Assembly (NCBI GenBank): GCA_964349305.1
Contig: CAYGFS010000002.1
Coordinates: forward strand, 425 to 64,424
Length of the DNA: 64,000 nt
Direction of reading: 5' to 3'
DNA from: an uncultured Pseudomonadales bacterium
Lineage (GTDB): Bacteria; Patescibacteriota; Microgenomatia; UBA1400; UBA12108
Part shown: positions 1 through 64,000 of the stretch, piece by piece
How the letters are laid out: each line of letters starts with the position of its first letter
Position numbering within the stretch: position 1 is the stretch's first letter
Program-made: the position numbers and the translations under genes
The notes under the pieces: generated by a model
The model's input: the letters and a program-made list of their open reading frames with translations, nothing else
What the model was told of the DNA's origin: nothing
Databases searched by the model: none

Positions 1-22
1 GGGTAAGACCGAAAAAGGGGAA

Positions 23-1357
23 TTGTTGATTAACGAGATTGCGGAGGCAGTCGAGATCCCCCCGATTGATCCAGTGATAACAATGGAGGGGAAAGTCATT
101 GAAGTAATCGATGGCAGTGATGGAACCATGTTGAACAGCACGGTAATAGAAGACAAAATTAAGAATAATTATGGGTATTTGAGTAGTCTCCCAGTTGAAG
201 TCCCCACTATGACGGTGAAACGACAGCTGGGGAGTGATTATCTCTCAACACTGAAAGGTCGCGGGGAAAAACTAGCTACAGCCAAACTCTCGATGGAAGC
301 GGATGACTACAAGATTGCCCTGACGGGAGAAAAACTGGTAGCGTTGCTCTCGACAAATGGAACGGATTTGTTAAATAAGGCGGCAGTCAGTGAATACACA
401 GAGGGAATTAGTGAAAGCTTGAATGTTGAGCCACAGGACGCACGGTTCGAATTTGAAGAAGGAGTCGTCAAAGAGTTTGCCCCAGGTAAAGATGGGCTGA
501 AAGTGGACGTTGAGGCAACGACGGAGCAAATAATGCAGACGATCGAGACTCTGCTAAACACTGATAGTGTAGAGGAAAAATTGACTATTGCCGTCAACCG
601 CACTCCCCCACAAGTGACTACAGATAAAGTAAATGAACTAGGAATAAAAGAGCGAATTGGACGAGGTGAGTCTTATTACGCTCACTCCATCCCAAACCGA
701 ATTTACAATGTCGCCCTGGCTTCGTCTCGTCTCAACAGCGCCCTGGTGCCACCGGGAGAAGAGGTCAGTTTTAACAACTTGGTGGGAGAAGTGTCTGGTG
801 CCACTGGTTATCGACCCGCGTATATCATCTCAGCAGGGAGAACGGTGCTGGGGGATGGCGGAGGACTCTGCCAAGTGTCAACCACTATGTTTCGCGCTGC
901 CATGTCTGCCGGTCTACCTATACTCGAGCGCTGGGGACACTCTTACCGAGTGTCTTATTACGAGCTAAACAGTAAGCCGGGAGTGGATGCCACAGTGATA
1001 GCCCCGTCAAAAGATTTTCGGTTCAAAAATGACACGCCGGGACACATCTTGATCCAAACCATCAACGATCCTAAAAACCTGCATTTAATTATTGAGATTT
1101 ATGGCACCAGTGATGGGAGAGTGGCTACCCTGTCGGAGCCAAAGGTCTGGGGGATTACTCCTCCCCTGCCCACCATTTATCAGGATGACCCGACCCTGCC
1201 AGCGGGAACCCTGAGACAGGTGGACTGGTCGGCGGCTGGAGCTAAAGCGAGCTTTGATTACAAGGTGGTGCGCAACGGTGAGACGCTCCAGGACAAAACA
1301 TTTTCGACGACGTATCGGTCATGGGCGAGCGTGTTTTTGCGCGGGACGGGTCAGTAG
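23..1357 (+). CDS. VanW domain protein (probably 5'-truncated by the window edge; the reading frame is open back to nt 2)
   Basis: C-terminal region contains the VanW-family motif block ...YRPAYIISAGRTVLGDGGGLCQVSTTMFRAAMSAGLPILERWGHSYRVSYYE... No in-frame stop lies upstream of the TTG at 23. Confidence 0.65.
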   Translation: MLINEIAEAVEIPPIDPVITMEGKVIEVIDGSDGTMLNSTVIEDKIKNNYGYLSSLPVEVPTMTVKRQLGSDYLSTLKGRGEKLATAKLSMEADDYKIALTGEKLVALLSTNGTDLLNKAAVSEYTEGISESLNVEPQDARFEFEEGVVKEFAPGKDGLKVDVEATTEQIMQTIETLLNTDSVEEKLTIAVNRTPPQVTTDKVNELGIKERIGRGESYYAHSIPNRIYNVALASSRLNSALVPPGEEVSFNNLVGEVSGATGYRPAYIISAGRTVLGDGGGLCQVSTTMFRAAMSAGLPILERWGHSYRVSYYELNSKPGVDATVIAPSKDFRFKNDTPGHILIQTINDPKNLHLIIEIYGTSDGRVATLSEPKVWGITPPLPTIYQDDPTLPAGTLRQVDWSAAGAKASFDYKVVRNGETLQDKTFSTTYRSWASVFLRGTGQ

Positions 1358-1365
1358 GAAAGGAA

Positions 1366-1821
1366 TTAGCGAAGAGGATATCGTGCGTAAATATCAATTG
1401 CGGGCATTGTTAACTCATCTATATTTTGTCCCTGGTAGGCAAATGGTAGTGCCCAGTCGTAACATCCCGCTAACCACAAAACTGAGCCGAGGAGTGTGTG
1501 GATTTGCTCTTTTACACATTCCGGGTCCTCGACGAATTCGCTTTCGATTTGCACTCTAACAGAATTCAACTCTTTCCATTCTTGTTCTGTGGTACCAAGT
1601 GATCCAGTCGAAAGTTGCATGAATTTATTGAGACATCCATCAGGATCTTGACTCGATCGATCAACCAGGGCATCAATAATTTCAGGAGAAGTAGTGTTAA
1701 GTATTTTTACACATAATTTGTATTCAAGTGGATCCAGATTTGATGGAGCTGGGGCGGCTACGACCCGCTTAGATTGAATGGCGGTAAACAAATCTACTAG
1801 TTCTTCTGCACTGAACGGCAT
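1366..1821 (-). CDS. hypothetical protein (151 aa)
   Basis: Intact ORF in an intergenic-sized gap, convergent with the VanW gene. No recognisable motif. Confidence 0.35.
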   Translation of the reverse strand: MPFSAEELVDLFTAIQSKRVVAAPAPSNLDPLEYKLCVKILNTTSPEIIDALVDRSSQDPDGCLNKFMQLSTGSLGTTEQEWKELNSVRVQIESEFVEDPECVKEQIHTLLGSVLWLAGCYDWALPFAYQGQNIDELTMPAIDIYARYPLR

Positions 1822-1915
1822 GGAGACATTTTACTATCGTAGTCAAGGCTAGTTTGGTAGAATACTCGTCATATCCCCTTTCGCTTGTTGTTTTGGGGGA
1901 GCTACGGAGGGACAA

Positions 1916-4168
1916 GTGGCGATGGATTCCAAGTTTGAACATCAAAAAGTAGAAAAACAGATTTACGAAGCTTGGGAGAAAAGTGGGGTGTTTGCGCCTG
2001 ACCCCAAAGCTAAAGGCAAACCATTTACTATTGTCCTCCCCCCGCCCAATGCCTCTGGCAAAATGCACATGGGCAACGTGCTGATGATTGCGATCGAAGA
2101 CCTCATGATCCGCTACCACCGCATGAAAGGCGATCCCACACTTTGGATCCCGGGGACTGATCACGCAGGATTTGAGACCCAAATCACGTATGAGCGCGAG
2201 CTGAAAAAACAAGGAAAGTCTCGGTTTGAGTTTGATAGACAAACTCTGTACCAGAATATTTGGGAGTTTGTACAAAACAATAAGAACGTGATTGAAGGGC
2301 AGATTAAACAGATGGGAGCTTCGGTGGATTGGAGCCGCTATACTTTTACCCTAGATCCTCAAGTAGTTTCAACGGTGTATGGGACGTTTGCGCGGATGCA
2401 CAAAGAAGGTCTGGTATACCGCGATAATTATTTGGTGAACTATTGCCCCAAGTGTGGGACAACATTTGCTGACCTAGAAGTACTACATGAAGAGAGAATC
2501 GGAAAATTGTATTATGTGAAATATGCGGGCGTCTCGGGGGGAGACGGAATAGTTGTAGCCACAACGCGTCCTGAGACGATCATGCTCGACACTCATATCG
2601 CGGTCAACCCGAAGGATAAAAAGCGGGCTAAATATGTTGGGAAAAAAGTGATTAACCCATTGACTTTGGCACCAATGGAGATCATTGCGGATGATTTTGT
2701 TGACGCCAAATTTGGGACGGGTTTTGTCAAACTGACTCCTGCCCACGACAAGAATGATTACGAGGCTGGTAAGAAACACAATCTCCCCTTCATCGTAGGC
2801 ATCGGTATGGATGGCAAGATGACGGACGCCGCGGGGAAATACCAGGGTAAAAGCATCTTTACTGCCCGCAAAGAAGTGGTAGAAGAATTGCATGCACTAG
2901 GAGCCATCGAAAAAATAAATGAAGAATATGCTCAGTCGGTAGCCATATGTTATAAGGGCGGACACGATATCGAGCCCATGATCCTCCCCAATTGGTTTGT
3001 GAGGGTGGAGACACTAAAAAAACCAGCACTTGAGGCGGTGACGTCGGGTAAAGTGAAAATCTACCCCAAATGGAGAGAGGTGACCTATACCAAATGGATG
3101 GAAGAGATGCATGACTGGCCAATTAGCCGACAGGTATCGTGGGGAATCGCGATCCCTGTGTGGTATAAGGTTGGAGAGTCAGCCAATCAGAGTATCAGAA
3201 TTACGTTCCTAACTAAAGATAAAGCGGTGGTGGCTGGAACAATCGGTGAACTATTAAAGCAGTATAGTTTCGAAGAAATTAAGGGTGGATTACAAACACT
3301 TTTAGCGCCAAAAGAGGCACAGGGTCTAGTGAGTGCTGAGTGCCCTGGAGGTGGATATTTGCAGGAAACAGACACTTTTGATACTTGGTTCTCCAGCGGA
3401 CAATGGCCACTGGTGACCCTTAATTACCCTGACAGTGACGACTTTAAAAAATTCTACCCCACGTCGGTGCTCGAGACAGGGTGGGAAATAATCCGGCCGT
3501 GGGTGAGCCGAATGATCATGTTTGGGATTTACCTCACAGGCAAGCCACCATTTGAATATGTCTATCTCCATGGATTGGTTCGTGCCGCTGACGGGCGCAA
3601 AATGAGTAAATCGCTCGGCAATGTGATCAATCCAGATGAATACATGGAGCAGTATGGGGTCGATGCACTGCGGATGGGACTGATTGCAGGGACTGCGACG
3701 GGTAAAGACTTTTCGTTCCCCAAAGATAAAATCGTGGGATACCGCAACTTTGGCAACAAACTGTGGAACATGGCACGGTTTTTCTTGCTTATGCAAGAAA
3801 AAAGCGGAATCACAAATCTCAAATTCTCAAATTCTCAAATTGAGGGACTAACCGAGAGTGATAAAGATATTTTGGAAAAATTGAATGAAACGATTACGAG
3901 TGTGGACGACTTGCTGTCCAAGTTCCGTTTTGCTGAGGCAGCCGATTCGATTTATCACTTTATGTGGGACGAAGTGGCCGCGAAATATCTGGAAGAAATA
4001 AAGAGTCGTGAGGATCTAGGAGTAGCGCTCTGTGTGCTCCGACACATCATTTTGACTGGTCTAAAACTACTCCATCCCTTTATGCCGTTTGTAACGGAGG
4101 CGATTTGGAAAGAAATCAATCCTGATGACGGGATGTTGATTGTAGCCGAGTGGCCTAAAGCAAATTAA
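1916..4168 (+). CDS. valS: valine--tRNA ligase, class I (short form, 750 aa)
   Basis: N-terminal PPPNASGKMHMGN (ValRS-type PPPN...HMGH signature). KMSKSLGN motif. CP1 editing-domain-like insert. Start is GTG 1916 or ATG 1922. Carries an in-frame (CAAATTCT)n repeat at 3811-3846 translated as ITNLKFSNSQIEGL. Confidence 0.85.
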   Translation: MAMDSKFEHQKVEKQIYEAWEKSGVFAPDPKAKGKPFTIVLPPPNASGKMHMGNVLMIAIEDLMIRYHRMKGDPTLWIPGTDHAGFETQITYERELKKQGKSRFEFDRQTLYQNIWEFVQNNKNVIEGQIKQMGASVDWSRYTFTLDPQVVSTVYGTFARMHKEGLVYRDNYLVNYCPKCGTTFADLEVLHEERIGKLYYVKYAGVSGGDGIVVATTRPETIMLDTHIAVNPKDKKRAKYVGKKVINPLTLAPMEIIADDFVDAKFGTGFVKLTPAHDKNDYEAGKKHNLPFIVGIGMDGKMTDAAGKYQGKSIFTARKEVVEELHALGAIEKINEEYAQSVAICYKGGHDIEPMILPNWFVRVETLKKPALEAVTSGKVKIYPKWREVTYTKWMEEMHDWPISRQVSWGIAIPVWYKVGESANQSIRITFLTKDKAVVAGTIGELLKQYSFEEIKGGLQTLLAPKEAQGLVSAECPGGGYLQETDTFDTWFSSGQWPLVTLNYPDSDDFKKFYPTSVLETGWEIIRPWVSRMIMFGIYLTGKPPFEYVYLHGLVRAADGRKMSKSLGNVINPDEYMEQYGVDALRMGLIAGTATGKDFSFPKDKIVGYRNFGNKLWNMARFFLLMQEKSGITNLKFSNSQIEGLTESDKDILEKLNETITSVDDLLSKFRFAEAADSIYHFMWDEVAAKYLEEIKSREDLGVALCVLRHIILTGLKLLHPFMPFVTEAIWKEINPDDGMLIVAEWPKAN

Positions 4169-4175
4169 GGAAACT

Positions 4176-5231
4176 GTGGGTACGAGCACGCGCAACTCAC
4201 GAGTAGATAGTTTACGAGGGATTGCAGCTTTGATGGTGGCCGGGACGCACGCAATGCTAGTGCAAGAAGTAGGTGGAATTAGAAATATTTGGCAACACAC
4301 CATTTTAGAATCTCTTGCCGGCGAAGCGAAGATTATTCAAATATTATATTCACTATTTAACGGTAATTTTGCAGTGATGATATTTATGGTCATGAGCGGA
4401 TGGGCACTCAGCTATAGCTGGCTACGCAAAGAGCCACAATTAGAACAATATTTTCGTAAACGGATCCTGAGAATAGTCCCTGTATATTGGATCTCGACAA
4501 CTTTATTACTTATTCTGATGTATATCGGCAGTGTCCCCACATCAATGGAAAATAGCAGTTTGTGGTGGGAGATGTGGTTAAGAGAAAAATTGAGTGGAGA
4601 AATGATCGTTCGACATTTATTATTTTTGAGTCCAGGACTTGGTGGATCTAGCTGGACGCTTCAGCCAATAGTGGTTGGCTCGTTAGTTTTTCCATTTTTA
4701 TATAAATGGTTTTCAGATGGTACACGAGTGAAAAAGCTGATACTACTGCTAGTCAATTTATTATTAATAGCCTGGATAACACATAAAGATCTGTATATAT
4801 TACTAGCCGCGATGGTCGCGGGAATATCGCTTGGAATGAGTGACTCAATCAAGTGGCTCCAAGGGGTGAGAAAAATATTTATACCCACTGTATTTAGCGT
4901 GGGTGTGATTACGAGAGCAATCTGGCAATCTAGATTGGTGTGGATTATTGAGGGGATCGCGGCATATCTCTTGCTCTCGAATGTGATAAGTTTGAAAACT
5001 GAATTTATGCCAAAGTATAATTGGATAGTGGGGGTCGGGAGAATTTCCTACAGTTTTTATTTGTGGCATTTTGTGGTTCTATATTTAATGACTCCAGTCG
5101 TCTTGAGAGCACTGGGTGGCAACTATATTGGTATTGTAATCAATGGCTTAATTTCTATATTAGTCACGTTGCCAGTTGCATGGATAAGTTATCAAATAAT
5201 TGAAAGGGATTATACTAAAACAAGTTTTTGA
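4176..5231 (+). CDS. acyltransferase family 3 (OafA-like) membrane protein
   Basis: N-terminal RVDSLRGIAALMVAGTHAML motif typical of acyltransferase-3. About 10 predicted TM helices. GTG start. Confidence 0.6.
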   Translation: MGTSTRNSRVDSLRGIAALMVAGTHAMLVQEVGGIRNIWQHTILESLAGEAKIIQILYSLFNGNFAVMIFMVMSGWALSYSWLRKEPQLEQYFRKRILRIVPVYWISTTLLLILMYIGSVPTSMENSSLWWEMWLREKLSGEMIVRHLLFLSPGLGGSSWTLQPIVVGSLVFPFLYKWFSDGTRVKKLILLLVNLLLIAWITHKDLYILLAAMVAGISLGMSDSIKWLQGVRKIFIPTVFSVGVITRAIWQSRLVWIIEGIAAYLLLSNVISLKTEFMPKYNWIVGVGRISYSFYLWHFVVLYLMTPVVLRALGGNYIGIVINGLISILVTLPVAWISYQIIERDYTKTSF

Positions 5232-5721
5232 AGACATGGTGCCAGGCAGCGCCGAAGGTTTGTGGGTTAGATTTGAGGATTTGCTGAATCTCGCCTACGG
5301 TGAACCACTTAAATTCAACTGATTCGTGGTTGAGGATGGGATCCCTGTCGGTGTTAATTTGGTAAACCAAGAATAAGTGATTCTCTTTGCGGCCAATGAC
5401 TTCGCGGTTGTAAATACTTTGACCGACGAACTCAAAATTGTCTGGAGTAAAACCACATTCTTCCTGATACTCGCGGACGAGCGCTGCTGCTGCTGATTCC
5501 CCTGCCCCCACGTGACCACCAATGGGTGAGACAAACTGCCCCGCATCCTGACGGTCACTGGCTTGCCTGACAAAGCAGTACTCCCCCTTTGAGTTGACTA
5601 GTTCGCCAATGACAATGCGGTGCAACAACCCATCGCGATGTGCGACAGATTTGCCGAGTACGCTTATTACTTCATTTTGAGAGTTGATGATGTCAATTTG
5701 CTCGTCGATGGTTTGATTCAT
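5215..5721 (-). CDS. Nudix hydrolase
   Basis: Nudix box GGHVGAGESAAAALVREYQEECGF (GX5EX7REUXEEXGU). Confidence 0.75.
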   Translation of the reverse strand: MNQTIDEQIDIINSQNEVISVLGKSVAHRDGLLHRIVIGELVNSKGEYCFVRQASDRQDAGQFVSPIGGHVGAGESAAAALVREYQEECGFTPDNFEFVGQSIYNREVIGRKENHLFLVYQINTDRDPILNHESVEFKWFTVGEIQQILKSNPQTFGAAWHHVFKNLF

Positions 5722-5730
5722 AAGATTATT

Positions 5731-7500
5731 TTAAATCTTTTGCTCTGTCCACATAGTGGCAAACTGACCCTTTTTCTTGAGTAACTCAGCAAAACTACCG
5801 ATTTCGACAATTTCACCGTGTTCGAGGACAACGATTTTGTCCATAGATTTGATGGTGGAGAGGCGATGGGCAATGACAATGGTGGTAAATTTACCTATGT
5901 TTTCTTCGAGCGCTTTTTGGATTTCTTTTTCCGAATGCGCATCCAAATGCGAAGTGGCTTCGTCAAGTAAGAGAATGTCGGGCTGGCGGTAGAGCGCGCG
6001 AGCAATGCCAAGGCGTTGGCGCTGACCGCCGGAGAGTTTAAAGCCCTTCTCGCCGATCAGGGTGTCTAGCCCTTTGGGGAGCTCGCCAACTACTTCGCCC
6101 AGGTGGGCTCGGTGGATAGAGTCAGCAAGGGAATCCTGATCATCTCCGCTGCGAGACGCGCGCGCAATTTTGATATTGTCTTGTAGACTCATGTCGAAAA
6201 GTTCAGTATCCTGGAGTACGACGGAAACATGGTCGATATATGACTGACGACGGATGTCTTTGAGCGCGACGTTGTCGAGTGAGATGGTGCCTTCGTACGT
6301 TTCGTACAAGTCGAGAAGAAGTTTAAACAGAGTAGATTTACCGGCGCCAGAGAGTCCGACGATGCCGATTTTTTCACCGCGGCGGATTGTGAGGGAAATG
6401 TCTTGGAGGATGTGTCCTTTTTTGTAGGCAAACCCTACGTGACTAATAACCAGTTTTTGCCAGTCCTCCGGGTAGAGTTGTTGAGAAGTAGTTTTGTCCT
6501 CTCCTTCGATAGTGGGCTCAATGTGGAGGATGGTCATGGCGCGGGATACCCAGATTTTGGCGAGGGCAAGCTGCTGGGTGGCTTCGGTTAGCTCTTCGAC
6601 GGAAGTATTGACGCGGCGGTAGAGTCCGATAAAGAGAACAAAAACACTGACGTCGTAGCGACCATCCATGACCCCAAAAACAATCCAGGTGACAATGGAG
6701 AGTAAACAAGTTACTTCAAAGACATAAAGCACAATACCACGACGCTGAAAATGGGCAATGCGAGATCTGATCTCGTCGACCAATTTGGTGACTTTGGCCC
6801 TTATAACCCTCAGTATGCCCGCGTCGATACCTAGCGCCTTGATGGTTTGGATGTTGTTGACCGATTCAAAGGAAAAACTGCTGAGATTTTCAAATGATTT
6901 GTTGACAATGCGCTCCTGGGCGACGGCTTTCTTGAGTAGAACGGTGCCGATGACAAAGTAACCGACTATATAAAAAATGAGGGCGGTGGCGAGAGTCCAG
7001 TCCTCGAGACTAAAGATAACGACTATGCCGACAGTATTCACGAGTACTTCTATCAAAGTGTCAAAAATCCGACGAATAGTGATATTGATGCCGTCTAAAC
7101 CTTTGTCGATTTTTTTCAGTTTGGCTCCACTGTTTTCGGTTTCTTGCCAGGACAGATCGAGGCGGAAAATGTGAGAGATGGACTCCTTGTAGAGGTCAAG
7201 ACTGGCTTTTTCGGCTACCTGGAAGCCAAAATATTTTGCCAGATTGTGAGACCAGGTGAAGTAAGCGGCGGAGGCACCCCAAATGAGGAGGGTGCGAATA
7301 AGGCCGCTGCGATCATACATACCGCCTGTTGCCGAGAGCAGTAACACGACAACGCTAATTGCCCAGGGAGGCACGAGACGGGCGATATCACTCGTGAGCC
7401 GGAAAAAAACGCCAATAAAAAACTGCCGTTTGTACGGAGAAATATATTTGACGAGATCGCGGACAAATAGCCACGAAGAATATTCGTTTATTTCACTCAT
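5731..7500 (-). CDS. ABC exporter, fused permease/ATP-binding protein (MsbA-like)
   Basis: N-terminal 6-TM domain. Walker A GLSGAGKST. ABC signature LSGGQRQRLGIARAL. Walker B ILLLDEATSHLD. Confidence 0.85.
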   Translation of the reverse strand: MSEINEYSSWLFVRDLVKYISPYKRQFFIGVFFRLTSDIARLVPPWAISVVVLLLSATGGMYDRSGLIRTLLIWGASAAYFTWSHNLAKYFGFQVAEKASLDLYKESISHIFRLDLSWQETENSGAKLKKIDKGLDGINITIRRIFDTLIEVLVNTVGIVVIFSLEDWTLATALIFYIVGYFVIGTVLLKKAVAQERIVNKSFENLSSFSFESVNNIQTIKALGIDAGILRVIRAKVTKLVDEIRSRIAHFQRRGIVLYVFEVTCLLSIVTWIVFGVMDGRYDVSVFVLFIGLYRRVNTSVEELTEATQQLALAKIWVSRAMTILHIEPTIEGEDKTTSQQLYPEDWQKLVISHVGFAYKKGHILQDISLTIRRGEKIGIVGLSGAGKSTLFKLLLDLYETYEGTISLDNVALKDIRRQSYIDHVSVVLQDTELFDMSLQDNIKIARASRSGDDQDSLADSIHRAHLGEVVGELPKGLDTLIGEKGFKLSGGQRQRLGIARALYRQPDILLLDEATSHLDAHSEKEIQKALEENIGKFTTIVIAHRLSTIKSMDKIVVLEHGEIVEIGSFAELLKKKGQFATMWTEQKI

Positions 7501-7516
7501 TTGGCAATTATACTGC

Positions 7517-8422
7517 TTACGTTCGCGTTTCTTGAGCCAGATATTCGTTTGGTCCCCAAGAAGTAATTAACTCTTTGGTAATGGGAGTGGCTAGTTTCCA
7601 CAGTGCTTGGTGGATTCCACCCAAGGAGTCGGCGAGATTTTGTGAGCGGATTTTGAGACCCCACACCTCGTCGCCCTTCATGGAGACTATCCAGGTACGA
7701 TTACCTTTGACTCTAGCGGTAATACAAAGTCCTGTGAGTTCGAATGGGAGATAGCGATACTGAACTCTGTCCAAATAATGAGGATTGCGCTCGACTTGGT
7801 AAGACAAGACGTGCTTGGTCCAGGGTGTGATGGGGGTCAAGTTGTATTCGGTTGATTTGGTTTTGGACCAAAGCTTAATCCCCTTGTCGACGCCCTCGTT
7901 CATGGCCTGGCTCCCGGTAGAGTCCATGGGGATCTGGTAATCAAAAACGTAGATGTCTTGATCCACCGAGTCATAATCGAACATGACGTGGTTAGCACCA
8001 TCCATACCAGGGAAAAACTGAAAATCGGCATTGGTTGAATCCTTTAAATATGCTTTTTTCAGATATGGGAGAATTTCGACGATATCTACCTCTTGCTTAA
8101 AGAGACCCTCACGTTTTTGCCAGAGAATGTCCCGCAGGGTACTGGGGTTTTTGGCTCTGACTTTGGTCTGTTGCTTCATGAGCCCGGTAGACGACTCGAG
8201 CTCAACGAGACCTTTGAGCGCGAGGTCGGTGAGGACGGCGTAGACAGTCGTCCTGGCGATCCCGGTTGATTTGGCGATTTTAAAAGGTGACGTTTCACCT
8301 AGCTCGAGCGCTGACTGATAAACTTTAGCTTCGTTTTCGGAAAGACCAAATTCTTGTAAGACTTGAGTAGATCGTTTGGCAAAATCCATATGTTTCCTCT
8401 CCTTGTCGGTTAGTGACGACAC
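7517..8422 (-). CDS. TrmB-like winged-HTH transcriptional regulator (paralog 1 of 5)
   Basis: N-terminal LQEFGLSENEAKVYQSALELGETSPFKIAKSTGIARTTVYAVLTDLALKGLV matches the TrmB HTH pattern. Shares a C-terminal ...ALW... motif with four other paralogs in the window. Confidence 0.6.
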   Translation of the reverse strand: MSSLTDKERKHMDFAKRSTQVLQEFGLSENEAKVYQSALELGETSPFKIAKSTGIARTTVYAVLTDLALKGLVELESSTGLMKQQTKVRAKNPSTLRDILWQKREGLFKQEVDIVEILPYLKKAYLKDSTNADFQFFPGMDGANHVMFDYDSVDQDIYVFDYQIPMDSTGSQAMNEGVDKGIKLWSKTKSTEYNLTPITPWTKHVLSYQVERNPHYLDRVQYRYLPFELTGLCITARVKGNRTWIVSMKGDEVWGLKIRSQNLADSLGGIHQALWKLATPITKELITSWGPNEYLAQETRT

Positions 8423-8423
8423 T

Positions 8424-8492
8424 GTTCGTCACTTTTGACACTGATTGTAGCAGGGGAGTATAGTCCGCGCAAGTTAAGGAGGAGAGAAACTT
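8424..8492. promoter_or_regulatory. divergent promoter region with palindromic candidate operator AGTGACGA-N6-TCGTCACT overlapping a TTGACA-N18-TATAGT promoter
   Basis: Perfect 8-bp inverted repeat at about 8426-8447. Consensus -35/-10 follows. Strong RBS AAGGAGGAG lies before the ATG at 8493. Confidence 0.45.
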
Positions 8493-9026
8493 ATGTCAAT
8501 GCAAAACTTTTGGGAAAAGGGATTATCAGTTCCTTTTCCACAGACAAGGCCTGAGCGAATTAAGGGACCCCTCTTTCATGAAATGTATTGGAAGGATTTG
8601 GATGCCAAAACGGAAAAGGCTGCTTTTGATGAGAGACTAGTTCTCAACGGTGAAGAAAGGAGAATTAAGACGATTGGCTGGCAAGGATCACGAAATGGAT
8701 TCGTGGAGTTACATAAGGAGAAGATTCAAGAGGACATGAATGTGGCGAATGGAACTGTAATCATGGCTAAAGTACTACGTGATAAAACTTCAGAAGTAAA
8801 AAGCGCGCGAGGACTACATCCTCTTGATAGTTTGCCGTTTGTACCATTTGTGTTGGCTATAGCTACTACAGAAACTGGGCTTGAATATCTAGCGCTAAAA
8901 GTTTTCGCCAACTTCACTGCAGAAATGGCACAGTTAACAACTTTACCTGGGGAATCACACTCTACGCTGCTTCCTGACTGGGCGTGGTACTTGGTTGTTA
9001 AACATGAGAGAGTGAATCTAAGTTAG
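8493..9026 (+). CDS. hypothetical protein (177 aa)
   Basis: Good RBS and promoter upstream. No recognisable domain. Confidence 0.45.
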   Translation: MSMQNFWEKGLSVPFPQTRPERIKGPLFHEMYWKDLDAKTEKAAFDERLVLNGEERRIKTIGWQGSRNGFVELHKEKIQEDMNVANGTVIMAKVLRDKTSEVKSARGLHPLDSLPFVPFVLAIATTETGLEYLALKVFANFTAEMAQLTTLPGESHSTLLPDWAWYLVVKHERVNLS

Positions 9027-9036
9027 AATAACTCTC

Positions 9037-10221
9037 ATGAGTTTACCTAAGATTGCGGAGAGAAACACGCGAGTATTTACCTGGGCAGAGGCCGGAAGGA
9101 GTCTCGTGTTTATGATCCCGGTTTGGGTGGCTTTTTTACAATCACGGATTTCTGTCACGCAGATTTCAATCTATGTGGCCGTACTCTTTGCAACACAACT
9201 GGTGCTTGAGCTGCCAACGGGAGCACTGGCTGACCTGATCGGAAGGAAACAAACAATTTTTATCGCTTATCTAGTGGATGCATTACAGTATATCTTTTTT
9301 GCCTTAGCCTGGACTTTCCCACAATTTCTAATACTCGCAATTATATCGGGACTAGCTGAAGCCCTAAGGTCTGGCTCGCTTGAAGCCCTGGTGTATGACT
9401 CGCTCAAGCAAGATGGGAGAGAGAATGATTTCCGTGGTGTCATGGCCAAGCAAGGTCTTAGGTTCCAGGTCGGATTGATTATGGCGACTTTTTTGGGTGG
9501 ATTTTTGTATAACCTATCTCCAGCGCTTCCATTTGTCTTATCGGGCATACCCCTACTAGGTTCGGCGGTTATTTCTATTTACTTTATTGAACCAATAATC
9601 GACTCCGAAAAATTTGGGATGCGTAATTATTTACGACAAATAAAATGGGGAGCGATTGAGGCATTTAAAACCCAGAAGCATCGACTCATATCCCTATACT
9701 ATATTGTGGTGGGCGCGATCTCCTGGATGTGTATGATTTATTTTACCGACTTCGCAATGGTTAATCTCGGATTTGACGCCTCAACTAGAGGGGTTCTGAG
9801 CTCCGGACTCCGCGTTGCGAATGCTCTCTTGATCGCGAAATTCCTGACGAATGAAAAAATATTTAATTTCCGAAGAACAATCATTCTCTTTCCCATTATC
9901 ATGATTGTTGGACTTCTTCCTGGATACTGGCTATATGGGTATTTGGGGGTGCCTTTTGTTGGTCTAGTGATGCTGAGCTCTACGGCGCGGTGGATACTGC
10001 TGGGTAAATACACGAACGAGATATTTTCATCTAAATATCGTGCGACGGCGATCTCGACTTTATCTATGGCAATCGGAGTAATTGTGGTTTTGGGAGTGGT
10101 TGCATCTGGACCGATTATGGAGCGATGGGGGGATGCAAGGCTCGTTTTTAGTTTGCTAGGGATATTGTCGCTCCTAACTGTTGCCCCGCTGGCATATAAA
10201 GTGCTGAAAACTTATGAATAA
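9037..10221 (+). CDS. MFS transporter
   Basis: 12 predicted TM helices. MFS loop motif GALADLIGRKQTI. Confidence 0.7.
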   Translation: MSLPKIAERNTRVFTWAEAGRSLVFMIPVWVAFLQSRISVTQISIYVAVLFATQLVLELPTGALADLIGRKQTIFIAYLVDALQYIFFALAWTFPQFLILAIISGLAEALRSGSLEALVYDSLKQDGRENDFRGVMAKQGLRFQVGLIMATFLGGFLYNLSPALPFVLSGIPLLGSAVISIYFIEPIIDSEKFGMRNYLRQIKWGAIEAFKTQKHRLISLYYIVVGAISWMCMIYFTDFAMVNLGFDASTRGVLSSGLRVANALLIAKFLTNEKIFNFRRTIILFPIIMIVGLLPGYWLYGYLGVPFVGLVMLSSTARWILLGKYTNEIFSSKYRATAISTLSMAIGVIVVLGVVASGPIMERWGDARLVFSLLGILSLLTVAPLAYKVLKTYE

Positions 10222-11395
10222 AAATGTTCGACTGGCGTACGCGCTTACATTCCTCTCGGAGTGCTATTGGCCTTCGGTGGCCGCCCTATTCTTTTACTTG
10301 CGCTACTTTTCATTTACAGAGATTGCTACCCTGTGGGCTATCCAGATGGCGGCAACTAATTTGTTAGAAGTGCCAACGGGAGCTTTTGCCGATATTGTGG
10401 GGAGGAAAATATCGGTTATTTTATCTTTCCTGATTGGAGCGCTTAGTTTGTTTGTTTTCCCATTTACGACAGCGTTTCCCGTATTTGTGGGACTAGAAAT
10501 CTTAAAGGGGTTGGCAAATGCGTTGTACTCGGGGAGCATGGAAGCACTAGTATATGACGGCTTGAAAGAGGGTGGTGGCGAGAAGGAATATCCTCATATT
10601 GTGGCCAATATGGAGACAATTACCTGGGCGTCGTGGGCAATTTCGTCGGTTGGGGGAGGATATCTCTACTATTGGCATTTCCAATCACCCTGGCTGATTC
10701 AGGCTGTGATGTTTGTGGTCGCGACGGTGATGGCGATCTGGCTAGTTGAGCCAAAGATAGACAGTGTTAAGGTGAAAATTGGAGAGATTTTTGTGCAGAA
10801 CAGCCGCGGATTTCGAGAGTTGTTCCAGAACTCTCGCGTCACAAGGATCACGCTGCAACTGGCCGTAATTGGAGCCGGATATGTGATTGCGAGTAATATA
10901 CTGGGGCCGTCGCAGGCCAGAGAGTATGGGTTTGATGCGCGAGGGACGGGCTGGGTGTTTGCGGTAGGGTGTATTTTTTCGGTGATTGCCTCAAGATTTT
11001 TCCCCAAGCTGAAAGGCTATTGGGGCGAGAAGAAGTTGATCATTATTACTACCCTGATGCTACTCATTAGTTTCTTGGCAGCAAAATATGTAGGGCTAGT
11101 GGCAGGAAGCGCGCTCATTATCTTGCGGATAGCCAGCTCGTCGACTTTTCGCAACACCAGAAGCGTGATTGTGAATGAGTGGATCAGCAGTAAAAACAGG
11201 GCTACTGCCCTCTCGACATTAAATTTACTGACTCAGACTCCATACATTTTTCTTTCACCCGTTTTTGGGATGATGATTGACCGGACTAGCCCCAATCAGT
11301 TTGCGTGGTGGTTGGGAGTGGGAACCGTGGCGATGCTGGTGATAATAGAAATCCTGTATGGACGAACTGCACAACGGCAATTACAACATCTTTAA
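10214..11395 (+). CDS. MFS transporter (tandem paralog)
   Basis: 12 predicted TM helices. Motif GAFADIVGRKISV. 8-bp overlap with the upstream MFS gene. Confidence 0.7.
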   Translation: MNKNVRLAYALTFLSECYWPSVAALFFYLRYFSFTEIATLWAIQMAATNLLEVPTGAFADIVGRKISVILSFLIGALSLFVFPFTTAFPVFVGLEILKGLANALYSGSMEALVYDGLKEGGGEKEYPHIVANMETITWASWAISSVGGGYLYYWHFQSPWLIQAVMFVVATVMAIWLVEPKIDSVKVKIGEIFVQNSRGFRELFQNSRVTRITLQLAVIGAGYVIASNILGPSQAREYGFDARGTGWVFAVGCIFSVIASRFFPKLKGYWGEKKLIIITTLMLLISFLAAKYVGLVAGSALIILRIASSSTFRNTRSVIVNEWISSKNRATALSTLNLLTQTPYIFLSPVFGMMIDRTSPNQFAWWLGVGTVAMLVIIEILYGRTAQRQLQHL

Positions 11396-12412
11396 CCCAA
11401 AGGGCTCGAGCGCAAGCTTGAGGCGGAGCATTCTTTCTGGAGTGACTAGGTTAAATTTGATGTTGTGGACTATTTTCCAGATGATGGTGCGGAGGCGGTA
11501 GAGATCGATTTTCTCCTGATAATTGTCTGGTAAAGGCTTAATTGAGGCAAAGCCTTCGATCAACTTTGCTTGACGGGGGTAAATTGTCTTCCAGGTGGGA
11601 GAAGAGGCAATATCTAAGAACGAGTCTCCGGCCACGCACGCCTCCCAATCGTAGGCGGCGACAACCTCAAAGGTTTTGGGGTCGTAGCGTAAATTGTGAT
11701 CAGCAAGGTCGTAGTGGACCAGATTGCCTTCTTTGATCGCAAACAGGTCGTGAGCATCTCTAAAAAGTGACAGTATTTTACTGGCAACGTCTTGGCTGAT
11801 ATATCCAGAAGCTTTGACTGTTTCGATTTGATTTTCAAGTTCAAGGAAAACATAGTCATTAAAATTGCTTGATTCCCCTCGTAACTCGCCCGACCTAATT
11901 GCGGTATCGTCAAAATGGCCGAACCCGGTAAATTTAATGTCAGAAAATTTGGCGATTAGCTGGCCGAGCGAGAATGAATATTTGTCATAATCGTCTTTGG
12001 TACCAGAAAACTCGATCTCTGCATCTAAGCCACCCAATACTTCTTGGATTTGAAAATCAAAAGGGAATAATTTACGTGAAATATCTACGTGGATGATGTC
12101 ATTGGTTGGTAGATCATTTTGCTTAACTAAATCTGAGACGAGTTTTTCTTTTAAAAGCTGGGTTTCTATTTCGGCTGGCCCGAGATTCCCCCTATAAACC
12201 AAATCTTTGTTGTTGGCTAGGTGGACGATATAGGTGATATGGGGTAAACCAACGTTTTTAGGGATTTCCCAGCTGACCACTTCAAGATCTAGGGTTTGCT
12301 TAAAGATGTCTTTAAGTAGATTGGGGTCGAAGATTTGGTATTCTTGTTTTAAGATAGCAACTTCTTCGACTGTTCTATTGGCTCCACCACCGGTGTAATG
12401 ATATTTTTGCAC
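11381..12412 (-). CDS. phosphotransferase-family protein (APH/choline-kinase-like fold)
   Basis: Brenner-like catalytic motif HYDLADHNL and the downstream YDWE motif, as in aminoglycoside phosphotransferase/CotS-like kinases. Confidence 0.45.
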   Translation of the reverse strand: MQKYHYTGGGANRTVEEVAILKQEYQIFDPNLLKDIFKQTLDLEVVSWEIPKNVGLPHITYIVHLANNKDLVYRGNLGPAEIETQLLKEKLVSDLVKQNDLPTNDIIHVDISRKLFPFDFQIQEVLGGLDAEIEFSGTKDDYDKYSFSLGQLIAKFSDIKFTGFGHFDDTAIRSGELRGESSNFNDYVFLELENQIETVKASGYISQDVASKILSLFRDAHDLFAIKEGNLVHYDLADHNLRYDPKTFEVVAAYDWEACVAGDSFLDIASSPTWKTIYPRQAKLIEGFASIKPLPDNYQEKIDLYRLRTIIWKIVHNIKFNLVTPERMLRLKLALEPFGLKML

Positions 12413-12445
12413 TCTAGGATTATAACATTTGAAACATGTAGATAA

Positions 12446-13009
12446 TTAGGTGGTAGAGCGGGCGGCATCGACGAGAGAGCGTACATAGTCAGAGGCACCA
12501 AGGCCTGACTCCAAACCTTTGGATTTTAAGAATTGCTCCTGGGCGCTGGTCAAGAAAAGATTAAAGCGGCGAGAGAGCAAGTCTTTTTGAGCGAGAGCGA
12601 GGAAGGCCTCGATCTGTTCTTCGACCGTCGCGCGATTGTATTTGGCCCCGTGGAAATAGCGATTGTCGATCTTTGCACTAAAATCCTCATGAACAGAGAG
12701 ACATAGCACGTGTTTCTTGGCTTGGATGGCAAGGGTGGCTTCGTGGCCGAGCTGGAAATCCTCCTGGCTCATCTCGATCGCCACGGCGTCGGCTGCGAGG
12801 ATGCCGCGCCGCACGGCTTCGTAGTGGAGTTTTTGAGGATGATTTTTTAATCGTTCCCGGATAGAGGGGGGCACGAGATCTAGGTAATTCCCCTTCTCGG
12901 TTGCCACGATCTCTAGTCCCGATTGAGAATCGAGGACCTTACCTACCAGGTCGTAGTTCTTTTGATAAAGTGATTTGCCGTGGTAACTGGCAGTCCAAAA
13001 TAGTTTCAT
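12446..13009 (-). CDS. hypothetical protein (187 aa)
   Basis: Intact ORF. No motif recognised. Confidence 0.4.
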   Translation of the reverse strand: MKLFWTASYHGKSLYQKNYDLVGKVLDSQSGLEIVATEKGNYLDLVPPSIRERLKNHPQKLHYEAVRRGILAADAVAIEMSQEDFQLGHEATLAIQAKKHVLCLSVHEDFSAKIDNRYFHGAKYNRATVEEQIEAFLALAQKDLLSRRFNLFLTSAQEQFLKSKGLESGLGASDYVRSLVDAARSTT

Positions 13010-13293
13010 TGCACTCCTTATGTATATATGTATACCACGCTATTGCGTATTTATCGATCTAATTGTATATTCTGTCAATATTATGAGTATTGAAGATATG
13101 AGCGCTGACGCCCGTACTATTTTGGATAGAATTTGCTGTCGCGGCTATAGGATGTCACACTTGTTGGCTCCAAGTGTCAACTCTGATCAAGAATCTAAAA
13201 AGAGATTGGGGTGGCTTTTGTGGGTATTTAATTACCCATCTATAGAAAGTATGTTTATACTAGATCAATTAGCAAATATAAAGCGGAGAATAC

Positions 13294-13749
13294 ATGATTA
13301 GATCAACTGGGGTGTGTATAAAGACCAAGGATTTTGCTAGGTCTAGAGCTTTTTACGAAGGATTTGGGTTTAAGCCAAAATTTGAAGTGGGACCGGATAA
13401 AGAGATAAAGGATATAAGTAGCGTGGTGATATATGGATCGGAGACTGGTGGCAACTTTGAGCTGACGGATGGACATGTAGCGATCAAGCCTAGCGTTTTC
13501 CAGGAAACTGTCGCGTCTTCGAAGATATCGCTCATGTTTGAAGTGGACTCACTTGAAGAAATAATGCGTCTGGCAAAGACCATGGGAATCGAACCGGCAG
13601 TGCCAGTAAGACACTATTACTACGGTAACCTCGAAGTGGTTTTCTACGATCCAGACCGGACGAGAGTGGTATTTATCGAGCCGTATACCAAAGAGTTAGC
13701 AGAGAAACTGAGGGCGAGTGAGGAATTTGGAGTGCTGCCAAGTGCTTGA
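13294..13749 (+). CDS. VOC/glyoxalase/bleomycin-resistance family protein
   Basis: N-terminal ...VCIKTKDFARSRAFYEGFGFK... beta-alpha-beta-beta-beta module typical of VOC proteins. Confidence 0.5.
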   Translation: MIRSTGVCIKTKDFARSRAFYEGFGFKPKFEVGPDKEIKDISSVVIYGSETGGNFELTDGHVAIKPSVFQETVASSKISLMFEVDSLEEIMRLAKTMGIEPAVPVRHYYYGNLEVVFYDPDRTRVVFIEPYTKELAEKLRASEEFGVLPSA

Positions 13750-13784
13750 CAGTAGTACTGCTAGTAAGGTATCCTAAAGGTACT

Positions 13785-14054
13785 ATGTTGAGCAATATAA
13801 TGGGGATCAAACAATTTCAGACACAACTACCAATGGTGGCGCGGAACATCAAGGCCATGGGAGGTCATTACCTGGTGACTAATCGGAACGAGCCGGCAAT
13901 GGTCGCGATTTCTTTTGAAGATTATCAGTCCGTGGAAGATATCTTGTTGGAGATGAATTCCCCTGCCCTACAAAAGGACGTTGAAGCAGGACGCCGTGAA
14001 TATGTGGCCGGTAAAACGACAAAGTTGAGTGATTTTTTAATTGAAAATGTATGA
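13785..14054 (+). CDS. type II antitoxin, Phd/YefM family
   Basis: Small protein immediately upstream of, and overlapping by 4 bp, the RelE/ParE toxin. Phd/YefM-like core. The listed ORF starts at 13746; the internal ATG at 13785 is more likely. Confidence 0.6.
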   Translation: MLSNIMGIKQFQTQLPMVARNIKAMGGHYLVTNRNEPAMVAISFEDYQSVEDILLEMNSPALQKDVEAGRREYVAGKTTKLSDFLIENV

Positions 14055-14314
14055 AGGCCTATGAAATCCAGTTGAGTACGAAGGCAAAGAAACAACTAAG
14101 AAAATTGAGTCCCCAAATTCGCAATATAATTGTCCCAGAGATACAAAAATTGGCAACGGCGAGATTCCCCAATCAATTCAAACACCTAACTAAGCATAAA
14201 ACTGCCGATTATCGCCTGAGAATCGGCGACTACAGAGTACTTTATGATGTTTATGACGACGATCAAGTGGTGTTGATTTTGATTGTGGGACACAGGCGAG
14301 ACGTGTATAGATAA
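14051..14314 (+). CDS. type II toxin, RelE/ParE family
   Basis: ...KTADYRLRIGDYRVLYDVYDDDQVVLILIVGHRRDVYR is the canonical RelE/ParE C-terminus. Confidence 0.75.
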   Translation: MKAYEIQLSTKAKKQLRKLSPQIRNIIVPEIQKLATARFPNQFKHLTKHKTADYRLRIGDYRVLYDVYDDDQVVLILIVGHRRDVYR

Positions 14315-14333
14315 GTCTTGCTTGGTGAGAGGG

Positions 14334-15242
14334 TTAGGAGAATACGTGAATGAGCTCTCCCTTGAGCCAGGCTTCGATGTTGTCGATCATCATGTCGTTG
14401 CCAATCTTGCTGGTCACGTCGGTAAAGGCCGAGATGTGGGGCGTGGCTAATACTCTGGGGTGGGAGATGAGTTTTTGATATAAGGGATTAGTTGTATCGC
14501 CGGGCTTGATATCCATGACGTCGTGGGCAACACAGGACAACTGACCAGAATCAAGAGCTTCTAGCATGGCATCAATGTCAACAATGTTACCCACTGTGAC
14601 CGAGATAAAAATGGCACCCCGCTTGAGAGAAGCGAAAAAATCTCGGTTGAGAAGGTTGCGTGAAGTCGGGTTGGAGCTGAGAGAGTCAACAACAACATCG
14701 GCGATTTTAACTGAGCTGGCTAGATTGTCACCTCGTTTGAAATAGGTGACATTCATTTCGAGAGAACGACAGATATCCCCCACTCTCTTGCCGATGCTAC
14801 CGGCGCCAAGGATGGTAATGTTTTTGCCAGCTAAGCCAATGGAGGGGGTGGGAAGTGGGATGGGGAGCGGATCTTGAGTATTGACGTATACTCCTAGCTG
14901 GCGCATTGTAGTCAGGATCATGTAGACAATCCACTCTGAGACGGCATGACGATTGCATCCAGGGCTGTTACAAATAATTAAGTGGTTGTTTTTGACGATA
15001 ACTGGATCTGCAAAGCTACTCACCCCGACAAATGGGACGGTGATGAAGGTGTCGTGAAGGAGGTAGTAATTCTCGCGTAAACCAATGATCCAGGAACAAA
15101 CAACGTCATATCCCTGGCAGCGCTCTAACCACTCTTCTGGACTGGGAATAGTGTCATGATAAGTGATCTCTCCCAGGCTATCTAGGCGATTCTTTTGTGG
15201 TTCTGAGAGTCCCATGGGACAGGTAACAACTATTTTTGTCAT
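14334..15242 (-). CDS. D-isomer-specific 2-hydroxyacid dehydrogenase family protein
   Basis: Rossmann motif ITILGAGSIGKRVG. Catalytic-domain motif ...ATPHISAFT. Confidence 0.7.
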   Translation of the reverse strand: MTKIVVTCPMGLSEPQKNRLDSLGEITYHDTIPSPEEWLERCQGYDVVCSWIIGLRENYYLLHDTFITVPFVGVSSFADPVIVKNNHLIICNSPGCNRHAVSEWIVYMILTTMRQLGVYVNTQDPLPIPLPTPSIGLAGKNITILGAGSIGKRVGDICRSLEMNVTYFKRGDNLASSVKIADVVVDSLSSNPTSRNLLNRDFFASLKRGAIFISVTVGNIVDIDAMLEALDSGQLSCVAHDVMDIKPGDTTNPLYQKLISHPRVLATPHISAFTDVTSKIGNDMMIDNIEAWLKGELIHVFS

Positions 15243-15302
15243 ATGTTATGTAGTTTACTATTATGTTGACTAATGGCAATCTGGTGTCATAATTGTTGAC
15301 AT

Positions 15303-16082
15303 ATGATGACACCTGAGGAATATTTGGCCAATCTTGGCCTGAAAAATAAGCAAATAAAAATATATTTAGATTTGTCATCGCATCCAGAGTCGACAGTGGT
15401 TCAGATACATAAGAGGGTGGGTGAACCTAGGAGCTCTATCTACCTAGAACTTGAGAGAATGATTGAGAAAGGATTGATTATTTCTAAGCGAGTCGGCAAG
15501 TCGAGCTATTACAAAATTACAGATCCTGAGACTCTTAAGCTGGAAATCGAGGATGAAAAAACCAGGATAGATTATCTCTCACAATACCTAGCGGAGTTCC
15601 GCACAGCCATTGAGAAGGTTGATAAACGAGGGGTAATTGGGCGGACGATAAATATTTACAAGGGACAGGCTGGAATTAAACAGATGCTGTGGAACATAAT
15701 ACTATCGGGATCAAAATTGGTGATCGGATATAGCCCAGGACAGCTAGAGCATGTGACGGATCGAAAATTTGCAGAGCGTTGGAGAGCGGAGTTTGTGGCG
15801 AGGGGGATGCACAACCAAATAATCTTTAATCAACCCAAGCCGAAAAGATGGTCGGATATCCCTGAATTTTTGGAAAAGCATGTTCAGGCTAAGACTCTAG
15901 ATGAGCGGAAAATCAAATTTGACCGCTTGGTAGTTATATATGGAGATGTGTTTGCGGTTTGCAGCCTCAAGACTGACGTCGACCAGTATGGAATAGAAAT
16001 ACGAGATGACTTACTTGTCAATTCTTACAAGCAAATTTTTCAGTTTCTTTGGGATCACGTGGCGGAGGAGATGAGGGACTAG
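15303..16082 (+). CDS. TrmB-like wHTH regulator (paralog 2)
   Basis: N-terminal LANLGLKNKQIKIYLDLSSHPESTVVQIHKRVGEPRSSIYLELERMIEKGLI. C-terminal ...QIFQFLWDHVAEE. Inverted repeat GTGTCAT-N13-ATGACAC overlaps its start. Confidence 0.6.
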   Translation: MMTPEEYLANLGLKNKQIKIYLDLSSHPESTVVQIHKRVGEPRSSIYLELERMIEKGLIISKRVGKSSYYKITDPETLKLEIEDEKTRIDYLSQYLAEFRTAIEKVDKRGVIGRTINIYKGQAGIKQMLWNIILSGSKLVIGYSPGQLEHVTDRKFAERWRAEFVARGMHNQIIFNQPKPKRWSDIPEFLEKHVQAKTLDERKIKFDRLVVIYGDVFAVCSLKTDVDQYGIEIRDDLLVNSYKQIFQFLWDHVAEEMRD

Positions 16083-16894
16083 GCTAACTCGGCGGTACCG
16101 TGAGAATCGAGGATTGTGAACTTTTTTGCTCCAGACCAGAGGTATTCGAATAATTGGCGCTGCATGTCGGCCAGTTCCTGGGAGTGGATCTCGACACAAA
16201 AAATCTCATCGCCAGTGTAGCGATACATGCAGTAGACGTCGTTGTAGATCAAAATTTCAAACTGGAAAGGCTTTTCTGCGGGTGGAATGTGGCGGATCTC
16301 CCAGTATTTCTCCACGATCTCGGGGGTGTCCGTCCAGGCATCGAGATGGGTGGTGCTAGTGAGGGTGCGGCTAACAATTTTGTTAGCGACGAACTTGCGT
16401 CGGAAGTCTTCGGCTTCCTTTTTAGACAAGAACGCATTCATGGTCGAGAGCTCGTAAGTGAGGAGCTCGCCCCTGGCTCTCAGTGAGTTGTGAGTGACTT
16501 GCTTGAGCCCCTCGACGCCGTGGTAATAGAGCACCTGGGACTTGGGGGAAGGATCCTTAAGTGATAACCCGGCGAGTTGAGACTTGAGACTGGGTAGGGA
16601 CGATTTTAATTTATCTAGTTCATGCTCGCGGTCGGACAAGAGGAGGTCGAGCTGATCGGGAGCGAGCGCAGTAAATCTAGTTCCCCTCTCCCCTAGTCTA
16701 GTAATCACTAATCCGCGAGAAATGAGATTGTCCAGTAGGCGGTACACTTTGGTGCGTGCAAGTTTGAGATTGCGAGCAATAGAGAGGGCAGTGTCTCCTC
16801 TACCTGACAATATTTCCAGATATATTTTGGCTTCTAGCTCGCTCACGCCAAACTGAGTAAGGAGAGAGATTGTAGTGTCTATTTTTTCGGACAT
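16079..16894 (-). CDS. TrmB-like wHTH regulator (paralog 3)
   Basis: HTH LTQFGVSELEAKIYLEILSGRGDTALSIARNLKLARTKVYRLLDNLISRGLV. The listed ORF runs to 17032, but the ATG at 16894 (MSEKID...) avoids overlap with the well-supported gene at 16945. Confidence 0.6.
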   Translation of the reverse strand: MSEKIDTTISLLTQFGVSELEAKIYLEILSGRGDTALSIARNLKLARTKVYRLLDNLISRGLVITRLGERGTRFTALAPDQLDLLLSDREHELDKLKSSLPSLKSQLAGLSLKDPSPKSQVLYYHGVEGLKQVTHNSLRARGELLTYELSTMNAFLSKKEAEDFRRKFVANKIVSRTLTSTTHLDAWTDTPEIVEKYWEIRHIPPAEKPFQFEILIYNDVYCMYRYTGDEIFCVEIHSQELADMQRQLFEYLWSGAKKFTILDSHGTAELA

Positions 16895-16944
16895 CAGATT
16901 GAATATTAACAGAATTGTGACAGAATGCAAGAAAAAGGAGGAAT

Positions 16945-17514
16945 ATGGAGCGGATTGGAATAAATGGATATCAACTACTATCTGAGGGATATAGCGGAGA
17001 TAATCTAGGGTTGAATAATGATAGCGTTTCATGGGGGAGTGCTCGAATCCCCGTGGTTGATGGTGGCCTTGATACTCCTCCAGATGGTGTTGAGGAGGTG
17101 AGGCTACTTAATACTGTTCATCCAGATGATGGCTGGATGGATGGCGCAACTATAAAACTTAATCACTCAATTCTCCAACGCTTTTTAGAACATGGGAATC
17201 GGACTTATGTAGAAGAACCTCTAAATGAAGGCGGAGTGGCGATGGGAGTGTCACCAGACGGTGTTAGTTATATGTATATCCCAGATCAAACTTCTAGCCT
17301 GAAGACTAGAAAGATTGGGGGGAGCTGGGTGTATGGTGAGGGATGGGTTCACGGATGGATTAATAGGGGGCGAGGAACGCTAAAATACCTAGAGTGGTGT
17401 ATCCCAAAGTATGAACAGGATGGAACAAGTGAAGTCGTTAACGAGGGTGAGGATGTGGGAGCAGTAATGTTTTGGGGGTTGTGGAGAATGTTGAAAAATG
17501 ATTCTGGTAGATAG
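16945..17514 (+). CDS. hypothetical Gly/Trp-rich protein (189 aa)
   Basis: Consensus RBS AAAGGAGGAAT before the ATG. No known domain. Confidence 0.45.
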   Translation: MERIGINGYQLLSEGYSGDNLGLNNDSVSWGSARIPVVDGGLDTPPDGVEEVRLLNTVHPDDGWMDGATIKLNHSILQRFLEHGNRTYVEEPLNEGGVAMGVSPDGVSYMYIPDQTSSLKTRKIGGSWVYGEGWVHGWINRGRGTLKYLEWCIPKYEQDGTSEVVNEGEDVGAVMFWGLWRMLKNDSGR

Positions 17515-17521
17515 GGGGCCG

Positions 17522-17546
17522 AGCCTGCGAGGACAGTCCTCGCAGG
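17522..17546. repeat. perfect palindrome AGCCTGCGAGGACAGTCCTCGCAGG (10-bp stem, 5-nt loop), copy 1
   Basis: Identical 25-mer recurs at 18117-18141. The GAGGACWGTCCTC core recurs at 28619-28636 and 29097-29163. Confidence 0.85.
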
Positions 17547-17610
17547 TTACTCGCAGGTTAAATGTGTTGGTTGGATCTGGGATGGTTGTGGTTGCGAGTC
17601 TTGCCACTTG

Positions 17611-18090
17611 TTAGGAGAGTTTCTTAAGCATCTGCTCGGGTTTGCCCGCGATGTGGATGAGTCCGGTTGGTAGAGCCCCGATTCGTTTATACCAACTCAA
17701 GGGGAAATCGTGGAGGTTTCCGTCAGCAATGCCTTCGAACTCGACTATGCCATATTTCTTTATGGCTGTTTCTACCAGTAATTTGGTCAGGTGGCTGGCA
17801 ATCCCCTTCCTTTGGTGGGTTGGGTGGACAAATAATTCGACTTCATGGATGTGGGGTCCATCGCACCAAGGCTTAATGCTCCCGGCAATTGCACCAACGA
17901 TTTTGTTATCCAGTAGTGCTACGAAGAAAAGGTCGGGTTGGATTTCCCAAAGGTGCGTCAAAAAATCTGTAGCTGCTTTATCTGACCAGTATTCACCGAT
18001 GTCGGCAAGATTAAAGCACTCAGCGTACACATGTCCAACTTCAGCAAGTTGTGATTGTTTAATGATTGAGAATTGTAGTTGATTGGCCAC
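17611..18090 (-). CDS. GNAT family N-acetyltransferase
   Basis: Acetyl-CoA-binding motif ...HQRKGIASHLTKLLVE... (Q/RxxGxG/A). Confidence 0.75.
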   Translation of the reverse strand: MANQLQFSIIKQSQLAEVGHVYAECFNLADIGEYWSDKAATDFLTHLWEIQPDLFFVALLDNKIVGAIAGSIKPWCDGPHIHEVELFVHPTHQRKGIASHLTKLLVETAIKKYGIVEFEGIADGNLHDFPLSWYKRIGALPTGLIHIAGKPEQMLKKLS

Positions 18091-18116
18091 GGAGTGATTA
18101 TAAACCCGTGGGTTTA

Positions 18117-18141
18117 AGCCTGCGAGGACAGTCCTCGCAGG
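18117..18141. repeat. perfect palindrome AGCCTGCGAGGACAGTCCTCGCAGG, copy 2
   Basis: Identical to 17522-17546. Together they bracket the GNAT gene. Confidence 0.85.
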
Positions 18142-18155
18142 CTTCTGTGAATATA

Positions 18156-18572
18156 TTACCTGGCGGCACTGGCCCAGATGGCTTCGAACCAGACCTTGGC
18201 GGACTGGACAATAGAGGGATCTTCTATCAATACGGCGTAGGGATTTGCTGGGTTGAAACTAATGATGGCCATAAAGTCGTCTCCTATGACCAGGTCGGAC
18301 TCGGCGGAGTCGGTTAAATAACGCGCTTGGTTTTTGATTCCGTCTTTCTTTTTCCCATAAGCGCGGTTGCCCGTTGTGTCGGCCACGACCTCGCGCGTTT
18401 TGATCTGGCTAGCGAAGAGTTTGGGCTCGAACTCGTTGTCATACCACTCCCCAATCACGGCTGTGTAGCCAGTAGAGAGACAGACAAAGTCGGCGACTTT
18501 GCCCTGCAGCAATCGTTTATAGACAGGCTGGATGCTGGTAGATCCAGGTAGAACGCTAATGGCGTTGTTCAT
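18156..18572 (-). CDS. stand-alone homolog of the TrmB-like C-terminal domain (no HTH)
   Basis: C-terminus ...RYLTDSAESDLVIGDDFMAIISFNPANPYAVLIEDPSIVQSAKVWFEAIWASAAR aligns with ...RYLPKEILAIPHQMDIYDEVVTFYSW...EIHNPKVAQMQKQLFELAWEKAKR of the adjacent paralog 4. It lacks the N-terminal wHTH. Confidence 0.5.
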   Translation of the reverse strand: MNNAISVLPGSTSIQPVYKRLLQGKVADFVCLSTGYTAVIGEWYDNEFEPKLFASQIKTREVVADTTGNRAYGKKKDGIKNQARYLTDSAESDLVIGDDFMAIISFNPANPYAVLIEDPSIVQSAKVWFEAIWASAAR

Positions 18573-18638
18573 ATAATCTCCTTTGTCCTAATTGTGGACA
18601 ACTAATAATATCTCAGAGTTTACAGCTGATATTAATAT

Positions 18639-19436
18639 GTGTATAATTGGTGTCCAACTGGTGAACATGTGAATAAAAATGACTTAATAATCTACTTGAA
18701 TAAGCTCGGCCTAACCAAGGAGGTAGTAGAGATTTACTTGGATTTACTGGAACACGGGGAGGGTACTCCCCTATCGATATCCAGAAGAACTGGGATAAAT
18801 CGGACCAAGGTATACCGGGAAATCGAGGAGATGGCGAGGGAAAAACTTCTGACCCTGCAAATAGGCGACAACACTACGATAGTCTCCCCTGCCCCGATGG
18901 AGCGGATAGGGGCAATGCTTAAGCAAAAACAGCTCGCAGTGGCGGAGCTGTCCAAAAACTGGAGCGATGTCACCGAGTCTCTGGCTCAAATTCAAGTTGT
19001 GCAGAAGGCCGAAACCAGAGTGAAGTACTACAAAGGCAAAGAGGGAATTGAACAGATGGTGTGGAACGTGCTGAAGGCAAAAGACGAAATAGTGGGCTAT
19101 ACCTTCCGCGATCTGTCGCACTTTGTGGGAGCCAAGTTTATGGGCGAATTTGTAGAGGAATTTAAAAGGCGTAACCTGTTCATGAGGGATATCTATGGTG
19201 ATGAATATCTGGAAAATAAGCCGACCGATAACAACTGGGCGGGTAAAATAAGCTCGCGTTACTTACCAAAAGAAATTCTTGCCATCCCCCACCAGATGGA
19301 TATTTATGACGAGGTAGTGACATTTTATAGCTGGAATGAGGGCGAGGTATGGGGGACAGAGATACACAATCCCAAAGTGGCTCAGATGCAGAAACAGTTG
19401 TTTGAACTGGCGTGGGAGAAGGCAAAAAGGGTTTAG
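18639..19436 (+). CDS. TrmB-like wHTH regulator (paralog 4)
   Basis: HTH LNKLGLTKEVVEIYLDLLEHGEGTPLSISRRTGINRTKVYREIEEMAREKLL. Inverted repeat TTGTCC-N7-GGACAA lies upstream. Confidence 0.6.
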   Translation: MYNWCPTGEHVNKNDLIIYLNKLGLTKEVVEIYLDLLEHGEGTPLSISRRTGINRTKVYREIEEMAREKLLTLQIGDNTTIVSPAPMERIGAMLKQKQLAVAELSKNWSDVTESLAQIQVVQKAETRVKYYKGKEGIEQMVWNVLKAKDEIVGYTFRDLSHFVGAKFMGEFVEEFKRRNLFMRDIYGDEYLENKPTDNNWAGKISSRYLPKEILAIPHQMDIYDEVVTFYSWNEGEVWGTEIHNPKVAQMQKQLFELAWEKAKRV

Positions 19437-19858
19437 CGCTCGTTTTCGTGCTCGCGCAAGGTATTAGTCATAGATTGAGGGGAGTCTAGGAGCCAACTCA
19501 TCGCTTTTTGCACCCTGTCCAAATCTTGTTCCTTAGAATCTATATTTTCCAGGCCTACTAGTTGTAATAAGTAAACATTGGCTGGATAACCAAATGCCAC
19601 TGATGTTTCGAATAATTTGAAGGAAAGTTGCCATGGTGCAACTCCAGTGAAAATATGTGCTCTCACCTTGTCGGGAAAATGTGCTTCTTTAAGCAATTCC
19701 CAGCGCTGCTGTGCATCGAGCGGTCCAACAATTTCGATTACCTGTTTTTCAACGGCAATCCTAATTGCTACTGGTTTGAGGAAATCACTAATAACGATGG
19801 CCTCTTTCGATTCGTCTACTACTTCCTTGCTTTTGGCTTCCTTAAATGTTCTTGTCAT
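19433..19858 (-). CDS. hypothetical protein
   Basis: Intact ORF between two TrmB-like genes. Likely start is MTRTFKEAK at 19858 (the listed ORF extends to 19915). Confidence 0.35.
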   Translation of the reverse strand: MTRTFKEAKSKEVVDESKEAIVISDFLKPVAIRIAVEKQVIEIVGPLDAQQRWELLKEAHFPDKVRAHIFTGVAPWQLSFKLFETSVAFGYPANVYLLQLVGLENIDSKEQDLDRVQKAMSWLLDSPQSMTNTLREHENER

Positions 19859-19917
19859 GCGCGAAATAATACGATATTTACAGAGAGATGTATAATTGTT
19901 GTGTATAATGTGCACAG

Positions 19918-20718
19918 ATGAATAAATTGATTAGTGATTATATTGTAGGACTAGGGTTTAGCCAGGAGGCGGGTAAGCTATACGGCGGCCTGGTAGAAAA
20001 AGGACCGCTGACCATCCTAGAAGCGTCACGGGAGAGTGAGATCGAGCGGACGGCGCTTTACCGGCTAGTTGAGGATTTGACGGCCAAAGGACTGATTGAA
20101 GAGGTCCTGGAGCATAAATCTAGGCGGGTACGGGCGGTGGAACCCGCGAAAGTAAAGCTGCTTGTGGAACAAGAGAAAAAGAGAGTGGGTGAGCTAGAGA
20201 ATAGCTTTACCAGTTTTGAAGCGGCGGTGGGACAAATACCTGATCTAAAGAGTACTCAGGTGCGATACTACCGTGGGACAGCGGGGATTAAACAAATCAT
20301 GTGGAATGAAACCAAAGCTAAGAAGGAGCTCCTCGGCTATACCTATCGCAATATGGAGGAGGTGGCGGGGGTTCCCTTTTTCAAGAGTTGGGTGGCAGAG
20401 ATTGAGAAGAGAGGAATCGTTTCGCGGGACTTGCGGAGCGACACATTTCTCTCCAGTATGGAGGCGCCGGGATTTGAGCGAATACATATTGACAAATCGA
20501 TGTGGCGATACTTGCCAGAAAAGGTGATGTGCCTGAGTCATAATCTGGATATTTATAATGATGTCGTGGCGATCTACTACTGGGAAGAGAATGACGTGTT
20601 TGGCGTAGAGATCCAAAATCAAAAGATGGCGGATACCCAGAGGAGTATTTGGGAGACGATGTGGAAACTAGCAGAAAACTACAAGTTGCCGAGGAAGTAT
20701 CGACTACCTAGGAGATAG
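19918..20718 (+). CDS. TrmB-like wHTH regulator (paralog 5)
   Basis: HTH IVGLGFSQEAGKLYGGLVEKGPLTILEASRESEIERTALYRLVEDLTAKGLIE. C-terminal ...SIWETMWKLAENY. Confidence 0.6.
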   Translation: MNKLISDYIVGLGFSQEAGKLYGGLVEKGPLTILEASRESEIERTALYRLVEDLTAKGLIEEVLEHKSRRVRAVEPAKVKLLVEQEKKRVGELENSFTSFEAAVGQIPDLKSTQVRYYRGTAGIKQIMWNETKAKKELLGYTYRNMEEVAGVPFFKSWVAEIEKRGIVSRDLRSDTFLSSMEAPGFERIHIDKSMWRYLPEKVMCLSHNLDIYNDVVAIYYWEENDVFGVEIQNQKMADTQRSIWETMWKLAENYKLPRKYRLPRR

Positions 20719-21616
20719 GCTCGCTAGCTTGAATTTTGTTCATGGTGTAGACACTGGCTATAACAACTCCAGCGCCAAAGAGGGAAATTATGCCTATCAT
20801 TTCGCCGTAAAAAAAATATCCGACGAATAGTGAAAAGATGTTTTCAGAGAGAAATAATTGGGTCGCAAAAACTTCATCTAGATGTTTAAATGCATAGATG
20901 GTCAAGAGTGGCGCTAGAACATTCATAACCACGCCGATAAAAAGTCCCAAAGAAACTTGCCATGAGAAAAGATTGGAAAGATTCGGAATGGACTCCCCTG
21001 CATAAAGAGCGAGTGCGAAGATAACAACGCTGGCAATGCCCTGAGCAATAACGGTGATTTCGCGAGAATTAAGCTTTTTCTCCATAAGCTTTATGCCGAG
21101 GTACCAGACTGCCTCAAAAAAAGCGGACAAAATAACCCACCAATCACCAACACCGAGCTCTGATAGGGCCGGGATGAACTGTCCGCTACTTAAGACTCCT
21201 ACTCCCCAAATAGACACTAAAAGTAATCCCAAGATGATGTACCGCCATCTCCGCTTGAGGAAAATTACACCTAGGAGATATACAAAAATGGGAACCGTCG
21301 AGAATAAAACCGAAACATTGAGTAGGGTGGTAATCAATGCTCCCTTGGTGATCGCAAAAATCATGAGGCCATAACCAACAATTCCCATGAGTAAAAGTAC
21401 TAACCAATCTTTAATGTTGAGAGCTTTAATATTCCTCCAGCGAATATCTCTGGGAAAGATAATTATGGTTGCTACCATCGCCAGAAAAATACGAATATAA
21501 ACCTGGGTGAAGATTCCAAACGAAGTATCTAACCACCTGGCAGCGACACTCAAAAGACCGTAACCAAGCGATACTCCAATCAGGGCAATAATTGACAGAG
21601 TTCGGCCGGTGAACAT
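20708..21616 (-). CDS. DMT/EamA-family transporter (10 TM)
   Basis: Two EamA-like five-helix halves. Start probably MFTGRTLS at 21616 (the listed ORF extends to 21652). Confidence 0.5.
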   Translation of the reverse strand: MFTGRTLSIIALIGVSLGYGLLSVAARWLDTSFGIFTQVYIRIFLAMVATIIIFPRDIRWRNIKALNIKDWLVLLLMGIVGYGLMIFAITKGALITTLLNVSVLFSTVPIFVYLLGVIFLKRRWRYIILGLLLVSIWGVGVLSSGQFIPALSELGVGDWWVILSAFFEAVWYLGIKLMEKKLNSREITVIAQGIASVVIFALALYAGESIPNLSNLFSWQVSLGLFIGVVMNVLAPLLTIYAFKHLDEVFATQLFLSENIFSLFVGYFFYGEMIGIISLFGAGVVIASVYTMNKIQASEPIS

Positions 21617-21617
21617 A

Positions 21618-21998
21618 TCAACTTCTCTCCCCAAACATGAGATGATAACCATTACAATCCTGGATAGTAAACTCCTGGGAATCGTAGTTGGTGGAATGGA
21701 GGGATTGAACCACTTTTACCATATCTTTAACTCTCCCCCACTCCGAGCGAATGTCGTCAACTTCTAGATATAAAACGAGACTACCTCCCATTTTTACTTT
21801 AGAAAGCTCTGGTATTTCTTTGGCAAAGTCATGTCTGGAGAAGAGCATTATCTCCACATTGCCTCGCTTGATGCGAGCGAAGGTGGGAGCACTAGACTCT
21901 GGAGAAATAAAAACCACCTCAAAACCCAACGTGGTTTTGTACCACGCGAGAGTTTTTGGAAGATCTTCGACGAGTAGTTCTGGAGTAAGAGACAACAT
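21618..21998 (-). CDS. VOC/glyoxalase-family protein
   Basis: Sequence ...DLPKTLAWYKTTLGFEVVF...NGYHLMFGE matches the VOC fold pattern. Confidence 0.55.
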   Translation of the reverse strand: MLSLTPELLVEDLPKTLAWYKTTLGFEVVFISPESSAPTFARIKRGNVEIMLFSRHDFAKEIPELSKVKMGGSLVLYLEVDDIRSEWGRVKDMVKVVQSLHSTNYDSQEFTIQDCNGYHLMFGERS

Positions 21999-22038
21999 GG
22001 TGTTAACTATACGCTGGTTCTGGTTGTATACTCAAGAA

Positions 22039-22524
22039 ATGAAAAAGAGTACGGGTTTTTTAGAGAGTTTAGAGAAATATAGCTGGAAAGCGATAGGGCG
22101 CAGTCCCCTGCCCCAGTACTGGCCGTGGATAGGAGTAGCTCTGGTAATAATGATTATCCTGGCATCAGTAGTAAATAAGCCAGGCAGCGTGGTAGGAGCG
22201 GAAAGTGTGAGAGAAATCATTGAGTTGGCTGCGGGGAGAGGAGATTATCAAACAGCAAGAGATTTATTAAACCATTACACCAATAAACCAATGAACAATT
22301 TGGTACTGGGGGCGGAGAGTGAGCTGGAAGACAAGGTTTATCCCGAGCGGGTCGTGGAGAGAAGAATTGCAGAACTTGAAACCAAGTTAGAGGAATATCC
22401 GGAAAACAAAGAGGTTTATTTGATGCTGTCGAGTCTATACGGCCAATTGGGATACTCTGATACTGCTAGCGAATATCGTGAAAAGGCTAGGATTTTGGAT
22501 CCGAATGGAGTGGAATTTAAGTAA
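22039..22524 (+). CDS. membrane-anchored TPR-like repeat protein
   Basis: N-terminal TM (WPWIGVALVIMIILASVV). C-terminal TPR-like helices (...EVYLMLSSLYGQLGYSDTASEYREKARILDP). Internal ATG 22039 chosen, because the 5' part of the listed ORF is antisense to the VOC gene. Confidence 0.45.
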   Translation: MKKSTGFLESLEKYSWKAIGRSPLPQYWPWIGVALVIMIILASVVNKPGSVVGAESVREIIELAAGRGDYQTARDLLNHYTNKPMNNLVLGAESELEDKVYPERVVERRIAELETKLEEYPENKEVYLMLSSLYGQLGYSDTASEYREKARILDPNGVEFK

Positions 22525-22528
22525 TGGC

Positions 22529-22586
22529 AGAGGTTCCGATCTATCTTTCGCTTTGCTGCAGACCGCTTAAAGATCGGAACCTAGGG
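22529..22586. repeat. ~50-bp hairpin element GGTTCCGATCT-N27-AGATCGGAACC, copy 1 (between convergent genes)
   Basis: 11-bp perfect stem. Near-identical copy (3 mismatches) at 28917-28975. Confidence 0.8.
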
Positions 22587-23261
22587 TCATTTGGATTCGG
22601 GCTTGGCTGCTTCGGCAGGAGCTGGCTCGCCCTCTGCGGGTTTGGCTCCCCCTTCGGCAGCGGCTTCGCCTTCAGCTGGTGCGACCTCGACCACCTCTTC
22701 TTTGGCGGGCTCTTGGATGGTGGCGATGACCTCATCGTCGCCGAGCTCGACTGTGACCTTGGAGCGGTCAAACTTGAGATCCTTGGCGTGGATACTCATG
22801 CCTACTTCGGTGAGAGTAGAAATATCGACTTCGATGACATCGGGGAGATCGGTGGGGAGAGCCTCAACATCGAGTTCATTCTTCATCATAACTAGAACCA
22901 TGCCGGACTTCACAGCTTCTGACTCCCCTACTGCCTTGAGCGGGACGGTGGCGGTGGTCTTTTGCTTCAAATCGACTTCGTGGAAATCGACGTGGAGCAT
23001 TTGGTCGGTCACGGGATCCTGAGCGTAGCCAGAAACAAGCACGGGATGGGCCTTGTCATCACCCTTGATCTTCAAATGAATCAAGCCAGTCTCGCCGGCT
23101 TTGCGCATGGTATCGAGGAGGACGGAGCTTTCGAGCTCGATAGCCAGGGATTTGATTTTTTTACCAAAAATATTGGCGGGAACGAGGCCTTTTTTGCGCA
23201 GCTGCTTGGTTTTGCGGCCAAAAACGGTACGAGTACTGGCGGTTAGTTCAAATGTAGTCAT
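22587..23261 (-). CDS. rplY: 50S ribosomal protein L25/general stress protein Ctc, with Ala/Glu/Pro-rich C-terminal tail
   Basis: N-terminus MTTFELTASTRTVFGRKTKQLRKKGLVPANIFGKKIKS... is typical of L25/Ctc. C-terminal low-complexity extension. Confidence 0.85.
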   Translation of the reverse strand: MTTFELTASTRTVFGRKTKQLRKKGLVPANIFGKKIKSLAIELESSVLLDTMRKAGETGLIHLKIKGDDKAHPVLVSGYAQDPVTDQMLHVDFHEVDLKQKTTATVPLKAVGESEAVKSGMVLVMMKNELDVEALPTDLPDVIEVDISTLTEVGMSIHAKDLKFDRSKVTVELGDDEVIATIQEPAKEEVVEVAPAEGEAAAEGGAKPAEGEPAPAEAAKPESK

Positions 23262-23327
23262 AAAACTCCTTCGTCTAAGATGTTAGATGCTAGAAGATAG
23301 ATTCTAGCTGGGGAGATTATATCATGG

Positions 23328-26081
23328 CTACTTGGCAAACTTTACCGTTACCCTCCGATCGGTATCGTTGACCATGTTAAATTTGAGCTGCTGGGGAGCG
23401 AGATCGGCGCTCGGGGAGATGATGGTGGGACGCAAATAAAGCGGATAATTGAGGTAGACGGTCAAGCTATCTTTGGAGGAAGTGCCGGGTTGTTTCTGCC
23501 AATACCAGGTGTAGAGAGTTTCGCTTTCCTGAGGGAGTTGGGGGGTGGCGTAATTAACTTCGAGTACTATATTGCTGCTGACGGGAACGGTGAGGAGATA
23601 GCTGACGACCACCCGGTTGTGCTGCGAACTGATTTCGTAATCTTTGGCTGCCAAGACAACGCCTCCAACTTTGACCTCCGAAATAGTGGCGCCAAGGGGT
23701 AAATAGAGACGGCTAAAATTTTTGTAGGCGCCTGACGGCCAGGCGGTAGAAGTAGAAGTATTCTGATAATTGACCCGGAGGGCGTGGCTAACGGAGAGGT
23801 TTTTTTCAAAAGTGATGATCTCTTCGATGTCGCGCTTGATGTAATAGTTGGCTTTGTTCACCCCAAAATTGCTATCAACGATCATGGCGTAGTCTTTGTG
23901 GCAGTTGCCCTGAGCGGGACAAGGAAAGTCGCTTAACTGGCCATTCCAACCAAGGGTTTCAAAAACGTGATTGGCGCTCTCGTTGAGAAGCGAAATGAGA
24001 GTGTCTTTTTGCTCGACAGAGGTAGTGAGTGCCCGGATCATTTTGAGACTATCCGCAGAGTTCCGGGTGGGAAGGGCGGCAAAAAGAGTGTTGGCCACGG
24101 AGCTCAAAAATTCTTTTTTCTGAGTACTGCCGGGGAAAAAGTTGACCTCGGCGTGAAACTGGGCGCGAGAGTAGAGGTTCTCGGCGGTGATGGTTTCGTT
24201 GTAGTCAGCCACCTCGAGTGGGCCCGTGGCACCCAGGAGCGAAACGAGAGTGTTGACGTTGACGGCAATTGTGCCATCCAGGTCTTGGTTGAGCGATTTT
24301 TTGATAAACCACTCGGCTCTCCTGGCGCTCGTGGGAAAATCAGGATCAAAATTGGAATCACGAAGATACCAATTGGCCTCGCCCAAGATGTCTTTGATCG
24401 GGGTGGGTGGCTCAACGTGTCCTTTGAGCTGACCATCCGCGTCGTAGACGTCAAAAATGGGCATATCGTAGAGTTTGCCGTTTTCGAAACTGAGAATGGC
24501 GAGTGAACCAATAAACCCCCCGGTGGCGCGCAACTCCATATTGTTTTGGAAAAGGACGGCGTATTTGCGCCGGCCGCCAAGCCCAATAACCTCAGGGGTG
24601 GTGGCCAGAATGGCTTTGGCCGTGATGACGGAGCGTTTGAGTCCCGATAATTCTGACTTGGCGGCAACGTAACCCGCATGATATTTGGCTGGGATGACAC
24701 TAGGAATTGTGTCGGGCAAGGAGCCGTCGAGGAGGGAGAGTTTTTGATAAAGCTCCTCGGATTCCAGGCGACTACGACTAATGGTTTGGGCAATGTCGGC
24801 ACTGCCGGTACCAAAAATGTAGTGAGCCAAGTCGCTCGTGGTCTGACTGAGCTGGTCGGCGACAGTAAAGGCAGTCAAGGCCTGTTTATAAGCATCTAAA
24901 AGCTGGCTAATTTCGATAACGGTGATCTTGGAACCGATACCGGGTAGTGAAGTAAGAGCTAGCCAATTGGCTTGGAGATAAGTGACGGAAAATTGATTAA
25001 TCGGGCTACGGAGTGGTAGTTCATTGTTTTGCAGGGCGGAATAGATCCGGCGCAAAGAGAGGGCGGCAACTGTCCCGGTAAAAGCGAGGGTTCCCAGGTA
25101 AAGTGCGAGGGCAATGATGAGCCCGCGGCCAACAATGGTTTTGGGCCGGAGAGTCAGTGGTTTGGGCCGGCGAGGACGAGGGAGTGGGAAGCTCAGCTTC
25201 GGACGGCGAGATTCGAGTGGAACGAAAACGGGACCAGCTTTTTTGACCAGAGGAGTCAATTTTTTGAGTGGAGGAAGCTCGGGAGTTACGACGGGGTCTG
25301 GCCTTACCGCCTTGGCTACAGCGGGCTGGGTGGGCGGCGCCGCCTTGATGTGGGTCTGGAGGTATTTGTGTAAATTATCTTCGACTTGTCCGACTAGCTG
25401 ATAATCGATTTGACTAAGCGCTGATTGATAAATATCTCCGTCAAAAATAGGCGCCTCACTCCCCTGTTCGGGAGCGAACTCTAGGCTGACTTTAAACGGC
25501 AGACTGGTACGGAAAGTATAGGCAAGATTGAGGAGCGAAATACCCTCCGGGTTGCCAAGGTGAATCTTGAGACTGTTGCCGCTAGAGGGAAGAAGTGTGT
25601 GACCTACTAAAAGGTGGCTGAGATCCCCCTCTCCTAGCAAACTAATTTCTTCCAGCCCATCTCCTGGGATAGTAATTTTCTGTTCGAGCTGAACTTTGTC
25701 GACCCAAGTCTTTAACAGTTTGGAGTCGTACTCCCCTGCCCCGATGTAATCGGAATACAGTAAATATTTGTAAACGGGGAGACTACTGGCTGGCAAAGAC
25801 ATGTTTTCGTGAATAGCTAAAACGAGGCGTGATTCACCAGACTGAACGAGGGTTTTGATCAGTGAATTAAAGATCGGATTTAGTGAGTCGGGAAAAACGA
25901 GGAGATAGTCTAGATCGTGGGACTGATGAAACTGATTAATCGCTTCGAGGCCCTCGGGAACAATGGCCTGAATGCCGGTGAGGAGAAATTCTTGGACAAG
26001 ATTCTCAACAAGTGACGGCGTGCCGCCAAAAATGACCGCCCCCTGCCCTCTGGTTTCAATCGTGAACGCACTTGACCTCAT
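23328..26081 (-). CDS. large membrane-anchored protein (917 aa): cytoplasmic N-domain, Pro-rich linker, one TM, ~570-aa extracytoplasmic C-domain
   Basis: Pro-rich segment PPTQPAVAKAVRPDPVVTPELPPLKKLTPL..., then TM GLIIALALYLGTLAFTGTVAALSL. No catalytic motif recognised. Confidence 0.6.
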   Translation of the reverse strand: MRSSAFTIETRGQGAVIFGGTPSLVENLVQEFLLTGIQAIVPEGLEAINQFHQSHDLDYLLVFPDSLNPIFNSLIKTLVQSGESRLVLAIHENMSLPASSLPVYKYLLYSDYIGAGEYDSKLLKTWVDKVQLEQKITIPGDGLEEISLLGEGDLSHLLVGHTLLPSSGNSLKIHLGNPEGISLLNLAYTFRTSLPFKVSLEFAPEQGSEAPIFDGDIYQSALSQIDYQLVGQVEDNLHKYLQTHIKAAPPTQPAVAKAVRPDPVVTPELPPLKKLTPLVKKAGPVFVPLESRRPKLSFPLPRPRRPKPLTLRPKTIVGRGLIIALALYLGTLAFTGTVAALSLRRIYSALQNNELPLRSPINQFSVTYLQANWLALTSLPGIGSKITVIEISQLLDAYKQALTAFTVADQLSQTTSDLAHYIFGTGSADIAQTISRSRLESEELYQKLSLLDGSLPDTIPSVIPAKYHAGYVAAKSELSGLKRSVITAKAILATTPEVIGLGGRRKYAVLFQNNMELRATGGFIGSLAILSFENGKLYDMPIFDVYDADGQLKGHVEPPTPIKDILGEANWYLRDSNFDPDFPTSARRAEWFIKKSLNQDLDGTIAVNVNTLVSLLGATGPLEVADYNETITAENLYSRAQFHAEVNFFPGSTQKKEFLSSVANTLFAALPTRNSADSLKMIRALTTSVEQKDTLISLLNESANHVFETLGWNGQLSDFPCPAQGNCHKDYAMIVDSNFGVNKANYYIKRDIEEIITFEKNLSVSHALRVNYQNTSTSTAWPSGAYKNFSRLYLPLGATISEVKVGGVVLAAKDYEISSQHNRVVVSYLLTVPVSSNIVLEVNYATPQLPQESETLYTWYWQKQPGTSSKDSLTVYLNYPLYLRPTIISPSADLAPQQLKFNMVNDTDRRVTVKFAK

Positions 26082-26332
26082 TACTTTAATCGTAACACGA
26101 TCTAGTCGCTGATACTCAACTACATAATTCAGACTTATAACGAGAGTTATAAACTAATCCGTATTGTTGTTACGTTTTTTTCTATGTTTTTGTCTTGGCT
26201 TTTGTTTGCTACTTTATCCCTTGTTTATGTTGGTACGTTTTTTGCACGTTTTTGTTAAGCCTGCAAGAACAACTAGTTGGTACGAAATTTCTAAGCAATT
26301 TTTGAGAGCCTATAAGTGAGAAAATGAAAACT

Positions 26333-26770
26333 TTAGTTTTGCGCGTCTAGGGCTTCGTTAACTAGAGCGTCCGCTGGCGAGTTGCCCTCGCGATATGTGT
26401 GCTCGATGGACCACTGGGGAAGTTTAGCCAGGAGTCCCCTCACCGCTTGATATTTAGGAAGTAGTCCGGGATTTTTGACTTTAAAGAGACCCTTGATTTG
26501 GTTGACAATAAGGAGAGAGTCCATTTTGATAAGCAATTCTGCTGTTGGGTGGTGCTCAACAACCCAACTGACACCGGCGAGGAGCCCTTCGTATTCCGCC
26601 ACATTGTTGGTAGTGATGCCTAAATAATTACCGCATTTTTCCAGAATCATTCCCGCACCAGGCGTAATATCTTGGATAACGTATCCGTAGGCAGCGGGGC
26701 CCGGATTACCGCGCGAGCCGCCGTCGGTGTTTAAGAGCAACTTTTTAATCACAAATCTTAAATTCTCCAA
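26333..26770 (-). CDS. rnhA: ribonuclease HI
   Basis: DGGSRGNPGPAAYG (RNase H DxG...G motif). Downstream D/E catalytic residues (EYEGLL..., ...GNSPADALVNEA). The first ~10 codons are encoded by a repeat copy, so the true start may be internal. Confidence 0.75.
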   Translation of the reverse strand: MENLRFVIKKLLLNTDGGSRGNPGPAAYGYVIQDITPGAGMILEKCGNYLGITTNNVAEYEGLLAGVSWVVEHHPTAELLIKMDSLLIVNQIKGLFKVKNPGLLPKYQAVRGLLAKLPQWSIEHTYREGNSPADALVNEALDAQN

Positions 26771-26805
26771 TTCTCAAATAATTCTTTGATTCTCAAATTT
26801 ATTAT
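26752..26805. repeat. (CAAATTCT)n octamer-repeat element, degenerate copy
   Basis: AAATTCTCCAATTCTCAAATAATTCTTTGATTCTCAAATT at the rnhA start/flippase stop junction. Confidence 0.6.
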
Positions 26806-28030
26806 TTGAAAAGTATAGCAGAGCAAGAAAGATAAATAATTCGGTCAACCCAGTGTTGACGGCCGCAGCGGGGGCACCAAAACCTGGAACAAATACGAGG
26901 TTAAGTCCAACATTGAAGAGGGCGGCCAGGACATATATGCCCAAGACAACTTTGTCGCGCCCCCCTGCGATTAACCCCCACATGAGGGGGGCGGTGACAT
27001 AAAAGAAGGGGAGGGCAAAGGAGAGAATTTTTAATACTTCAATGGATATGGTGAGCCCGGGTTTCACCAGGCTGACAAGAGGCGCAATAAACCATAAAAT
27101 GACCGCGACAACCACGCCGATGCCGGCCATCGACCAGGCGGTGCGGGAAATGAGAGATGATTGGGGGTTGGTTTTGGAAGACTGAAGAAAAATCGGATAA
27201 ATAGAGTTCATGGCAAAAACGGGGAGAACCAGAATTACGTCAAAAATGCGATAAGCAAAGCCGTATTGCCCCACCTCGCTGGAAGCGCGAAAAACTCCGA
27301 GCACAACGGTGTCAAACTTGCTGGCCAAAACCGAGGCGATAAGAATAAGCCCAAGTGTTAGAGAGCGACGAAGGAGGGGGAGGACAAATTTCAAATCATA
27401 AATTCTCAAATTCTCAAATTGGGATCGAGGCAGTAATAGTAGAGAAGATATTGCCATGGCCAAATAGCCGGCGGTGTTGGCGAACACAAGATTGGGGATG
27501 GTGGGGGAGTGAGAAAGGAAATAGAGAGTGAGGATGGTAGCGAGGAGTGAGCCTATGACGACAGAAATAGTGGATTTCCAGTAGGACAGGTTGTACTGGA
27601 ACCAAGCGTTGGTGGAGGTATAGATGCCCTGGAACATGATGGCCAGGCTGCCGAGCCAAAAAATGGATTTGACTTGCGGTGAATATCCACCTGGGAGGCG
27701 AATAATTATGAGGTTGAGCACAATAATTGCCAGGAGGGAGAGGACAAAGCGGGCAAGGAGGATGTGCGACAGATTGTGCTGCATTTGAGCGGGCGACTTG
27801 GCGGAGCGCAACCCCTCTGCGTTGAGTCCAAAGTCAATGGCGGTGAAGCCAACAGCAACCAATATGAGGATTTTGGTCAGGTCACCATAAAGATCGAGTC
27901 CCGCTAGGCGAATGGTGAAGTAGGTGGTGAGCAGGGTGAGGCCGGCGCCAAAAAATTTGGCGACTAGCTGGGCAAATGTGTTACTGGCGATGGTTTTGAA
28001 CATGAGAGTATTGTATCGGCTAATCAGCAA
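26774..28030 (-). CDS. polysaccharide-biosynthesis/oligosaccharide flippase (Wzx/MOP-like)
   Basis: 12-TM protein with Wzx-like N-terminus (...TIASNTFAQLVAKFFGAGLTLLTTYFTIRLAGLDLYGD...). Mid-gene in-frame repeat insertion is translated as RSQFENLRIYDLK. Confidence 0.55.
   Translation of the reverse strand: MLISRYNTLMFKTIASNTFAQLVAKFFGAGLTLLTTYFTIRLAGLDLYGDLTKILILVAVGFTAIDFGLNAEGLRSAKSPAQMQHNLSHILLARFVLSLLAIIVLNLIIIRLPGGYSPQVKSIFWLGSLAIMFQGIYTSTNAWFQYNLSYWKSTISVVIGSLLATILTLYFLSHSPTIPNLVFANTAGYLAMAISSLLLLPRSQFENLRIYDLKFVLPLLRRSLTLGLILIASVLASKFDTVVLGVFRASSEVGQYGFAYRIFDVILVLPVFAMNSIYPIFLQSSKTNPQSSLISRTAWSMAGIGVVVAVILWFIAPLVSLVKPGLTISIEVLKILSFALPFFYVTAPLMWGLIAGGRDKVVLGIYVLAALFNVGLNLVFVPGFGAPAAAVNTGLTELFIFLALLYFSNNKFENQRII
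27385..27421. repeat. (CAAATTCT)n octamer-repeat element inside the flippase CDS
   Basis: TCAAATCATAAATTCTCAAATTCTCAAATTG. Confidence 0.8.
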
Positions 28031-28051
28031 ATCGGTTAGTCGGTAAGTCGG

Positions 28052-29398
28052 CTATTCAGATTTTCGGATTGTAAAAAAATATAACACAATGATAAATAAG
28101 CCTTGAGGAGAGGTAAGGAGATAGTGGTCGAAGAGAAGAAGGGGGAGTAGGGGAACAATTAATCTCAAATCATAAATTCTCAAATTCTCAAATTGAGAGC
28201 GCAGGGTATACAAAATCGCGAGGAGTCCGAAAATACCAAACCAGGAGAGAAACAGTGTGAACGAATTGTGGTCGGGCTGGAGGAGGCGCATTTCAGGTGA
28301 GATAGTGGGGTAGGTAGAGATACTAGCTTGGGCGCCGGTGCCAAAAACGGGGAAATGAGAAATTGCCTTCAAGGACACCCCTTGAAGGTCGAGGCGCTCT
28401 GAGATAGAGAGATCAGAGCGAGGGGGAGAGAGGAGGGGGGGGTAAATAAACCAATAAACCAATAAACCAATAAAAAAATATAAAGCTCTGGATTTGAAAT
28501 TTTTGAAAAAATAAAAGGGAATAATGATGCCAAAAAGAGATAGGGCAGCGGCGCGGGACTGGGTAAGAAAAATTAGGGAAGCAGTGAGTGTGGTGGAGAG
28601 CCAAAGGAGCCGAGTCGTCGAGGACTGTCCTCGCAGGCGGAGGAGAATCAACAAAACAACAACTGACCATCCAGCGAGGACGTTGGGGTGACCAAAGGTA
28701 CCATAAGCTCTCAGTACCACTTCGTGTATAAACGAGCCAAGGGCGACGGCTGGAGAGCCCACAGATACACTGCGCTCGCCAAGGTAGTACATGAGGCCTC
28801 CAACTGAGTGGCCGAGAAATACTTGGATGAGAGAGAGCACGAGCTGGAAGAGGAGTGAGAGGGTCAAAATTAATCTCAAATCATAAATTCTCAAATTCTC
28901 AAATTGAGTAGCCACTAAGGTTCCGATCTGTCTTTCGCTACGCTGCAGACCGCTTAAAGATCGGAACCCGGGGAACAGGGCGACAACAAAGAATAGATAC
29001 AGTAAAAAATGAAGTGACCAGGAGAGGGTGGAGAGGGGGTTGTCAGAATAGAGGAGATTGGTCAGGAGGATGGGGGTCAGGGTACCCATGAGGACTGTCC
29101 TTTCGGTTGCCACCGAGCCCTTCTCGGCTTGCAGCCGGGAATTCCTTCTAAGGACAGTCCTCTGGAGCAGGTCAGACCCTAAAAACAGAATAACTAAAAT
29201 GTCTAAGAAATAAATAGTGGGGGAGAGATAATCGATGCGGATGCCATAGACTAGGCTGGTGAGCGGCCAAAAATGAAAACCCAACTGGGTGGCGGAGAAG
29301 AAAATAATCAGGCCGACGAGAAAATTAGGCGGATTTAATTGAGATAAATAAGCGCCTATCTTGCCCAAAGCCCTCGGAATAGCTAGTGAATTCTGCAT
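28052..29398 (-). CDS. O-antigen ligase/polymerase (Wzy_C)-like membrane protein carrying multiple in-frame repeat insertions
   Basis: Wzy_C-like motifs FLTQSRAAALSL and QPDHNSFTLFLSWFGIFGLL. Start taken at ATG 29398, which still overlaps jag by ~74 nt. The ORF reads through at least five repeat elements without a stop. Confidence 0.45.
   Translation of the reverse strand: MQNSLAIPRALGKIGAYLSQLNPPNFLVGLIIFFSATQLGFHFWPLTSLVYGIRIDYLSPTIYFLDILVILFLGSDLLQRTVLRRNSRLQAEKGSVATERTVLMGTLTPILLTNLLYSDNPLSTLSWSLHFLLYLFFVVALFPGFRSLSGLQRSERQIGTLVATQFENLRIYDLRLILTLSLLFQLVLSLIQVFLGHSVGGLMYYLGERSVSVGSPAVALGSFIHEVVLRAYGTFGHPNVLAGWSVVVLLILLRLRGQSSTTRLLWLSTTLTASLIFLTQSRAAALSLFGIIIPFYFFKNFKSRALYFFIGLLVYWFIYPPLLSPPRSDLSISERLDLQGVSLKAISHFPVFGTGAQASISTYPTISPEMRLLQPDHNSFTLFLSWFGIFGLLAILYTLRSQFENLRIYDLRLIVPLLPLLLFDHYLLTSPQGLFIIVLYFFTIRKSE
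28157..28197. repeat. (CAAATTCT)n octamer-repeat element
   Basis: AATTAATCTCAAATCATAAATTCTCAAATTCTCAAATTGAG. Confidence 0.85.
28866..28907. repeat. (CAAATTCT)n octamer-repeat element
   Basis: Near-identical to 28157-28197. Confidence 0.85.
28917..28975. repeat. ~50-bp hairpin element GGTTCCGATCT-N27-AGATCGGAACC, copy 2 (inside the O-antigen-ligase-like ORF)
   Basis: Matches 22529-22586 with 3 mismatches. Confidence 0.8.
29097..29163. repeat. ~67-bp compound palindrome GAGGACTGTCCT ... AGGACAGTCCTC with inner CCGAG/CTCGG hairpin
   Basis: 12-bp terminal arms are reverse complements. Shares its core with the GNAT-flanking palindromes. In-frame in the ligase-like ORF (translated ...QRTVLRR...ERTVLMG). 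Confidence 0.7.
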
Positions 29399-29777
29399 CG
29401 TCCTTGAGCATGAGGTGGACTTGGCGCCTTTCGGTGGCAGAAAGAGGAGGGAGGACACAAGCGCCACCAATTTCTCTGGCCTGGTTTTTGGCGTTTTCAA
29501 CCATAGATTCAAGCGTGGTCAAGCGGCGGGCGCGGTAACCGGCGACGTCGAGGAGAACGTGGCGATGGACTTCACCCTGGTTGAGCATGAGAGAAATGAT
29601 CAACTGGAGTGAGTCGAGGGTGGAGGCAAAGCGGCCGATCAAGCGGCCGGCTTCCAGCTCGTCGATACCCACGGTAATAGTAATGAGCTCTTCGGTTTCT
29701 GCGACTTTGATTTGGTCGGGGTTGATGTCAAAAAGCTTGAGCAGGGTCTCGATTTTGACTAGATCAATTGGCTGCAT
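29325..29777 (-). CDS. jag: Jag/KhpB RNA-binding protein (KH + R3H)
   Basis: KH-like ...GRLIGRFASTLDSLQLI.... R3H-like ...ATERRQVHLMLKDDAEFTSYSEG. Conserved position downstream of yidC. Confidence 0.75.
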   Translation of the reverse strand: MQPIDLVKIETLLKLFDINPDQIKVAETEELITITVGIDELEAGRLIGRFASTLDSLQLIISLMLNQGEVHRHVLLDVAGYRARRLTTLESMVENAKNQAREIGGACVLPPLSATERRQVHLMLKDDAEFTSYSEGFGQDRRLFISIKSA

Positions 29778-29780
29778 AGG

Positions 29781-30518
29781 TTATTTCCCCTTCTTCAATA
29801 TTTTAAATTTATATGCATAAGTGAGCAGGGCGCCGGGGCCGGAAACAATCAATTGCTGCACCAGGGAAAAAGCGGTGGTGATGACCCAGTAGAGAGCAAG
29901 ACCAGAGGGGAACTGGATGGAGAATATGACGGTCATAATGGGCATCATAAAGACCATTTGCTGCTGCATGGTGGTGGCCATCTCGGCGACGTCTTGCTTT
30001 TCCTCTTTGGTGCCAGGCCGTTTCTCGGGTTGATTTTCAACGGCGGGGAGGATGGTGAGCGACATGATGAGCTGAAGTACACCGGCGAGGACGGGAAGAA
30101 TATAGGTGGTATCTTTGGCTTTGAGGTCCCAGAGGAAGAAGAGGGAATTAACCTCTCCCATCCCGTTGCCCCCCAGAGTACTCATAAACACCTGATAGAG
30201 CGCAATCAAAACAACAAATTGGGCAATAAAAGGCAAGCAGCCGGCGGCGGGGTTAACATTGTGAGTTTTGTAAAACTCCATTTGTTTTTGCTGGAAAAGC
30301 TTGGCGTCGTGGCTGTGTTTTTTCTTCAGTGCATCTAGCTCGGGTTTGAGAAGAGCCATTTTTTTGGCGGATTTGAGCTGAGGAAGTGTGAAGGGGATCA
30401 ATACGCCGCGAACAACTAGAGTTAAGAGAATAATGGCGAATCCTAAGTTTTGACCAGTGAGCTGATATAGCCACAAGAGCGAGTTGAGGATGGGTTGATA
30501 AATGTAGGTATGATACAT
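29781..30518 (-). CDS. yidC: membrane protein insertase YidC (short form, 245 aa)
   Basis: Conserved YidC core ...LVVRGVLIPFTLPQLKSAKKMALLKPELDALKKK... and the rnpA-yidD-yidC-jag synteny. Confidence 0.85.
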   Translation of the reverse strand: MYHTYIYQPILNSLLWLYQLTGQNLGFAIILLTLVVRGVLIPFTLPQLKSAKKMALLKPELDALKKKHSHDAKLFQQKQMEFYKTHNVNPAAGCLPFIAQFVVLIALYQVFMSTLGGNGMGEVNSLFFLWDLKAKDTTYILPVLAGVLQLIMSLTILPAVENQPEKRPGTKEEKQDVAEMATTMQQQMVFMMPIMTVIFSIQFPSGLALYWVITTAFSLVQQLIVSGPGALLTYAYKFKILKKGK

Positions 30519-30564
30519 AATAAAGTTTTCCGGTTTTGCAGTATTCCAGTTTTCCAGTAGAAAA

Positions 30565-30783
30565 CTAAGGCACGGGGTCGTAACCGCCCGCGGACCATGG
30601 ATGACATTTTAACAGTCTTTGGCCAGATAACCAAGCTCCCTTGAGTAATCCGTGTTTTTCGAAAGCTTGCCTCGCATAAAGTGAACAAGTGGGGGAATAG
30701 CGGCAATGACCATGTGACAGGCCGAGATTGGCGGCCATGGCCTTGAGATAGGGTGAGAGACGACGATAAAGAGGGTACAACAT
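30565..30783 (-). CDS. yidD: membrane protein insertion efficiency factor YidD
   Basis: ...[44 protein letters not shown] is the canonical YidD sequence. Confidence 0.8.
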
Positions 30784-30826
30784 AAATTCTCAAATCCTAA
30801 ATTCTCAAATCCTCAAATTTTAGGGT
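30781..30826. repeat. (CAAATTCT)n octamer-repeat element, variant
   Basis: CATAAATTCTCAAATCCTAAATTCTCAAATCCTCAAATTTTAG. Encodes the last ~10 aa of rnpA (QTLKFEDLRI) and abuts the yidD start. Confidence 0.75.
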
Positions 30827-31132
30827 TTGAAGTTCGGAGAGAATGAGATCGTCGGAGGACTTACCCTTGAGGAGGGCAATGGGCTTGAGCATAATAATAC
30901 AGTCGAGGTTTTTGCCTTTGAGTACTTTCCAGGCAGCGTCATAGACGAGGCGCTTGAAATGATTGCGTAGTACCGCGCGCTTGCTGACTTTGATGGGGAC
31001 AATAACGGAGAGGCGGGCGGGGGCGTGGGGGTCGGTCATAACCCGGAGATGGGGTGTGGCGATCTGTTTGGCGCGGGCGCGAAACACGAGAAACTGGGTG
31101 CGAGTGGGGAATTTATTGGACTGGGAAATCAT
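30797..31132 (-). CDS. rnpA: ribonuclease P protein component
   Basis: Basic 111-aa protein with the RnpA RNR-like motif (...KRAVLRNHFKRLV...) between rpmH and yidD. Confidence 0.75.
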   Translation of the reverse strand: MISQSNKFPTRTQFLVFRARAKQIATPHLRVMTDPHAPARLSVIVPIKVSKRAVLRNHFKRLVYDAAWKVLKGKNLDCIIMLKPIALLKGKSSDDLILSELQTLKFEDLRI

Positions 31133-31184
31133 ATGAGTATATTAAACCAATATACCAATTTATCATTAAACTATTTCAGGGAAA

Positions 31185-31319
31185 CTAAACAGTGAGTTTG
31201 GCGCGACCGGAGGCGCGGCGGCGGGAGATGACCAGGCGGCCCTTGTGAGAAGCCATGCGGATGCGGAAACCGTGAGTGTTTCGGCGTTTGGCTTTTTTGG
31301 GTTGATAGGTTCGTTTCAT
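31185..31319 (-). CDS. rpmH: 50S ribosomal protein L34
   Basis: Manual translation of the minus strand gives [44 protein letters not shown] (44 aa), the canonical L34. Below the 60-aa ORF-track cutoff. Confidence 0.85.
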
Positions 31320-31414
31320 GATTTTTGTATTATAGCTGGTGAGTATGGATTTGTCACGGTGGGATGTAGTTGTGACCCATTGTGGGTTGTGGATAAAATG
31401 GGGATAATGTTGTC

Positions 31415-32770
31415 ATGGATATTATTTCTACCTGGTCGGCCGTACTGGCAGAACTAGAGCTTTCGGTGTCGAGCGTGTATTACCCCACTTGGATTAAGCC
31501 ACTCTCGATCGAGTCTTTAGAAAAAATTGCTGATGATAAACAGTTGGTAACCATCCTGTGTCCGTCTAGTTATCACCAAACCATGGTCAGTCAGCGCTAC
31601 CAAGGGCAAATCCAGCGGAGTTTAGAGCGGATTTCTGGCCTGAAAACTGAAGTAAATTACGTCATTGGGAAGGACCCAACAAACACAATAAAACAAGCAC
31701 CAACACCATTGTTTGACCCCCCTTCGCTACCAGGTGGCTTCGGAGGGGCAGAGGGGCACCACAATCTCAATCCAAGACTGACTTTCGAGACCTACGTGGT
31801 GGGGGGGTCGAACAACTTTGCTTATGCAGCGGCACAAGGTGCGGCCAAAACTCCCGGCACGCGGCACAACCCTCTATTTATCTACGGCGGGGTAGGGCTG
31901 GGGAAAACTCATTTGATGCAGGCGATAGGACACGCAATTTATAAAGACCATCCTGATTGGAATATTATGTACATCTCGGCCGAGACTTTTGGTAGCGATT
32001 TGATTGCAAGCCTACAAAACAAGAAAACCCCAGCATTTAAGAAAAAATATCGCGCCCCCAATGTGCTCCTGATCGATGATATCCAGTTTATAGCCGGCAA
32101 AGAGTATATTCAGGAGGAGTTTTTCCATACTTTTAATGAACTCTATATGTCACAGCGTCAAATAGTCTTGACCTCGGACAAGTCTCCTCAAGAAATTGTG
32201 AAGCTCGAGGAGCGCCTATCCTCGAGGTTTATGGGGGGGTTAATGGTGGACATCCAGTCGCCGGACTTTGAAACCAGAGTGGCGATTCTAACTCAAAAGT
32301 GCGAAGCCTTAAGTCTAGATATTCCCGCCGAAGCCATTTCGCTGATTGCAGAGCGCACTACGACTAATATCCGCGAACTTGAAGGGGCACTACAGGGGAT
32401 ACTTACCAAGGCCCTCCCATCGGGAGGCGAGATCACCAGTGACATGGTGAGGGAGTTTTTTGGGGCGGAGAGGGAGCGGAGGACGCAGCGGATCAGACCC
32501 AATAGTGTGATTACCAAGACTGCTCAATATTTTTCGTTTAAACCGACCGAACTGACGGGGTCAAGTAGAAAAGCTCCACTGACTGCCGCCCGCCATACAG
32601 CCATGTACCTCTTGTACAACGATCTGCGACTACCATATGAACAGGTGGGGCGACTGTTTGGCGGACGTGATCATACAACCGTCATCCACGGCGTCGAGAA
32701 AATTACGGATAAACTCAAAACCGATCCAGGTATGGCAAAAATAATTGCAGACATAAAGCACGGGCTCTAA
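31415..32770 (+). CDS. dnaA: chromosomal replication initiator DnaA
   Basis: AAA+ Walker A GGVGLGKTHLMQAIGH. Walker B LLIDDIQF. Sensor motifs. C-terminal DNA-binding domain (...AARHTAMYLLYNDLRLPYEQVGRLFGGRDHTTVIHG). Confidence 0.95.
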   Translation: MDIISTWSAVLAELELSVSSVYYPTWIKPLSIESLEKIADDKQLVTILCPSSYHQTMVSQRYQGQIQRSLERISGLKTEVNYVIGKDPTNTIKQAPTPLFDPPSLPGGFGGAEGHHNLNPRLTFETYVVGGSNNFAYAAAQGAAKTPGTRHNPLFIYGGVGLGKTHLMQAIGHAIYKDHPDWNIMYISAETFGSDLIASLQNKKTPAFKKKYRAPNVLLIDDIQFIAGKEYIQEEFFHTFNELYMSQRQIVLTSDKSPQEIVKLEERLSSRFMGGLMVDIQSPDFETRVAILTQKCEALSLDIPAEAISLIAERTTTNIRELEGALQGILTKALPSGGEITSDMVREFFGAERERRTQRIRPNSVITKTAQYFSFKPTELTGSSRKAPLTAARHTAMYLLYNDLRLPYEQVGRLFGGRDHTTVIHGVEKITDKLKTDPGMAKIIADIKHGL

Positions 32771-33004
32771 ATATGTGGATAAAGATGGGGATAAGGCGGT
32801 GGAGAAGCGCGGGAGAAGTATTTGGGCGAGTGGGGAAAAGTGGAAAGAAGAGAGTTGTCCCCAATAAGGATGAGTTGTCCACAAAGTTATCCACAGCGTT
32901 TTCCCCGCGCGTAGCAGAGATTTATCCGACAATCCACCGGCTCTACTACTATTACAATCTTTAATTAAGATATATTATTAACAGCAGTAAGGGGGCAACC
33001 TAAA
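32771..33004. promoter_or_regulatory. candidate oriC: DnaA-box cluster plus AT-rich unwinding tract in the dnaA-dnaN spacer
   Basis: TGTGGATAA at 32774-32782. TTGTCCACA at 32876-32884. TTATCCACA at 32887-32895. Weaker TTATCCGAC at 32922. Then the AT-rich tract CTACTACTATTACAATCTTTAATTAAGATATATTATTAAC. A further box TGTGGATAA at 31388-31396 lies upstream of dnaA. Confidence 0.6.
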
Positions 33005-34102
33005 ATGAAAATAGAAGTTTTACAAGAACAGCTTTTAAATGGTTTGGGAATTGTAGGGAGAGCGGTGGCGAGTAGAGCACAGTTGCCCGTACTGTCACAC
33101 ATCTTAATTGAAGCAAGAACCGATGGACTAACTTTGTCGGCCACCGATCTAGAGATCGGGATGAAAGTTAAAGTAGCTGCCAAAGTAGACATTGAGGGTA
33201 AGGTGGCGGTACCAGCCAAGATGTTTGAGGAGTTTTTGAGTTCCTTGAACCCAGGTAAAGTGAAGCTTGAACTGAAGGGCGAGGCACTGATCCTATCGGC
33301 ACCGGGATACAGCGGCAAATTCCAGACGATTAGTGCGGAAGAATTTCCAGCGATTGCTTCGATTACTCCCGAAGCGGAGATTTGTACAATAGACTCTAGT
33401 ATTTTAACTAAAGCGGTAGAGAGAGTGGTGTTTGCGAGCGCAAAAGATAGTTTGCGCCCGGTACTGACTGGAGTGTTGTGGGAAGTGGGGAAGAAAAAAG
33501 TGCGGCTAGTGGCCACCGACGGGTTTAGACTTGCGGTAGAGGAGATACAAGTTGATACTAAAGTTGAACAAATTAATTTGCTCGTGCCGTCTAGGGTGGT
33601 GATGGAAGTGGTGCGGCTGGCGGGTTCGGGATCGATCTCCATAGGACACCTTAAAGACACTAATCAAATCTCGTTTGTGGTGGGTGAAACTCAGATAGTC
33701 TCACAGCTGCTTTCAGGGAACTTCCCTGATTACGGGAAGATTTTACCCAAGGAATTTAGTACGGAAATATCGGTAAATAAAGACGAACTACTACAGGCCG
33801 TCAAAGCGGCGCACATCTTTGCCAGAGACAACTCTAATATGGTGAAGTGGCAAATAGGGGAGGGCAAAACAGTATTGGTTTCTAGCTCGCCGGAGCGGGG
33901 AGAATGCGTCGTAGAAGTACCCACCACACTAACGGGCGATCCGCTAGAGATTATTTTTAACGCGAAATATGTAATGGATTATCTCTCAATCACTGAGGGG
34001 GAGACGATCACGCTCGGGATGGGGACAAAATTGTCGCCGGGGATGTTCCGCGACACGAAGCGCGCAAGTGGGCAGTATGTGGTGATGCCGATTAACGCGT
34101 AA
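33005..34102 (+). CDS. dnaN: DNA polymerase III beta sliding clamp
   Basis: MKIEVLQEQLLNGLGIVGRAV... three-domain clamp pattern, 365 aa, directly downstream of dnaA. Confidence 0.9.
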   Translation: MKIEVLQEQLLNGLGIVGRAVASRAQLPVLSHILIEARTDGLTLSATDLEIGMKVKVAAKVDIEGKVAVPAKMFEEFLSSLNPGKVKLELKGEALILSAPGYSGKFQTISAEEFPAIASITPEAEICTIDSSILTKAVERVVFASAKDSLRPVLTGVLWEVGKKKVRLVATDGFRLAVEEIQVDTKVEQINLLVPSRVVMEVVRLAGSGSISIGHLKDTNQISFVVGETQIVSQLLSGNFPDYGKILPKEFSTEISVNKDELLQAVKAAHIFARDNSNMVKWQIGEGKTVLVSSSPERGECVVEVPTTLTGDPLEIIFNAKYVMDYLSITEGETITLGMGTKLSPGMFRDTKRASGQYVVMPINA

Positions 34103-34114
34103 GGTGGAAAAGCT

Positions 34115-34237
34115 TGTCGGGCGAAAATTTGTGAGCTCCGGTATTATTTTGGATAGAATACAAAACACTTACCTACTGACGTGTCGCGTATTTTGTTTAA
34201 AGGAAAAATAATAGTGTCGCCAAAATTTTACCCGACA
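34115..34237 (+). mobile_element. ~123-bp MITE-like element with ~16-bp terminal inverted repeats (copy 1)
   Basis: TTGTCGGGCGAAAATTT ... AAAATTTTACCCGACAA termini. About 95% identical to 61403-61526 in the same orientation. The internal sequence resembles a promoter (TTGTGA-N17-TAGAAT). Confidence 0.6.
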
Positions 34238-34249
34238 AATTTCTCATTT

Positions 34250-37200
34250 CTATTTTATGGGATCAGTAGTGGCTGGTTGTTGGAAAATCGGTCTCCCAGA
34301 CTGCTGTGCGTCTGGAGGCATTTCTCGGGTACTGTCATGCTCGATGTGCTGTGATTCGGTGGGTGCGGCGACAGTGGTCGCAATCGGTTCGACGGTGGGG
34401 GCGGCGGCGGGTTGAGGTGGGGTGAGAGCGGAGGCGCGGGACTGGCTGGCGACCAGCTTGTCGGCGAAGGCCCTTTGGTGGTCCAGAGTCTCCTGAGGGT
34501 TCGTGGTAATGAGACTGTGTTCTTCAGGTGAGGCGACTACTTTCATAGCCACGTGGTTTTGGCCGGCGAAGAAGAGGGCCTCGCCAACTTCGGCAGTCAG
34601 CAAGAGGTGGCGTTCTCCCTGGGAGAGGAAGAACGTGGTCGCGAGCTTTTCGATGGCGCTACTGCTTTGTTTCATGAGAACCTGGAGCGAAGAGTTGCTG
34701 ACGATAGCTTTACCGTGATCGCTCTTTAAGAAATCTTCCACGTCTTGAGTGATAGTGGTCAGGCCCAGGAAATATTTACGAGCCCGCTTGGCGATGCCAT
34801 AGAGGAAGGTGGCGGAGTCCTCGGATTTCATGAGATACCACGCCTCATCGACGACCAGGAGACGGCGCTTGAGATCCCTTTTGACCTTGGTCCAAATGTA
34901 GTCGAGAATGATAAAAATGGCAGTGGGGCGGAGCTCGTCGGTCAAGTTTTTGATACCAAAGACGGTGAGCTGATTGCCAAAATTGACATTGGACTTTTGG
35001 GAGAAAATTCCCTGGAAAGAACCCTTAACATATTTTTCGAGCCGGTCGGCCAGACCACGAGCAACTGCCTCTTCCATACCATTTAAGACCTTGTAGAGAT
35101 CTTCCATGAGCGGGGGCTCGAGCTTGTGGGTGGTGGCGTCGCGATTAATGCCTTTCATCTGGTAGGTCATAACCAGGGCGCGATCGAGGAGGGCTTCTTC
35201 TTGGGGATTCATGTCTCCCATCATAATTTTGAGGAGGGAATGGAGAGAAATAATTTTCATGGCCAGCTCGTTTTCGTCGGGCTCGGCCATTTGAGGAAGC
35301 TCAAAAGGATTGATGCGGTTGGGAGAACTAAAAGAGAAGTCAATATAAGTACCGCCGATGGCGTCGGAGAGTTTGCGATACTCGTCTTCGGGATCGATGA
35401 CGATGACTTCGGTGTCGAAAAGGAGGGAGCGCAAGATTTCCAGCTTGACCATATAAGAGTTGTGGACAAAAATCCCCCCTTGGCCAGCCAGGAAAACCTT
35501 GTTTTTAACCTGCAAATCATACACATATGGGTTGTTGTAGGGAACGAGAACTATAGAGGTGATGGGGTCCCAGATGATTTGACTATTGGCTAGTTGATTA
35601 AGATTGGACAAGACAGTGTCGGTCTCTAGAGGAATCTTTAGATTTAGTTTTTTTACTTGCTGGAGACAGGTCTTGATGTGTTTAGAGAGCTCTTTTGACG
35701 ATGGATTGTATTTCCCATTTTTAATATTTATAAAGTTTTGACCTGGTGAAATTTTGTAAGGTAGAAATATGGTTTCGTGGAGTTTTTTGAACAGTGGAGC
35801 AAGCCCAGGAATAAATTCAACATTGGTGTTTGCGGAGATATTTAGTGTGTCTTGGATAATTGTATTTAATTTACCTTGTTTACCCCCATGTACAAAAGAG
35901 ATGTTTTTAGCAAAATTTAGCAGGTTGTTTTGGCCCGAAATTGAGACTCTCCAATAGGGCTGCTTGATCATGGTCGAGTTGGAGGTCCTTTTTTGTGTGG
36001 GATGGATGCGTGCGTGAATATCAAAACGATTGAAAAGTAGACAGAGAGAGTTAATAAGTGATTTGGACTTTGAGACGGCGGTAACCTGTCTGGCCTCTAC
36101 TCCTCCATCTCCATCGAGATATCCGCCAATCATATTGGCAAGACATTGATCGTCGAGGTTAATGGCCCAGGAGGGGAATCGCTTAGTTGAAGCAGTGTGT
36201 CCAACCCCCATTGACTCAATGACGTGTTTAAAAATAGACGAACTAACTCTAATGTCGGTTGGAGTAATAAAATATGGGAAATTTATATCTTTTAATATAT
36301 TTTCTACCTTATCCCGAATTTCTTGATCTCTGTTTGTAATAATAACAACCGCTGCGGCAGTAGACCCTTCAGCGATATAGAGCCCAAGAAGCCAGGCTAG
36401 ATCTGGAGTAATAGTCAGGGTTGTTGGTAGAAGATGATTGGTGCTGTTTTGAATTTGTATTTGAGCTGTTTGGGGGAGTGGTGAACTAACTCTCGATTTT
36501 AATGAATCATAAAGAGCGATGGGGAAAGCTCTACCACCAAAATATTTTTCAGCGTAAGGGCCAGTATATCCAGAGTTTTTTATCCAATCTTTAGCTCCGA
36601 CAATATGAACCCTCATGTCCTTTGCGAGAGCGTCTAATAAATTTAGAGTCGTCGGCTTTCCTTTAACCGGAATAGATCTTGCAATTGGCATATATTCCCC
36701 AACTTTGGCGTTTTTGGCAATGATAGCTTTGATTGCTCCATTCTCGAGTGTTAAGATCTGGTGATCTGGAGTGACAGTTATGGATCTACCAGACTTTGTG
36801 GTGATATGAAGAAGTTCTTTATAGGGATTGAGTTTACGCGCAACTACTTCAACCTTGCTCCACTGGGGTACTAGGTCCGCGTTGTAACTCAGAACTTCTA
36901 ACTCAGGATTTGTAATAGCTTCGCTTTCACCCACCCTGGTTATTGATTTTGAATCTTTGAAGATTTGGTCGACGTATTGACCAATCTTTATCTCAGAAAC
37001 AGTCTCTTTTTGTCGGATCAGGGTGGGCTCGTCGTATCCTAAGCATTTACCGGAACCCGACTTGGCGAAGACCACCATATTGGCATTTTCGAGCGTGAAA
37101 CGATCAAAAACGACGAGCGAGTCATTGTGTTCGTTGATGCCATACATGAGACCCTCATTGGCGGTGAGCTCAGAGCTGGTGAAGGGGAAGGTGGTGGCAA

Positions 37201-37858
37201 GACTGGTCGTGTCCATGTTGCGGTTCATTTTGAGCTTGTCGAGGCCGGTGGGGAGAGTAGTTTTGAAGCCATCCTCGATTTGGAGGCTGGCGGTTTTGGC
37301 CACGATTAGCAGCGCGCCGAGAGCGGACTTGATGTGATTGGTGACGCGATCAAGAATGTCTTTTTTGTCATCCCGGATGGTGATGTAGAGCCCAAACTGG
37401 AAAAAGCGCTCGGCCCCCTTGGCAAGCTGTTCTTGGAGCGAGCGAGCGTCTTCGAGCTTGACCTGCGTGTCGATGTTGATAATGCGGCCGCGCTGAATAT
37501 CTCCCTGGAGCTCGGCCTCCATTTCGGCGATTTTGCGGCGGAGATCTTCGATGACCCCCTTACCGTCGACAGGATAAATAAACATAGAAATAGAGAGGGA
37601 GTGGGGGAAGTTGATCAGAGGACTAAGCCAGTTGGCGTTGACGAAACGAGGGTATCCTGCCACAAAGAGGGTGCGGTAGTAAGTGTCGTTGATTTTGATG
37701 TCGGAGAAATCCACCTCGATGGCTTCGGGGGCAATAATATCTTTGACATTGGTGGTGCCCTGTGACAAAACGGAGACAGAAGGAGAGACTTGGGGTCCAG
37801 AGTCTTTGGGGTCGGTTTTTTTGCCACCAAAAAGAGATGGCAGGTTTAGTTTGGGCAT
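34250..37858 (-). CDS. virB4: T4SS ATPase VirB4/TrbE-like, interrupted in the P-loop by a 529-aa intein
   Basis: Extein N-part ends ...MVVFAKSGSGK (Walker A). Extein resumes SYMVKLEILRSLLFDTEVIVIDPEDEYRKL... with the VirB4 C-terminal ATPase region (...RRLLVVDEAWYLM..., ...GLTTITQDVEDF...). Mature protein ~673 aa. Confidence 0.8.
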   Translation of the reverse strand: MPKLNLPSLFGGKKTDPKDSGPQVSPSVSVLSQGTTNVKDIIAPEAIEVDFSDIKINDTYYRTLFVAGYPRFVNANWLSPLINFPHSLSISMFIYPVDGKGVIEDLRRKIAEMEAELQGDIQRGRIINIDTQVKLEDARSLQEQLAKGAERFFQFGLYITIRDDKKDILDRVTNHIKSALGALLIVAKTASLQIEDGFKTTLPTGLDKLKMNRNMDTTSLATTFPFTSSELTANEGLMYGINEHNDSLVVFDRFTLENANMVVFAKSGSGKCLGYDEPTLIRQKETVSEIKIGQYVDQIFKDSKSITRVGESEAITNPELEVLSYNADLVPQWSKVEVVARKLNPYKELLHITTKSGRSITVTPDHQILTLENGAIKAIIAKNAKVGEYMPIARSIPVKGKPTTLNLLDALAKDMRVHIVGAKDWIKNSGYTGPYAEKYFGGRAFPIALYDSLKSRVSSPLPQTAQIQIQNSTNHLLPTTLTITPDLAWLLGLYIAEGSTAAAVVIITNRDQEIRDKVENILKDINFPYFITPTDIRVSSSIFKHVIESMGVGHTASTKRFPSWAINLDDQCLANMIGGYLDGDGGVEARQVTAVSKSKSLINSLCLLFNRFDIHARIHPTQKRTSNSTMIKQPYWRVSISGQNNLLNFAKNISFVHGGKQGKLNTIIQDTLNISANTNVEFIPGLAPLFKKLHETIFLPYKISPGQNFINIKNGKYNPSSKELSKHIKTCLQQVKKLNLKIPLETDTVLSNLNQLANSQIIWDPITSIVLVPYNNPYVYDLQVKNKVFLAGQGGIFVHNSYMVKLEILRSLLFDTEVIVIDPEDEYRKLSDAIGGTYIDFSFSSPNRINPFELPQMAEPDENELAMKIISLHSLLKIMMGDMNPQEEALLDRALVMTYQMKGINRDATTHKLEPPLMEDLYKVLNGMEEAVARGLADRLEKYVKGSFQGIFSQKSNVNFGNQLTVFGIKNLTDELRPTAIFIILDYIWTKVKRDLKRRLLVVDEAWYLMKSEDSATFLYGIAKRARKYFLGLTTITQDVEDFLKSDHGKAIVSNSSLQVLMKQSSSAIEKLATTFFLSQGERHLLLTAEVGEALFFAGQNHVAMKVVASPEEHSLITTNPQETLDHQRAFADKLVASQSRASALTPPQPAAAPTVEPIATTVAAPTESQHIEHDSTREMPPDAQQSGRPIFQQPATTDPIK
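35459..37045 (-). mobile_element. intein (Hint domain + LAGLIDADG homing endonuclease) within virB4
   Basis: Begins with Cys after GSGK (CLGYDEPTLI, block A). Block B ...TPDHQIL. LAGLIDADG motifs LLGLYIAEGS and IGGYLDGDGG. Ends VYDLQVKNKVFLAGQGGIFVHN, followed by the +1 Ser. Confidence 0.85.
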
Positions 37859-37866
37859 AGTACCAA

Positions 37867-37905
37867 TAGTATAGCAGGGAAATGTGGGTTGTAATCTTGG
37901 TTAAC
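37867..37905 (-). promoter_or_regulatory. conserved promoter-like element GGTTACAAC-N13-TATACT placed 7-10 nt upstream of the virB4 ATG (leaderless-type)
   Basis: Minus-strand reading ...GGTTACAACCCACATTTCCCTGCTATACTATTGGTACTATG. The same motif lies upstream of the 38582 start, and a TATAAT variant upstream of the 52659 start. Confidence 0.45.
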
Positions 37906-37943
37906 CAGAATTACTTCTTCAAGGAATAAATTTATATGCCGCC

Positions 37944-38582
37944 TTATTTAGAGATGTTGGGGGCGACGATGGCCTGTTCGTAATCGGAGGCGGTGGTAAA
38001 CTTTTGACCCTTGACCGTGGAGTTGTAGAAACTGTGGAAGAGCTTCATGAGGCTCTGGGAGTTGATTTGCTGGGCCGTCAGACCAATTCTGGCCAGCTGT
38101 TTGATAATGTGGTCGCGCTTGGGCTCGAGATCGGCCTTGGCTTTTAAGATTAGATCCTCGGTGATCTCGACTTTACCAGAGAGGGTGACGAGCTGGTAAG
38201 AAACAACGAGATAGAATTTTTTATCGAGCACGTTTTGCTCGGTAATCGTGGTTTCAATAAAACTCCGATAGGCCTTCATGCGCTCTTTGAGGATTTCGTC
38301 TTTGAGTTTTTTCTCCTGGGCGACTAAAAGTTCGAGATAGGCGCTAATATCTTTTTTCTCTGATTTGATGACGATTTGAATAGGGAAAGAGAGAGAGTTG
38401 AGGAGGCCAGCGTAGGAATAAATGGTGGCGTCTTGCTCTTCTTCTGACAGAAGACCAAAGTTGATGGCGGAGGCTTGGATGACGATGCTACAAACACCAC
38501 TTTTGAGGATCACTAAATCGTCGCGAATGGTTTCGATGTCGAGATGATCTTGGGTGGTGGCGACAATAATTGAGTCGGACAT
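37944..38582 (-). CDS. hypothetical soluble protein, T4SS-associated (212 aa)
   Basis: Immediately upstream of virB4 in the same orientation. Has its own copy of the conserved promoter element. No TM helix and no known motif. Confidence 0.45.
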   Translation of the reverse strand: MSDSIIVATTQDHLDIETIRDDLVILKSGVCSIVIQASAINFGLLSEEEQDATIYSYAGLLNSLSFPIQIVIKSEKKDISAYLELLVAQEKKLKDEILKERMKAYRSFIETTITEQNVLDKKFYLVVSYQLVTLSGKVEITEDLILKAKADLEPKRDHIIKQLARIGLTAQQINSQSLMKLFHSFYNSTVKGQKFTTASDYEQAIVAPNISK

Positions 38583-38585
38583 AAT

Positions 38586-38777
38586 TATTAGTATAACAGG
38601 GAAATATATGTTGTAACCCTGGTTTCCATTTTTTGTTTTTGTGAAGCTCGCTTCAGGAAAAATATCCTCGGGATTTGATTACTCGTCATTTTTCTTGATA
38701 ATGCCCTGCCTGCGCAGGCAGGCTCGACTCTACAATGCACAAAAAACATAAACCAGGATTACTTTACTGATCATTTA
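38586..38777. repeat. repeated intergenic module (promoter-like element + ...TTTTTTGTTTTTGTGAAGCTCGCTTCAGGAAAA... + ...CTACAATGCACAAAAAACATAAACCAGGATT)
   Basis: Shares about 110 bp in two blocks with 52664-52861. This copy has an extra 18-bp perfect palindrome CCTGCCTGCGCAGGCAGG. Confidence 0.75.
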
Positions 38778-39788
38778 TTACTGGGAGCGCAGCTCGATGG
38801 GGGACAGAATTGTGTTGTTGATGGTGATTTGTTGGGGGGCAAAATTTAAATTATCCTTATCTACTTCGATGAGATAGGTGCCGGGAGAGAGGGGGGTAGA
38901 GGTATAAAACTGACCCAGAGAATTAGTTTTCATGGCTCTGGCGGGGATACCACCATCTTCAACAATCTGAACAATGGCGTTTTCGACCAATTTACTGTCG
39001 CGATCGACGACTACTCCCGTCACGAGATTGGGGAACCTGGGAGAGGCGGGAAGGGTGATTTTTTTGGGACTAGAAATGATCGGCGAGACCTTGGTGGTGC
39101 TAGCGGCGGTTGGGGCGCTAAAAATAAGACTAGGAGCGGGAGTGGGTTCGGATTTACTGGGAGGTGGTGTCGTGGCGGAGGATCCAACTATAGTATTTTG
39201 AGTTTTGGGAATATTTAAAATAACATCCGATACGGCCTCTACTGGTTTGAGTTTGCGGACGGCGATGCTTGGCTTTTCAACCTCCTCGATTTTTTGGACG
39301 ACTATTTTTTGTTCTTGTGGGGGGGTGGGGGGAGTGGTGGTAAAGAGTGAGTCGAGAGATTTAATCAAATTGGTCTCGGACTCGGTGAGGTCGGAGACGG
39401 CTTTGTTGGTACTGGCGGCAACGGGAGCCTTGATAGTTTTAGTAACAGTATTAACCACATCGGGAGCATGAGCCTCAAACAGAAAAAGGTGGGGGATTTT
39501 GTTGGTTTTTTGCCAGATGAATCTAGTGGGAGCATAAATAGCCTTGATAAAATTGATGATCCACTGGTCGAGAGGGCGGTCTTCGATGGGAAAGAAAGCC
39601 AGTCCGGCCCCAAAAAGAATGGAGAGAATAATGAGAGGCCATTTGATGATAAAAATGAGATTGCTGGCGAAGAAAAGATAGGCCAGCCCCAGTCCAATAC
39701 AAAGCTCGAGAAACTGCTTGAGGGTCATGTCTCCAACTAGGCGGAATTGATACTGAGTGACGTTTTGGGGGATGGGATGCTGCTGCAT
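38778..39788 (-). CDS. VirB3/PrgI-like two-TM membrane protein fused to an S/T/P-rich linker and a C-terminal beta-sandwich (carboxypeptidase-regulatory-like) domain
   Basis: N-terminal 100 aa carry two TM helices (LELCIGLGLAYLFFASNLIFII; WPLIILSILFGAGLAFF). Low-complexity PTPP/S/T linker. C-terminal ...GVVVDRDSKLVENAIVQIVEDGG...GTYLIEVDKDNLNF... Sits upstream of virB4. Confidence 0.4.
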   Translation of the reverse strand: MQQHPIPQNVTQYQFRLVGDMTLKQFLELCIGLGLAYLFFASNLIFIIKWPLIILSILFGAGLAFFPIEDRPLDQWIINFIKAIYAPTRFIWQKTNKIPHLFLFEAHAPDVVNTVTKTIKAPVAASTNKAVSDLTESETNLIKSLDSLFTTTPPTPPQEQKIVVQKIEEVEKPSIAVRKLKPVEAVSDVILNIPKTQNTIVGSSATTPPPSKSEPTPAPSLIFSAPTAASTTKVSPIISSPKKITLPASPRFPNLVTGVVVDRDSKLVENAIVQIVEDGGIPARAMKTNSLGQFYTSTPLSPGTYLIEVDKDNLNFAPQQITINNTILSPIELRSQ

Positions 39789-39859
39789 ATATATTCAGTT
39801 TACCAGACAATCAGAAAACCCAGAAAGCCAGATGACCCGATAATCGGGTTGTCAGAAAT

Positions 39860-40147
39860 TTAACTGTTGGCGTATTGGTGGAGGATGGAACCGGCCAGGG
39901 TTTGATATTTTAATCCTAGTTTAGCGGCCTTATCACGCAATGCCTGTTTAGTGCTATATGAAACACGAATATTAATATTCTCGTCTTTTTTCATCAATCT
40001 GAGAGTATTTTCGGCGGCCTTTTTAAGAACTGCTAGTTCTTTTTTGGAAACTGGCTTTAGAGATGGATCGTCTGGTAGGGACCTTTCAATTTCTTGCTCA
40101 TACTCGTCAAGAACGAGATTTTTGAATGGATCGAACTTTTTTTTCAT
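39860..40147 (-). CDS. brnA: BrnA-family antitoxin
   Basis: C-terminal ...NINIRVSYSTKQALRDKAAKLGLKYQTLAGSILHQYA matches the BrnA (CopG-like) pattern. 4-bp overlap with the upstream brnT. Downstream hairpin CCCGATAATCGGG. Confidence 0.65.
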   Translation of the reverse strand: MKKKFDPFKNLVLDEYEQEIERSLPDDPSLKPVSKKELAVLKKAAENTLRLMKKDENINIRVSYSTKQALRDKAAKLGLKYQTLAGSILHQYANS

Positions 40148-40425
40148 ATGCCTCCTTTTTTATTGTATTGCTTTTGATATTTTCTACTGGGATAAATAGT
40201 TTTTAGAAATATACTTTGCTGTTCCTTGACGTATGGGACTGCATAGGCGTAGTTATTTATAAAGACTATGTAAATATGTTGCCTGCTATATTTTTGTAAA
40301 TTGGGATTTGGAATAGAAATCGTATCTCTGTTGGACTTTAAAGCTTCGACAATTTGTTCAAATCCAATTCCTCGAGTTTGTTTAAGTAATTGATTTTTCT
40401 CCTCATTCCAAGAATACTTGAGCAT
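40144..40425 (-). CDS. brnT: BrnT-family toxin (DUF497 ribonuclease)
   Basis: N-terminus MLKYSWNEEKNQLLKQTRGIGFEQIVEAL matches the BrnT F.WD..K...N..KHG..F.E pattern. Confidence 0.65.
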   Translation of the reverse strand: MLKYSWNEEKNQLLKQTRGIGFEQIVEALKSNRDTISIPNPNLQKYSRQHIYIVFINNYAYAVPYVKEQQSIFLKTIYPSRKYQKQYNKKGGI

Positions 40426-40462
40426 TAATTACAATATATGACATTGTGCGCACTTTGTCAAA

Positions 40463-41098
40463 TTATGGTTTGAGAGACGTCGAAGGAGCGATGACATATT
40501 TGTGGGCAGTGGCATCGCCGCCGTTTTGGGTGACCCAAGATTTAACTTCTTCTATCACCTCCGACGAGGAAGCCGTCTGGTTTTTGAGCGCGATTTCGAG
40601 AGTCATGGGGGCAGAATAGACGACTCGGAAACCTGGTCGATTGAGGGGAAGCTTTTGACCTAGCGGATAATCTCGAGCTAACTCAGTTTTCATGTTTTCA
40701 ATCAATATGGGGTCGGTTTGACTGGACTGAGTAACAAAAACTAGAGTATAAATGGTTTTGTTGTTCCAGGTAGTTGTGGTTGTATATTGAGTCGATGGTT
40801 GGAGTGGGCGCTTGGGAGCGAGGGTAATGACGTTTTCTTTGGTTTGGGATATATCAAAGGGAGTTTCTGGAGAGAGGGAAAACTGGAGCTCCGATACGAC
40901 AATAGGGTCTTTAAACGTATATGTGAGCGGATTGAAGATGGGATAGTTTTGAGTGTTGGATTCTGGATTAGTGGTCGAAACAACCGGCGTTTTAGCCCGA
41001 ATACTCATAATTGTTACTATTACTAGAACCACAACAGTTAAGCCTCCGAGAATTTTGAGTGCCAGGATTTGTTTGGGAGTAAAAATTGTGGTGATCAT
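40463..41098 (-). CDS. bitopic membrane protein (N-terminal TM + ~180-aa external domain); VirB8/PrgL-like candidate
   Basis: Single TM (ILALKILGGLTVVVLVIVTIMSI). ATGA start/stop overlap with the upstream CHAP-hydrolase gene. Assignment rests on topology and context only. Confidence 0.35.
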   Translation of the reverse strand: MITTIFTPKQILALKILGGLTVVVLVIVTIMSIRAKTPVVSTTNPESNTQNYPIFNPLTYTFKDPIVVSELQFSLSPETPFDISQTKENVITLAPKRPLQPSTQYTTTTTWNNKTIYTLVFVTQSSQTDPILIENMKTELARDYPLGQKLPLNRPGFRVVYSAPMTLEIALKNQTASSSEVIEEVKSWVTQNGGDATAHKYVIAPSTSLKP

Positions 41099-43974
41099 AA
41101 TTTCTTCAAAAATCCTGCCATATTGGTTTTGGGTAAACAGTTGTTTTGTGCGACACACCCATTACAAACCTGATTGGCGTCGGTCAAGCAGATGAGGGCT
41201 CCGGCGTCACTAGTCATTATACCAATGTGGCCGGGGGCACCACCGCTGCAGGTTCCCGACGAATTGAAAACAATGGGGTCTCCAGGAGTGGCACCAACAG
41301 TCCCCTGGACGAAACGCCAGCCTGGGGCCACGTTGCCAATATAACTGCAGGCATTGGCTCCTTGAAGAGACCCACCGGCGCAGGCAATAGCGGCTTGGAC
41401 AAACCCAACACATTGTAGATAAGTGAAGCTACTGGCCGAGCGCTGGATCAGACTAATTGATTCTGGGGAGATGGCTTTGGCGGCGAGACAAGAGAGGCCC
41501 TGAGCAATATTGCTGCTCGTGACGCTCTGTCCATAACATTCGGCAAGATATTTGGCGAGACAATTGGCGCAAGAGGCTACGCTGCTACCTGCCGACTTAA
41601 TTTCTGTACCCACCTCGGCACCCGCTGAATCATCGTCGCAGAGGAGTTCGGTTGCGACCTGTTGGAGCGCGGATCCGGCGTCGAGGCGAATTGTGTTCAC
41701 AAGATCACTAATATTGTGGTTATTAACAAAAATCATAATCCCAATAATTGTTAGCGAAAGGAGAATTGGTTGGAGGACCGAGAGCATGAGTAGCGAAATG
41801 GTTGATAAAACAGTTGCAAATGCGGCTGGAATAGCGAGGAACACCGCGCCAATAGTTAACCCTATTTTGGTAACGGCACCACGGAAATCAGCACTACCTA
41901 AATAGTTTTTAATGAAATTCCAACCTAATTTAATTAAGTCAAAAACCATTAATACTCCAAGGACTACAGAGAAAGCTGAAGTTATCCCACCCGCAAGACC
42001 AATCAAGGCAGCTCCAGCTTTTTCACCTAGTCTTGCTAGGGCCTTTCCTCCTATTTGGAGGAGTAAGCGAGTGGCAGTACGGCTAGCTGAGACAGAGGCA
42101 TATTTAAAGGCTGACCCAGCTCCGAGTTTGGTGGCGATGGCCGCAGATCTTTCAAGTGCCCATTTTGTGCTTGATCCCCAGGCCGACCTGAATGTTTCAA
42201 AGAGAGCACCATTAACCGTAAAGTCACCTTGCTTATATTGGTTGAGATTCCAGTGGACAAATTTACCTAGAGGGTTTTTCCAGGACGAAGTACGGGCAAT
42301 AGCCTTGAGGGTTGTGACCTTTTTCCACTCGTCGATGCGATCATAGATCCAGGGAACAATGCGAAAGAGGGGGATTTGAGTTTTTCCTATCCTGATTGTA
42401 AAATTTTCGGCTAATTTGTCATACCACTCAACGGTTGCACGAACCCCCTTGTTCCAAGGCAAGTTTTCGTCAAACTCGACCCATTTGTCAAAGAATTTGG
42501 TTTTGAGTTCATATAGGTGAGACCTATTATTTTCAACCCAACGACCAAAGCGAGTGCGGTTGATGAGGCTTTTTTCGTCGAAATCAAGAAATGAATAGGC
42601 ACCGAGATGGTTTTCGTTTTCTCTCAAGCGGCGCGACCAATGAATTTCGAGGTCTTCGGTTTTTTGTTTGTATTCGGAGGTATCTAGTTTGTTTTTATAT
42701 TCGCCTGCTAGCCTATCTTTCTCAGATTGGTACTCTGTCGATAATTTTTCTTTTTCTATTTTTAAATCAGCTTCGGACTTTTCTGTTTTGAAGGGATTGA
42801 TGCCGCGGCGCAATAGATTCCGCTCGCCTAGGGTGAGATGGTGTGACCCAACAAGAACTGACAATTCGTTTTGTCGATATTCGATGGCAAAATCGAGACC
42901 AGATTTTTGCAGTTCGTTTTTAATTGCTTGTAATTGGGTGGTATCAGCATTGATGCGCGAACCAGCCAGATCTACAATTTCGTCGCTTGTGAGCTGGCGA
43001 TTTGTGCTGGCATTGATGGTCTGAATTAGAGCCTTGGCAAGTTTCTTTTTTTCAGTATCGCTAGAAATTGGGAGAATTTGTTGAATTTGCCTATAAATTT
43101 CGTATTCCGTAGCTACCACATCGTTGGTGGCGGCCAAGGCTCTATTTTTGAAATCGTCGATTTCAGCTAGCCTTATGCCGTCTTGAAGGAGTTGCTGTTC
43201 AACGCTTTGGGTAAATTTATTGAGATTAGCTGAAATCTCTTTGTCACCTAGAAGATTAAGATAGGCGGCCTGTTCTGGATATGAGTTACTAATAATTTGA
43301 GTAAGTTTGTGAGAGACTGCTTGGGTGGCCATGTCTTCATCATTCGAATAAGCGTGGGCGGCACCACGAAGCTCTGTAATATTTTGGATAATGATTTGGG
43401 CGAGGACTTGTTGAGATAGATCACGATTTCCAACCGGGACACCAGGAGGAAGAATTTTTTGAAATAAAGCTGGAGAGACACCAAGATTGGAGGCTCGCAG
43501 GAGCTGAGAATATAGTTTGTTGTAGTCATCAATGGCCTTGCCTGCGTCAAATTTTGTCCTTGGAGCTCCAGATTGTTTTTTTTGAGCTTCTCTATAAAGC
43601 GTTAGATTTTGTTGTCTGGCGGTTGTGAATAGTTTGTTGGGATCCCCAATCCGATCTCGATAGATTTCGCTAGCAATAGTGGCGAATTGTTCATACGATA
43701 CTTTGCGCATGAGCTTGATGAGCTGGCCCTTGTCTTTGGTGTAGAGGTGATTGTTGTCTTCTAGCCAGTCCAAAACAAGCTTGGCAGCATCGTCTAGCTT
43801 GATAAATTCTTGAGGCTTGCCGAAGGGAGTGGGCAGTGGGATACCACGCGATCCTTTGCCGAGGCGGGATTGGACTGCCAGGCCAGGGAGCAAATATTCT
43901 TCGATTAAATATTTGTTGACCCCATTATCTTTGATGTAGCTAAAACTTTGGAACTGAGTGGTGTCTATGGACAT
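41095..43974 (-). CDS. T4SS-associated cell-wall hydrolase with C-terminal CHAP domain (PrgK/TcpG-like), ~600-aa N-terminal cytoplasmic domain and a central TM bundle
   Basis: CHAP signature ...QCVGFVQAAIACAG...GNVAPGW......GDPIVFNS.....GHIGIM (catalytic Cys/His spacing). 3-4 TM helices at aa ~640-750. Confidence 0.6.
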   Translation of the reverse strand: MSIDTTQFQSFSYIKDNGVNKYLIEEYLLPGLAVQSRLGKGSRGIPLPTPFGKPQEFIKLDDAAKLVLDWLEDNNHLYTKDKGQLIKLMRKVSYEQFATIASEIYRDRIGDPNKLFTTARQQNLTLYREAQKKQSGAPRTKFDAGKAIDDYNKLYSQLLRASNLGVSPALFQKILPPGVPVGNRDLSQQVLAQIIIQNITELRGAAHAYSNDEDMATQAVSHKLTQIISNSYPEQAAYLNLLGDKEISANLNKFTQSVEQQLLQDGIRLAEIDDFKNRALAATNDVVATEYEIYRQIQQILPISSDTEKKKLAKALIQTINASTNRQLTSDEIVDLAGSRINADTTQLQAIKNELQKSGLDFAIEYRQNELSVLVGSHHLTLGERNLLRRGINPFKTEKSEADLKIEKEKLSTEYQSEKDRLAGEYKNKLDTSEYKQKTEDLEIHWSRRLRENENHLGAYSFLDFDEKSLINRTRFGRWVENNRSHLYELKTKFFDKWVEFDENLPWNKGVRATVEWYDKLAENFTIRIGKTQIPLFRIVPWIYDRIDEWKKVTTLKAIARTSSWKNPLGKFVHWNLNQYKQGDFTVNGALFETFRSAWGSSTKWALERSAAIATKLGAGSAFKYASVSASRTATRLLLQIGGKALARLGEKAGAALIGLAGGITSAFSVVLGVLMVFDLIKLGWNFIKNYLGSADFRGAVTKIGLTIGAVFLAIPAAFATVLSTISLLMLSVLQPILLSLTIIGIMIFVNNHNISDLVNTIRLDAGSALQQVATELLCDDDSAGAEVGTEIKSAGSSVASCANCLAKYLAECYGQSVTSSNIAQGLSCLAAKAISPESISLIQRSASSFTYLQCVGFVQAAIACAGGSLQGANACSYIGNVAPGWRFVQGTVGATPGDPIVFNSSGTCSGGAPGHIGIMTSDAGALICLTDANQVCNGCVAQNNCLPKTNMAGFLKKL

Positions 43975-44022
43975 AGAGTTATTCTACCAGCTGAGATAGG
44001 TCTGGTGTGGTAAAATTGGGGT

Positions 44023-47000
44023 ATGGCGAAGAAAGAGAAAGAACCAAAGGAAGATGGAGAGAATGCCCCGCGTTCTGAGCCAGACAAGCAGTCTCAAGAC
44101 TCTCCCTTGGCATTTTTAGAGCAAATTGCGACATTGTTTAAACTAAGATTGCTAAAGGAAAAACTCGGAGTTGATAAGGTAGACCAAAATAAGCTCGGCG
44201 AATTGCAGATGAAGCTCGGCGGAGATGATGACGAAAAATCAGAGGCTGAAAGTGAGATCAGTAAAATTTATAGGCAAGTAATTGAAGTTGATCAGGCAAC
44301 CTTCCACAAAGAGGCCACGCTTGAAGATTCGTTACAAAAAGCGCTAATTACAGACGACGAGCTTCTAGGTAGGGCGCGACAAATAGATGCGAGAGTGCAG
44401 AGCTTGAGAGGAAAGGGGCCAGCCTCCGTAACAGAAACAGAGGTTGATGCTACGATAGCTGATTTAAATGAAGTTGCGGAAAAACTTGGTTTGGATATTA
44501 AAGTTGATAAAGGAAGGGTAGATAGCTTGGTGCACCAAGAAGTCGGTAAGCTCCATCGACTAAGAGATGAGATACAACTAGTTAGACAAAGGAATGAGAT
44601 CAAAGAAGTAGCCGTAGGCCTACAGGCAAAAATCAAGCGCGACAAAAAAGACGAAATATTAAAAGAGGAAGACTTTAAGGATGTTCCTGATGACTCTAAG
44701 CGGGTAATGAAAGTAAAAAGAGGAAACGAAGACCATCAAAAAGATGCAGATCAATATATAGATAACTTGAAGATAGATTTTACGGGTGATCAGCTAGAAA
44801 GAACTGATGAAGAACATTTGGCGGAGGGTTTTTTAAAATCAAAAGCACAAAACAGGCGGAGACTTAGATATGGAGATGGTTTTGAGGGTATCGCCAGGGC
44901 AGATGAGCTTACTTTTAAGGCTGGACTTATTTACTCAGACAGATTGGTGGATCAAATCGTTAAACGAGCAGTAAGAGGGGTCCCAGCTGGTCCAAGAAGA
45001 GATCTTATTGAACTACAAACTAGGTTGTTGGCAACAACAGGGGTGGTAGAGGCGTGGACGAGTAGAAGGAAAGATTTAACACCCGACGATGTGATTAGAA
45101 TGATTGAACAAAAACTACAACAAGGCCTTGGAAAACAGCCAGAAGTTCTCGAATTTTCTGACGAAACTCTACAAAATTCTTCGTATGATGCGACTCAAAT
45201 ACCCGGCCAACGTCGTCGTGGTAAGGAAAGTGCCGACCTTGATGCCCTACTTGATGGTTGGGGTGTTGATATGGCAAGTGTTACTAGAGCGTATAATGAA
45301 AGGAAAAGAGATTTTGACCAAAGGCCAAATAGGGTGATTGGCAGAGAGCACGCCATCCAATTTGATAAAGAATTCTTGGTTGATTTGGAAGCAATGTATC
45401 CAAACCTAGGTGCGAAAGAGCATGAATTTCTTAAGATTCAGGCAGAGGGGTTATTTGGGAATGAGCATTATAAAATTTTACAAGAGAAAGTTAGAGGCAA
45501 CGATTATGAGGGATACCTAAAATACTTAATGTCGTACTTGTATAAAGTAGGCCTAAGAGAAGGTCAACAAGACTTTCAATTACAAGCCATGATGCGTGAG
45601 GCTAGGACCATCTTAGCCAACGAAGGTCGTAGTGATTTATTGGATATATATAAAGCTTTTGAAAAGACGGCAATCTTTCATGAGGCCTATTTTCAACTGG
45701 ATCGTGAGGGCTATGCAAAGATATTGAATTCTTGGGGAGTAGAGCCACTGCAAGTGTTCAAAAACAAAGAGGCAAACACGCTTAATGTAGAGGTTGCAAA
45801 AAAAGATGGGACTAAACTAAACGATTTAGGTGTTATCAAATATGATGACCTGCTTCAGTCGGGAACATGGTCACATAGACTTATATATGGCGATAAAAGG
45901 GGTAGTGAACTCCATTATGACGAGGAAAAAGTTTATGACGACATGTTGGTCACTTTGCTTTACGGGAGCGAGGAACAGGCGTGCAGAATCAGAGGAACTA
46001 AAGTCATAAATATGGTAACTGGAGCTGAAGTTGCAGATTTGGCTGACAGGCTCGTAGTTGATGGTGACGAGATGAATTTGGAAAGTTTAATAATAGATAG
46101 TAGATACATGGCCGGTATTGCCCACGATATGTGGAGACTGGATGGAAGATGTGCCAATGTGTTGGATGATGTTTCGGTAGGTGGTGCTGTTGGTTTAAAT
46201 AAAGAACTCTTGACGACCTGGAAAATTCGTCGTTATGCAGAAGAATATGGTTTTGTGCCAACCTGGATGCTTGAAGCATTAAGTTTAGATAACTTTATCT
46301 ACGAAATAGAAAACTATAAAGACTTGGTCGGGGCGGGGATGAAAAAATTGTTTAAAGGTAAGGGGGGAGATGGAGCAGAAGTAGCCCAGCTCATTAATGA
46401 TCATATTAAGCGCAGGAGAGTGTTGAGGGGTGAAGAATTTCGGACAAACTACTTGCAGATTGAGGATGTTCGACTGTTATCTAAAAAAACAATGACGCTG
46501 AAGGATGCGGAAATAGAATATGTTCGCAGACAACAACTATTGGGCAACACTGTTGATATAAACGATTCGGCATATAAGGAGCAAATTGGCTTGTTACATA
46601 AAAAGTGGTCAACTAATTTGTTTACGGCTGGCCAGCGAGCTCAGATTGATGCTGTTGATTGGAAGAAGGTTAACGCGGAATATGCGGAGGAATTGGGGGT
46701 GGAGAGCATAGGAGATACTTTTGAAGATTTTATACAAAATTTTTCATTCGGGCGACTGTCCGCCACAGAGAAATTCCGAGGAACCGATCTGAAGGATTAT
46801 GGAGGCTATTTCCTTAAAAGTGGGGCGGTGGTGGACATATTTAAAAGTGGTTTTGCTGGGGGGGCAACAGAAGCAGTGGCTAAAATTTTTGGAACAATGG
46901 AGGGCTACTTGCCTTATGACAGCAGTGGGTTGCGTAGATTTATTATTAAAGAGATGGAAGTGATGTATAGTTGGGATGATAAAAAGTGGTCAGTGGAAGT

Positions 47001-47427
47001 CCCCAAAGAAGAAGTAAGGAAAGGTCCTAACGGGAACTTGATAGACGGAAATATGGATGGGAAGCGACTGCCAAACGGCGAACTGATGATGGATGAAAAT
47101 GGATACTGGGTGAGTGAAAAATCTAGAAAAATGCTTTACGGAGATAGTCTAATAGGGAAGAGTAGAATGCGGAAATCTAGAAATGAAAGAGATATAGAAT
47201 ACGCAGTGTATTCGATGGTGGGGTCTGGAACTATCGATCGAGACACGGTAGAAGAGTTCTTGAATAAGAAATATGGTGGAGTGTTTAAAAATAATAAGTA
47301 CATGGCGAGGGCTTGGAGGTGGATAAAACGAACAGCGTTTTTGGACGATCCCCTCATTTTATTTGAGGCTGCTTGGGAGGATGGGAAGAAATCTTTGGGG
47401 GGATTCTTTAAATACGTGTTTGGCTAG
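44023..47427 (+). CDS. large hydrophilic hypothetical protein (1134 aa), no TM, no NTP-binding motif
   Basis: Long intact ORF with good coding periodicity. Acidic/Lys-rich N-terminus. Sole plus-strand gene in the core T4SS block. Confidence 0.6.
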   Translation: MAKKEKEPKEDGENAPRSEPDKQSQDSPLAFLEQIATLFKLRLLKEKLGVDKVDQNKLGELQMKLGGDDDEKSEAESEISKIYRQVIEVDQATFHKEATLEDSLQKALITDDELLGRARQIDARVQSLRGKGPASVTETEVDATIADLNEVAEKLGLDIKVDKGRVDSLVHQEVGKLHRLRDEIQLVRQRNEIKEVAVGLQAKIKRDKKDEILKEEDFKDVPDDSKRVMKVKRGNEDHQKDADQYIDNLKIDFTGDQLERTDEEHLAEGFLKSKAQNRRRLRYGDGFEGIARADELTFKAGLIYSDRLVDQIVKRAVRGVPAGPRRDLIELQTRLLATTGVVEAWTSRRKDLTPDDVIRMIEQKLQQGLGKQPEVLEFSDETLQNSSYDATQIPGQRRRGKESADLDALLDGWGVDMASVTRAYNERKRDFDQRPNRVIGREHAIQFDKEFLVDLEAMYPNLGAKEHEFLKIQAEGLFGNEHYKILQEKVRGNDYEGYLKYLMSYLYKVGLREGQQDFQLQAMMREARTILANEGRSDLLDIYKAFEKTAIFHEAYFQLDREGYAKILNSWGVEPLQVFKNKEANTLNVEVAKKDGTKLNDLGVIKYDDLLQSGTWSHRLIYGDKRGSELHYDEEKVYDDMLVTLLYGSEEQACRIRGTKVINMVTGAEVADLADRLVVDGDEMNLESLIIDSRYMAGIAHDMWRLDGRCANVLDDVSVGGAVGLNKELLTTWKIRRYAEEYGFVPTWMLEALSLDNFIYEIENYKDLVGAGMKKLFKGKGGDGAEVAQLINDHIKRRRVLRGEEFRTNYLQIEDVRLLSKKTMTLKDAEIEYVRRQQLLGNTVDINDSAYKEQIGLLHKKWSTNLFTAGQRAQIDAVDWKKVNAEYAEELGVESIGDTFEDFIQNFSFGRLSATEKFRGTDLKDYGGYFLKSGAVVDIFKSGFAGGATEAVAKIFGTMEGYLPYDSSGLRRFIIKEMEVMYSWDDKKWSVEVPKEEVRKGPNGNLIDGNMDGKRLPNGELMMDENGYWVSEKSRKMLYGDSLIGKSRMRKSRNERDIEYAVYSMVGSGTIDRDTVEEFLNKKYGGVFKNNKYMARAWRWIKRTAFLDDPLILFEAAWEDGKKSLGGFFKYVFG

Positions 47428-48986
47428 CTTTTGGCCGACATTTCTTTACTACCCGGTGGATGGCTCGTAGTCTGAATAACGCCGGGTTGTTTATATTGAT
47501 CTGTGCCAAATATCTTTGCCTGTCTACGGTATCCGGCCTCTTTTTCGTAGGCACCTACAGCTGATCGGATTGGCCATCCACCGACTTGCCATGCGCCTCC
47601 CAACCCAGCGGCGATCTCTGATGTATATGGAGATTCTTTGACCTGGAGCCAGTCCATGGCCATCTTGGCTGCGGCTGGAGTCATGGTAAAAATAAAAAAT
47701 CCGATGAGAGCCATGATATCGTTGCCCTGGAGATTTGTACCAGTTAGAGTAAAGGGTGGGAGCCACATTTTGCCATCTGCTCCCACAGCAGAATAAAACT
47801 CACTGTTGCTGTTTACCCCAAAGGGATTGGGGTCTCCGAGCGTTGTACCCTTGAAAAGTAGGGAATTGGTGGGATCGCCGACAAGAATGGCTGAAAAGAT
47901 AAACATGGTACCAACAACGGGGAATGGGAGGAGATAGCTGGCGGTTTTTTTGAGCCACTCAGAGAACGCTTTACTGCCTGGCATTGCATTCATAAGCAGC
48001 TGAACAGGAGCTGTAACTGTTTGAACAATCAACATTACGTATGCCTTTACAAGTGTAAGCATAAGTTTGATCATCGTAACTCCGAGCCAAACGCCTGCGA
48101 TCAATGCAGAAGGAGAAACTACCGCGGCTGCCTTACCTAGGAATCCGACGACACCAGTGCCTAAGCCAGAGAGGAGTGAATCAGAAGCGGCTGCGACGGC
48201 CCAGATTACGCTATTGCGGCCATCAAAGATAATGCTCCAAGCCGACTTAGACATGAGCCTACTAATAGCTTTGACAGGACTATCGATAATCCCGACCGTA
48301 TTTAAGAGATATACGATAAAATAAATAATAAAGTACATGATGTCGATCATAAAACCAACGATGGCGTAACTAAAAGTGATGAGGAGGAGGGTGATGAGGA
48401 GGTTGGGGAGGGCGGTTTGGATGGTGATGATAGTTTGGGCGTTTACCTTGGTGCGCAGCATGATCATGATACCAACCACGACAAACATGATGATGTACAG
48501 AGAGTAAGCGAGATTACGAAAAGCCTTCCAGAATGGTAGAAAGGGTGCCATAGCTCCATAACCGGTTCCTTGGGCGAGGGCAGGCTGGGCAAGGCGTGGG
48601 AGTCCGATATTTTCCCTGAGATCCGCAATATATTCTTGACTAGAGATTTGATTTTGAAAAAGCATAGCAACATATTTGCTGGTTTGAGGAAGCAGGGCTG
48701 ACTTTACGCACGGAGTACCATCGGCATTTTGGATACCAAAAAGGGCAATGTTGGGAGCTGCAATATTGCTGATGGCAAATCTTCCAGCTGGAATGTCACC
48801 GCCCTCTTCTTCAAAGGCACTCAAATCGCAGTTGTCGGGTAACGGGACCTCATATTTGCCGAGATTCATAGGAGACTCTCCCTTTAAGTCGCTCAGTGAA
48901 AACGCCCTAGTTGGAGAAACATCGGCAAATAAAAGGCGAGCACCTATTACTAAGATGGCCAGAAGATATAAGGAGAACTTTTTCAT
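47424..48986 (-). CDS. polytopic membrane protein, VirB6/TrbL/PrgH-like candidate
   Basis: Signal peptide (MKKFSLYLLAILVIGARLLFA). About 7 TM helices. Periplasmic loops. Location within the T4SS cluster. Confidence 0.45.
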   Translation of the reverse strand: MKKFSLYLLAILVIGARLLFADVSPTRAFSLSDLKGESPMNLGKYEVPLPDNCDLSAFEEEGGDIPAGRFAISNIAAPNIALFGIQNADGTPCVKSALLPQTSKYVAMLFQNQISSQEYIADLRENIGLPRLAQPALAQGTGYGAMAPFLPFWKAFRNLAYSLYIIMFVVVGIMIMLRTKVNAQTIITIQTALPNLLITLLLITFSYAIVGFMIDIMYFIIYFIVYLLNTVGIIDSPVKAISRLMSKSAWSIIFDGRNSVIWAVAAASDSLLSGLGTGVVGFLGKAAAVVSPSALIAGVWLGVTMIKLMLTLVKAYVMLIVQTVTAPVQLLMNAMPGSKAFSEWLKKTASYLLPFPVVGTMFIFSAILVGDPTNSLLFKGTTLGDPNPFGVNSNSEFYSAVGADGKMWLPPFTLTGTNLQGNDIMALIGFFIFTMTPAAAKMAMDWLQVKESPYTSEIAAGLGGAWQVGGWPIRSAVGAYEKEAGYRRQAKIFGTDQYKQPGVIQTTSHPPGSKEMSAKS

Positions 48987-49008
48987 GATATGGGAATTTT
49001 AGCACAAA

Positions 49009-49539
49009 TTAAGGGCGCAATTTAAGAGAATCGATCCAGTACTGTGAGGTGGCGCGGACGTAATCTTTGTCGCCGTAAACGAAGATGAGTTTTTTGGGGT
49101 CGATATTTTGACCCTCGAGCATCTCCATGGCTTTGAGATAGCTTTCTTTAAAAGCGGTGACGTTGGGATTCTTTTTTTCGTCGAGCTCGTTTTTATTGAC
49201 GTAAGAGAGTCCAGAGATACCTAAGTAGACTATTTCGGCAGGATCGCTGTCTAGCCGGGTGATATTGATGGTTGTAACTATACCCACAGAGGTTTTGAAC
49301 GATTCGAGGTAGAGAGGGAGTTTGTTTTCGATCGACGAAACATAAATCATGGCTTGCTCGCGCTTTTCTTTGGAGAGGTTGACGGGGACGAGCCCACTGA
49401 GCTGGCTGGAGTCAGAAATACTAGTGGTGGGCGGACTGACATTTTTCTTCGGGGAGAGGACGATGACCAAGATAAGGATAAAGAGACTAGTTCCGATGGC
49501 GATAAGGACAGATTTGTTTTTGAGTAAGGATAAATTCAT
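49009..49539 (-). CDS. bitopic membrane protein (N-terminal TM + 140-aa external domain); VirB8-like candidate
   Basis: TM SVLIAIGTSLFILILVIVLS. T4SS context. Confidence 0.35.
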   Translation of the reverse strand: MNLSLLKNKSVLIAIGTSLFILILVIVLSPKKNVSPPTTSISDSSQLSGLVPVNLSKEKREQAMIYVSSIENKLPLYLESFKTSVGIVTTINITRLDSDPAEIVYLGISGLSYVNKNELDEKKNPNVTAFKESYLKAMEMLEGQNIDPKKLIFVYGDKDYVRATSQYWIDSLKLRP

Positions 49540-49550
49540 ATTTAATGTGT

Positions 49551-52376
49551 TTAAAACCCAGGTAGCTTGATAATATCACCGGCGATAAGGCGAAGGAGTG
49601 AGACTGAGAAAATGAGGAAGAGGAGGCCGGTGAGGGCAGAGAAGAAGAGATCACGGCCAGCCTGGAGCTTTTTGGCATCGTCTCCGGCGGTCATGATTTG
49701 GATGGTGCTGATGAGCATGGTGACGAGGGCGATGGCGCCGGCTATGCCCGCAACAAAACTGAGAAGGGCAGAGATAAAGGCGTCTCTCGTGAAGGGAAGA
49801 CAGCCAAGGGCGGTAGCGAGGGACTCTGATCCGCAAGTCTCGGGAGTAAAAGCACCCGCGGCGGCGGTGAGCTGATCGTCTGAGGCCACGGTTTGGCCGG
49901 GATTGGCTGGGGGAGGAGAGTAGGTGGGACTGCGAGCAGCGAGGTATTCGTGAACCACGAGGGCGGCGGTAAAGGCGCCAGGTCTGTCATTGCCGTATGG
50001 TTTGGGCGGGATACACGGAGTGAAATCATCACAATATAAGAGGAACATGTTGGTGCGTTTGCTATCGAGGAGGTTGGTGGCGTAGGGATCGTCGGCGCCG
50101 ATAAATTCGCGCGGACAGCCACCATAGGGAATGGGGGCGGGGAAGCCAACCTGGCAGTTGCTGTTGCCGCCGCCGTTGAAGTTGGAGATGGCGGCTACTA
50201 GTTTTTCGGTGTTGTCGATCGGGTGGCGGAGAATGGTTTTGCCGGTAATGATGGAGGTATCAACCAACGACTGTCCCCCCTCGAGTGGCTGGCCATTGGC
50301 GTTACTGCGCTTTTCTGGTCCTCCTAGGCTAGTAAAGTATGCGGTGGCTTCGGAGAAATGGATACCAGCCAAAATTTCGCAGGGCACCCCCGTTTCACCT
50401 TCGGCGGTTCCATAGGATTCTTCGAGGGCAGGATTGAGCTCACCATTTACAAACATGGCGGAGCTTAAGACGATTTGTTTAGCTGACTCAAGAGGAGCTT
50501 TCCAGGGAGAGTCGGCAATGATCTGGGCAAATTTGGTGCCGTCGCATTTACCCACCGCTATAGTTTGGTCGGTATTGTCAAAACAGCCGATACGGGTACC
50601 TAGAGCATAGGCCTGAATACTGGTGTCGAGCTGGGCAGAGAACATAGAGTCGTCACAGGCATAGTAACCAAGGCGACGTCTGGCATCGGCTGGTCCCATG
50701 TTTTTGCCGGCGTAGAGAAGCTCGGCTTCATCATCGACGGTATTGCTGAGATCAGCGTTAAAATCTTTGACGCTCTCTAACTCAGAAAGACTATCTCTTG
50801 TGTCGTAGGAAAATGATTGGAGGTCGGAGATGGACTGTCCCATGGCTTCGGGGACGGTGATCAGATGATATTTAACGATCTCAACTTCGTCGATGCGACC
50901 GCCATCACCCCACCCATTCCAAAAGAGTTCGAGGAACCAAGAGCTGTTAGCTTTGGGGTAGGCACCACCTGGGTCTTTGGTGAGTTTGGGTTGGAGGACA
51001 TAGTCGGGACAAGTTTTACCAGGACCCAGAAAAGTGTCTGGCTCGAGATAGTCGATCCACTGAGTAAAGTATTTCCAGTTTGACCAGGGCACATATTTGA
51101 GACAACCGTCTTTCATTTCGTTGTAGAGCCGATCGTGAATTTTGCTGGGGACGGCGTTTTCGCTGGCAGAACCGGCAAAACGGATGAGTGGGTTGGTGGC
51201 GGCAAGGTCTTTGAAAATTTTCACTGCCTGATCGAGTGGATAGGTGACAAATAGCTCGTACATGGAGGCGTTATATGCCTGAGAAATGGATGGATCATAG
51301 TACAAACCCCTGCGGACTCCGACCAACATTTCTTCAGGAACCCAACATTTGTCAGGGTTTTTGGGACAACAGACATTCCAAACACAGATAGTTGGGCGGA
51401 CAAAGCCCTGGCGGAAGGAGGGGGGGTAAAGTGGAACAGTGGCAAAATCTTTGGCCCACTCAGCCGGATCTTTTTTAGAGAGTTCGGCGGCGACAGTACG
51501 GACAACATATTCTTTTTCCTGGGCAACATCGCTGACGGCGTCGAGATTCCCCCCGGTTAAGAAAAAGTCATCGTCGGCTTCAACGATGGCCAACCCAGCT
51601 CCCGACATACCATCGGGGAGTTCGTCGTGAATGTCGATGAGTGACTTGGTCATATTGATGTCTTTGTATCCCCAGTCTACCCAGCCGAGCGGCCATTCCC
51701 CGGTAATGTTGAGGGTAGACTTGGTCTGTTTGGCGCGCTTGAGAACCATTAATTGGAGAATCGCTTTGTCTCCCTGATCGAGCATGAGCTGGTGAGAGCC
51801 GTAAGTAATCGGGTTTTCGGCTAGACCCACAAAACCGTAGGCGTTGGCTTCGTTTTGGAGCTTGGGATAGACGAGTTCTTCGCCCGAAAAATCGGTACCT
51901 TTGACGGTACGGCTAATACCTGGGCGCTGCTTGTAGCTGCATTTACCCTTCGTAGTCCCCTTAAGCTCTGAATTAGCATGTGCGGAACAACTGCCGTTGG
52001 GTCCTGACTCAGCATCTTTAACATATTCTCCAGAATTGCGGTTACAGATGGCTACAATTCCACCGTCACATCCATCTACCTCTTCACCCGTTTGGTTGTC
52101 GACGGCACAAACATAATCCCGCTGATCCCCTCCATCACAGATCATGTAGGGATCATAGTCGCGACTACGATCGCGATTTTCAAAAATTTTGAGAGCGGCA
52201 GGTCGAATATATTTGAACAAAGGGAAGAAAACCTCAAAATGATATTCTTCGTCTGGATTACCTTCGACCGAGAAGGGAGCAAATGGCTCGATTGATTCGG
52301 CCTGGGCGAGCGTAGGAGAGAGAAGAGCGAAGAGAGAAGAGAAAAAGATTATAAATAGGAGCAGTAGCCTTTTCAT
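49551..52376 (-). CDS. secreted Cys-rich ~940-aa protein whose C-terminal ~90 aa form a VirB2-like T4SS-pilin domain (adhesin-pilin fusion)
   Basis: Signal peptide MKRLLLLFIIFFSSLFALLSPTLAQA (start 1 nt after the upstream pilin stop). C-terminus ...FVAGIAGAIALVTMLISTIQIMTAGDDAKKLQAGRDLFFSALTGLLFLIFSVSLLRLIAGDIIKLPGF is ~60% identical to the stand-alone pilin at 59296-59703. Confidence 0.6.
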   Translation of the reverse strand: MKRLLLLFIIFFSSLFALLSPTLAQAESIEPFAPFSVEGNPDEEYHFEVFFPLFKYIRPAALKIFENRDRSRDYDPYMICDGGDQRDYVCAVDNQTGEEVDGCDGGIVAICNRNSGEYVKDAESGPNGSCSAHANSELKGTTKGKCSYKQRPGISRTVKGTDFSGEELVYPKLQNEANAYGFVGLAENPITYGSHQLMLDQGDKAILQLMVLKRAKQTKSTLNITGEWPLGWVDWGYKDINMTKSLIDIHDELPDGMSGAGLAIVEADDDFFLTGGNLDAVSDVAQEKEYVVRTVAAELSKKDPAEWAKDFATVPLYPPSFRQGFVRPTICVWNVCCPKNPDKCWVPEEMLVGVRRGLYYDPSISQAYNASMYELFVTYPLDQAVKIFKDLAATNPLIRFAGSASENAVPSKIHDRLYNEMKDGCLKYVPWSNWKYFTQWIDYLEPDTFLGPGKTCPDYVLQPKLTKDPGGAYPKANSSWFLELFWNGWGDGGRIDEVEIVKYHLITVPEAMGQSISDLQSFSYDTRDSLSELESVKDFNADLSNTVDDEAELLYAGKNMGPADARRRLGYYACDDSMFSAQLDTSIQAYALGTRIGCFDNTDQTIAVGKCDGTKFAQIIADSPWKAPLESAKQIVLSSAMFVNGELNPALEESYGTAEGETGVPCEILAGIHFSEATAYFTSLGGPEKRSNANGQPLEGGQSLVDTSIITGKTILRHPIDNTEKLVAAISNFNGGGNSNCQVGFPAPIPYGGCPREFIGADDPYATNLLDSKRTNMFLLYCDDFTPCIPPKPYGNDRPGAFTAALVVHEYLAARSPTYSPPPANPGQTVASDDQLTAAAGAFTPETCGSESLATALGCLPFTRDAFISALLSFVAGIAGAIALVTMLISTIQIMTAGDDAKKLQAGRDLFFSALTGLLFLIFSVSLLRLIAGDIIKLPGF

Positions 52377-52377
52377 G

Positions 52378-52659
52378 CTAGAAGCCAAACTTAAATTGAG
52401 TGACGTCAACACCAGTGATATTTTTGACGACAACTAAAACTAGCCAGGAGATGATGGCCAGGGCGATCCCGCCGACAGCAAGAGTAATGGTTTGTTTGCC
52501 AGCTGCCATGCCTTTGGCATCACCCGCCGAGGTGAGGATTTTGAATCCGCCGGTGAGAATCATAATAAAAGCAACGAGGCCAATGAGGGGGATCATGGCT
52601 TCGAGGATGTTACCAAAATATTCGGGGATGGAAGACAGCTCGGCGGCAGTTTCGTTCAT
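52378..52659 (-). CDS. VirB2/TrbC-like T4SS pilin paralog
   Basis: Two hydrophobic helices separated by ...LTSAGDAKGMAAGKQTIT.... TATAAT box 7 nt upstream of the ATG. Confidence 0.6.
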   Translation of the reverse strand: MNETAAELSSIPEYFGNILEAMIPLIGLVAFIMILTGGFKILTSAGDAKGMAAGKQTITLAVGGIALAIISWLVLVVVKNITGVDVTQFKFGF

Positions 52660-52663
52660 GGGT

Positions 52664-52861
52664 ACGATTATAGCAAAGGTTGGGGGAATGTCCGACTAAT
52701 CCTGATTTCTATTTTTTGTTTTTGTGAAGCTCGCTTCAGGAAAACGCGTAGTCTGGGGATTTACGCATTTTCTTGATAGGCTCGACCCTACAATGCACAA
52801 AAAACATAAACCAAGATTTTACCTGGAATTTTTATCATATCCATCTAGAGGGATATATGGT
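52664..52861. repeat. repeated intergenic module, second copy of 38586-38777
   Basis: ...ATTTTTTGTTTTTGTGAAGCTCGCTTCAGGAAAA... and ...CTACAATGCACAAAAAACATAAACCAAGATT blocks are shared. Confidence 0.75.
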
Positions 52862-53269
52862 TTAGTAGGCTTTGGGCGGGGTGATGTTGCCGTCTAAGAT
52901 GTTGATGCCGAAGAAGTAGGAGATGATCAACATGATGGCCCAGGCGGACGCGACGACAGCTAGACCCACGAGGGCAGCAGTAATGCGGTCGCGAGCTTCT
53001 TGGGTTTTACCCTTGTCACCACCACTGGTGATCCACTGGATACCACCCCAAATGAGGAACATAAAGACGAGCAGAGCAGAGACCACAATGGCTCCCTGGA
53101 CGACGCCTTGGATGAGGGTTCCGATATTGGTGATGGCGACGTTTTCTGGCTTGCCGATGGAGAGATCGGGGGCACCGGGGGCGGCGGCTTGGACTTTTGA
53201 GATGAATTGATCGAACATAATGGTTTCTCCTTTATTTATTAGTGTAGTGAGTATTTTATCATTTAGCAA
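52862..53269 (-). CDS. VirB2/TrbC-like T4SS pilin paralog
   Basis: ...IWGGIQWITSGGDKGKTQEARDRITAALVGLAVV... Confidence 0.65.
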   Translation of the reverse strand: MLNDKILTTLINKGETIMFDQFISKVQAAAPGAPDLSIGKPENVAITNIGTLIQGVVQGAIVVSALLVFMFLIWGGIQWITSGGDKGKTQEARDRITAALVGLAVVASAWAIMLIISYFFGINILDGNITPPKAY

Positions 53270-53567
53270 GGCCTATGCCAAAGAAGTAATCGAGGAGCAA
53301 ATAAACCGCCCAAGCAGAGGCGACGATAGCGAGTCCGATAATCCCGTTGGTGATTTTGGCTCTGGCTTCTTCGAGCTTGCCCTTGTCGCCACCACTCATA
53401 ATCCACTGGACGCCGCCGTAGATGAGATACATAAAAGTGGCAAGGCCAGCGACGAGGATGATGGCCGAGAATACCTTGCTGACAAAACTGCCAAGATCAG
53501 TGTTGATGGCTACCCGAGATTGGGTTTCGTCGCCGATATTGACACTAAAAGATCCGCTGTTTGCCAT
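53259..53567 (-). CDS. VirB2/TrbC-like T4SS pilin paralog
   Basis: ...IYGGVQWIMSGGDKGKLEEARAKITNGIIGLAIV... Confidence 0.65.
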   Translation of the reverse strand: MANSGSFSVNIGDETQSRVAINTDLGSFVSKVFSAIILVAGLATFMYLIYGGVQWIMSGGDKGKLEEARAKITNGIIGLAIVASAWAVYLLLDYFFGIGLAK

Positions 53568-53571
53568 AAGT

Positions 53572-53907
53572 TTATCCTGCTGTAGGCCAACTAATATTTA
53601 AGAGATTCATGCCGATCGCGGTTTCGATAAATTTGATGATGACATAGGAAGCGGCGAGGATGGCGAGTCCAACCAGTCCCTGGGTAATTTTGCCCCGAGC
53701 CTCTTCGATTTTGCCTTTGTCGCCGCCAGCAGTGATCCAAGTAAGACCACCCTGGAGGAAGTAGAGGAGGAAGGCTAGACCGCCGACCAAAATGATCGTT
53801 TGCCAAAGAGTAGCGACGGTAATGGCGAACTGCTTGGGTGAGTCGTCGGGCGAGGAGCCACCAGGGACGGCGACGTTAGTAATTTGAGCAATGAGTCGGT
53901 TGTTCAT
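53572..53907 (-). CDS. VirB2/TrbC-like T4SS pilin paralog
   Basis: ...LQGGLTWITAGGDKGKIEEARGKITQGLVGLAIL... Confidence 0.65.
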   Translation of the reverse strand: MNNRLIAQITNVAVPGGSSPDDSPKQFAITVATLWQTIILVGGLAFLLYFLQGGLTWITAGGDKGKIEEARGKITQGLVGLAILAASYVIIKFIETAIGMNLLNISWPTAG

Positions 53908-53909
53908 AT

Positions 53910-54272
53910 TTAATTGACCTTGATATTGTTAATGAGACTGCCGGGGTTGAGGATGTCGATTCCGAGGGCCTTGCCGACAATCCAGACGATGGCATATGAG
54001 ACGGCAATGACGATGATGCCAGTGGCACCGCCCGTCATCATGCCCTTGGCTTTGTCGATCTTGCCTTTGTCACCACCAGCCGTGATCCAATTGAGGCCGC
54101 CCAACAGGAAGTAAAGAGTGAAGGCGATCCCGGCCACGACAGTCAAAACCACTAAAACGTTACTAATGAGCTTTTCAACGGCACTGGTTGATCCCTCGAT
54201 GCCACCACCTGGCTGATAGCCTCCCGGGGTGGTAATTTGCTGGAAACCGATGTCGGCGATGAGTTTGGACAT
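53910..54272 (-). CDS. VirB2/TrbC-like T4SS pilin paralog
   Basis: ...LLGGLNWITAGGDKGKIDKAKGMMTGGATGIIVI... Confidence 0.65.
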   Translation of the reverse strand: MSKLIADIGFQQITTPGGYQPGGGIEGSTSAVEKLISNVLVVLTVVAGIAFTLYFLLGGLNWITAGGDKGKIDKAKGMMTGGATGIIVIAVSYAIVWIVGKALGIDILNPGSLINNIKVN

Positions 54273-54274
54273 AA

Positions 54275-54616
54275 TTAAATACTCCCTGGGCCGGTAATTT
54301 TAGGTGACAGAATTGCGGTGGCGCTGCCGAAGAGGAGGTACGAGACGATCCCAGTAACGGCCGCAGCAGCCACCATGACTACGAGCCCAATGAGGGACAT
54401 GTTGATTTGGGCGGTAGCCGCCTCAATCTTTTTGGTGTCACCGGCGGAAGTAACATAGCTAAACCCGGCAATCATGAGGTTGAAAAAAGCAAAAATACCG
54501 GCACCTGCAAAGATGATGGTGATGACATTGGTGATAAAAGTGGGAAGACCTGAACCAACGTCGCCGTATCCAGTGAGAGGTGACTTGATGGTTTCGCCTA
54601 ACAAATCGTTTGCCAT
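54275..54616 (-). CDS. VirB2/TrbC-like T4SS pilin paralog (divergent)
   Basis: ...MIAGFSYVTSAGDTKKIEAATAQINMSLIGLVVM... Confidence 0.6.
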   Translation of the reverse strand: MANDLLGETIKSPLTGYGDVGSGLPTFITNVITIIFAGAGIFAFFNLMIAGFSYVTSAGDTKKIEAATAQINMSLIGLVVMVAAAAVTGIVSYLLFGSATAILSPKITGPGSI

Positions 54617-54620
54617 ATGT

Positions 54621-54929
54621 TTAGTTTAAGATAGATACTCCGGTAATGACCTGGATAATTTGGATTATCCAGTAGGAACCAAAGAGTACCAACATGCCCA
54701 TTATAGCAGAGGTGATAACTTTGGTGCCATCGGCGATTTTGTCTTTGTTGCCGGCGTTGGCTATGATGGTGAATCCACCGAAGAGAATCATGAAGAAAAT
54801 AACAACTCCGCCGGCGATATAGACGTTGGGGAGAATGTTGTTGACTAGACTCCCTGCTCCAGAATATTCTGAGTTGGCGGAGGAACCTTGGAAGAGCAAT
54901 TTATCGCCAAGATTGAAGGATGTTGCCAT
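54621..54929 (-). CDS. VirB2/TrbC-like T4SS pilin paralog (divergent; first gene of the array)
   Basis: ...LFGGFTIIANAGNKDKIADGTKVITSAIMGMLVL... Confidence 0.6.
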   Translation of the reverse strand: MATSFNLGDKLLFQGSSANSEYSGAGSLVNNILPNVYIAGGVVIFFMILFGGFTIIANAGNKDKIADGTKVITSAIMGMLVLFGSYWIIQIIQVITGVSILN

Positions 54930-55057
54930 GGGAAAATTATAGCACCTTGATTACTCATCAATCCAAACAATTTTGCAGTACTCACAGCTTTCTGGATAGA
55001 CCAGATGAGACGCTCCGTGCTTAAAATTATTTGGACTTGATGAGTTTTTGGTAGAAT
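54930..55057. promoter_or_regulatory. divergent promoter region between the pilin array and the ECF sigma gene, with extended -10 (TGGTAGAAT)
   Basis: TTGGAC-N15/16-TGgTAGAAT on the plus strand, ending 1-7 nt before the sigma-factor start codons (GTG 55058 / ATG 55064). Confidence 0.4.
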
Positions 55058-55597
55058 GTGCTGATGGACTTAATTGTAAAAGAGGTTTTGGAAGGGAAGA
55101 AGGGCGCGGCGACGGCTTTTTACCGGGCGTATGCGGCGAAACTGAGGAGATATTTGTTAGTTAAATTGCCTGAGTCGGAAGTGGAAGAGATCTTGCAAGA
55201 CACTTTTCTATCTGCATTTGATAGTTTGGCGCTGTATCGAGGCGAATCTAGTGTTTACACTTGGTTACTATCGATTGCTCGGCACGAAGTGGCTGACTTT
55301 TACCGCAAACGATATGTGCGAGAGGTTGTGGAGAAAACATCGCCGCTGTTTGAGAATATGGTGTCAGAAGTGATGTCGCCTGAATTTGTCTATGAAAAAA
55401 AGAAACTGGAGAGACGATTTATGGGAGCTTACAGAGCACTATCGACACAATATCAGGATGTGCTGTCGTATAGATATGAGCTGTCGATGAGCGTGCGCGA
55501 GATTGCCAATCGAATGGAACTAGGTCTAAAGGCGACAGAATCGCTATTGTTTAGGGCAAGAATCGCATTTAGAGCAGAATATGAAAGCAGAGCGTAA
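55058..55597 (+). CDS. ECF-type RNA polymerase sigma factor (sigma-70 regions 2 and 4)
   Basis: Region 2 ...ILQDTFLSAFDSLALYRGESSVYTWLLSIARHEVADFYRK. Region 4 ...LSYRYELSMSVREIANRMELGLKATESLLFRARIAFR. Confidence 0.75.
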   Translation: MLMDLIVKEVLEGKKGAATAFYRAYAAKLRRYLLVKLPESEVEEILQDTFLSAFDSLALYRGESSVYTWLLSIARHEVADFYRKRYVREVVEKTSPLFENMVSEVMSPEFVYEKKKLERRFMGAYRALSTQYQDVLSYRYELSMSVREIANRMELGLKATESLLFRARIAFRAEYESRA

Positions 55598-55814
55598 CTT
55601 TATACAAGAGCTAGAGGATAAGGCGAGAGAACAGCAAAGGTTGGTGCAGACAGAATTGATCCCGGGTTGGGCGAGGGGACTAGGAGGGTGGCTGGCGGTA
55701 AATCCGTGGAGAGTACTCGTGCCGGCAGCGGCGGTTTTATATGTTTTGTTGCGAGTGGGTATGGGAGTGGGATACAGAGACTTTATTCTTGGATTGTTTG
55801 GAGGATTTAATTAA
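55581..55814 (+). CDS. small single-TM protein, candidate anti-sigma factor
   Basis: Immediately downstream of, and overlapping, the ECF sigma gene. One TM (VLVPAAAVLYVLLRVGMGV). Confidence 0.35.
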   Translation: MKAERNFIQELEDKAREQQRLVQTELIPGWARGLGGWLAVNPWRVLVPAAAVLYVLLRVGMGVGYRDFILGLFGGFN

Positions 55815-56153
55815 ATGAACCAATATACCAATAAACCATTAAACAATTGGGGCGCGATGGGGGCGTGGATGGCGTATGTCTGGAGTGTGACCCTGGCGGG
55901 GCTGGCGATCCACCCGTACCAGTCGGTGCGACGGATGGTGCTGAACAAGCCAGTATTATTGCCGGTGGCGCTGTCACCAGTCCTGGGACTCCTTGGATTA
56001 TTTGTGACGGGAAGAGTGGGGAGTTATGTATTTACCCTGGGTTCAATCGGGCGGGAAATGGTGGCGATGGTGCTGGGAAGCACGCTGATTGGATTATTGT
56101 TGTGGCAAGGACTCTTATTGTTCTTGGTGGTGAGGTTTTGGCGGGCGAGGTAA
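55815..56153 (+). CDS. small membrane protein (3 TM)
   Basis: Hydrophobic ORF in the same operon as the sigma/anti-sigma pair. Confidence 0.35.
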   Translation: MNQYTNKPLNNWGAMGAWMAYVWSVTLAGLAIHPYQSVRRMVLNKPVLLPVALSPVLGLLGLFVTGRVGSYVFTLGSIGREMVAMVLGSTLIGLLLWQGLLLFLVVRFWRAR

Positions 56154-56682
56154 TTTTAGAGAATGATTTGGTGGTGGTGGGCGACTAAGTTTGGATATGC
56201 ATATGCAAAATCAAGAGTATTCGGCACCCGCAGTTTGGAGGGAACATAAAAGATTGTGGTTGTTAAATCAAGCAAGTCTGAGGATTGCGATGGCGGATGC
56301 GAAGGAGAAAATGTTACAAAATGAAAGTGAGTATGAGGAAAATTTAGGGGTTGGCTTAATAACTCAAGTCTTGGCGTCAGAAGTTGTGGCTAACGAATGA
56401 TTTTTGCCGGTTGCTAGGACTAGTTGATTTCAGTGCTACGAAAAACATAATTTTGGAGGTAAGCATGTCAGTTGAAGCACAAGTGGAGCGAATATTAGGT
56501 TTACAGTTGTTACCTCAAGCACTGTATGAAATGAAGCTGGAAGTAGAGGCGAGAATTGATGCACACATTGATTTGTTATCAGCCTCGAACACTGCTAGAG
56601 GCAATGATTATTGTGAAGTGCTTGAGGCGTTGGAACAAATAATTAGAGCGATCGAATGATTTTTGGAAAATATGCGACTTAA

Positions 56683-57252
56683 TTGTTTATGAATAGACAG
56701 GTTGTGCTGGTTGATGTGCTGGATAAGGAGCTAGGGTTGGCGGATATTTATGAAGCACACATGGGGAAGGGTTTAAAACACAGGGCTCTTTCGGTGATTT
56801 TGTATCGTAGAGTGAATGGGAAAACAGAACTATTGCACCAGAAGAGGGCGGATGCCAAGCCGGTGTTCAAGGGGCTCTGGAGCAATACATGTTGTACCAA
56901 CTTGAGACCAGGAGATGAGTATTTGTCCAGAGCAGTATCGCGACTTGAAGAGGAGATGGGAATTAAAATATCTCAAGTCGACTTACGCATACTTTATCGA
57001 TTTAGCTACGAGGCTCAGGATGTAAACCGTCCAGGATGGTGTGAGAACGAGGTTGACACGGTAATTGTGGCAGAGTGGGACAGCGAAGTAAAACCAAACC
57101 CAGCGGAGGCCTCGGACTACAAATGGATTGAGTGGGAAGAGTTGAAAAAAGATATAGAAGTAAGTCCGGACACCTATTCACCTTGGCACAAAATGATTAT
57201 TAATGATCCACGGTTTGTGGAGGAGGTAAAAAATGTGCCAATCATGCGATAA
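56683..57252 (+). CDS. idi: isopentenyl-diphosphate delta-isomerase, type 1 (Nudix fold)
   Basis: ...HRALSVILYRRVNGKTELLHQKRADAKPVFKGLWSNTCCTNLRPGDEY...AVSRLEEEMGI. The catalytic Cys-containing NTCC motif and the EEMG glutamate are as in IDI-1. Confidence 0.8.
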   Translation: MFMNRQVVLVDVLDKELGLADIYEAHMGKGLKHRALSVILYRRVNGKTELLHQKRADAKPVFKGLWSNTCCTNLRPGDEYLSRAVSRLEEEMGIKISQVDLRILYRFSYEAQDVNRPGWCENEVDTVIVAEWDSEVKPNPAEASDYKWIEWEELKKDIEVSPDTYSPWHKMIINDPRFVEEVKNVPIMR

Positions 57253-57468
57253 ACTTAAATCACAGGGGGTAGTAATTCCAGCTAATCCACCTGAGCACAA
57301 TAACGCTTACCTGGAAGGTGATATCCCCGTGTTTGTGAGTGGTAAGGAACTTGTAGCCTGGTTTGAACAAAAATTTGTTCACGCTGCGTTTGGTGATGCC
57401 GCGTGGGATGGTCAACCAAGGTTTGATGGTCAGGTTTTACACATCGACGCTTACAATTAAGTCTGTAT

Positions 57469-58263
57469 ATGAAGAAACTAATTCTACTTAAAATAGGAGG
57501 AGGAGTAATAACAGACAAGAGCGTACATTACGGCTTGAGGGAAGATGTGTTGGTCAGACTAGCGAAGGAGATAAGCGAAGCCCAGAGCGAACTGAAGGGC
57601 ACAAAACTCATTATAGGTAATGGGGCTGGTAGTTTTGCCCACTTTTCGGCACACAAATATCGGACAACGGAAGGGTTTGTAAACGATGATAGTCGGATAG
57701 GGATGGGGTGGGTAAGGCACGACGCGGTGAAACTGAATCAAATAGTATTTGAACAACTTTTGACTGCAAATGTGCCGGTTTTTTCCTTTTCACCGTCATC
57801 TTTGATGAGCGTACACAACGGCAAAACTAAGACGGTTTTTATGGATTCTGTAATTGATGCCATGGAAAAAGGGATTGTGCCACTAGTGTATGGGGATGTG
57901 GTGGTGGACTCTATGAAAGGGTGCGACGTGTATTCGACGGAAAAAGTATTTGACGAACTAGCAAAGTATTTTACTGAGGACTACGAGGTAAGGGTAATCC
58001 ACATCAGTTCGGAGGAAGGGGTATATAAAAAGGGGCAAGCGAGTGTGTTTAGCGAGATTAGTGGGGCCAATATTGAGGAAGTAAAAAAACATTTGGGAGG
58101 ATCACACGGGGTGGACGTATCGGGAGGGATGCTACATAAGGTAGAGGAGTGTTTGGAACTAACAAAACTAGGGATAACTAGTCAAATAGTGAGCGGGATG
58201 ATTCCCGAGCGAGTGCGCGAGGCAATACTAGGCAAGAAAGTGAAAGGAACGACCATCAAATGA
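57469..58263 (+). CDS. isopentenyl phosphate kinase (amino-acid-kinase fold)
   Basis: MKKLILLKIGGGVITDKSVHYGL... and ...LIIGNGAGSFAHFSAHKY match the archaeal-type IPK N-terminal and His-containing motifs. Confidence 0.7.
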   Translation: MKKLILLKIGGGVITDKSVHYGLREDVLVRLAKEISEAQSELKGTKLIIGNGAGSFAHFSAHKYRTTEGFVNDDSRIGMGWVRHDAVKLNQIVFEQLLTANVPVFSFSPSSLMSVHNGKTKTVFMDSVIDAMEKGIVPLVYGDVVVDSMKGCDVYSTEKVFDELAKYFTEDYEVRVIHISSEEGVYKKGQASVFSEISGANIEEVKKHLGGSHGVDVSGGMLHKVEECLELTKLGITSQIVSGMIPERVREAILGKKVKGTTIK

Positions 58264-58973
58264 CGTTGGAAAAAACAAAAATACCCAAACACGTAGCCAT
58301 TATTATGGATGGAAATCGGAGGTGGGCGAAGAAACGAGGACTTGCGGCCGTGGCGGGACATGCATTTGCGGTTGATTCGGTAACAGAACAACTGATTGAG
58401 CGAGCGGGTGAACTGGGAATAAAATATTTAACACTATGGGCATTTAGTACGGAAAATTGGAAGAGAGATAAGGATGAAGTGGATGGGCTAATGAATTTGT
58501 TTCGCAAAGCCCTTATGACCAAAGTGCAGAAATTTATTGAGAAGGGAGCTAAGCTACAGATGATAGGCGACATGTCCCGATTTGCACCAGATATCCAAGA
58601 AGGGATGAAAAAAGCGATGGCGGCAAGTGCCCAAAACACCAAAATTACGGTGACGTTTGCACTGAATTATGGGGGAAGGGATGAGATTGTGAGGGCGGTA
58701 AATCGGTTAATGGTTGACCGCAAAAGTTCCGATCACTCGCCTATAATCACGCAAGGATCGGAACTAGAACAATACCTAGATACGGCAGGAATGCCGGATC
58801 CAGATCTGATCATAAGAACGGGAGGAGAGCAGAGGCTGTCGGGGTTCCTCATGTGGCAGGCGGCATATAGTGAATTGTATTTTACGGAGATATTGTTTCC
58901 GGATTTTGGGCCGGAACAACTAGATGGCGCAATTGAAGAGTTTCAAAGTAGGCAGAGACGATTTGGGAAGTAG
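58260..58973 (+). CDS. uppS: undecaprenyl-diphosphate synthase (cis-prenyltransferase)
   Basis: HVAIIMDGNRRWAKKRGL. ...TLWAFSTENWKRDKDEV. C-terminal RTGGEQRLSGFLMWQAAYSELYF. Confidence 0.9.
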   Translation: MTLEKTKIPKHVAIIMDGNRRWAKKRGLAAVAGHAFAVDSVTEQLIERAGELGIKYLTLWAFSTENWKRDKDEVDGLMNLFRKALMTKVQKFIEKGAKLQMIGDMSRFAPDIQEGMKKAMAASAQNTKITVTFALNYGGRDEIVRAVNRLMVDRKSSDHSPIITQGSELEQYLDTAGMPDPDLIIRTGGEQRLSGFLMWQAAYSELYFTEILFPDFGPEQLDGAIEEFQSRQRRFGK

Positions 58974-58976
58974 ATT

Positions 58977-59276
58977 TTAAGAAAGTATGCTCACCTTAAA
59001 TATCACTTGGAGGATCTGGGCGATCCAGTAGGAGAGGAAGATGACAAAGAATCCAACGAGCGAGCTGGTGACCATCTTCTTACCTTTTTCCTGAGATTCC
59101 TTGTCCGCTGCGCCAGTCAGCATAGTGAAGCCGCCCATCACGAGCATGCCAAAGAGGATCAGACCAGCAACAGAGAGGAGAGTGGGGAGAAAACTGTTGA
59201 TAATGCCGCCAATACTGTCGCTGCCGCTATTTAAGCCAATGGCTTGGTTATAGTCTCCGTAGGGTATGTCGGCCAT
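58977..59276 (-). CDS. VirB2/TrbC-like T4SS pilin paralog
   Basis: ...VMGGFTMLTGAADKESQEKGKKMVTSSLVGFFVI... Confidence 0.6.
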   Translation of the reverse strand: MADIPYGDYNQAIGLNSGSDSIGGIINSFLPTLLSVAGLILFGMLVMGGFTMLTGAADKESQEKGKKMVTSSLVGFFVIFLSYWIAQILQVIFKVSILS

Positions 59277-59295
59277 ATGTTATCCTCCAGTGTAC

Positions 59296-59703
59296 TTAAA
59301 ATCCTGGTAATTGAATGATATCACCAGCAATAATTTTGAGGAGGGTGACCGAAAAAATAATAAAGAGTAATCCGGTGATGGCGCCGGTAAAGAGTTCTTT
59401 GCCTTTTTTGACTTGCTCGGCATTGTCGCCACCCGTCATGATTTGAATGGTGGCGGCCAGCATGATGACTAGCGAGATGGCGCCTGCGGTGCCGGCAAGA
59501 AAAGTAAGTAGCTGAGCCGTGAATCCCTGAGTGTCAACACTCATACAGCCAAGGGCGGTTTCGATCCCTTTGCCGCCATTGCATTCTTGGGGGCCTGCCG
59601 CGTGAGCAAAATAGGGAAAGATGAGACCCGCCGCCGCTAAAGCTAGAGCGGGCAAGTATGTTAGGATGGTAGCATGCCTGTGCTCTGGAAAAAACTTTTT
59701 CAT
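59296..59703 (-). CDS. VirB2/TrbC-like T4SS pilin paralog (closest relative of the C-terminus of the 960-aa protein)
   Basis: Signal peptide ending AHAAGPQ. ...LAATIQIMTGGDNAEQVKKGKELFTGAITGLLFIIFSVTLLKIIAGDIIQLPGF. Confidence 0.65.
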   Translation of the reverse strand: MKKFFPEHRHATILTYLPALALAAAGLIFPYFAHAAGPQECNGGKGIETALGCMSVDTQGFTAQLLTFLAGTAGAISLVIMLAATIQIMTGGDNAEQVKKGKELFTGAITGLLFIIFSVTLLKIIAGDIIQLPGF

Positions 59704-61386
59704 ATTGGATTAATTGCCATCTTTGTAACGGCTTTTATTGTATCATACCAGACAGCTAGCGCCGAAAGTTTGGAGGAGATCGAAAAGCAAATAGCCGACC
59801 TGCAGCAGCAAATGCAGCAGTCGGTGGCGGCCACGACTCCGCTTGAGTCAGAAGTGGCCAAGCTAAGTAAACAACTGGGTGGAATACAGGCTCAAATAAG
59901 GGATTCAGAAGTTAGACTCCAGACACTAGAAGCTAGTATTAAGGACAGAGACCAAAAAATTAAATCACAGTATGTTGTACTGGCAGCGAAGGTGCGAGAC
60001 TTGTACAAAAAATCGCGGCACTACTCACCACTCCTCGTATTTGCGTCGTCGAGTAGTGCGAGTGAACTCACCAGAGGGTTGGCATATAAGGCGGCGGGGG
60101 CGGATGAAGACAAAAACCTGATTGTAAACATTACCACCGATATTTTGAGTTTAGAAGCGGATAAGAAGAAAATTGAAGCAGATAAAATTAGGCTCGCGGG
60201 ACTCCAAGCAAAACTAGATACGCAGAAAGCCTTTTTTGAAAAAGAGATTGCAGGGGCAAAGAAGTGGCAGGCAGAGCTGTCGGGGAAAATTGCGACGCTT
60301 ACGGCAAAACAACAAGCAATTTTGTCGGAGAAATCGGGAACGTTTCAGACTACGGTAGGGGACGTACCTCTCGCGGATGACCCGGCGTCGCGTCCGGATT
60401 ATAACCCTGGATTTTCACCTGCTTTTGCGATGTTTAGCTTTGGGGCGCCGCATTTTAAAGGAATGAGTCAGTACGGAGCCTTTGGTCGTGCCAAGTCAGG
60501 TCAGACATATGAACAAATACTGAAAGCCTACTATGGCGGAGGGATAGAGATTAAAGACCACAATCCAGACGTACAAATAAAGGTTGATGGATATGGGAGT
60601 TTTAGTTTAGAGGATTATGCGAAGAGGATTTATGAAATGCCGGGGAGTTGGGGGGATGAGGGTGGGATGGAAGCACTCAAAGCACAGGCGATTGCGGCGA
60701 GGAGTTATGCCCTGGCGCGGACTAATAACGGAGCTACCTCGATTTGTGCGACCGAAGCATGTCAGGTATTTAAGCCGAGCCCTAAGGGCGGTAAATGGGA
60801 AGAAGCGGTCAATGCCACTAGGGGTAAAGTGGTATATGCTGGTGGATCGCCGTTGTCGACCTGGTATGCTTCTACCTCGGGCGGTTACCAGGAGTCGTAT
60901 AGCGCGAATGGTCATTCTACCCCGGGATTTTGGGATACTCCGTCAGGCCAAGCGGGCTGGACTGGGCAGGCCTACGAAAAAACAGCCGGGAGTCCGTGGT
61001 TTTATAAGGCTTGGTACAAATCGAGATCAGGAGACGCCTGTGGCAGAACTCACCCATGGCTGAATAGTGAAGAAATGGCAGATATTTTAAACGCTTGGCA
61101 CGTGTTGTTTAGTGGCGGCGGCGACGCTAGCCGAGTGACGCCGGAGTCTGGGTGTTGGGGAGGCAACCCCTACACTAAAGCCGATTTGCGCGGAATAGGT
61201 GGGTTTAGCAGTGTATCAGGAGTGAGCGTGACGTATGCGAACAACGGGGTCACGGCCAACGTGACGTTCCAGACGAATAAGGGGTCAACCACGATGTCGG
61301 GGGCCGATTTCCGGAAAGCTTTTAACCTGCGGGCACCGGGGAGGATATCGCTCAAATCGGGGTTGTTTAATGTGGAGAAAAAATAG
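59674..61386 (+). CDS. SpoIID/LytB-domain cell-wall hydrolase/amidase enhancer with N-terminal TM and coiled-coil region
   Basis: SpoIID motif ...GMSQYGAFGRAKSGQTYEQILKAYYGG. N-terminal signal-anchor and Gln/Lys-rich coiled coil (PcsB-like). Start may be an internal GTG, given the 30-bp overlap with the pilin gene. Confidence 0.65.
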   Translation: MPVLWKKLFHIGLIAIFVTAFIVSYQTASAESLEEIEKQIADLQQQMQQSVAATTPLESEVAKLSKQLGGIQAQIRDSEVRLQTLEASIKDRDQKIKSQYVVLAAKVRDLYKKSRHYSPLLVFASSSSASELTRGLAYKAAGADEDKNLIVNITTDILSLEADKKKIEADKIRLAGLQAKLDTQKAFFEKEIAGAKKWQAELSGKIATLTAKQQAILSEKSGTFQTTVGDVPLADDPASRPDYNPGFSPAFAMFSFGAPHFKGMSQYGAFGRAKSGQTYEQILKAYYGGGIEIKDHNPDVQIKVDGYGSFSLEDYAKRIYEMPGSWGDEGGMEALKAQAIAARSYALARTNNGATSICATEACQVFKPSPKGGKWEEAVNATRGKVVYAGGSPLSTWYASTSGGYQESYSANGHSTPGFWDTPSGQAGWTGQAYEKTAGSPWFYKAWYKSRSGDACGRTHPWLNSEEMADILNAWHVLFSGGGDASRVTPESGCWGGNPYTKADLRGIGGFSSVSGVSVTYANNGVTANVTFQTNKGSTTMSGADFRKAFNLRAPGRISLKSGLFNVEKK

Positions 61387-61402
61387 TGATTCGGAAAACC
61401 TC

Positions 61403-61526
61403 GTCCGACGAAAATTTGTGAGCTCCGGTATTATTTTGGATAGAGTACAAAATACTTGCCTACTGAAGTGTCGCGCATTTTGTTTAAAGGAAAAATAATA
61501 GTGTCGCCAAAATTTTATCAGTCGAG
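61403..61526 (+). mobile_element. ~123-bp MITE-like element (copy 2)
   Basis: About 95% identical over ~112 bp to 34115-34237, same orientation. The terminal inverted repeat is less perfect here. Confidence 0.6.
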
Positions 61527-61576
61527 TTTTTCTCTATCTAGATATCTACTCAAGTGGATTGTGCTAACATATACTC

Positions 61577-62254
61577 ATGGCAGAGATATTTAACGCGAAG
61601 GATAAAGTAAAGGCAGCGGAGATAGAGGTAAAACATGGCCTACACGAGCGAGTGTCGGTCAAACAACTGCGAACTATCCTAGCTAAAACTGGGTCGGACG
61701 GATTGTTTACCTGTTATGCGACCTTCCCTCCCGATACTCATTTTGAGTCACAGGAACTGGGGGAAGTGGTTATTTTGTTTTTACGCCAGCACCTCATTAC
61801 CAACTTGCCTTGGGTGTTGATAGTGACACTCGCACTGTCGATACCTTCTGTGTTTAGTTTTTTCCCGCCTTTTGCGGCGCTCCCCACCAACTATCAGTTT
61901 GTCTTGATGGTGATGTGGTATCTGTTTGTGTCGGGCTATACCCTAGCCAAATTGATGGGGTGGTTTTTTAATATTTATCTCCTGACGGATGAGCGGATCG
62001 TGGATATCGACTTTATCAACGTCTTATTTAGAAAGGTCTCAACGGCAAAAATAGAAGAGATCCAAGACGTAAGTATAGAAGCGAGCGGGACTTTCCAGAC
62101 TCTATTTAACTACGGCAGTATTTTTATACAGACGGCCGCTGAGGTGCCGGAATTTGATTTTGTAAATATTCCCAAGCCAGACAAAGTGGGGACGGTGATC
62201 AGTCAAATGATAGATCAGGAAGAGCAAGAGAAAATTGAAGGCAGGGTAAAATAA
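61577..62254 (+). CDS. membrane protein with two N-terminal TM helices and a C-terminal bacterial-PH-like (bPH_2/YdbS-like) domain
   Basis: TM pair (WVLIVTLALSIPSVFSFF; FVLMVMWYLFVSGYTLAKLMGWFF), followed by ...ERIVDIDFINVLFRKVSTAKIEEIQDVSIEASGTFQTLFNYGSIFIQTA.... Confidence 0.4.
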   Translation: MAEIFNAKDKVKAAEIEVKHGLHERVSVKQLRTILAKTGSDGLFTCYATFPPDTHFESQELGEVVILFLRQHLITNLPWVLIVTLALSIPSVFSFFPPFAALPTNYQFVLMVMWYLFVSGYTLAKLMGWFFNIYLLTDERIVDIDFINVLFRKVSTAKIEEIQDVSIEASGTFQTLFNYGSIFIQTAAEVPEFDFVNIPKPDKVGTVISQMIDQEEQEKIEGRVK

Positions 62255-62255
62255 T

Positions 62256-62486
62256 ATGGAACAACTACTGATATTTTTTGACAACTTTACGATTTTGACT
62301 CTGGTTAAATTATTGGTGGTGGTGCTCCTGGGCGTGTATGGGATTTTTGCCGGGCTCATGGCACTACAAATTAAGGCCATGACCAAGGCGATCACCATGA
62401 AAGACGATTTCTTGATCCAAGTTTTGGGATTTTTACATTTGATTTTTGCGATTCTGGTGTTTTTGATGGCGGTGTTTATACTTTAA
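62256..62486 (+). CDS. small hydrophobic protein (76 aa, 2 TM)
   Basis: ORF tightly coupled to the upstream gene (start 2 nt after its stop). Confidence 0.3.
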   Translation: MEQLLIFFDNFTILTLVKLLVVVLLGVYGIFAGLMALQIKAMTKAITMKDDFLIQVLGFLHLIFAILVFLMAVFIL

Positions 62487-62489
62487 AAT

Positions 62490-64000
62490 ATGGTCAAGCT
62501 AACAACGACAAATATTGTGGGCTCAGCCGATTCGACTGGCTGGTCACAGGCTCAGTCGAGTGCAATGGATGATGGTAGGCAGCTGCTGGTAGTTTTGCAG
62601 TTGAAATGCAGCGACGAAGACTCTTTGGTGGATTTGGCGACAGTAGGACCTGCGATTTTGGAGGAGATTTTGGTGCAAGGTAGGCAAGTGGACAATCTAG
62701 ATAAATTGCAGAGGATGGTCCAAAAGATTAGAGCAGGGATTGCGGAGGGACTGCAGGCGGAGATGATTGTAGGACTATTAAATAACGACAAGTTGCTGGT
62801 ATTTGGTCAGGGAACAGTTGAGGCATATTTGGCGAGAAACGGTAAACTCGCGAGACTGGGAAACGACTTTAGTCTGGGATTGTCAATAGAAGGAGTTCTG
62901 AAGAGCGATGATGTTGTGGTGCTATCTACCACTAAATTTAGAGAAGTGGTGACACTGAATAAATTTAAAGAAATCATTATAACCGATGGGGATCCAGCAG
63001 AAATGCTGGCCCCATTAGTACACACACAAAATGAGACGAGCGGGGTAGCGGCGATCGTGGGGGCGGTGCGCGAGGCGGAGGGGGCGACGGTCGCAAAATG
63101 GCCGAATCTGCAAATAAAGCTGAGGAGTAGTGAACCACGGAAAATTAATTTGTGGATAGGGGGTGCGATACTATTACTCTTGGTTGTGATGATCGGGATT
63201 GGGATGGTAAGGAGAGTAAGGGTGGCGGCGGAGCAAGATTTTGCTGACTTAAATACTAGTGTGAGTGCAAAAACAGAAGAAGCGTTGGTAGTGGGAGAAT
63301 TAAATCCCGACCAGGCGAGAATGTTACTGACAGAGGCGCGGGGCGAAATAGAGGCTTATTTGGTGACTGATGTACGTGATGAGTATAAAGATAGGGCTAG
63401 AAAGTTGGCGGTGGAAGTCGAGCGGGCGGATGAAAAAGCGTTTAAAAAGAACGACATTAAACTGGAGACAATTGTCGAGCTGGGAGTGCTGGCCGATAAC
63501 TTACAAAGCAAAAAAATGAAAGCAGATGGAAAGGGCAATTTAGTATTCTTGGATAGCAGCGACTTTCGGTTGGTGGCTATGAACTTGACCGATAGATCGA
63601 GACAGATTGTTGAAGTTGGTCGTGATAGTGAACTAGTTGATATTGGAGTGAGCGAAACCAAGATCTATGGACTGCATAGCGGTGGCGTGAATGAATATTT
63701 TTGGAAGAACGATGACGAGAAAAAATCGATCGAGGCTGACGAATTTTGGAAAGCACCAATCCTAATTGAGCTATTCGCAGGGAATATCTATATTTTAGAT
63801 AAAGATCAAGGAGAAATCTGGAAGTACCCCACACTGGGAGAGACGTTTGGCGGGCGAAGGCGGTGGTTTGCGGTTTCGATAGCCCCTGACTTAAGCAACG
63901 TAGTGGATATGAAGGTGGTAGGAGATATTTGGCTCCTAACATCGACTGGGAAGCTCGAGCGTTATAGCCGCGGGGCACCGACGACATTCTCGATGGAGGG
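62490..64000 (+). CDS. hypothetical protein, 3'-partial (>503 aa; open to the window end)
   Basis: Manual translation from ATG 62490 (MVKLTTTNIVGSADSTGW...) has no stop through 64000. Central TM (WIGGAILLLLVVMIGIGMV). Not in the ORF track because it is incomplete. Confidence 0.5.
   Translation, partial: MVKLTTTNIVGSADSTGWSQAQSSAMDDGRQLLVVLQLKCSDEDSLVDLATVGPAILEEILVQGRQVDNLDKLQRMVQKIRAGIAEGLQAEMIVGLLNNDKLLVFGQGTVEAYLARNGKLARLGNDFSLGLSIEGVLKSDDVVVLSTTKFREVVTLNKFKEIIITDGDPAEMLAPLVHTQNETSGVAAIVGAVREAEGATVAKWPNLQIKLRSSEPRKINLWIGGAILLLLVVMIGIGMVRRVRVAAEQDFADLNTSVSAKTEEALVVGELNPDQARMLLTEARGEIEAYLVTDVRDEYKDRARKLAVEVERADEKAFKKNDIKLETIVELGVLADNLQSKKMKADGKGNLVFLDSSDFRLVAMNLTDRSRQIVEVGRDSELVDIGVSETKIYGLHSGGVNEYFWKNDDEKKSIEADEFWKAPILIELFAGNIYILDKDQGEIWKYPTLGETFGGRRRWFAVSIAPDLSNVVDMKVVGDIWLLTSTGKLERYSRGAPTTFSME

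Follow-up and report, generated by a model that had tools for sequence, protein, structure and literature searches.

A probable REPIN/MITE-like family of operon-end hairpins with two copies flanking a conserved T4SS-like region in Woesebacteria

The window analysed here, a 64-kb stretch of DNA, carries dnaA (31415-32770) and the sliding-clamp gene dnaN (33005..34102, + strand), followed by a gene for a VirB4/TraG-type ATPase (34250..37858, - strand; Pfam) that is split by an intein with a LAGLIDADG domain; the VirB4 proteins of relatives are intein-free and 627-669 aa long. The rest of a conserved chromosomal T4SS-like region (37944..59703; Pfam and synteny with relatives) encodes a TraC-like 212-aa protein, a PrgI-like protein, a weak BrnT/BrnA-like toxin-antitoxin pair, large proteins without a family match, T4SS_pilin-family ORFs, an ECF sigma factor, and NUDIX, IPK and UppS genes, and it is followed by the gene for a SpoIID-domain peptidoglycan hydrolase (59674..61386, + strand). 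Two copies of a repeat flank these genes, the first downstream of dnaN, with the virB4 3' end converging on it, and the second downstream of the SpoIID gene. Among the genes that the original prediction placed between the copies, Pfam supported the VirB4/TraG-type ATPase, PrgI (VirB3-like), the ECF-type sigma factor, SpoIID and the pilins (PF18895; 11 ORFs between the copies, 6 above the Pfam curated cut-off and 5 weaker), but returned no match for the proposed CHAP hydrolase or the VirB6-like and VirB8-like candidates. The embedded idi/IPK/uppS genes were recovered as a NUDIX protein, an amino-acid-kinase fold protein (IPK) and UppS. The predicted absence of an integrase, a relaxase and a coupling protein held in Pfam scans of all sizeable window ORFs, which also gave no transposase, and no tRNA was found in the window, again as predicted.

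Copy 1 of the element (34114..34238, + strand; covariance model 163.7 bits on +) consists of a conserved core (34122-34230) enclosed by an outer stem (TTGTCGGG / CCCGACAA), has an A-tract (GGAAAAGC) on its 5' side and a T-rich tail (ATTTCTCATTTC) on its 3' side, and sits between the convergent 3' ends of dnaN and virB4. Copy 2 (61400..61526, + strand; 165.4 bits on +) is built likewise, with the core at 61409-61517, the outer stem CTCGTCCGA / TCAGTCGAG, the A-tract GGAAAAC 5' and TTTTT at 61527-61531 on the 3' side. Beyond it, a direct reading of the sequence gives an extended -10-like motif (TGTGCTAACAT; 61560..61579, + strand), a putative promoter with the ATG of a bPH-domain gene (61577-62254) 6 nt after it; since this motif is also kept in relatives without the element, copy 2 appears to lie between the end of a transcription unit, at the SpoIID stop codon, and the promoter of the next gene.

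A repeat search of the window returned a single two-copy family for the element (34106-34245 / 61393-61532) in direct orientation, with 27.3 kb between the copies; a 35-mer of the element occurred exactly 2 times vs. 0 expected, and the covariance model scored both copies at 164-165 bits on the + strand vs. 34-38 bits on the - strand, confirming the direct repeats of the original prediction. Their proposed ~95% identity over 123 bp holds for the 109-nt core (104/109, 95.4%; 34122-34230 vs. 61409-61517), but not for the full length (89.6% over 123/124 nt), and the outer stems agree at 12/20 positions (~60%). The ~16-bp terminal inverted repeats described for copy 1 exist as the inverted ends (TTGTCGGGCGAAAATTT / AAATTTTACCCGACAA) of a short, non-coding, MITE-sized element of ~125 nt, with the start one base earlier than proposed, at 34114; the gap to the dnaN stop codon (34100-34102) is 11 nt rather than 13, and the hairpin of copy 2 begins at 61400, 13 nt rather than 17 past the SpoIID stop. 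In both copies the entire element, and not just its ends, forms one long imperfect hairpin (copy 1 folding z = -3.4 on the + strand and -4.5 on the - strand). We found no conserved ORF in the element; a 26-codon frame shows mostly non-synonymous differences and is frameshifted in the L004 copy.

Long-form copies are also present in other genomes. One, in the sister species L005, occupies the orthologous dnaN 3' site, and sequence-only database scans added three further copies: in L004, after lspA; in L012, between an ion-channel gene and a 5'-3' exonuclease gene; and in L013, between divergent genes for Fic and an ATP-dependent DNA ligase. None of these three has secretion genes among its immediate neighbours, and such unrelated contexts speak against the proposal that the repeats move or invert the module. 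A short form, which differs from the long form in the nested hairpin at the apex, occurs as two copies in L018/L019, diverged forms are found in L015, L022 and L021, and L003 carries one diverged hairpin just past the window edge. Besides these short and diverged forms there are five independent long-form loci, three of which adjoin DNA replication or repair genes (dnaN, 5'-3' exonuclease and DNA ligase). The copy number per genome looks low: two in the 64-kb window and, in a scan of species-representative genomes, single matches in two genomes only.

Covariation supports the hairpin. RNAalifold predicted 50 pairs, 17 of them with compensatory changes; across nine members, 91% of cells were paired (vs. 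79% after shuffling, and 43-49% when the structure was slid by 1-3 columns), and 27/50 pairs had changed on both sides, a value reached by 0/500 shuffles. The apex and the outer stem vary, with compensatory changes, around two inverted units of the REPIN/REP kind: these arms are nearly invariant (no arm of the six long-form copies has more than one substitution) across species whose synonymous sites are saturated (core identity between genomes is 81-95%, vs. 33% at the fourfold-degenerate sites of dnaN, window vs. L005).

The position of the element is equally regular. At 6/6 independent loci with an upstream gene (the 3' ends of dnaN, SpoIID, UppS, lspA, the ion-channel gene and a ~563-586-aa gene before smpB), it faces the same way as that gene, and the long form starts 5-17 nt past the stop codon. 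A T-rich tail lies 3' of copy 1, copy 2, L005, L018a, L018b, L012, L015b and L003c; L004 and L013 are without a T-run, and several copies have an A-tract 5'. In these tracts, in its site directly past stop codons and in its placement between convergent genes or ahead of the next promoter, the element resembles bidirectional intrinsic (Rho-independent) terminators; however, those have 5-12 GC-rich pairs and a small loop, whereas the stem of the element has ~50 pairs, is AT-rich and contains many internal loops, and its interior is conserved in sequence. A simple consensus terminator scan likewise made no call at either window copy, which we attribute to the atypical loop and stem. The suggestion in the original prediction that the repeats are a terminator or structured RNA reused at two operon ends, with MITE-like features, fits these data, and termination is the probable role. 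Should termination or insulation be their real function, the elements would reveal what separates transcription units where extended -10-like promoters almost abut the start codons, and the covariance model could be used to annotate them.

We favor, with a probability of roughly 0.55, a family of REPIN/MITE-like palindromic elements, likely of selfish-repeat origin, that serve as hairpins at operon ends in Woesebacteria/Microgenomatia. The family would comprise ~100-150-nt palindromic intergenic elements, in each of which the two inverted arms (AAAATTTGTGAGCTCCGGTATTATTTT and AAAATAATAGTGTCGCCAAAATTTT) hardly vary, the apex varies more, and the outer stem evolves fast yet seems always to stay complementary; the elements would sit in short spacers at transcription-unit ends and may have spread, or been replaced, by duplication, insertion or gene conversion. 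The transcript of the upstream gene would then fold into a long hairpin with an A-tract on one side and a U-tract on the other; its most likely effect is to stop or insulate transcription, from either direction where genes converge, and it may also protect the 3' end of the mRNA. On this reading the T4SS region has a copy at each border because both borders are operon ends, and the copies neither define nor move it. As expected of dispersed MITE copies, the element varies in presence at orthologous sites, with the dnaN 3' and SpoIID 3' sites being without it in relatives. A sister family of shorter hairpins in the clade shows gain or loss at the strain level: the SpoIID genes of L015 and L022 are 99.94% nucleotide-identical, yet a clean 43-nt palindromic insertion separates them. 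No target-site duplication was seen (the flanks of copy 1, copy 2, L004, L012 and L013 are instead mutually complementary), nor any transposase or RAYT in the window or in ~250 kb of related loci. The outer stems (12/20) have diverged far more than the core (104/109), a contrast that simple copy-paste of an intact hairpin does not explain; either the core must have undergone gene conversion or the copies must be old and strongly constrained.

ERIC/IRU (~127 bp), Neisseria Correia elements and bacterial MITEs are ~100-150-bp non-coding imperfect palindromes of intergenic transcribed regions, often at gene 3' ends, that can form RNA hairpins and in some cases have been co-opted as terminators or processing sites. 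The element shares their palindrome size, non-coding and intergenic nature, 3'-end placement and capacity to form hairpins, but differs in having no target-site duplication, no matching insertion sequence, a low copy number, and a conservation of its arms across species far above the neutral expectation. REPINs and REP elements of Proteobacteria (Bertels & Rainey; PMC3337134) are similar in being ~90-120 nt long and extragenic, in having two highly conserved inverted sequences and a spacer that varies in sequence and length while the hairpin is kept, and in their clean strain-level gain and loss and likely effects on neighboring gene expression. REPINs have a RAYT (Y1/HUH transposase), however, and none was seen with the element in the window or related loci; they number tens to hundreds of copies per genome, compared with apparently a few for the element, the arms of which are not short REP-type palindromes and are extended by an extra variable outer stem, in a Patescibacterium host. 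On the favored reading, REPIN/MITE-like long-hairpin repeat families are described here for the first time in the very compact Woesebacteria genomes, where they concentrate at operon ends, turn over between close relatives and have arms conserved well beyond neutrality.

The core could instead be a functional structured RNA or protein-binding module that is vertically inherited under purifying selection and not currently mobile, with termination incidental; it might work in cis from within 3' UTRs or be processed into a small RNA. We regard this as a tenable but rather unlikely alternative. The near invariance of the arms despite saturated synonymous sites and the retention of the element at the dnaN 3' site in both the window and L005 argue for it, as do a covariation pattern like that of an RNA closing stem, two G.U pairs that are invariant on the + strand, the uniform orientation relative to genes, the low copy number, and the three of five independent long-form loci beside replication or repair genes. 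On the contrary, Rfam gave 0 matches in the window at the gathering threshold (best sub-threshold E = 2.3), no conserved promoter was seen in the element, its internal -10-like hexamer is not conserved, and both strands fold equally well, so that RNA or DNA, of either strand, could be the functional form. Furthermore, the orthologous pair of copy 1 and L005 (86% identity) is no closer than non-orthologous between-genome pairs (88%), the dnaN 3' site of the sister taxon L023 is occupied by a different hairpin, and the contexts are otherwise unrelated. A bolder version, which we think unlikely, takes the invariant arms as a specific RNA/DNA recognition module under purifying selection across Woesebacteria species and as an undescribed cis-element class in Patescibacteria; it could take the form of a mobile 'terminator cassette' with a dedicated protein or of a 3'-UTR RNA, and the latter, if real, would co-regulate the origin-proximal T4SS borders together with dnaN, the 5'-3' exonuclease and DNA ligase.

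The divergence between core and outer stem also raises the idea that a small palindromic element inserts into the loops of pre-existing terminator hairpins, the outer stems being the old terminators. Locus-specific complementarity beyond the core (7 pairs in L012, ~5 in L013, and the A-tract/T-tract of copies 1 and 2) is consistent with this, as are the 95% core identity against ~60% in the outer stems within the window genome and the nested apex hairpin that distinguishes the long from the short form. However, we consider it decidedly unlikely: the CTTGTCGGAC-type outer stem is homologous across copy 1, L005, L018a, L018b and L013, and at the one clean empty site (AGGTCTGACC family, L015 vs. 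L022) the site is non-palindromic and the inserted unit is the whole hairpin.

Both junctions occupied by the element in the window are kept in relatives without it: the convergent dnaN/virB4 junction in L006 (15-nt spacer) and in L007/L008, L023 and L020 (other hairpins or none), and the SpoIID-to-bPH junction in L015, L016, L021 and L022; other hairpins hold the same sites in L007, L015, L016, L021 and L023. In the Woesebacteria assembly GCA_020049755 the dnaN-to-SpoIID span measures 26.7 kb, its genes are in the same order, and the long form is at neither end; relatives whose DnaN identity is as low as 50% still have the region and both junctions, unlike an island of variable presence. That the direct repeats are recombination or transposition substrates bounding a mobile or invertible 27-kb T4SS module, as the original prediction proposed, is therefore highly improbable: they do enclose every recognizable secretion gene of the window, and the L018 block that ends with SpoIID has an arrangement unlike that of other relatives and short-form elements at its edges, but close relatives have the same region without flanking repeats (an outcome that the original prediction itself named as refuting), the window encodes no integrase, transposase, relaxase or coupling protein by Pfam, the sequence-found copies elsewhere have no T4SS genes as immediate neighbors, the independent assembly contigs L001 and L003 show standard junctions only, and Patescibacteria normally have their T4SS on the chromosome, near the origin and with no relaxase (PMC12102498). 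The same Pfam result rejects an ICE bounded by direct repeats, and a composite transposon is rejected as the flanking copies are 125 nt long and non-coding rather than transposase-encoding insertion sequences. Nor are the copies integron attC sites, their ends being TTGTCGGGC ... ACCCGACAA, with no AAC/GTT core sites (vs. RYYYAAC ... GTTRRRY), and their 27-kb distance being unlike gene-cassette spacing.

The T4SS cluster is a conserved chromosomal core beside the origin, as already published for Patescibacteria, where such systems are related to the MPF_FATA class (PMC12102498). It matches them in VirB4, a PrgI/VirB3-like protein, arrays of VirB2-like PF18895 pilins, the absence of a relaxase and coupling protein, and its location next to dnaA/dnaN as in Microgenomatia; we see no essential difference, the VirB4 intein and the flanking hairpins being local details. 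It would thus be tempting, but wrong, to infer that this T4SS cluster of Patescibacteria is a mobile island bounded by repeats.

The genome shows several long-hairpin families with few copies each. Another intergenic long-hairpin repeat of ~150 nt lies between the two copies of the element, with its copy A at 38612..38761 (- strand; z = -4.2) and its copy B at 52697..52818 (- strand), upstream of a gene for a 93-aa pilin.

Two copies of the element, an intergenic hairpin-forming repeat of ~125 nt in its long form, lie in direct orientation as the original prediction had it, and a 35-mer taken from the element's sequence is present at exactly two places in the window (0 expected). dnaN (33005-34102, +) and a VirB4-type gene of 1202 aa (34250-37858, -) converge on copy 1 (w1; 34114-34238, +), which sits in the spacer separating their 3' ends; copy 2 (w2; 61400-61526, +) follows the stop codon of a SpoIID-domain gene (59674-61386, +) and precedes a bPH-domain gene (61577-62254, +). 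The ~95% identity claimed for the pair held over a 109-nt core (34122-34230 and 61409-61517; 104/109) and fell to 89.6% over the 123/124 nt for which it had been proposed. Each copy folds on either strand into one long imperfect hairpin (copy 1, z = -3.4 on + and -4.5 on -). Both recur in identical context in independent assemblies of the same organism (L001 and L003), and the end of a Logan contig (L002) falls inside copy 1. The closest relatives of DnaN, SpoIID and a 212-aa protein encoded between the copies come from MAGs whose names place them in the Microgenomates group, Woesebacteria or Patescibacteria. We place the element, with a probability of roughly 0.55, in a REPIN/MITE-like palindromic family; such a family would occupy operon-end spacers, where its hairpins would probably serve as terminators or insulators.

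Two inverted arms, AAAATTTGTGAGCTCCGGTATTATTTT and AAAATAATAGTGTCGCCAAAATTTT, are almost invariant across all long-form copies, the apex varies moderately, and the outer stem varies strongly with its pairing always kept. Among nine members, 91% of cells were paired vs. 79% in shuffles, both-sided changes affected 27/50 pairs, the observed values were reached by 0/500 shuffles, and structures slid by 1-3 columns were only 43-49% paired, all of these figures being somewhat inflated by the fitting of the alignment to the covariance model. An independent MAFFT/RNAalifold analysis of six sequences gave 17 compensatory pairs. Rfam returned no match over the window, either at gathering thresholds or at permissive E-values.

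We regard it as possible, if unlikely, that the element is inherited vertically and functions as an RNA or as a protein-binding module. Core identity between genomes is 81-95%, while fourfold-degenerate dnaN sites of the window and its relative L005 agree at only 33%, which is saturation; the arms must therefore be under strong constraint or have been recently renewed. The orthologous copies w1 and L005 agree at 86%, no better than non-orthologous copies from different genomes (88%), and the sister taxon L023 lacks the element, so that these comparisons do not separate vertical inheritance under constraint from repeated spread. Between w1 and w2 the core is 95% identical vs. 12/20 positions in the outer stems, a pattern that points either to gene conversion having homogenised the core or to constraint acting on old copies. 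Three further functions were considered and rejected. As an internal promoter, the TAGAAT-like hexamer in the internal loop varies between copies (TAGAGT, TAGTAT, TTGAGT), its spacing from the TG is off the local extended -10 motif, and a scan gave weak minus-strand matches only. As a small ORF, neither a 26-codon frame from the left-arm GTG nor a right-arm SD-like AAGGA with GTG is conserved, the frames differing between copies or extending into the flanks. As an attC-like site, the element is missing the core sites.

We found that position and polarity fit a reading of the family as hairpins between transcription units. The element follows the orientation of the upstream gene in 6/6 independent loci that have one, and long-form copies score 148-165 bits against the covariance model in that orientation vs. 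18-38 bits in the opposite one. Long forms start 5-17 nt past a stop codon (one copy, in L004, overlaps it), most copies are followed by a T-rich tail (e.g. TTTTTCTC at copy 2 and TCTTTTTCT in L005), and the next gene has an extended -10-like motif (TGTGCTAACAT, TAGGGTAAAAT or TGGTACAAT) ending 6-8 nt before its ATG. Judged from sequence, the succession of stop codon, hairpin, T-rich tail and -10-like motif matches the layout of a putative terminator or insulator that separates two transcription units. GGAAAA precedes several copies, giving them a T-run on the opposite strand as well. Several observations count against this reading: a standard terminator scan called neither window copy, the T-run is absent from the L004 and L013 copies, the latter lies between divergent genes, and the consensus folds equally well on both strands (-36.8 vs. 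-39.0 kcal/mol). Two invariant G.U pairs are all that favours the sense strand; G.U vs. A.C counts together with the folding thus do not single out a functional strand.

Scans of public collections, which used sequence alone without regard to gene context, recovered three further long-form copies: directly 3' of lspA in a lgt-dksA-lspA context (L004), between an ion-channel gene and a 5'-3' exonuclease gene in a Microgenomates MAG (L012), and between a divergent Fic gene and an ATP-dependent DNA ligase gene (L013). In this unbiased set, T4SS genes immediately flank none of the three copies (0/3). The alternative offered in the original prediction, a hairpin reused at operon ends, is supported in outline. 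L013 (CAZGNX010000004.1) carries a bona fide copy, yet its MAG is labelled 'uncultured Pseudomonadales', a label or binning that looks doubtful. With a profile and a covariance model built from these copies we also identified, in L018/L019, two instances of a short form of ~100 nt (UppS and SpoIID 3' ends) and, in L015, L022 and L021, diverged members in the spacer that separates a ~563-586-aa gene from smpB. Just past the window, the same spacer in L003 (~14565-14725) holds another long hairpin, starting CTTGTC, that was seen by eye and called by neither the covariance model nor the profile. Viral contigs gave 0 matches, as did a first genome-collection scan with a 24-mer. In architecture the element resembles both a MITE and a REPIN (PMC3337134). 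We did not file it as a strict MITE, since a target-site duplication is absent and a cognate transposase was not seen, or as a REPIN, since a RAYT was not seen and the copy number is low. Elements of this kind appear not to have been described before in the lineage, literature searches having given no relevant match.

The variable outer stems first suggested that the element had been inserted into the loops of pre-existing terminators. We downgraded this reading, which now seems quite improbable, because the outer stems are homologous across loci and the only clean empty site is non-palindromic. That site comes from two assemblies of one species, L015 and L022, whose SpoIID genes are 99.94% identical in nucleotide sequence: just past the SpoIID stop codon, L015 (11702-11760) carries a clean 43-nt palindromic insertion, CAAGGTCTGACCTTGTAG...CTACAAGATCAGACCTT, relative to L022 (10714-10730), whose empty site is TAATTCCTT|TAATCGCAG. 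The insertion, possibly accompanied by a CCTT/TT duplication, belongs to the AGGTCTGACC family, found also at the dnaN 3' end in L007/L008/L009 and at the SpoIID 3' end in L016.

The borders of the T4SS-like region were compared among relatives. All those examined keep dnaA-dnaN converging on virB4, and only L005 (DnaN 84% identical) has the element at the dnaN end; there, L006 (DnaN 81%) has a 15-nt spacer, L007/L008 (80%) an unrelated 88-nt hairpin with a AAGGTCTGACCTG stem, L023 (85%) yet another hairpin, and L020 a 51-nt spacer. At the other border, SpoIID is followed by bPH, DUF5657, the ~563-586-aa gene and smpB in L015, L016, L021 and L022, with no long form 3' of SpoIID in any of the four. 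The Woesebacteria assembly GCA_020049755 (contig JAHZTO010000034) spans 26.7 kb from dnaN to SpoIID in the gene order of the window and has the long form at neither end; it has a long hairpin at the SpoIID end and none at the dnaN end, and we rejected the idea of paired 3' ends that share one family in every case and act in concert. With both junctions and the whole span kept in relatives that have no long form, the significance originally given to the bracketing is not supported, and it is very improbable that the repeats bound a mobile or invertible module. A survey describes Patescibacteria T4SS as chromosomal, related to the MPF_FATA class, usually without relaxase and coupling protein, and in Microgenomatia typically adjoining dnaA/dnaN (PMC12102498). 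From this and the synteny without the element, the T4SS region is a conserved core feature already described, not an island.

The predicted content of the region was largely confirmed by Pfam, which recovered a VirB4/TraG-type ATPase, a PrgI (VirB3-like) protein, the TraC-like 212-aa protein, SpoIID, an ECF-type sigma factor, and NUDIX, amino-acid-kinase fold (IPK) and UppS genes, while the proposed CHAP, VirB6 and VirB8 genes were not recovered. PF18895 (T4SS_pilin) matched 11 ORFs between the copies (6 above the Pfam cut-off, 5 weaker). A tRNA/tmRNA scan of the window found none, and Pfam scans found no integrase, relaxase or coupling protein, as had been claimed, and no transposase. The length of the VirB4-type ATPase (34250-37858, -), 1202 aa, is due to an intein (about residues 313-800) that contains a LAGLIDADG homing-endonuclease domain; in all relatives examined VirB4 is intein-free and 627-669 aa long. 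A weak BrnT/BrnA-like toxin-antitoxin pair (93 + 95 aa; 39860-40425, -) also lies inside the region, and L007/L008 have ORFs of similar size. The equivalent region of relatives (L015 2532-6212, L022 1533-4059 and L018 7093-10484, vs. window 55600-56680) encodes mevalonate-pathway enzymes, thiolase and HMG-CoA synthase in all three, joined by HMG-CoA reductase in L015 and L018. These genes lie between the sigma factor and NUDIX genes in L015 and L022; two small unannotated ORFs are all that the window has there. L018 differs in the arrangement both of the mevalonate genes and of the block that ends at SpoIID, the latter being edged by short-form hairpin elements.

Given the turnover of hairpin elements in this clade and several other two-copy hairpin families in the window, it is unremarkable that two operon ends separated by 27 kb should carry copies of one family. 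A ~150-nt long-hairpin repeat unrelated to the element (38612-38761 and 52697-52818, -) lies inside the T4SS region, with arms about 95% identical and an extra GC-rich apex insertion in one copy; each copy follows one T4SS gene and comes shortly before an extended -10-like motif and the beginning of a second such gene, which is the 212-aa TraC-like gene in one case and a 93-aa pilin gene in the other. A further hairpin repeat of 73 nt, GGTTCCGATCT...AGATCGGAACC (22514-22586 and 28901-28973; 82% identical), has its first copy between convergent genes. Its second is within the longest ORF that can be drawn for a Wzy_C-type gene; either this ORF is over-called or the repeat lies within coding sequence. 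The GC-rich perfect palindrome AGCCTGCGAGGACAGTCCTCGCAGG (17522-17546 and 18117-18146) stands either side of a GNAT acetyltransferase gene (17611-18090), with two weaker copies at 8449 and 28613. Six copies of a AATTCTCAAATTCTCAAATT-type repeat lie at 3801, 26740, 27380, 28154, 28865 and 30779; three reach about 80 nt, spaced by 774 and 711 nt in a polysaccharide-synthesis/Wzy gene stretch. Short AAACCAAT/TAAACCAAT tandem motifs occur at 22262, 28441, 31137-31178 and 55802, one set sitting in the rnpA-dnaA spacer, the expected place of oriC.

Follow-up and report, generated by a model that had tools for sequence, protein, structure and literature searches.

In a Woesebacteria-like member of the Microgenomates, the Walker A motif of a chromosomal, monoderm-type (MPF-FATA/CD1110-family) VirB4 is interrupted by a class-1 intein of canonical build that contains a two-motif LAGLIDADG endonuclease and that very probably splices to give active VirB4 and spreads by homing. 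The insertion into the ATP-binding loop is real, and the intein appears functional. The features considered are listed below in coordinates of the window, that is, of the whole 64-kb stretch of DNA that was analysed.

31415..32770, plus strand: dnaA, directly neighbouring the virB4 region
33005..34102, plus strand: dnaN, adjoining virB4
34250..37858, minus strand: VirB4 precursor ORF (1202 aa and stop), comprising N-extein, intein and C-extein
37046..37858, minus strand: N-extein, aa 1-271, ending in AKSGSGK (37046..37066)
35459..37045, minus strand: class-1 intein, 529 aa, ORF residues 272-800, from Cys1 to His-Asn
36641..37045, minus strand: N-terminal lobe of the Hint (splicing) domain, spanning intein aa 1-135, with block A (Cys1) and block B
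36752..36778, minus strand: block B, TVTPDHQIL, with T92 and H95 (TxxH)
35846..36406, minus strand: LAGLIDADG homing-endonuclease core (Pfam LAGLIDADG_3)
36362..36391, minus strand: LAGLIDADG motif 1, LLGLYIAEGS, with catalytic E226
36101..36130, minus strand: LAGLIDADG motif 2, IGGYLDGDGG, with catalytic D313
35459..35578, minus strand: C-terminal Hint lobe, intein aa 490-529, with block F VYDL (D510) and block G GIFVHN (H528-N529)
34250..35458, minus strand: C-extein and stop, aa 801-1202, whose +1 Ser (35456..35458) completes GKS
34838..34861, minus strand: Walker B, LLVVDEAW, aa 1000-1007
37944..38582, minus strand: 212-aa T4SS neighbour ORF, whose homologues carry PF26593 (TraC-like)
38778..39788, minus strand: PrgI/VirB3-like membrane protein (PrgI family)

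The 1202-aa frame is open throughout, and the insert agrees exactly, both in coordinates and in its length of 529 aa, with the one delimited in the initial annotation. It starts at Cys272 (codon 37043-37045), right behind FAKSGSGK, and ends at His-Asn800 (Asn codon 35459-35461), after which the sequence continues with Ser801 (35456-35458) and YMVKLE; the insertion point thus lies between Lys271 and the Ser of Walker A (AKSGSGK/S, the slash marking the point here and below). All the motifs previously quoted were located in the intein, namely CLGYDEPTLI at its residues 1-10, LLGLYIAEGS at 219-228, IGGYLDGDGG at 306-315 and VYDLQVKNKVFLAGQGGIFVHN at 508-529. Walker A itself, formerly rendered as GxSGSGK, reads AKSGSGK/S, its first position being Ala and not Gly.

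Similarity of the insert to inteins goes far beyond chance, since the Pfam scan placed both Intein_splicing (E=2e-15) and LAGLIDADG_3 over their gathering scores, and the NCBIfam models intein_Nterm (TIGR01445; 41.2 bits, cutoff 24.5, spanning intein aa 1-99) and intein_Cterm (TIGR01443; 17.5 bits, cutoff 15.6) also exceed their cutoffs. The set of splicing residues is complete, comprising Cys1, TxxH, the block-F Asp, the terminal His-Asn and the +1 Ser. In the alignment of 35 VirB4 inteins, T92, D94, H95, D510, H528 and N529 are invariant and residue 1 is S or C in every one, while Ser follows at +1 in each of the 84 VirB4 inteins that were mapped. Sequence comparison with the PDB returned inteins only, at identities of no more than about 25-33%, the N-terminal Hint lobe aligning with the TFIIB mini-intein 5o9i. 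The AlphaFold2 model of the 529 residues (pLDDT 92.2, pTM 0.90) finds as its best Foldseek match PI-PkoII (2cw7; E=1e-30, TM 0.71/0.70), followed by TliVMA, PI-PfuI, PI-SceI and I-DmoI, the intein structures matched being 2cw7, 7qss, 1dq3, 5o9i, 4o1s and 4e2t. Fold and profile matches are thus in agreement with the earlier proposal of an intein with a Hint fold. Its assignment as a BIL or another kind of Hint domain was considered and rejected: BILs have no endonuclease, occupy variable regions of non-conserved proteins and often do without a +1 nucleophile, whereas the insert carries an endonuclease, invades the most conserved motif of its host and ends in a canonical HN/S terminus. Sequence features therefore mark it as a bona fide class-1 intein, for which autocatalytic splicing is predicted.

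The second activity previously proposed for the insert, a two-motif LAGLIDADG endonuclease, is equally well delineated. The Pfam LAGLIDADG_3 match lies over the gathering score (E values of 2.7e-16 and 3.4e-17); of the two catalytic acidic residues, E226 is invariant in the 35 VirB4 inteins and D313 is present in all but one of them, the K326 position being conserved as well. The order of secondary-structure elements in the AF2 model agrees with the pseudo-dimeric alpha-beta-beta-alpha-beta-beta-alpha fold, and Foldseek matches in this region include I-DmoI, I-Tsp061I and the endonuclease domains of PI-PkoII, PI-PfuI and PI-SceI. The four inteins of 529 aa align without gaps, and their dN/dS ratios are 0.09-0.17 in Hint and endonuclease regions alike, figures that are rough because dS is near saturation (1.2 to >3). 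Substitution patterns thus point to an intein under purifying selection, and it is reasonable to infer that its endonuclease is aimed at intein-free virB4 alleles.

The two flanking sequences behave as one protein. The spliced 673-aa sequence matches NF045971 (VirB4-like, CD1110 family) in a single stretch over residues 27-576, scoring 400.5 bits where 325 are required, while the unspliced precursor matches it in two stretches with 374.9 bits; the classical VirB4_CagE model TIGR00929 gives only 119.7 bits against a cutoff of 643, and the protein is therefore assigned to the monoderm-type VirB4 rather than to the proteobacterial subfamily. Pfam detects P-loop_TraG and AAA_10 in the C-extein. 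More than 100 close homologues are intein-free, and the N-extein is 97% identical to such homologues over conserved columns. In the intein-free locus L001, the junction ENANMVVFAKSGSGK/SYMVKLEILRSLLFD is identical to the predicted ligated junction, the corresponding DNA being GTCTTTGCCAAGTCTGGCTCAGGCAAG/TCTTACATGGTCAAGCTCGAAATT. The exteins are therefore contiguous with VirB4, and excision is predicted to restore the P-loop as AKSGSGKS, both in line with what the initial annotation had put forward. Extein dN/dS is 0.06-0.14 (rough values, dS again being near saturation), indicating strong purifying selection, and VirB4 ATPase function can reasonably be expected to depend on splicing.

Since dnaA and dnaN lie directly beside virB4, the locus is chromosomal and origin-proximal. 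This arrangement, described for Microgenomatia (PMC12102498), is repeated in L001, L002, L005 and L006, and the synteny with the T4SS neighbours (37944..39788) is kept in relatives with and without the intein. Neither a relaxase nor VirD4 was found in a Pfam scan of 30 ORFs, which returned a weak, sub-threshold NikA-like match at 39860..40147; most Patescibacteria T4SS clusters are described as having no relaxase (PMC12102498). Scanning the window for Rfam families and tRNA genes gave no match and hence no taxonomic marker. The host, an uncultured and ultra-small bacterium, is by sequence similarity a relative of Candidatus Woesebacteria (Microgenomates, CPR), the nearest GTDB species representatives being Candidatus Woesebacteria/Microgenomates at about 92% identity. 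The scan of those representatives kept 80 loci, all of them intein-free because contiguous matches rank first, and is thus no estimate of prevalence.

Considering these features together, the following course of events would be expected. The 1202-aa precursor would be translated with its P-loop interrupted by 529 residues and, the loop being broken in this way, should not bind ATP. An N-S acyl shift at Cys1, assisted by Thr92 and His95 of block B, would be followed by transesterification onto the +1 Ser801, by cyclisation of Asn529 with the assistance of His528 and the block-F Asp510, and by an O-N shift, the products being the 673-aa VirB4 with the P-loop AKSGSGKS and the free 529-aa intein. 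Using Glu226 and Asp313 as catalytic residues, the freed intein would then cut intein-free virB4 alleles across the insertion point, at a putative target of about GGxAAR/TCxTAYATGGT, and repair from the intein-bearing copy would spread the element.

Composition and distribution are those of a mobile element. The intein has a GC content of 0.41 versus 0.52-0.53 in the exteins, and a GC3 of 0.39 versus 0.64-0.66. Of the 120 closest clusters at 90% identity, just 2 contain it, and the same 529-aa intein occurs at the same codon in three further independent assemblies. The four carriers are scattered, the nearest neighbours of each being intein-free at 94-98.5% extein identity, although their inteins form one clan (bootstrap 100/100). 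L002 and L005 have exteins that are 94-96% identical and inteins that are only 73% identical. A patchy, host-incongruent distribution is the signature of homing, and in this as in its foreign composition the intein behaves as a mobile element. At wider range, the representative library was searched with the intein-free P0018, and insertion mapping on the roughly 150 representatives at 50% identity located the site-A intein (site A being this insertion point) in only 4 of them, a count that does not estimate prevalence because clustering hides mixed clusters; the same mapping found no insertion of at least 120 aa at other VirB4 positions. An intein-only query of a word index of 5.8 billion proteins gave 3 matches and brought up P0121/L004 (see below); as even the query's own protein was missed, the low yield is put down to the index. 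Relatives of the intein were not found by tblastn in 72,556 plasmid records; the phage search returned only matches of 25-28% to helicases and terminases that carry inteins, in the endonuclease domain of these, and the IMG/VR search one match of 38 residues. Nothing in these plasmid, phage and IMG/VR searches points to plasmids or phages as a reservoir.

The divergence order of the four inteins, with that of P0004 the most distant, roughly follows that of their hosts, and for this reason old vertical inheritance with many precise losses stands as an alternative to repeated invasion. A related reading, unlikely but deserving consideration, is that splicing is intact and the endonuclease inactive, the intein being passed on vertically as a passenger in a late phase of the homing cycle and retained only since imprecise loss would destroy the P-loop. 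Besides the parallel divergence, the rarity of the intein in the closest clade would be expected under ongoing loss, and the intein of P0121/L004 may be truncated. The conservation of both catalytic acidic residues and of the K326 position across the 35 inteins argues against such inactivity, as do endonuclease dN/dS values not above those of the splicing lobes, the absence of indels among the four copies and the scatter of carriers among nearly identical intein-free alleles. Homing by an active endonuclease is thus preferred, although conserved catalytic residues are in themselves no proof that alleles of the present day are still recognised. As to P0121/L004 itself, its N-extein is nearly identical and its intein 70% identical, and since its contig has a coverage of 2.3x and the stop lies 116 nt from the contig end, decay of this intein and sequencing error are indistinguishable.

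Co-option of the intein as a conditional switch, for example a redox- or temperature-gated one, that keeps the T4SS ATPase inactive until splicing is triggered is improbable. Its P-loop position does tie activity strictly to splicing, the clustering of inteins in P-loops has been argued to hint at roles of this kind (Novikova et al. 2016, PMC4760082), Microgenomates VirB4 proteins very often carry related inteins, and Cys1 took over from the common Ser1 several times independently. Nearly all the closest relatives, on the contrary, have the same locus without the intein, which is thus dispensable; regulatory features were not found, redox gating at position 1 is impossible for the Ser1 majority, and composition and patchy distribution agree with a selfish element. 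A dead, non-splicing insert, with this virB4 copy a pseudogene or with VirB4 working with the insert retained, is very improbable. While the efficiency of the combination of Cys1, +1 Ser and -1 Lys is unpredictable from sequence, the 1202-codon frame is open, the splicing residues are all intact and are invariant in relatives, the exteins are under strong purifying selection and the intein-bearing copy is the only virB4 at the conserved dnaN-adjacent locus; furthermore, in Walker A NTPases a P-loop split by 529 residues cannot form a nucleotide-binding site. Finally, the metagenomic origin of the window and the deviating GC of the intein might suggest an artefact of assembly or binning, with a VirB4 gene and part of an unrelated gene that contains an intein fused in a chimeric contig; this is hardly credible considering that (i) the identical 1202-aa protein (P0001) is found on two contigs in public data, (ii) the independent assemblies mentioned above share the intein and its codon, and (iii) the frame is precisely kept and the junctions are canonical intein termini.

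The initial annotation knew of no intein described in a T4SS VirB4, but the novelty so suggested is not supported: Table 3 of Novikova et al. (2016, Mol Biol Evol 33:783, PMC4760082) contains five VirB4 (COG3451) inteins of Firmicutes and Proteobacteria, and public data hold at least 84 related P-loop inteins in CPR VirB4 proteins. The 529-aa intein is therefore an ordinary representative of a known element type, and its relatives in public data, which have drawn no comment, number in the hundreds. Some public CPR VirB4 proteins already carry the label 'intein/homing endonuclease'. The likeness to the five listed inteins lies in host family (T4SS VirB4 ATPase) and element type, the only terms in which they were compared; those are counted under 'mobilome and secretion systems' (PMC4760082), whereas the present one belongs to a chromosomal, origin-proximal T4SS of CPR/Microgenomates. 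Inteins of DnaB site b, MCM site a, RFC-S site a, RecA/RadA and VMA likewise lie inside Walker A and are class-1, often with LAGLIDADG endonucleases and with host activity dependent on splicing, as predicted here, but their hosts are replication/recombination proteins and not a secretion ATPase (PMC4760082). Over the whole 529 aa, the best structural match, the Thermococcus kodakarensis Pol-2 intein endonuclease PI-PkoII, shares the architecture of Hint domain, two-motif LAGLIDADG endonuclease and extra DNA-recognition/linker region, and differs in being archaeal, in its DNA polymerase host, in its target and in sequence (20% identity only). The best full-length profile match (175.9 bits, intein aa 2-529) is to the intein of the archaeal RNA polymerase A'' (NF011491, region 77-543), an unrelated host protein; it is confined to the intein part of the model and lies far under the 783-bit cutoff.

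On the host side, the T4SS described for Patescibacteria (Quinonero-Coronel et al. 2025, Microb Genom 11:001409, PMC12102498) have the same MPF-FATA-like VirB4, adjacent to dnaA/dnaN and with a PrgI-like neighbour, in Microgenomatia; they are chromosomal, usually without a relaxase, and inteins are mentioned nowhere in that article. The LAGLIDADG enzymes of CPR rRNA introns (Tsurumaki et al. 2024, J Bacteriol, PMC11270868) also home in CPR genomes with a patchy, host-incongruent distribution and with evidence of ectopic moves, but they are free-standing, mostly single-domain and encoded in group-I-like rRNA introns, whereas the VirB4 element is an intein in a protein-coding gene.

What seems unreported so far is the commonness of P-loop inteins in Microgenomates VirB4, and likewise a second insertion site five residues upstream within the same P-loop. 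Site A corresponds to GxGK/S and site B, 15 nt upstream, to the pseudo-repeat FGK/SGGGKS. A tentative reading, for which we would claim less than an even chance, is that these inteins form a large, actively homing and undescribed family that moved once from GxGK/S to FGK/SGGGKS, via the shared GGCAAA/TC core, and then spread across host lineages. The direction from site A to site B is taken only from the far wider occurrence of site A, the intein tree being unrooted and outgroup inteins only 23-25% identical. More speculatively, the spread of the family may depend on DNA exchange mediated by the invaded T4SS itself.

In practical terms, the annotation of the 1202-aa 'hypothetical/ATP-binding protein' should be changed to a VirB4 that contains an intein, and surveys of CPR T4SS based on length or HMM coverage may mis-score intein-bearing virB4. 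Epibiotic growth of cultured Saccharibacteria reportedly requires the T4SS (cited in PMC12102498), and a predicted obligatory splicing step in the motor ATPase therefore matters to those expressing or studying these proteins. Current concepts are left unchanged by the VirB4 inteins; the family, which has alleles in the hundreds, occupies two sites of one P-loop at a distance of five residues and has repeatedly switched between Ser1 and Cys1, provides a natural data set on the homing cycle and on ectopic site change in uncultured bacteria.

The VirB4 precursor of the window is encoded in one open reading frame, within which an insert separates the two halves of the host protein (the extein):

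34250..37858, minus strand, VirB4 precursor, 1202 codons open (ORF reading)
35459..37045, minus strand, intein of 529 residues, Cys272 to His-Asn800

The intein starts at Cys272 (codon 37043-37045), directly after FAKSGSGK, and ends at His-Asn800 (Asn codon 35459-35461), being followed by Ser801 and YMVKLE. The coordinates in the initial annotation agree exactly with this codon-level reading, and all motifs quoted there are present in the insert; the insertion was also correctly placed in Walker A, though the first position of the P-loop motif is in fact Ala (AKSGSGK/S, slashes marking insertion points here and below).

Upon removal of the insert, the 673-residue product matches NCBIfam NF045971, the VirB4-like conjugal transfer ATPase of the CD1110 family, in a single stretch (residues 27-576; 400.5 bits, cutoff 325). 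The score of the proteobacterial VirB4_CagE model is far under its cutoff, and the host protein is therefore assigned to the monoderm (MPF-FATA-like) type. In L001, the closest intein-free relative among the loci compared at DNA level, the junction reads ENANMVVFAKSGSGK/SYMVKLEILRSLLFD, and the encoded protein, P0018, is identical, for 15 residues on either side, to the ligated junction predicted for the window's protein. The single-stretch match and this identity confirm the proposal that the extein halves run contiguously with VirB4 homologues. Walker B (LLVVDEAW) is intact at residues 1000-1007. The C-terminal ~100 residues (window 34250-34540, minus strand) form a Pro/Ala/Thr/Gln-rich low-complexity tail (ALTPPQPAAAPTVEPIATTVAAP...), outside all domain models and differing in length between close homologues (proteins of 603-695 residues).

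Regarding the insert itself, Pfam Intein_splicing (E=2e-15) and LAGLIDADG_3 (E=2.7e-16) both score above gathering, and NCBIfam intein_Nterm and intein_Cterm reach 41.2 bits (cutoff 24.5) and 17.5 bits (cutoff 15.6), respectively. NCBIfam models for intein-containing archaeal proteins are also matched in their intein portions, best by RNA polymerase A'' (175.9 bits, intein residues 2-529). Sequence matches in the PDB are exclusively inteins, namely the TFIIB mini-inteins 5o9i/5o9j, PI-PkoII 2cw7, PhoCDC21, KlbA and TvoVMA. An AlphaFold2 model built from an alignment of 35 VirB4 intein sequences (mean pLDDT 92.2, pTM 0.90) retrieved PI-PkoII as top Foldseek hit in the PDB (E=1e-30, TM 0.71/0.70), followed by the TliVMA intein, PI-PfuI and PI-SceI, with I-DmoI and I-Tsp061I matching over the endonuclease core only. 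The Hint and LAGLIDADG folds initially proposed are thus borne out by profiles, model and structural comparison. In the 35 aligned inteins, position 1 is always Ser or Cys, and no variation is seen at Thr92 and His95 of block B, Asp510 of block F, His528, Asn529 or Glu226, the first LAGLIDADG acidic residue; the second, Asp313, is kept in 34. The prediction that the VirB4 Walker A motif is interrupted by an intein able to splice and equipped with a LAGLIDADG endonuclease is made with high confidence; that the endonuclease is still active is predicted with less assurance, but seems rather probable.

The locus lies beside the replication genes:

31415..32770, dnaA
33005..34102, dnaN, tail to tail with virB4

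On the same strand, 5' of virB4, are an ORF of 212 residues and a PrgI-family membrane protein; YidC, ribosomal protein L25, LeuRS and ABC/MFS transporters are encoded elsewhere in the window. The order dnaA-dnaN, virB4, 212-residue ORF, PrgI is kept in intein-free L001 and in the intein-bearing loci L002, L005 and L006/L007, and the nearest species-representative genomes (~92% identity to P0018) are labelled as Candidatus Woesebacteria or Microgenomates group. The locus corresponds to the chromosomal, origin-proximal T4SS that Quinonero-Coronel et al. 2025 (PMC12102498) described in Patescibacteria; they placed it near dnaA/dnaN in Microgenomatia, with the relaxase usually absent, and nowhere mention inteins. 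GC skew is positive (0.09-0.32) in all 2-kb bins of window 1-64000, without sign change at dnaA/dnaN (31415-34102), although an origin and skew switch are expected there. The PrgI (VirB3-like) domain (38778-39788, minus strand) is fused through a Pro/Thr/Ser-rich linker to a C-terminal CarboxypepD_reg-like domain, and an adjoining ORF of 95 residues (39860-40147, minus strand) gives a weak, sub-threshold match to NikA-like relaxosome accessory proteins. Four large ORFs beside the T4SS genes have no Pfam match at E<=0.001:

41095-43974, minus strand, 959 residues
44023-47427, plus strand, 1134 residues
47424-48986, minus strand, 520 residues
49551-52433, minus strand, 960 residues

They may encode divergent T4SS components of CPR bacteria, for the channel or the cell wall; the L001 homologue of one shows a weak CHAP match. 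Microgenomates-type virB4 genes (60-93% identical) also occur in species-representative MAG contigs (L009-L013, L017, L046, L051, L075, L080) titled 'uncultured Pseudomonadales/Gammaproteobacteria', 'Bathyarchaeia archaeon', 'Clostridia', 'Nevskiaceae' or 'Limisphaerales'; mislabelling or contamination of these records is probable.

Within the one ORF, the intein (GC 0.41, GC3 0.39) differs in composition from the extein (GC 0.52-0.53, GC3 0.64-0.66), as it does in L002. Only two of the 120 closest 90%-identity clusters to intein-free P0018 carry it. For all four carriers of the Cys1, 529-residue intein, the nearest neighbours by extein identity are intein-free (97% for the window's P0001, 98.5% for P0002, 97% for P0003, 93.6% for P0004), and nonetheless their inteins form one clan (100/100 bootstrap). 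The exteins of L002 and L005 share 94-96% identity but their inteins only 73%, no closer than the window and L005 inteins (75%). The four inteins align without gaps, with dN/dS of 0.09-0.17 in splicing lobes and endonuclease region alike, rough values since dS is near saturation. Composition, patchiness, scatter, rate incongruence and constraint fit an intein that is maintained in a functional state and whose movement, or gain and loss, is not tied to that of the host gene. A possible alternative is that the intein was inherited vertically from ancient times and precisely lost on many occasions. Precise loss would also require recombination with an intein-free allele. In a related allele, P0121 (L004 4806-6277), the N-extein is ~97% identical to the window's in protein and 85% in DNA, and the intein ~70%; its ORF stops ~180 residues into the intein and 116 nt before the contig (2.3x coverage) ends, which points either to intein decay or to an error in sequencing.

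Among the best 120 matches to the full-length protein, a sample enriched in inteins because the query carries one, 84 VirB4 proteins (1156-1387 residues) contain a P-loop intein of 529-668 residues. Named sources are Candidatus Collier-, Chisholm-, Shapiro-, Gottesman- and Daviesbacteria, and some entries already bear the label 'intein/homing endonuclease'. Querying a protein word index with the intein sequence by itself returned only three proteins, without the parent P0001, and negatives of this type of search for intein-like queries are unreliable. The window's site (site A, GxGK/S...HN/SY) is occupied in 71 of the 84, mostly by inteins with Ser1, Cys1 appearing in several separate branches. 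The other 13 (P0083, P0088, P0089, P0095, P0097, P0100, P0104, P0106, P0110, P0112-P0114, P0116) occupy site B (FGK/S...HN/SGGGKS), five residues upstream in the same Walker A. In an unrooted tree of the inteins, those of site B form a clan (100/100 bootstrap), while their hosts do not (0/50) and interleave with site-A hosts, so that intein phylogeny tracks insertion site rather than host. In the one pair compared at DNA level (L089 519-4178, L090 1001-4780), occupied sites A (…GTTGGCAAA/TCT…) and B (…TTCGGCAAA/TCC…) have a common GGCAAA/TC core, owing to the internal GK-S repeat of the GKSGGGKS P-loop. This pair and the unrooted tree suggest that an intein may have moved ectopically between neighbouring look-alike GK/S sites.

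Inteins in P-loops of ATPases, e.g., DnaB, MCM, RFC, RecA/RadA and VMA, are a textbook pattern. The initial annotation, sound in its observation and, in substance, its interpretation, overstated the novelty in knowing of no described VirB4 intein, since Novikova et al. 2016 (PMC4760082, Table 3) list five for VirB4 (COG3451) in Firmicutes and Proteobacteria. Full-text searches of the open-access literature found no description of VirB4 inteins in CPR bacteria; both their frequent occurrence in Microgenomates and the pair of neighbouring P-loop sites are apparently unreported.

With its Walker A broken by 529 residues, the precursor would presumably not bind nucleotide. Class-1 splicing (Cys1 acyl shift, transesterification to the +1 Ser, Asn529 cyclisation and O-N shift) would join Lys271 to Ser801 and restore AKSGSGKS. 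The freed intein, a predicted monomeric two-motif LAGLIDADG endonuclease, would cleave virB4 alleles that lack the intein, at a target spanning the insertion point, and repair would copy the intein in.

Follow-up and report, generated by a model that had tools for sequence, protein, structure and literature searches.

A VirB2-like pilin array in a Microgenomatia bacterium includes a modular pilin that may tether a lysozyme-like enzyme to the type IV secretion apparatus

Tandem arrays of 2-11 VirB2-like genes have already been published for the Patescibacteria, in 2023 for the SEML1_0006-0019 locus of Southlakia epibionticum (Wang et al. 2023, PMC10633639) and in 2025 in a survey of Patescibacterial type IV secretion (T4SS) pilin arrays, in which the Microgenomatia loci lie near dnaA/dnaN (Quinonero-Coronel et al. 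2025, PMC12102498). In these arrays, PF18895 genes stand in tandem in a monoderm-type T4SS region close to dnaA and identity between copies is low; Microgenomatia carry them especially often. The array that we describe here, found in a window of 64,000 nucleotides (the whole stretch of DNA analysed), has these same features and is in itself of a known kind. The published arrays have been treated as small pilins, for which antigenic variation or host adaptation was suggested, whereas the seven array genes of the window behave as housekeeping-like positional orthologs. In addition, the pilins of the window fall into two structural classes, one of them bearing large N-terminal ectodomains (one lysozyme-like); neither such ectodomains nor the fusion of an enzyme to a pilin is described in the literature on such arrays that our search returned.

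The host is an ultra-small, Woesebacteria-like Patescibacterium of the Microgenomatia, and the locus is chromosomal, origin-proximal and of the monoderm T4SS type; dnaA and dnaN adjoin it. A type IV secretion setting for the pilins, which an earlier note on this DNA had called VirB2/TrbC-like, is shown by the core genes, all on the minus strand (34250-39788): a PrgI/VirB3-like gene (38778-39788), a TrsD-like gene (37944-38582) and a VirB4-like ATPase gene with an intein inside (34250-37858), assigned from Pfam matches to PrgI, TraC_F_IV (weak), P-loop_TraG, AAA_10, Intein_splicing and LAGLIDADG_3. PrgI is the core gene closest to the pilin array, about 7 kb off. Two more minus-strand genes follow in the same operon, downstream of the gene for a 941-aa modular pilin, and their synteny is conserved: one encodes a 176-aa bitopic protein (49009-49539) with a single N-terminal transmembrane segment, VirB8-like in topology only, the other a 520-aa polytopic protein (47424-48986), VirB6-like in architecture only, in which six or more hydrophobic segments accompany a signal peptide. 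Neither protein has a match in Pfam.

The products of nine small genes on the minus strand belong to one family with the C-terminus of the 941-aa protein, as the earlier note had claimed, and the genes lie at the positions that it gave. The Pfam model PF18895 (T4SS_pilin) matches all ten domains (E 6.9e-10 to 3.8e-3), five of them above and five below its curated cut-off of 26.6 bits, and an HMM built from the family retrieved precisely these ten ORFs, and none besides, from the 757 six-frame ORFs of the window. Like the VirB2/TrbC/TraA pilins of diderm T4SS (PF04956), the members have a small hairpin, two helices joined by a charged loop, and are encoded in a T4SS locus; their topology is probably N-out/C-out as well, and a solved archaeal conjugation pilin has a fold compatible with theirs. 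They differ in number, since VirB2/TrbC/TraA systems have one major pilin, and in sequence: PF04956 matches none of the ten at E<=1, and the PDB contains no sequence that the pilin profile matches meaningfully. The hairpin resembles solved conjugative pilins no more closely than it resembles generic helical hairpins.

The family divides into two classes, a distinction that advances on the first reading, in which all members had a leader, two transmembrane helices and a common loop motif. The strict motif GG..W[IM]T[SA]GGDKGK occurs in four domains, with degenerate forms in the other six, and an N-terminal signal-peptide-like hydrophobic segment is confined to a stand-alone 135-aa pilin and the 941-aa protein; eight of the ten thus have no signal peptide. 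Those eight are class A: all are small, seven of them in a fixed-order array and one elsewhere, and each has a hydrophilic N-tail of 17-50 aa before the first transmembrane helix, and no Cys. Class B comprises the 135-aa pilin and the C-terminal module of the 941-aa protein; both proteins carry a signal peptide, and in both the pilin domain has a Cys-Cys hairpin and two helices and ends in LPGF. The signal peptide is probably of the Sec type, and the Cys-Cys hairpin would be of a disulfide type sited just outside the membrane.

The seven array genes, all class A and on the minus strand, are given here with their PF18895 scores and the identity of their positional orthologs. Array pilin 1 (102 aa; 54621-54929; 19.4 bits; 63-70%) has a hydrophilic N-tail and two transmembrane helices by hydropathy, without Cys. 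It is followed by array pilin 2 (113 aa; 54275-54616; 29.5 bits; 65-79%), array pilin 3 (120 aa; 53910-54272; 27.8 bits; 70-78%), whose loop reads GGLNWITAGGDKGK, array pilin 4 (111 aa; 53572-53907; 22.3 bits; 81-89%) and array pilin 5 (102 aa; 53259-53567; 34.4 bits; 75-90%). Array pilin 4 is without a signal peptide in the window; its orthologs in genomes L001 and L005 have one. Array pilin 6 (118 aa; 52862-53218; 37.6 bits; 87-88%) probably starts at the ATG at 53218, a codon preceded by an AAGGAG ribosome-binding site, and the TTG-start ORF (52862-53269, 135 aa) is probably too long. Array pilin 7 (93 aa; 52378-52659; 25.7 bits; 67-73%) has its own promoter-like box, TGCTATAAT, at 52667-52675, and is translationally coupled to the large gene. 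Apart from the array, a class-A gene of 99 aa (58977-59276, minus strand; 39.3 bits; 64% identical to its ortholog in genome L001), paralogous to array pilin 1 with 40% identity, is paired with the class-B gene of 135 aa (59296-59703, minus strand; 20.1 bits), whose product has a signal peptide and the pair Cys41/Cys53. The latter has 163 homologs, the 120 listed being 57-91% identical to it, and its helix-loop-helix core is nearly invariant among them in alignment.

In other genomes, every one of the seven array genes is matched by a 1:1 positional ortholog with 63-90% identity, against at most 56% between paralogs within a genome and 65-85% for housekeeping enzymes in the same genome pairs. 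Because these orthologs are 1:1 and positional and are conserved at housekeeping level, the array genes resemble distinct subunits of a fixed set and not antigenic variants. The copies are old, each kept under constraint, and each class-A pilin is presumably a non-redundant subunit. The earlier proposal that the major pilin had been expanded for antigenic or functional diversification does not fit these values. Seven individually conserved paralogs in fixed order resemble the parts of a defined complex more than a single polymer subunit, and, comparable to the 'pilin-like' proteins that Mycoplasma conjugative elements encode, they could be small subunits of the membrane or conduit and form a hetero-oligomeric channel or stalk with no extended pilus. 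The monoderm type of the T4SS, generally without pili (PMC10633639, PMC12102498), is consistent with such a channel, as are repeated matches to NCBIfam NF045849 ('Mbov_0395 family pilin-like conjugal transfer protein'), although these remain below threshold, at 12-31 bits against a cut-off of 40. We consider this reading of the small pilins tentative; it is, however, compatible with the explanation that we prefer for the 941-aa protein.

The large gene (49551-52376, minus strand) does start 1 nt past the stop of the upstream pilin gene, array pilin 7, as the earlier note had it; from this ATG (52376) it encodes 941 aa, and the 960 aa given there require a start at an upstream TTG, in overlap with the preceding gene. 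Its product comprises a signal peptide, a large ectodomain, a linker and a class-B pilin module, and is Cys-rich (22 Cys) and secreted as had been proposed, in contrast with the Cys-free class-A pilins. Homologs form 87 clusters, mostly full length, from Microgenomates/Woesebacteria. AlphaFold models of the full protein and of the ectodomain have mean pLDDT values of 82 and 91, respectively. The Cys-rich N-terminal region (residues 27-613; 50538-52298) has a fold without assignment and an invariant EWPLGWVDWGY motif; it is followed by a lysozyme/lytic-transglycosylase-like domain (residues about 614-815; 49932-50537), a Pro-rich, poorly conserved linker of low confidence (residues 816-845; 49842-49931; pLDDT <50; mean column identity 0.17) and the pilin module (residues 846-941; 49554-49841; PF18895 17.7-18.5 bits). 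In the module, AlphaFold places a Cys848-Cys859 beta-hairpin before long helices 864-896 and 901-935, which lead to the LPGF end. The similarity of this C-terminus to the 135-aa pilin, put at ~60% over ~90 aa in the earlier note, is 56% identity over 103 aa (E 3e-37).

The last 200 aa of the ectodomain, its sole recognisable part, form a divergent lytic-transglycosylase/lysozyme-like domain that keeps a catalytic-type Glu. The motif around this candidate catalytic residue, E676, is conserved among 60 of 65 sequences and can be aligned by eye with the catalytic motifs of MltE and Slt70; in the protein of the window itself, the residues following E676 deviate from the family consensus. The divergence is such that Pfam does not match the domain at E<=10, no lytic transglycosylase sequence model recognises it, hhalign against Slt70 and MltE gives no significant alignment, and Foldseek finds no significant match in the PDB, the top one being a g-type lysozyme at E 1.1. 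Like the peptidoglycan hydrolases of T4SS (VirB1; PrgK, TraG of pIP501, TcpG and CwlT in monoderms), the 941-aa protein has a secreted lysozyme-superfamily domain encoded in a T4SS locus and is probably held at the membrane. It differs from them in being too divergent for SLT models, in the ~590 aa without recognised fold that precede the domain, in having a C-terminal pilin module as anchor in place of an N-terminal transmembrane helix, and in that no CHAP or amidase domain was found. Patescibacterial T4SS loci are mostly without VirB1 homologues, and other glycosidases may fill their role (PMC12102498).

These features bear on the suggestion, made in the earlier note, that the 941-aa protein serves as an adhesin built into the tip of a pilus for attachment or conjugation, with the nine small pilins as diversified major-pilin copies for host attachment. 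A large secreted ectodomain is indeed fused to a pilin module, the ~590 aa without recognised fold could bind something, the protein evolves faster than housekeeping genes (50-58% against 65-85% identity), as exposed proteins often do, and PMC12102498 likewise proposes antigenic variation or host adaptation for the arrays. We nevertheless judge an adhesin improbable: the array genes are neither recent nor fast-diversifying, Pfam and structure comparison revealed no adhesin-type domain, the one domain recognised is lysozyme-like, and the ~790-aa ectodomain is evenly conserved at ~45-50% and keeps numerous invariant residues, which suits an enzyme or a structural component better than a variable adhesin. 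Moreover, orthologs without a pilin module exist. The synteny of the fusion locus is identical in genomes L001, L002 and L005, and in Collierbacteria-type genomes orthologs of 747-780 aa occupy the same syntenic slot entirely without the module; the fusion would therefore be an optional, lineage-specific tether, the ectodomain could act without the module, and the module may be a mere tether.

It is accordingly possible, though we think it doubtful, that the C-terminal hairpin serves only to fix the ectodomain, close to the T4SS, in the membrane of the producing cell; the enzyme would open that cell's own wall there, as PrgK, TraG and CwlT do in monoderm systems, and never enter a filament. 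VirB1-type hydrolases of monoderm T4SS are membrane-anchored. The lysozyme-like domain, the dispensability of the pilin module for core function that the unfused orthologs imply, the flexible 30-aa linker, which fits a tether, and the larger, two-domain peptidoglycan-degrading VirB1 homologues of monoderm T4SS (PMC12102498) all agree with such an anchor. Against it, the class-B hairpin is conserved far beyond the needs of a plain anchor, as the near-invariant core of the 135-aa family and a mean identity of 0.57 for the module against 0.45-0.5 for the ectodomain indicate, and the module is the same as a stand-alone pilin encoded nearby. It is also reused, apparently as the C-terminal module of thousands of secreted, Cys-rich proteins, which suggests a specific role in interaction or assembly: a class-B profile search of 1.84 billion representative proteins gave 7471 matches at E<=1e-3, and among 142 of the best-scoring representatives the median length is 296 aa (76% are longer than 200 aa), a signal-like N-terminus is present in 105 and the Cys content has a median of 2.8 per 100 aa. 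In most of the matches listed, the module occupies the C-terminal end or a place close to it; PF18895 matches 98 of 108 long representatives, and in other Patescibacteria the class-B gene that heads the array itself encodes 380-648 aa.

We therefore favour, with a probability of about 0.55, the view that the 941-aa protein is a modular pilin through which a VirB1-like enzyme that cuts the cell wall is tethered to the pilin apparatus. To our knowledge, a VirB2-family pilin fused to a large ectodomain has not been described. The modular type IV pilins PilB and PilC of Streptococcus sanguinis (PMC8179133, PMC9934059) similarly join an assembly-directing pilin module to a functional one whose activity the filament displays; they belong to an unrelated pilin superfamily (type 4 filaments, class III signal peptide), so the likeness is one of analogy only, and their functional module is C-terminal to the pilin, whereas that of the 941-aa protein is N-terminal to the VirB2-like hairpin. 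If the 941-aa protein primes or caps a filament, its role would be conceptually that of the VirB5 pilus-tip proteins of diderm T4SS, with which we found no sequence or fold similarity and which have no pilin module. It counts against our preferred explanation that no pilus is reported for any Patescibacterial T4SS in the literature found, where only a 'potential to elaborate conjugative pili' is mentioned (PMC12857230). Our data show the family membership, the context of the locus, the fusion, the pattern of orthology and the fold of the enzyme-like domain; topology, enzymatic activity and entry into a filament are inferred. In the mechanism that we propose, Sec would carry the ectodomain out and the hairpin would insert like VirB2-type pilins, with the N-terminus out, the loop cytoplasmic and the C-terminus out; by its pilin module the 941-aa protein would then enter the membrane pilin pool at the T4SS, to be either built into a pilus-like conduit or docked alongside it. 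A VirB1-like cell-wall-cutting activity would thereby be placed where the conduit crosses the peptidoglycan, be it the producer's own or that of the host.

The reverse strand of the window holds ten modules of one pilin family within a type IV secretion system (T4SS) locus. Seven small ORFs follow one another head to tail between 54929 and 52378 (the array, with genes numbered 1–7 from the 54929 end), a large ORF ending at 49551 adjoins this tandem, and two further small ORFs (58977–59276 and 59296–59703) form a pair 4 kb from the array. All ten sequences match the Pfam T4SS_pilin model PF18895, five above its 26.6-bit gathering cut-off (37.6, 34.4, 27.8, 29.5 and 39.3 bits) and five below it (17.7–25.7 bits); the latter are counted in the family because of their paralogy and orthology to the passing ones. 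A family HMM searched against the 757 six-frame ORFs of the window returned exactly these ten and no others, confirming the ten-domain family proposed in an earlier note on this DNA. Chance ORFs are ruled out by the conservation of the pilin genes across genomes. The start of array gene 6 is most likely the ATG at 53218, preceded by an AAGGAG site, which gives a protein of 118 aa. Hydropathy reveals two hydrophobic segments joined by a short charged loop in each of the ten sequences. The leader and the GG..W[IM]T loop that the earlier note attributed to all copies are less uniform: a signal-peptide-like leader is present in the 135-aa pilin (59296–59703) and the large protein but not in the other eight, which carry a hydrophilic tail of 17–50 aa, and the loop GG..W[IM]T[SA]GGDKGK is strict in four copies and degenerate in the others.

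None of the ten matched the TrbC/VirB2 model PF04956, the other family suggested for these proteins, at E ≤ 1, and a precomputed PF04956 match is carried by only one homolog of the 135-aa pilin. By sequence, the window pilins are not demonstrable TrbC/VirB2 members. A PDB sequence search with the pilin profile hit a chance transmembrane helix only, and NCBIfam yielded nothing beyond sub-threshold matches to a Mycoplasma 'pilin-like' family; these last matches are compatible with the alternative that the window pilins may form a short channel and not a long pilus.

The T4SS core is encoded on the same strand by genes for a VirB4-type ATPase (34250–37858; P-loop_TraG and AAA_10 in Pfam), a TrsD-like protein (37944–38582) and a PrgI/VirB3-like protein (38778–39788; Pfam). 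An intein that includes a homing endonuclease of the LAGLIDADG type splits the ATPase gene (Pfam Intein_splicing, LAGLIDADG_3). On the forward strand, dnaA and dnaN (31415–34102) directly adjoin the T4SS genes. Patescibacterial T4SS are of the monoderm type and often lie beside the replication origin (PMC12102498), and the dnaA/dnaN adjacency agrees with the origin-proximal loci reported there. VirB2-like arrays of 2–11 genes are especially common in Microgenomatia; they are defined as two to eleven PF18895 genes, either directly successive or with one non-pilin gene between them, together with a Patescibacteria-type VirB4, and their copies average 25% identity with a maximum of 54% (PMC12102498). 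The window has seven tandem genes with the fused gene adjacent, and VirB4-type, TrsD-like and PrgI genes at 34250–39788. The copies are 18–33% identical to the first one in a ten-way alignment. The small pilins without cysteines (class A, see below) reach 49% over 99 aa in the window, and up to 58% over 77 aa between paralogs when two related loci are included: L001, a Microgenomates assembly from NCBI, and L002, a JGI contig of 964 kb. The locus is therefore a member of the published class, and the pilin array as such is already known. Southlakia epibionticum cannot do without a pilin array located inside its T4SS cluster (PMC10633639; review PMC12857230); in the one Patescibacterium tested genetically, T4SS and array are required for epibiotic growth (PMC10633639). 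The function of the Patescibacterial T4SS and pilin array has been called completely unknown (PMC11665869), and for its pilus the reviews consulted go no further than 'potential' (PMC12857230).

We compared the array with the same locus in L001 and L002. For each of the seven array genes, the reciprocal best match in either genome occupies the corresponding position, with 63–90% identity, whereas paralogs within one genome are at most 56% and mostly 25–45% identical. Housekeeping enzymes of the same genome pairs are 65–72% (L001) and 75–85% (L002) identical. Pilins and housekeeping genes are thus similarly conserved, so the pilins evolve no faster than housekeeping genes. This contradicts the earlier proposal that the pilins were expanded for antigenic diversification in this lineage, and points to an array of seven old, individually constrained subunits. 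Recent tandem duplication is ruled out by the same ortholog–paralog comparison. What looks like a fixed set of seven distinct subunits speaks for a defined hetero-assembly and not for antigenic variation.

Other genes of the locus change faster, including those of the large protein (50–58% identity) and of the 176-aa and 520-aa membrane proteins encoded downstream of it (43–63%). Neither membrane protein has a Pfam match, so the labels VirB8-like and VirB6-like follow from topology only. The truly fast-evolving genes of the locus are two others. A 1134-aa cytoplasmic protein without a predicted membrane segment is encoded opposite to the T4SS genes (44023–47427, forward strand) in a conserved syntenic slot; it has no Pfam match and no detectable similarity to the 1093-aa proteins of the same slot in L001 and L002. 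Its neighbour, a 959-aa protein (41095–43974), is 29–32% identical to its counterparts. In two further loci, L005 and L006, the slot of the 1134-aa protein holds proteins of 1151–1175 aa, the similarity comparison having covered L001 and L002. The large protein is nearer to its ortholog in L001 (58%) than in L002 (50%), whereas housekeeping genes and pilins are nearer to L002; recombination or uneven evolutionary rates could account for this discordance. On the reverse strand, TGCTATAAT boxes of the extended −10 type (54936–54944 and 52667–52675) end 6–7 nt before the ATGs of array genes 1 and 7, and TATAAT- or TATACT-like boxes lie 5–7 nt ahead of the ATG in L001, L002 and L005. This arrangement suggests two leaderless transcription units, one comprising genes 1–6 and the other running from gene 7 through the large gene to the genes of the two membrane proteins.

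The large gene (49551–52376, reverse strand) encodes a conserved secreted protein in which a lysozyme-like domain is flexibly linked to one pilin module. Its ATG at 52376 lies 1 nt past the stop of the preceding pilin gene, as the earlier note had it, and opens a frame of 941 aa; the 960 aa given there would need an upstream TTG overlapping that gene. The claim that the protein ends in a pilin domain holds: its C-terminus is 56% identical to the 135-aa pilin over 103 residues (E 3e-37), the highest value for any pair of paralogs in the window. Its N-terminus is an ordinary signal-peptide-like segment, with the pilin module at the C-terminal end. AlphaFold modelled the whole protein with 41 homologs at a mean pLDDT of 82, and the ectodomain alone with 65 sequences at 91; in the full model, a Pro-rich linker of low confidence (816–845) is followed by a β-hairpin (852–861) and two helices (864–896 and 901–935). 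Homologs fall into 87 clusters, most of them full length with the same architecture, which rules out a frameshift artefact as the source of the fusion. The closest relatives are hypothetical proteins of Candidatus Woesebacteria and Microgenomates, and cluster look-ups gave no names for the large protein or ten other long proteins with a related module.

Distant orthologs in the same slot, from the Microgenomates group GW2011 and Collierbacteria, are 747–780 aa long and end right after the ectodomain, without linker or pilin module. Gene order at these loci runs seven pilins, ectodomain gene, 173-aa gene, 508-aa gene, a large gene on the opposite strand, 939-aa gene, Big_5 and PrgI. Since unfused orthologs occupy the same slot, the ectodomain protein is by itself a conserved component of the T4SS locus. 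The fusion is lineage-specific: either the Woesebacteria-like branch gained the pilin module or the other branch lost it. The existence of orthologs without a module also favours the possibility that the large protein stays docked in the membrane, with the module as a simple tether.

The model of the ectodomain predicts a lysozyme-like fold for residues 614–815 (lytic transglycosylase/lysozyme superfamily, GH23-like), and we regard this fold assignment as well supported. Database searches did not recover the domain: Foldseek with the full model against the PDB returned nothing significant, a PDB sequence search with the large-protein profile had no match at E ≤ 1, Pfam found nothing except PF18895 in three subregions of the protein, and the enzyme-like subregion had no Pfam match at E ≤ 10, SLT and related families included. 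A profile of residues 600–815 aligned by hhalign with the single sequences of E. coli Slt70 and MltE gave no significant result, one short spurious alignment involving a different motif. The catalytic motif type considered is G-V-P-x-x-L-x-A-I-x-x-x-E-S, with the Glu at a helix end. GVPCEILAGIHFSE676 aligns by eye, without statistical alignment support, with GVDPQLITAIIAIES of MltE and EIPQSYAMAIARQES of Slt70; E676 is the last residue of helix 666–676, and 60 of 65 sequences retain it. We infer from this alignment that E676 is a candidate catalytic residue. Conservation is even along the ectodomain (0.44–0.51), and numerous Cys, Trp, His and Asp positions do not vary, a pattern that looks more like that of an enzyme or structural part than of a variable adhesin.

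The ten modules fall into two classes. Class A, the seven array genes and the 99-aa gene (58977–59276), lacks cysteines and, in the window, signal peptides. In L001 (8425–9201) the orthologs of array pilins 4 and 5 have an N-terminal signal peptide, as has the pilin 4 ortholog in L005 (8536–8916), whereas in the window and L002 both pilins lack one and start close to the predicted mature N-terminus. Such signal peptides fit an N-out topology. Class B, the 135-aa pilin and the module of the large protein, has a signal peptide, two invariant cysteines flanking a short β-hairpin, and two long helices, and it ends in a conserved ...AGDII.LPGF sequence. Among 29 aligned homologs of the 135-aa pilin the helix–loop–helix core is almost invariant. 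The signal-peptide start of this pilin, MKKxFPxRxHISILTYL, is unusually conserved as well, which may reflect a dedicated step of recognition or processing.

Searched against 1.84 billion representatives, the profile of the 135-aa family found 7471 proteins at E ≤ 1e-3, 5173 of them at E ≤ 1e-10. For 142 of the best 150 of these 7471, the lengths have a median of 296 aa, with 76% above 200 aa, clustering at 50% identity inflating the count of long, variable proteins; 105 of the 142 have a signal-like N-terminus, and Cys content has a median of 2.8 per 100 aa. Most of the matches listed carry the module at the C-terminus or close to it. PF18895 is found in 98 of 108 long matches, whose N-terminal parts are almost free of Pfam matches. 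The L001 ortholog of the 135-aa pilin is itself 265 aa long owing to an extra Cys-rich insert, and at two other Patescibacterial loci a class-B gene of 380 or 648 aa heads the array and adjoins a SpoIID-like gene. Secreted, Cys-rich ectodomains ending in a class-B module are clearly common and not peculiar to the large gene. In the window, the divergent gene beside the class-B pilin gene (59674–61386, forward strand) encodes 570 aa that combine an N-terminal coiled coil with a SpoIID domain, SpoIID being a peptidoglycan-cleaving family. The same adjacency occurs in L001, L005, L007 and L008, that is, at every inspected locus reaching that far (the L002 stretch is too short), and holds even at distant loci where the class-B gene heads the array.

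How the large protein might work can be outlined from its parts. Sec would export the ectodomain; the pilin hairpin would adopt the VirB2-type arrangement, both termini outside and its charged loop cytoplasmic; the module would recruit the protein to the pilin pool at the T4SS; and the enzyme would act where the conduit crosses peptidoglycan. As against a simple tether, the strong conservation and wide reuse of the class-B module favour a specific role in assembly, by which the large protein may become part of a filament, at the tip or in the shaft. In its predicted fold the protein resembles VirB1-type and monoderm T4SS wall hydrolases, alongside which FlgJ and the wall hydrolase of a Tn916-like conjugative element may be named, but it fails sequence-model tests. 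Its logic is analogous to that of the modular type IV pilins of Streptococcus sanguinis (PMC8179133), although the pilin family is unrelated: a class III signal peptide and an N-terminal α1 pilin helix, the marks of type 4 filaments, are absent from the large protein. Our literature searches, of incomplete coverage, turned up no VirB2-like pilin described with a fused ectodomain; as leads, the modular class-B pilin and the enzyme that it carries are new.

In Patescibacterial T4SS, VirB1 is mostly missing and other glycosidases may substitute for it (PMC12102498). One class-B cargo is a lysozyme-like domain, in a group from which the VirB1-type wall hydrolase has been reported missing; if this enzyme rides on the pilin apparatus, it would be a possible means of breaching the cell's own wall or that of the host. 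Because class B recurs at the C-terminus of many secreted proteins as a reusable module, cargo domains may be displayed or positioned by the apparatus. Our most far-reaching reading, a tentative one to which we give a probability of about 0.3, is that the class-B hairpin is a general Patescibacterial C-terminal module by which thousands of different secreted Cys-rich ectodomains are loaded onto or docked at a T4SS pilus-like structure, the large protein then being the first T4SS pilin shown with a cell-wall-cutting enzyme as cargo. If this is true, the essential T4SS of Patescibacteria would be a modular scaffold that brings enzymes and binding domains to the host surface.
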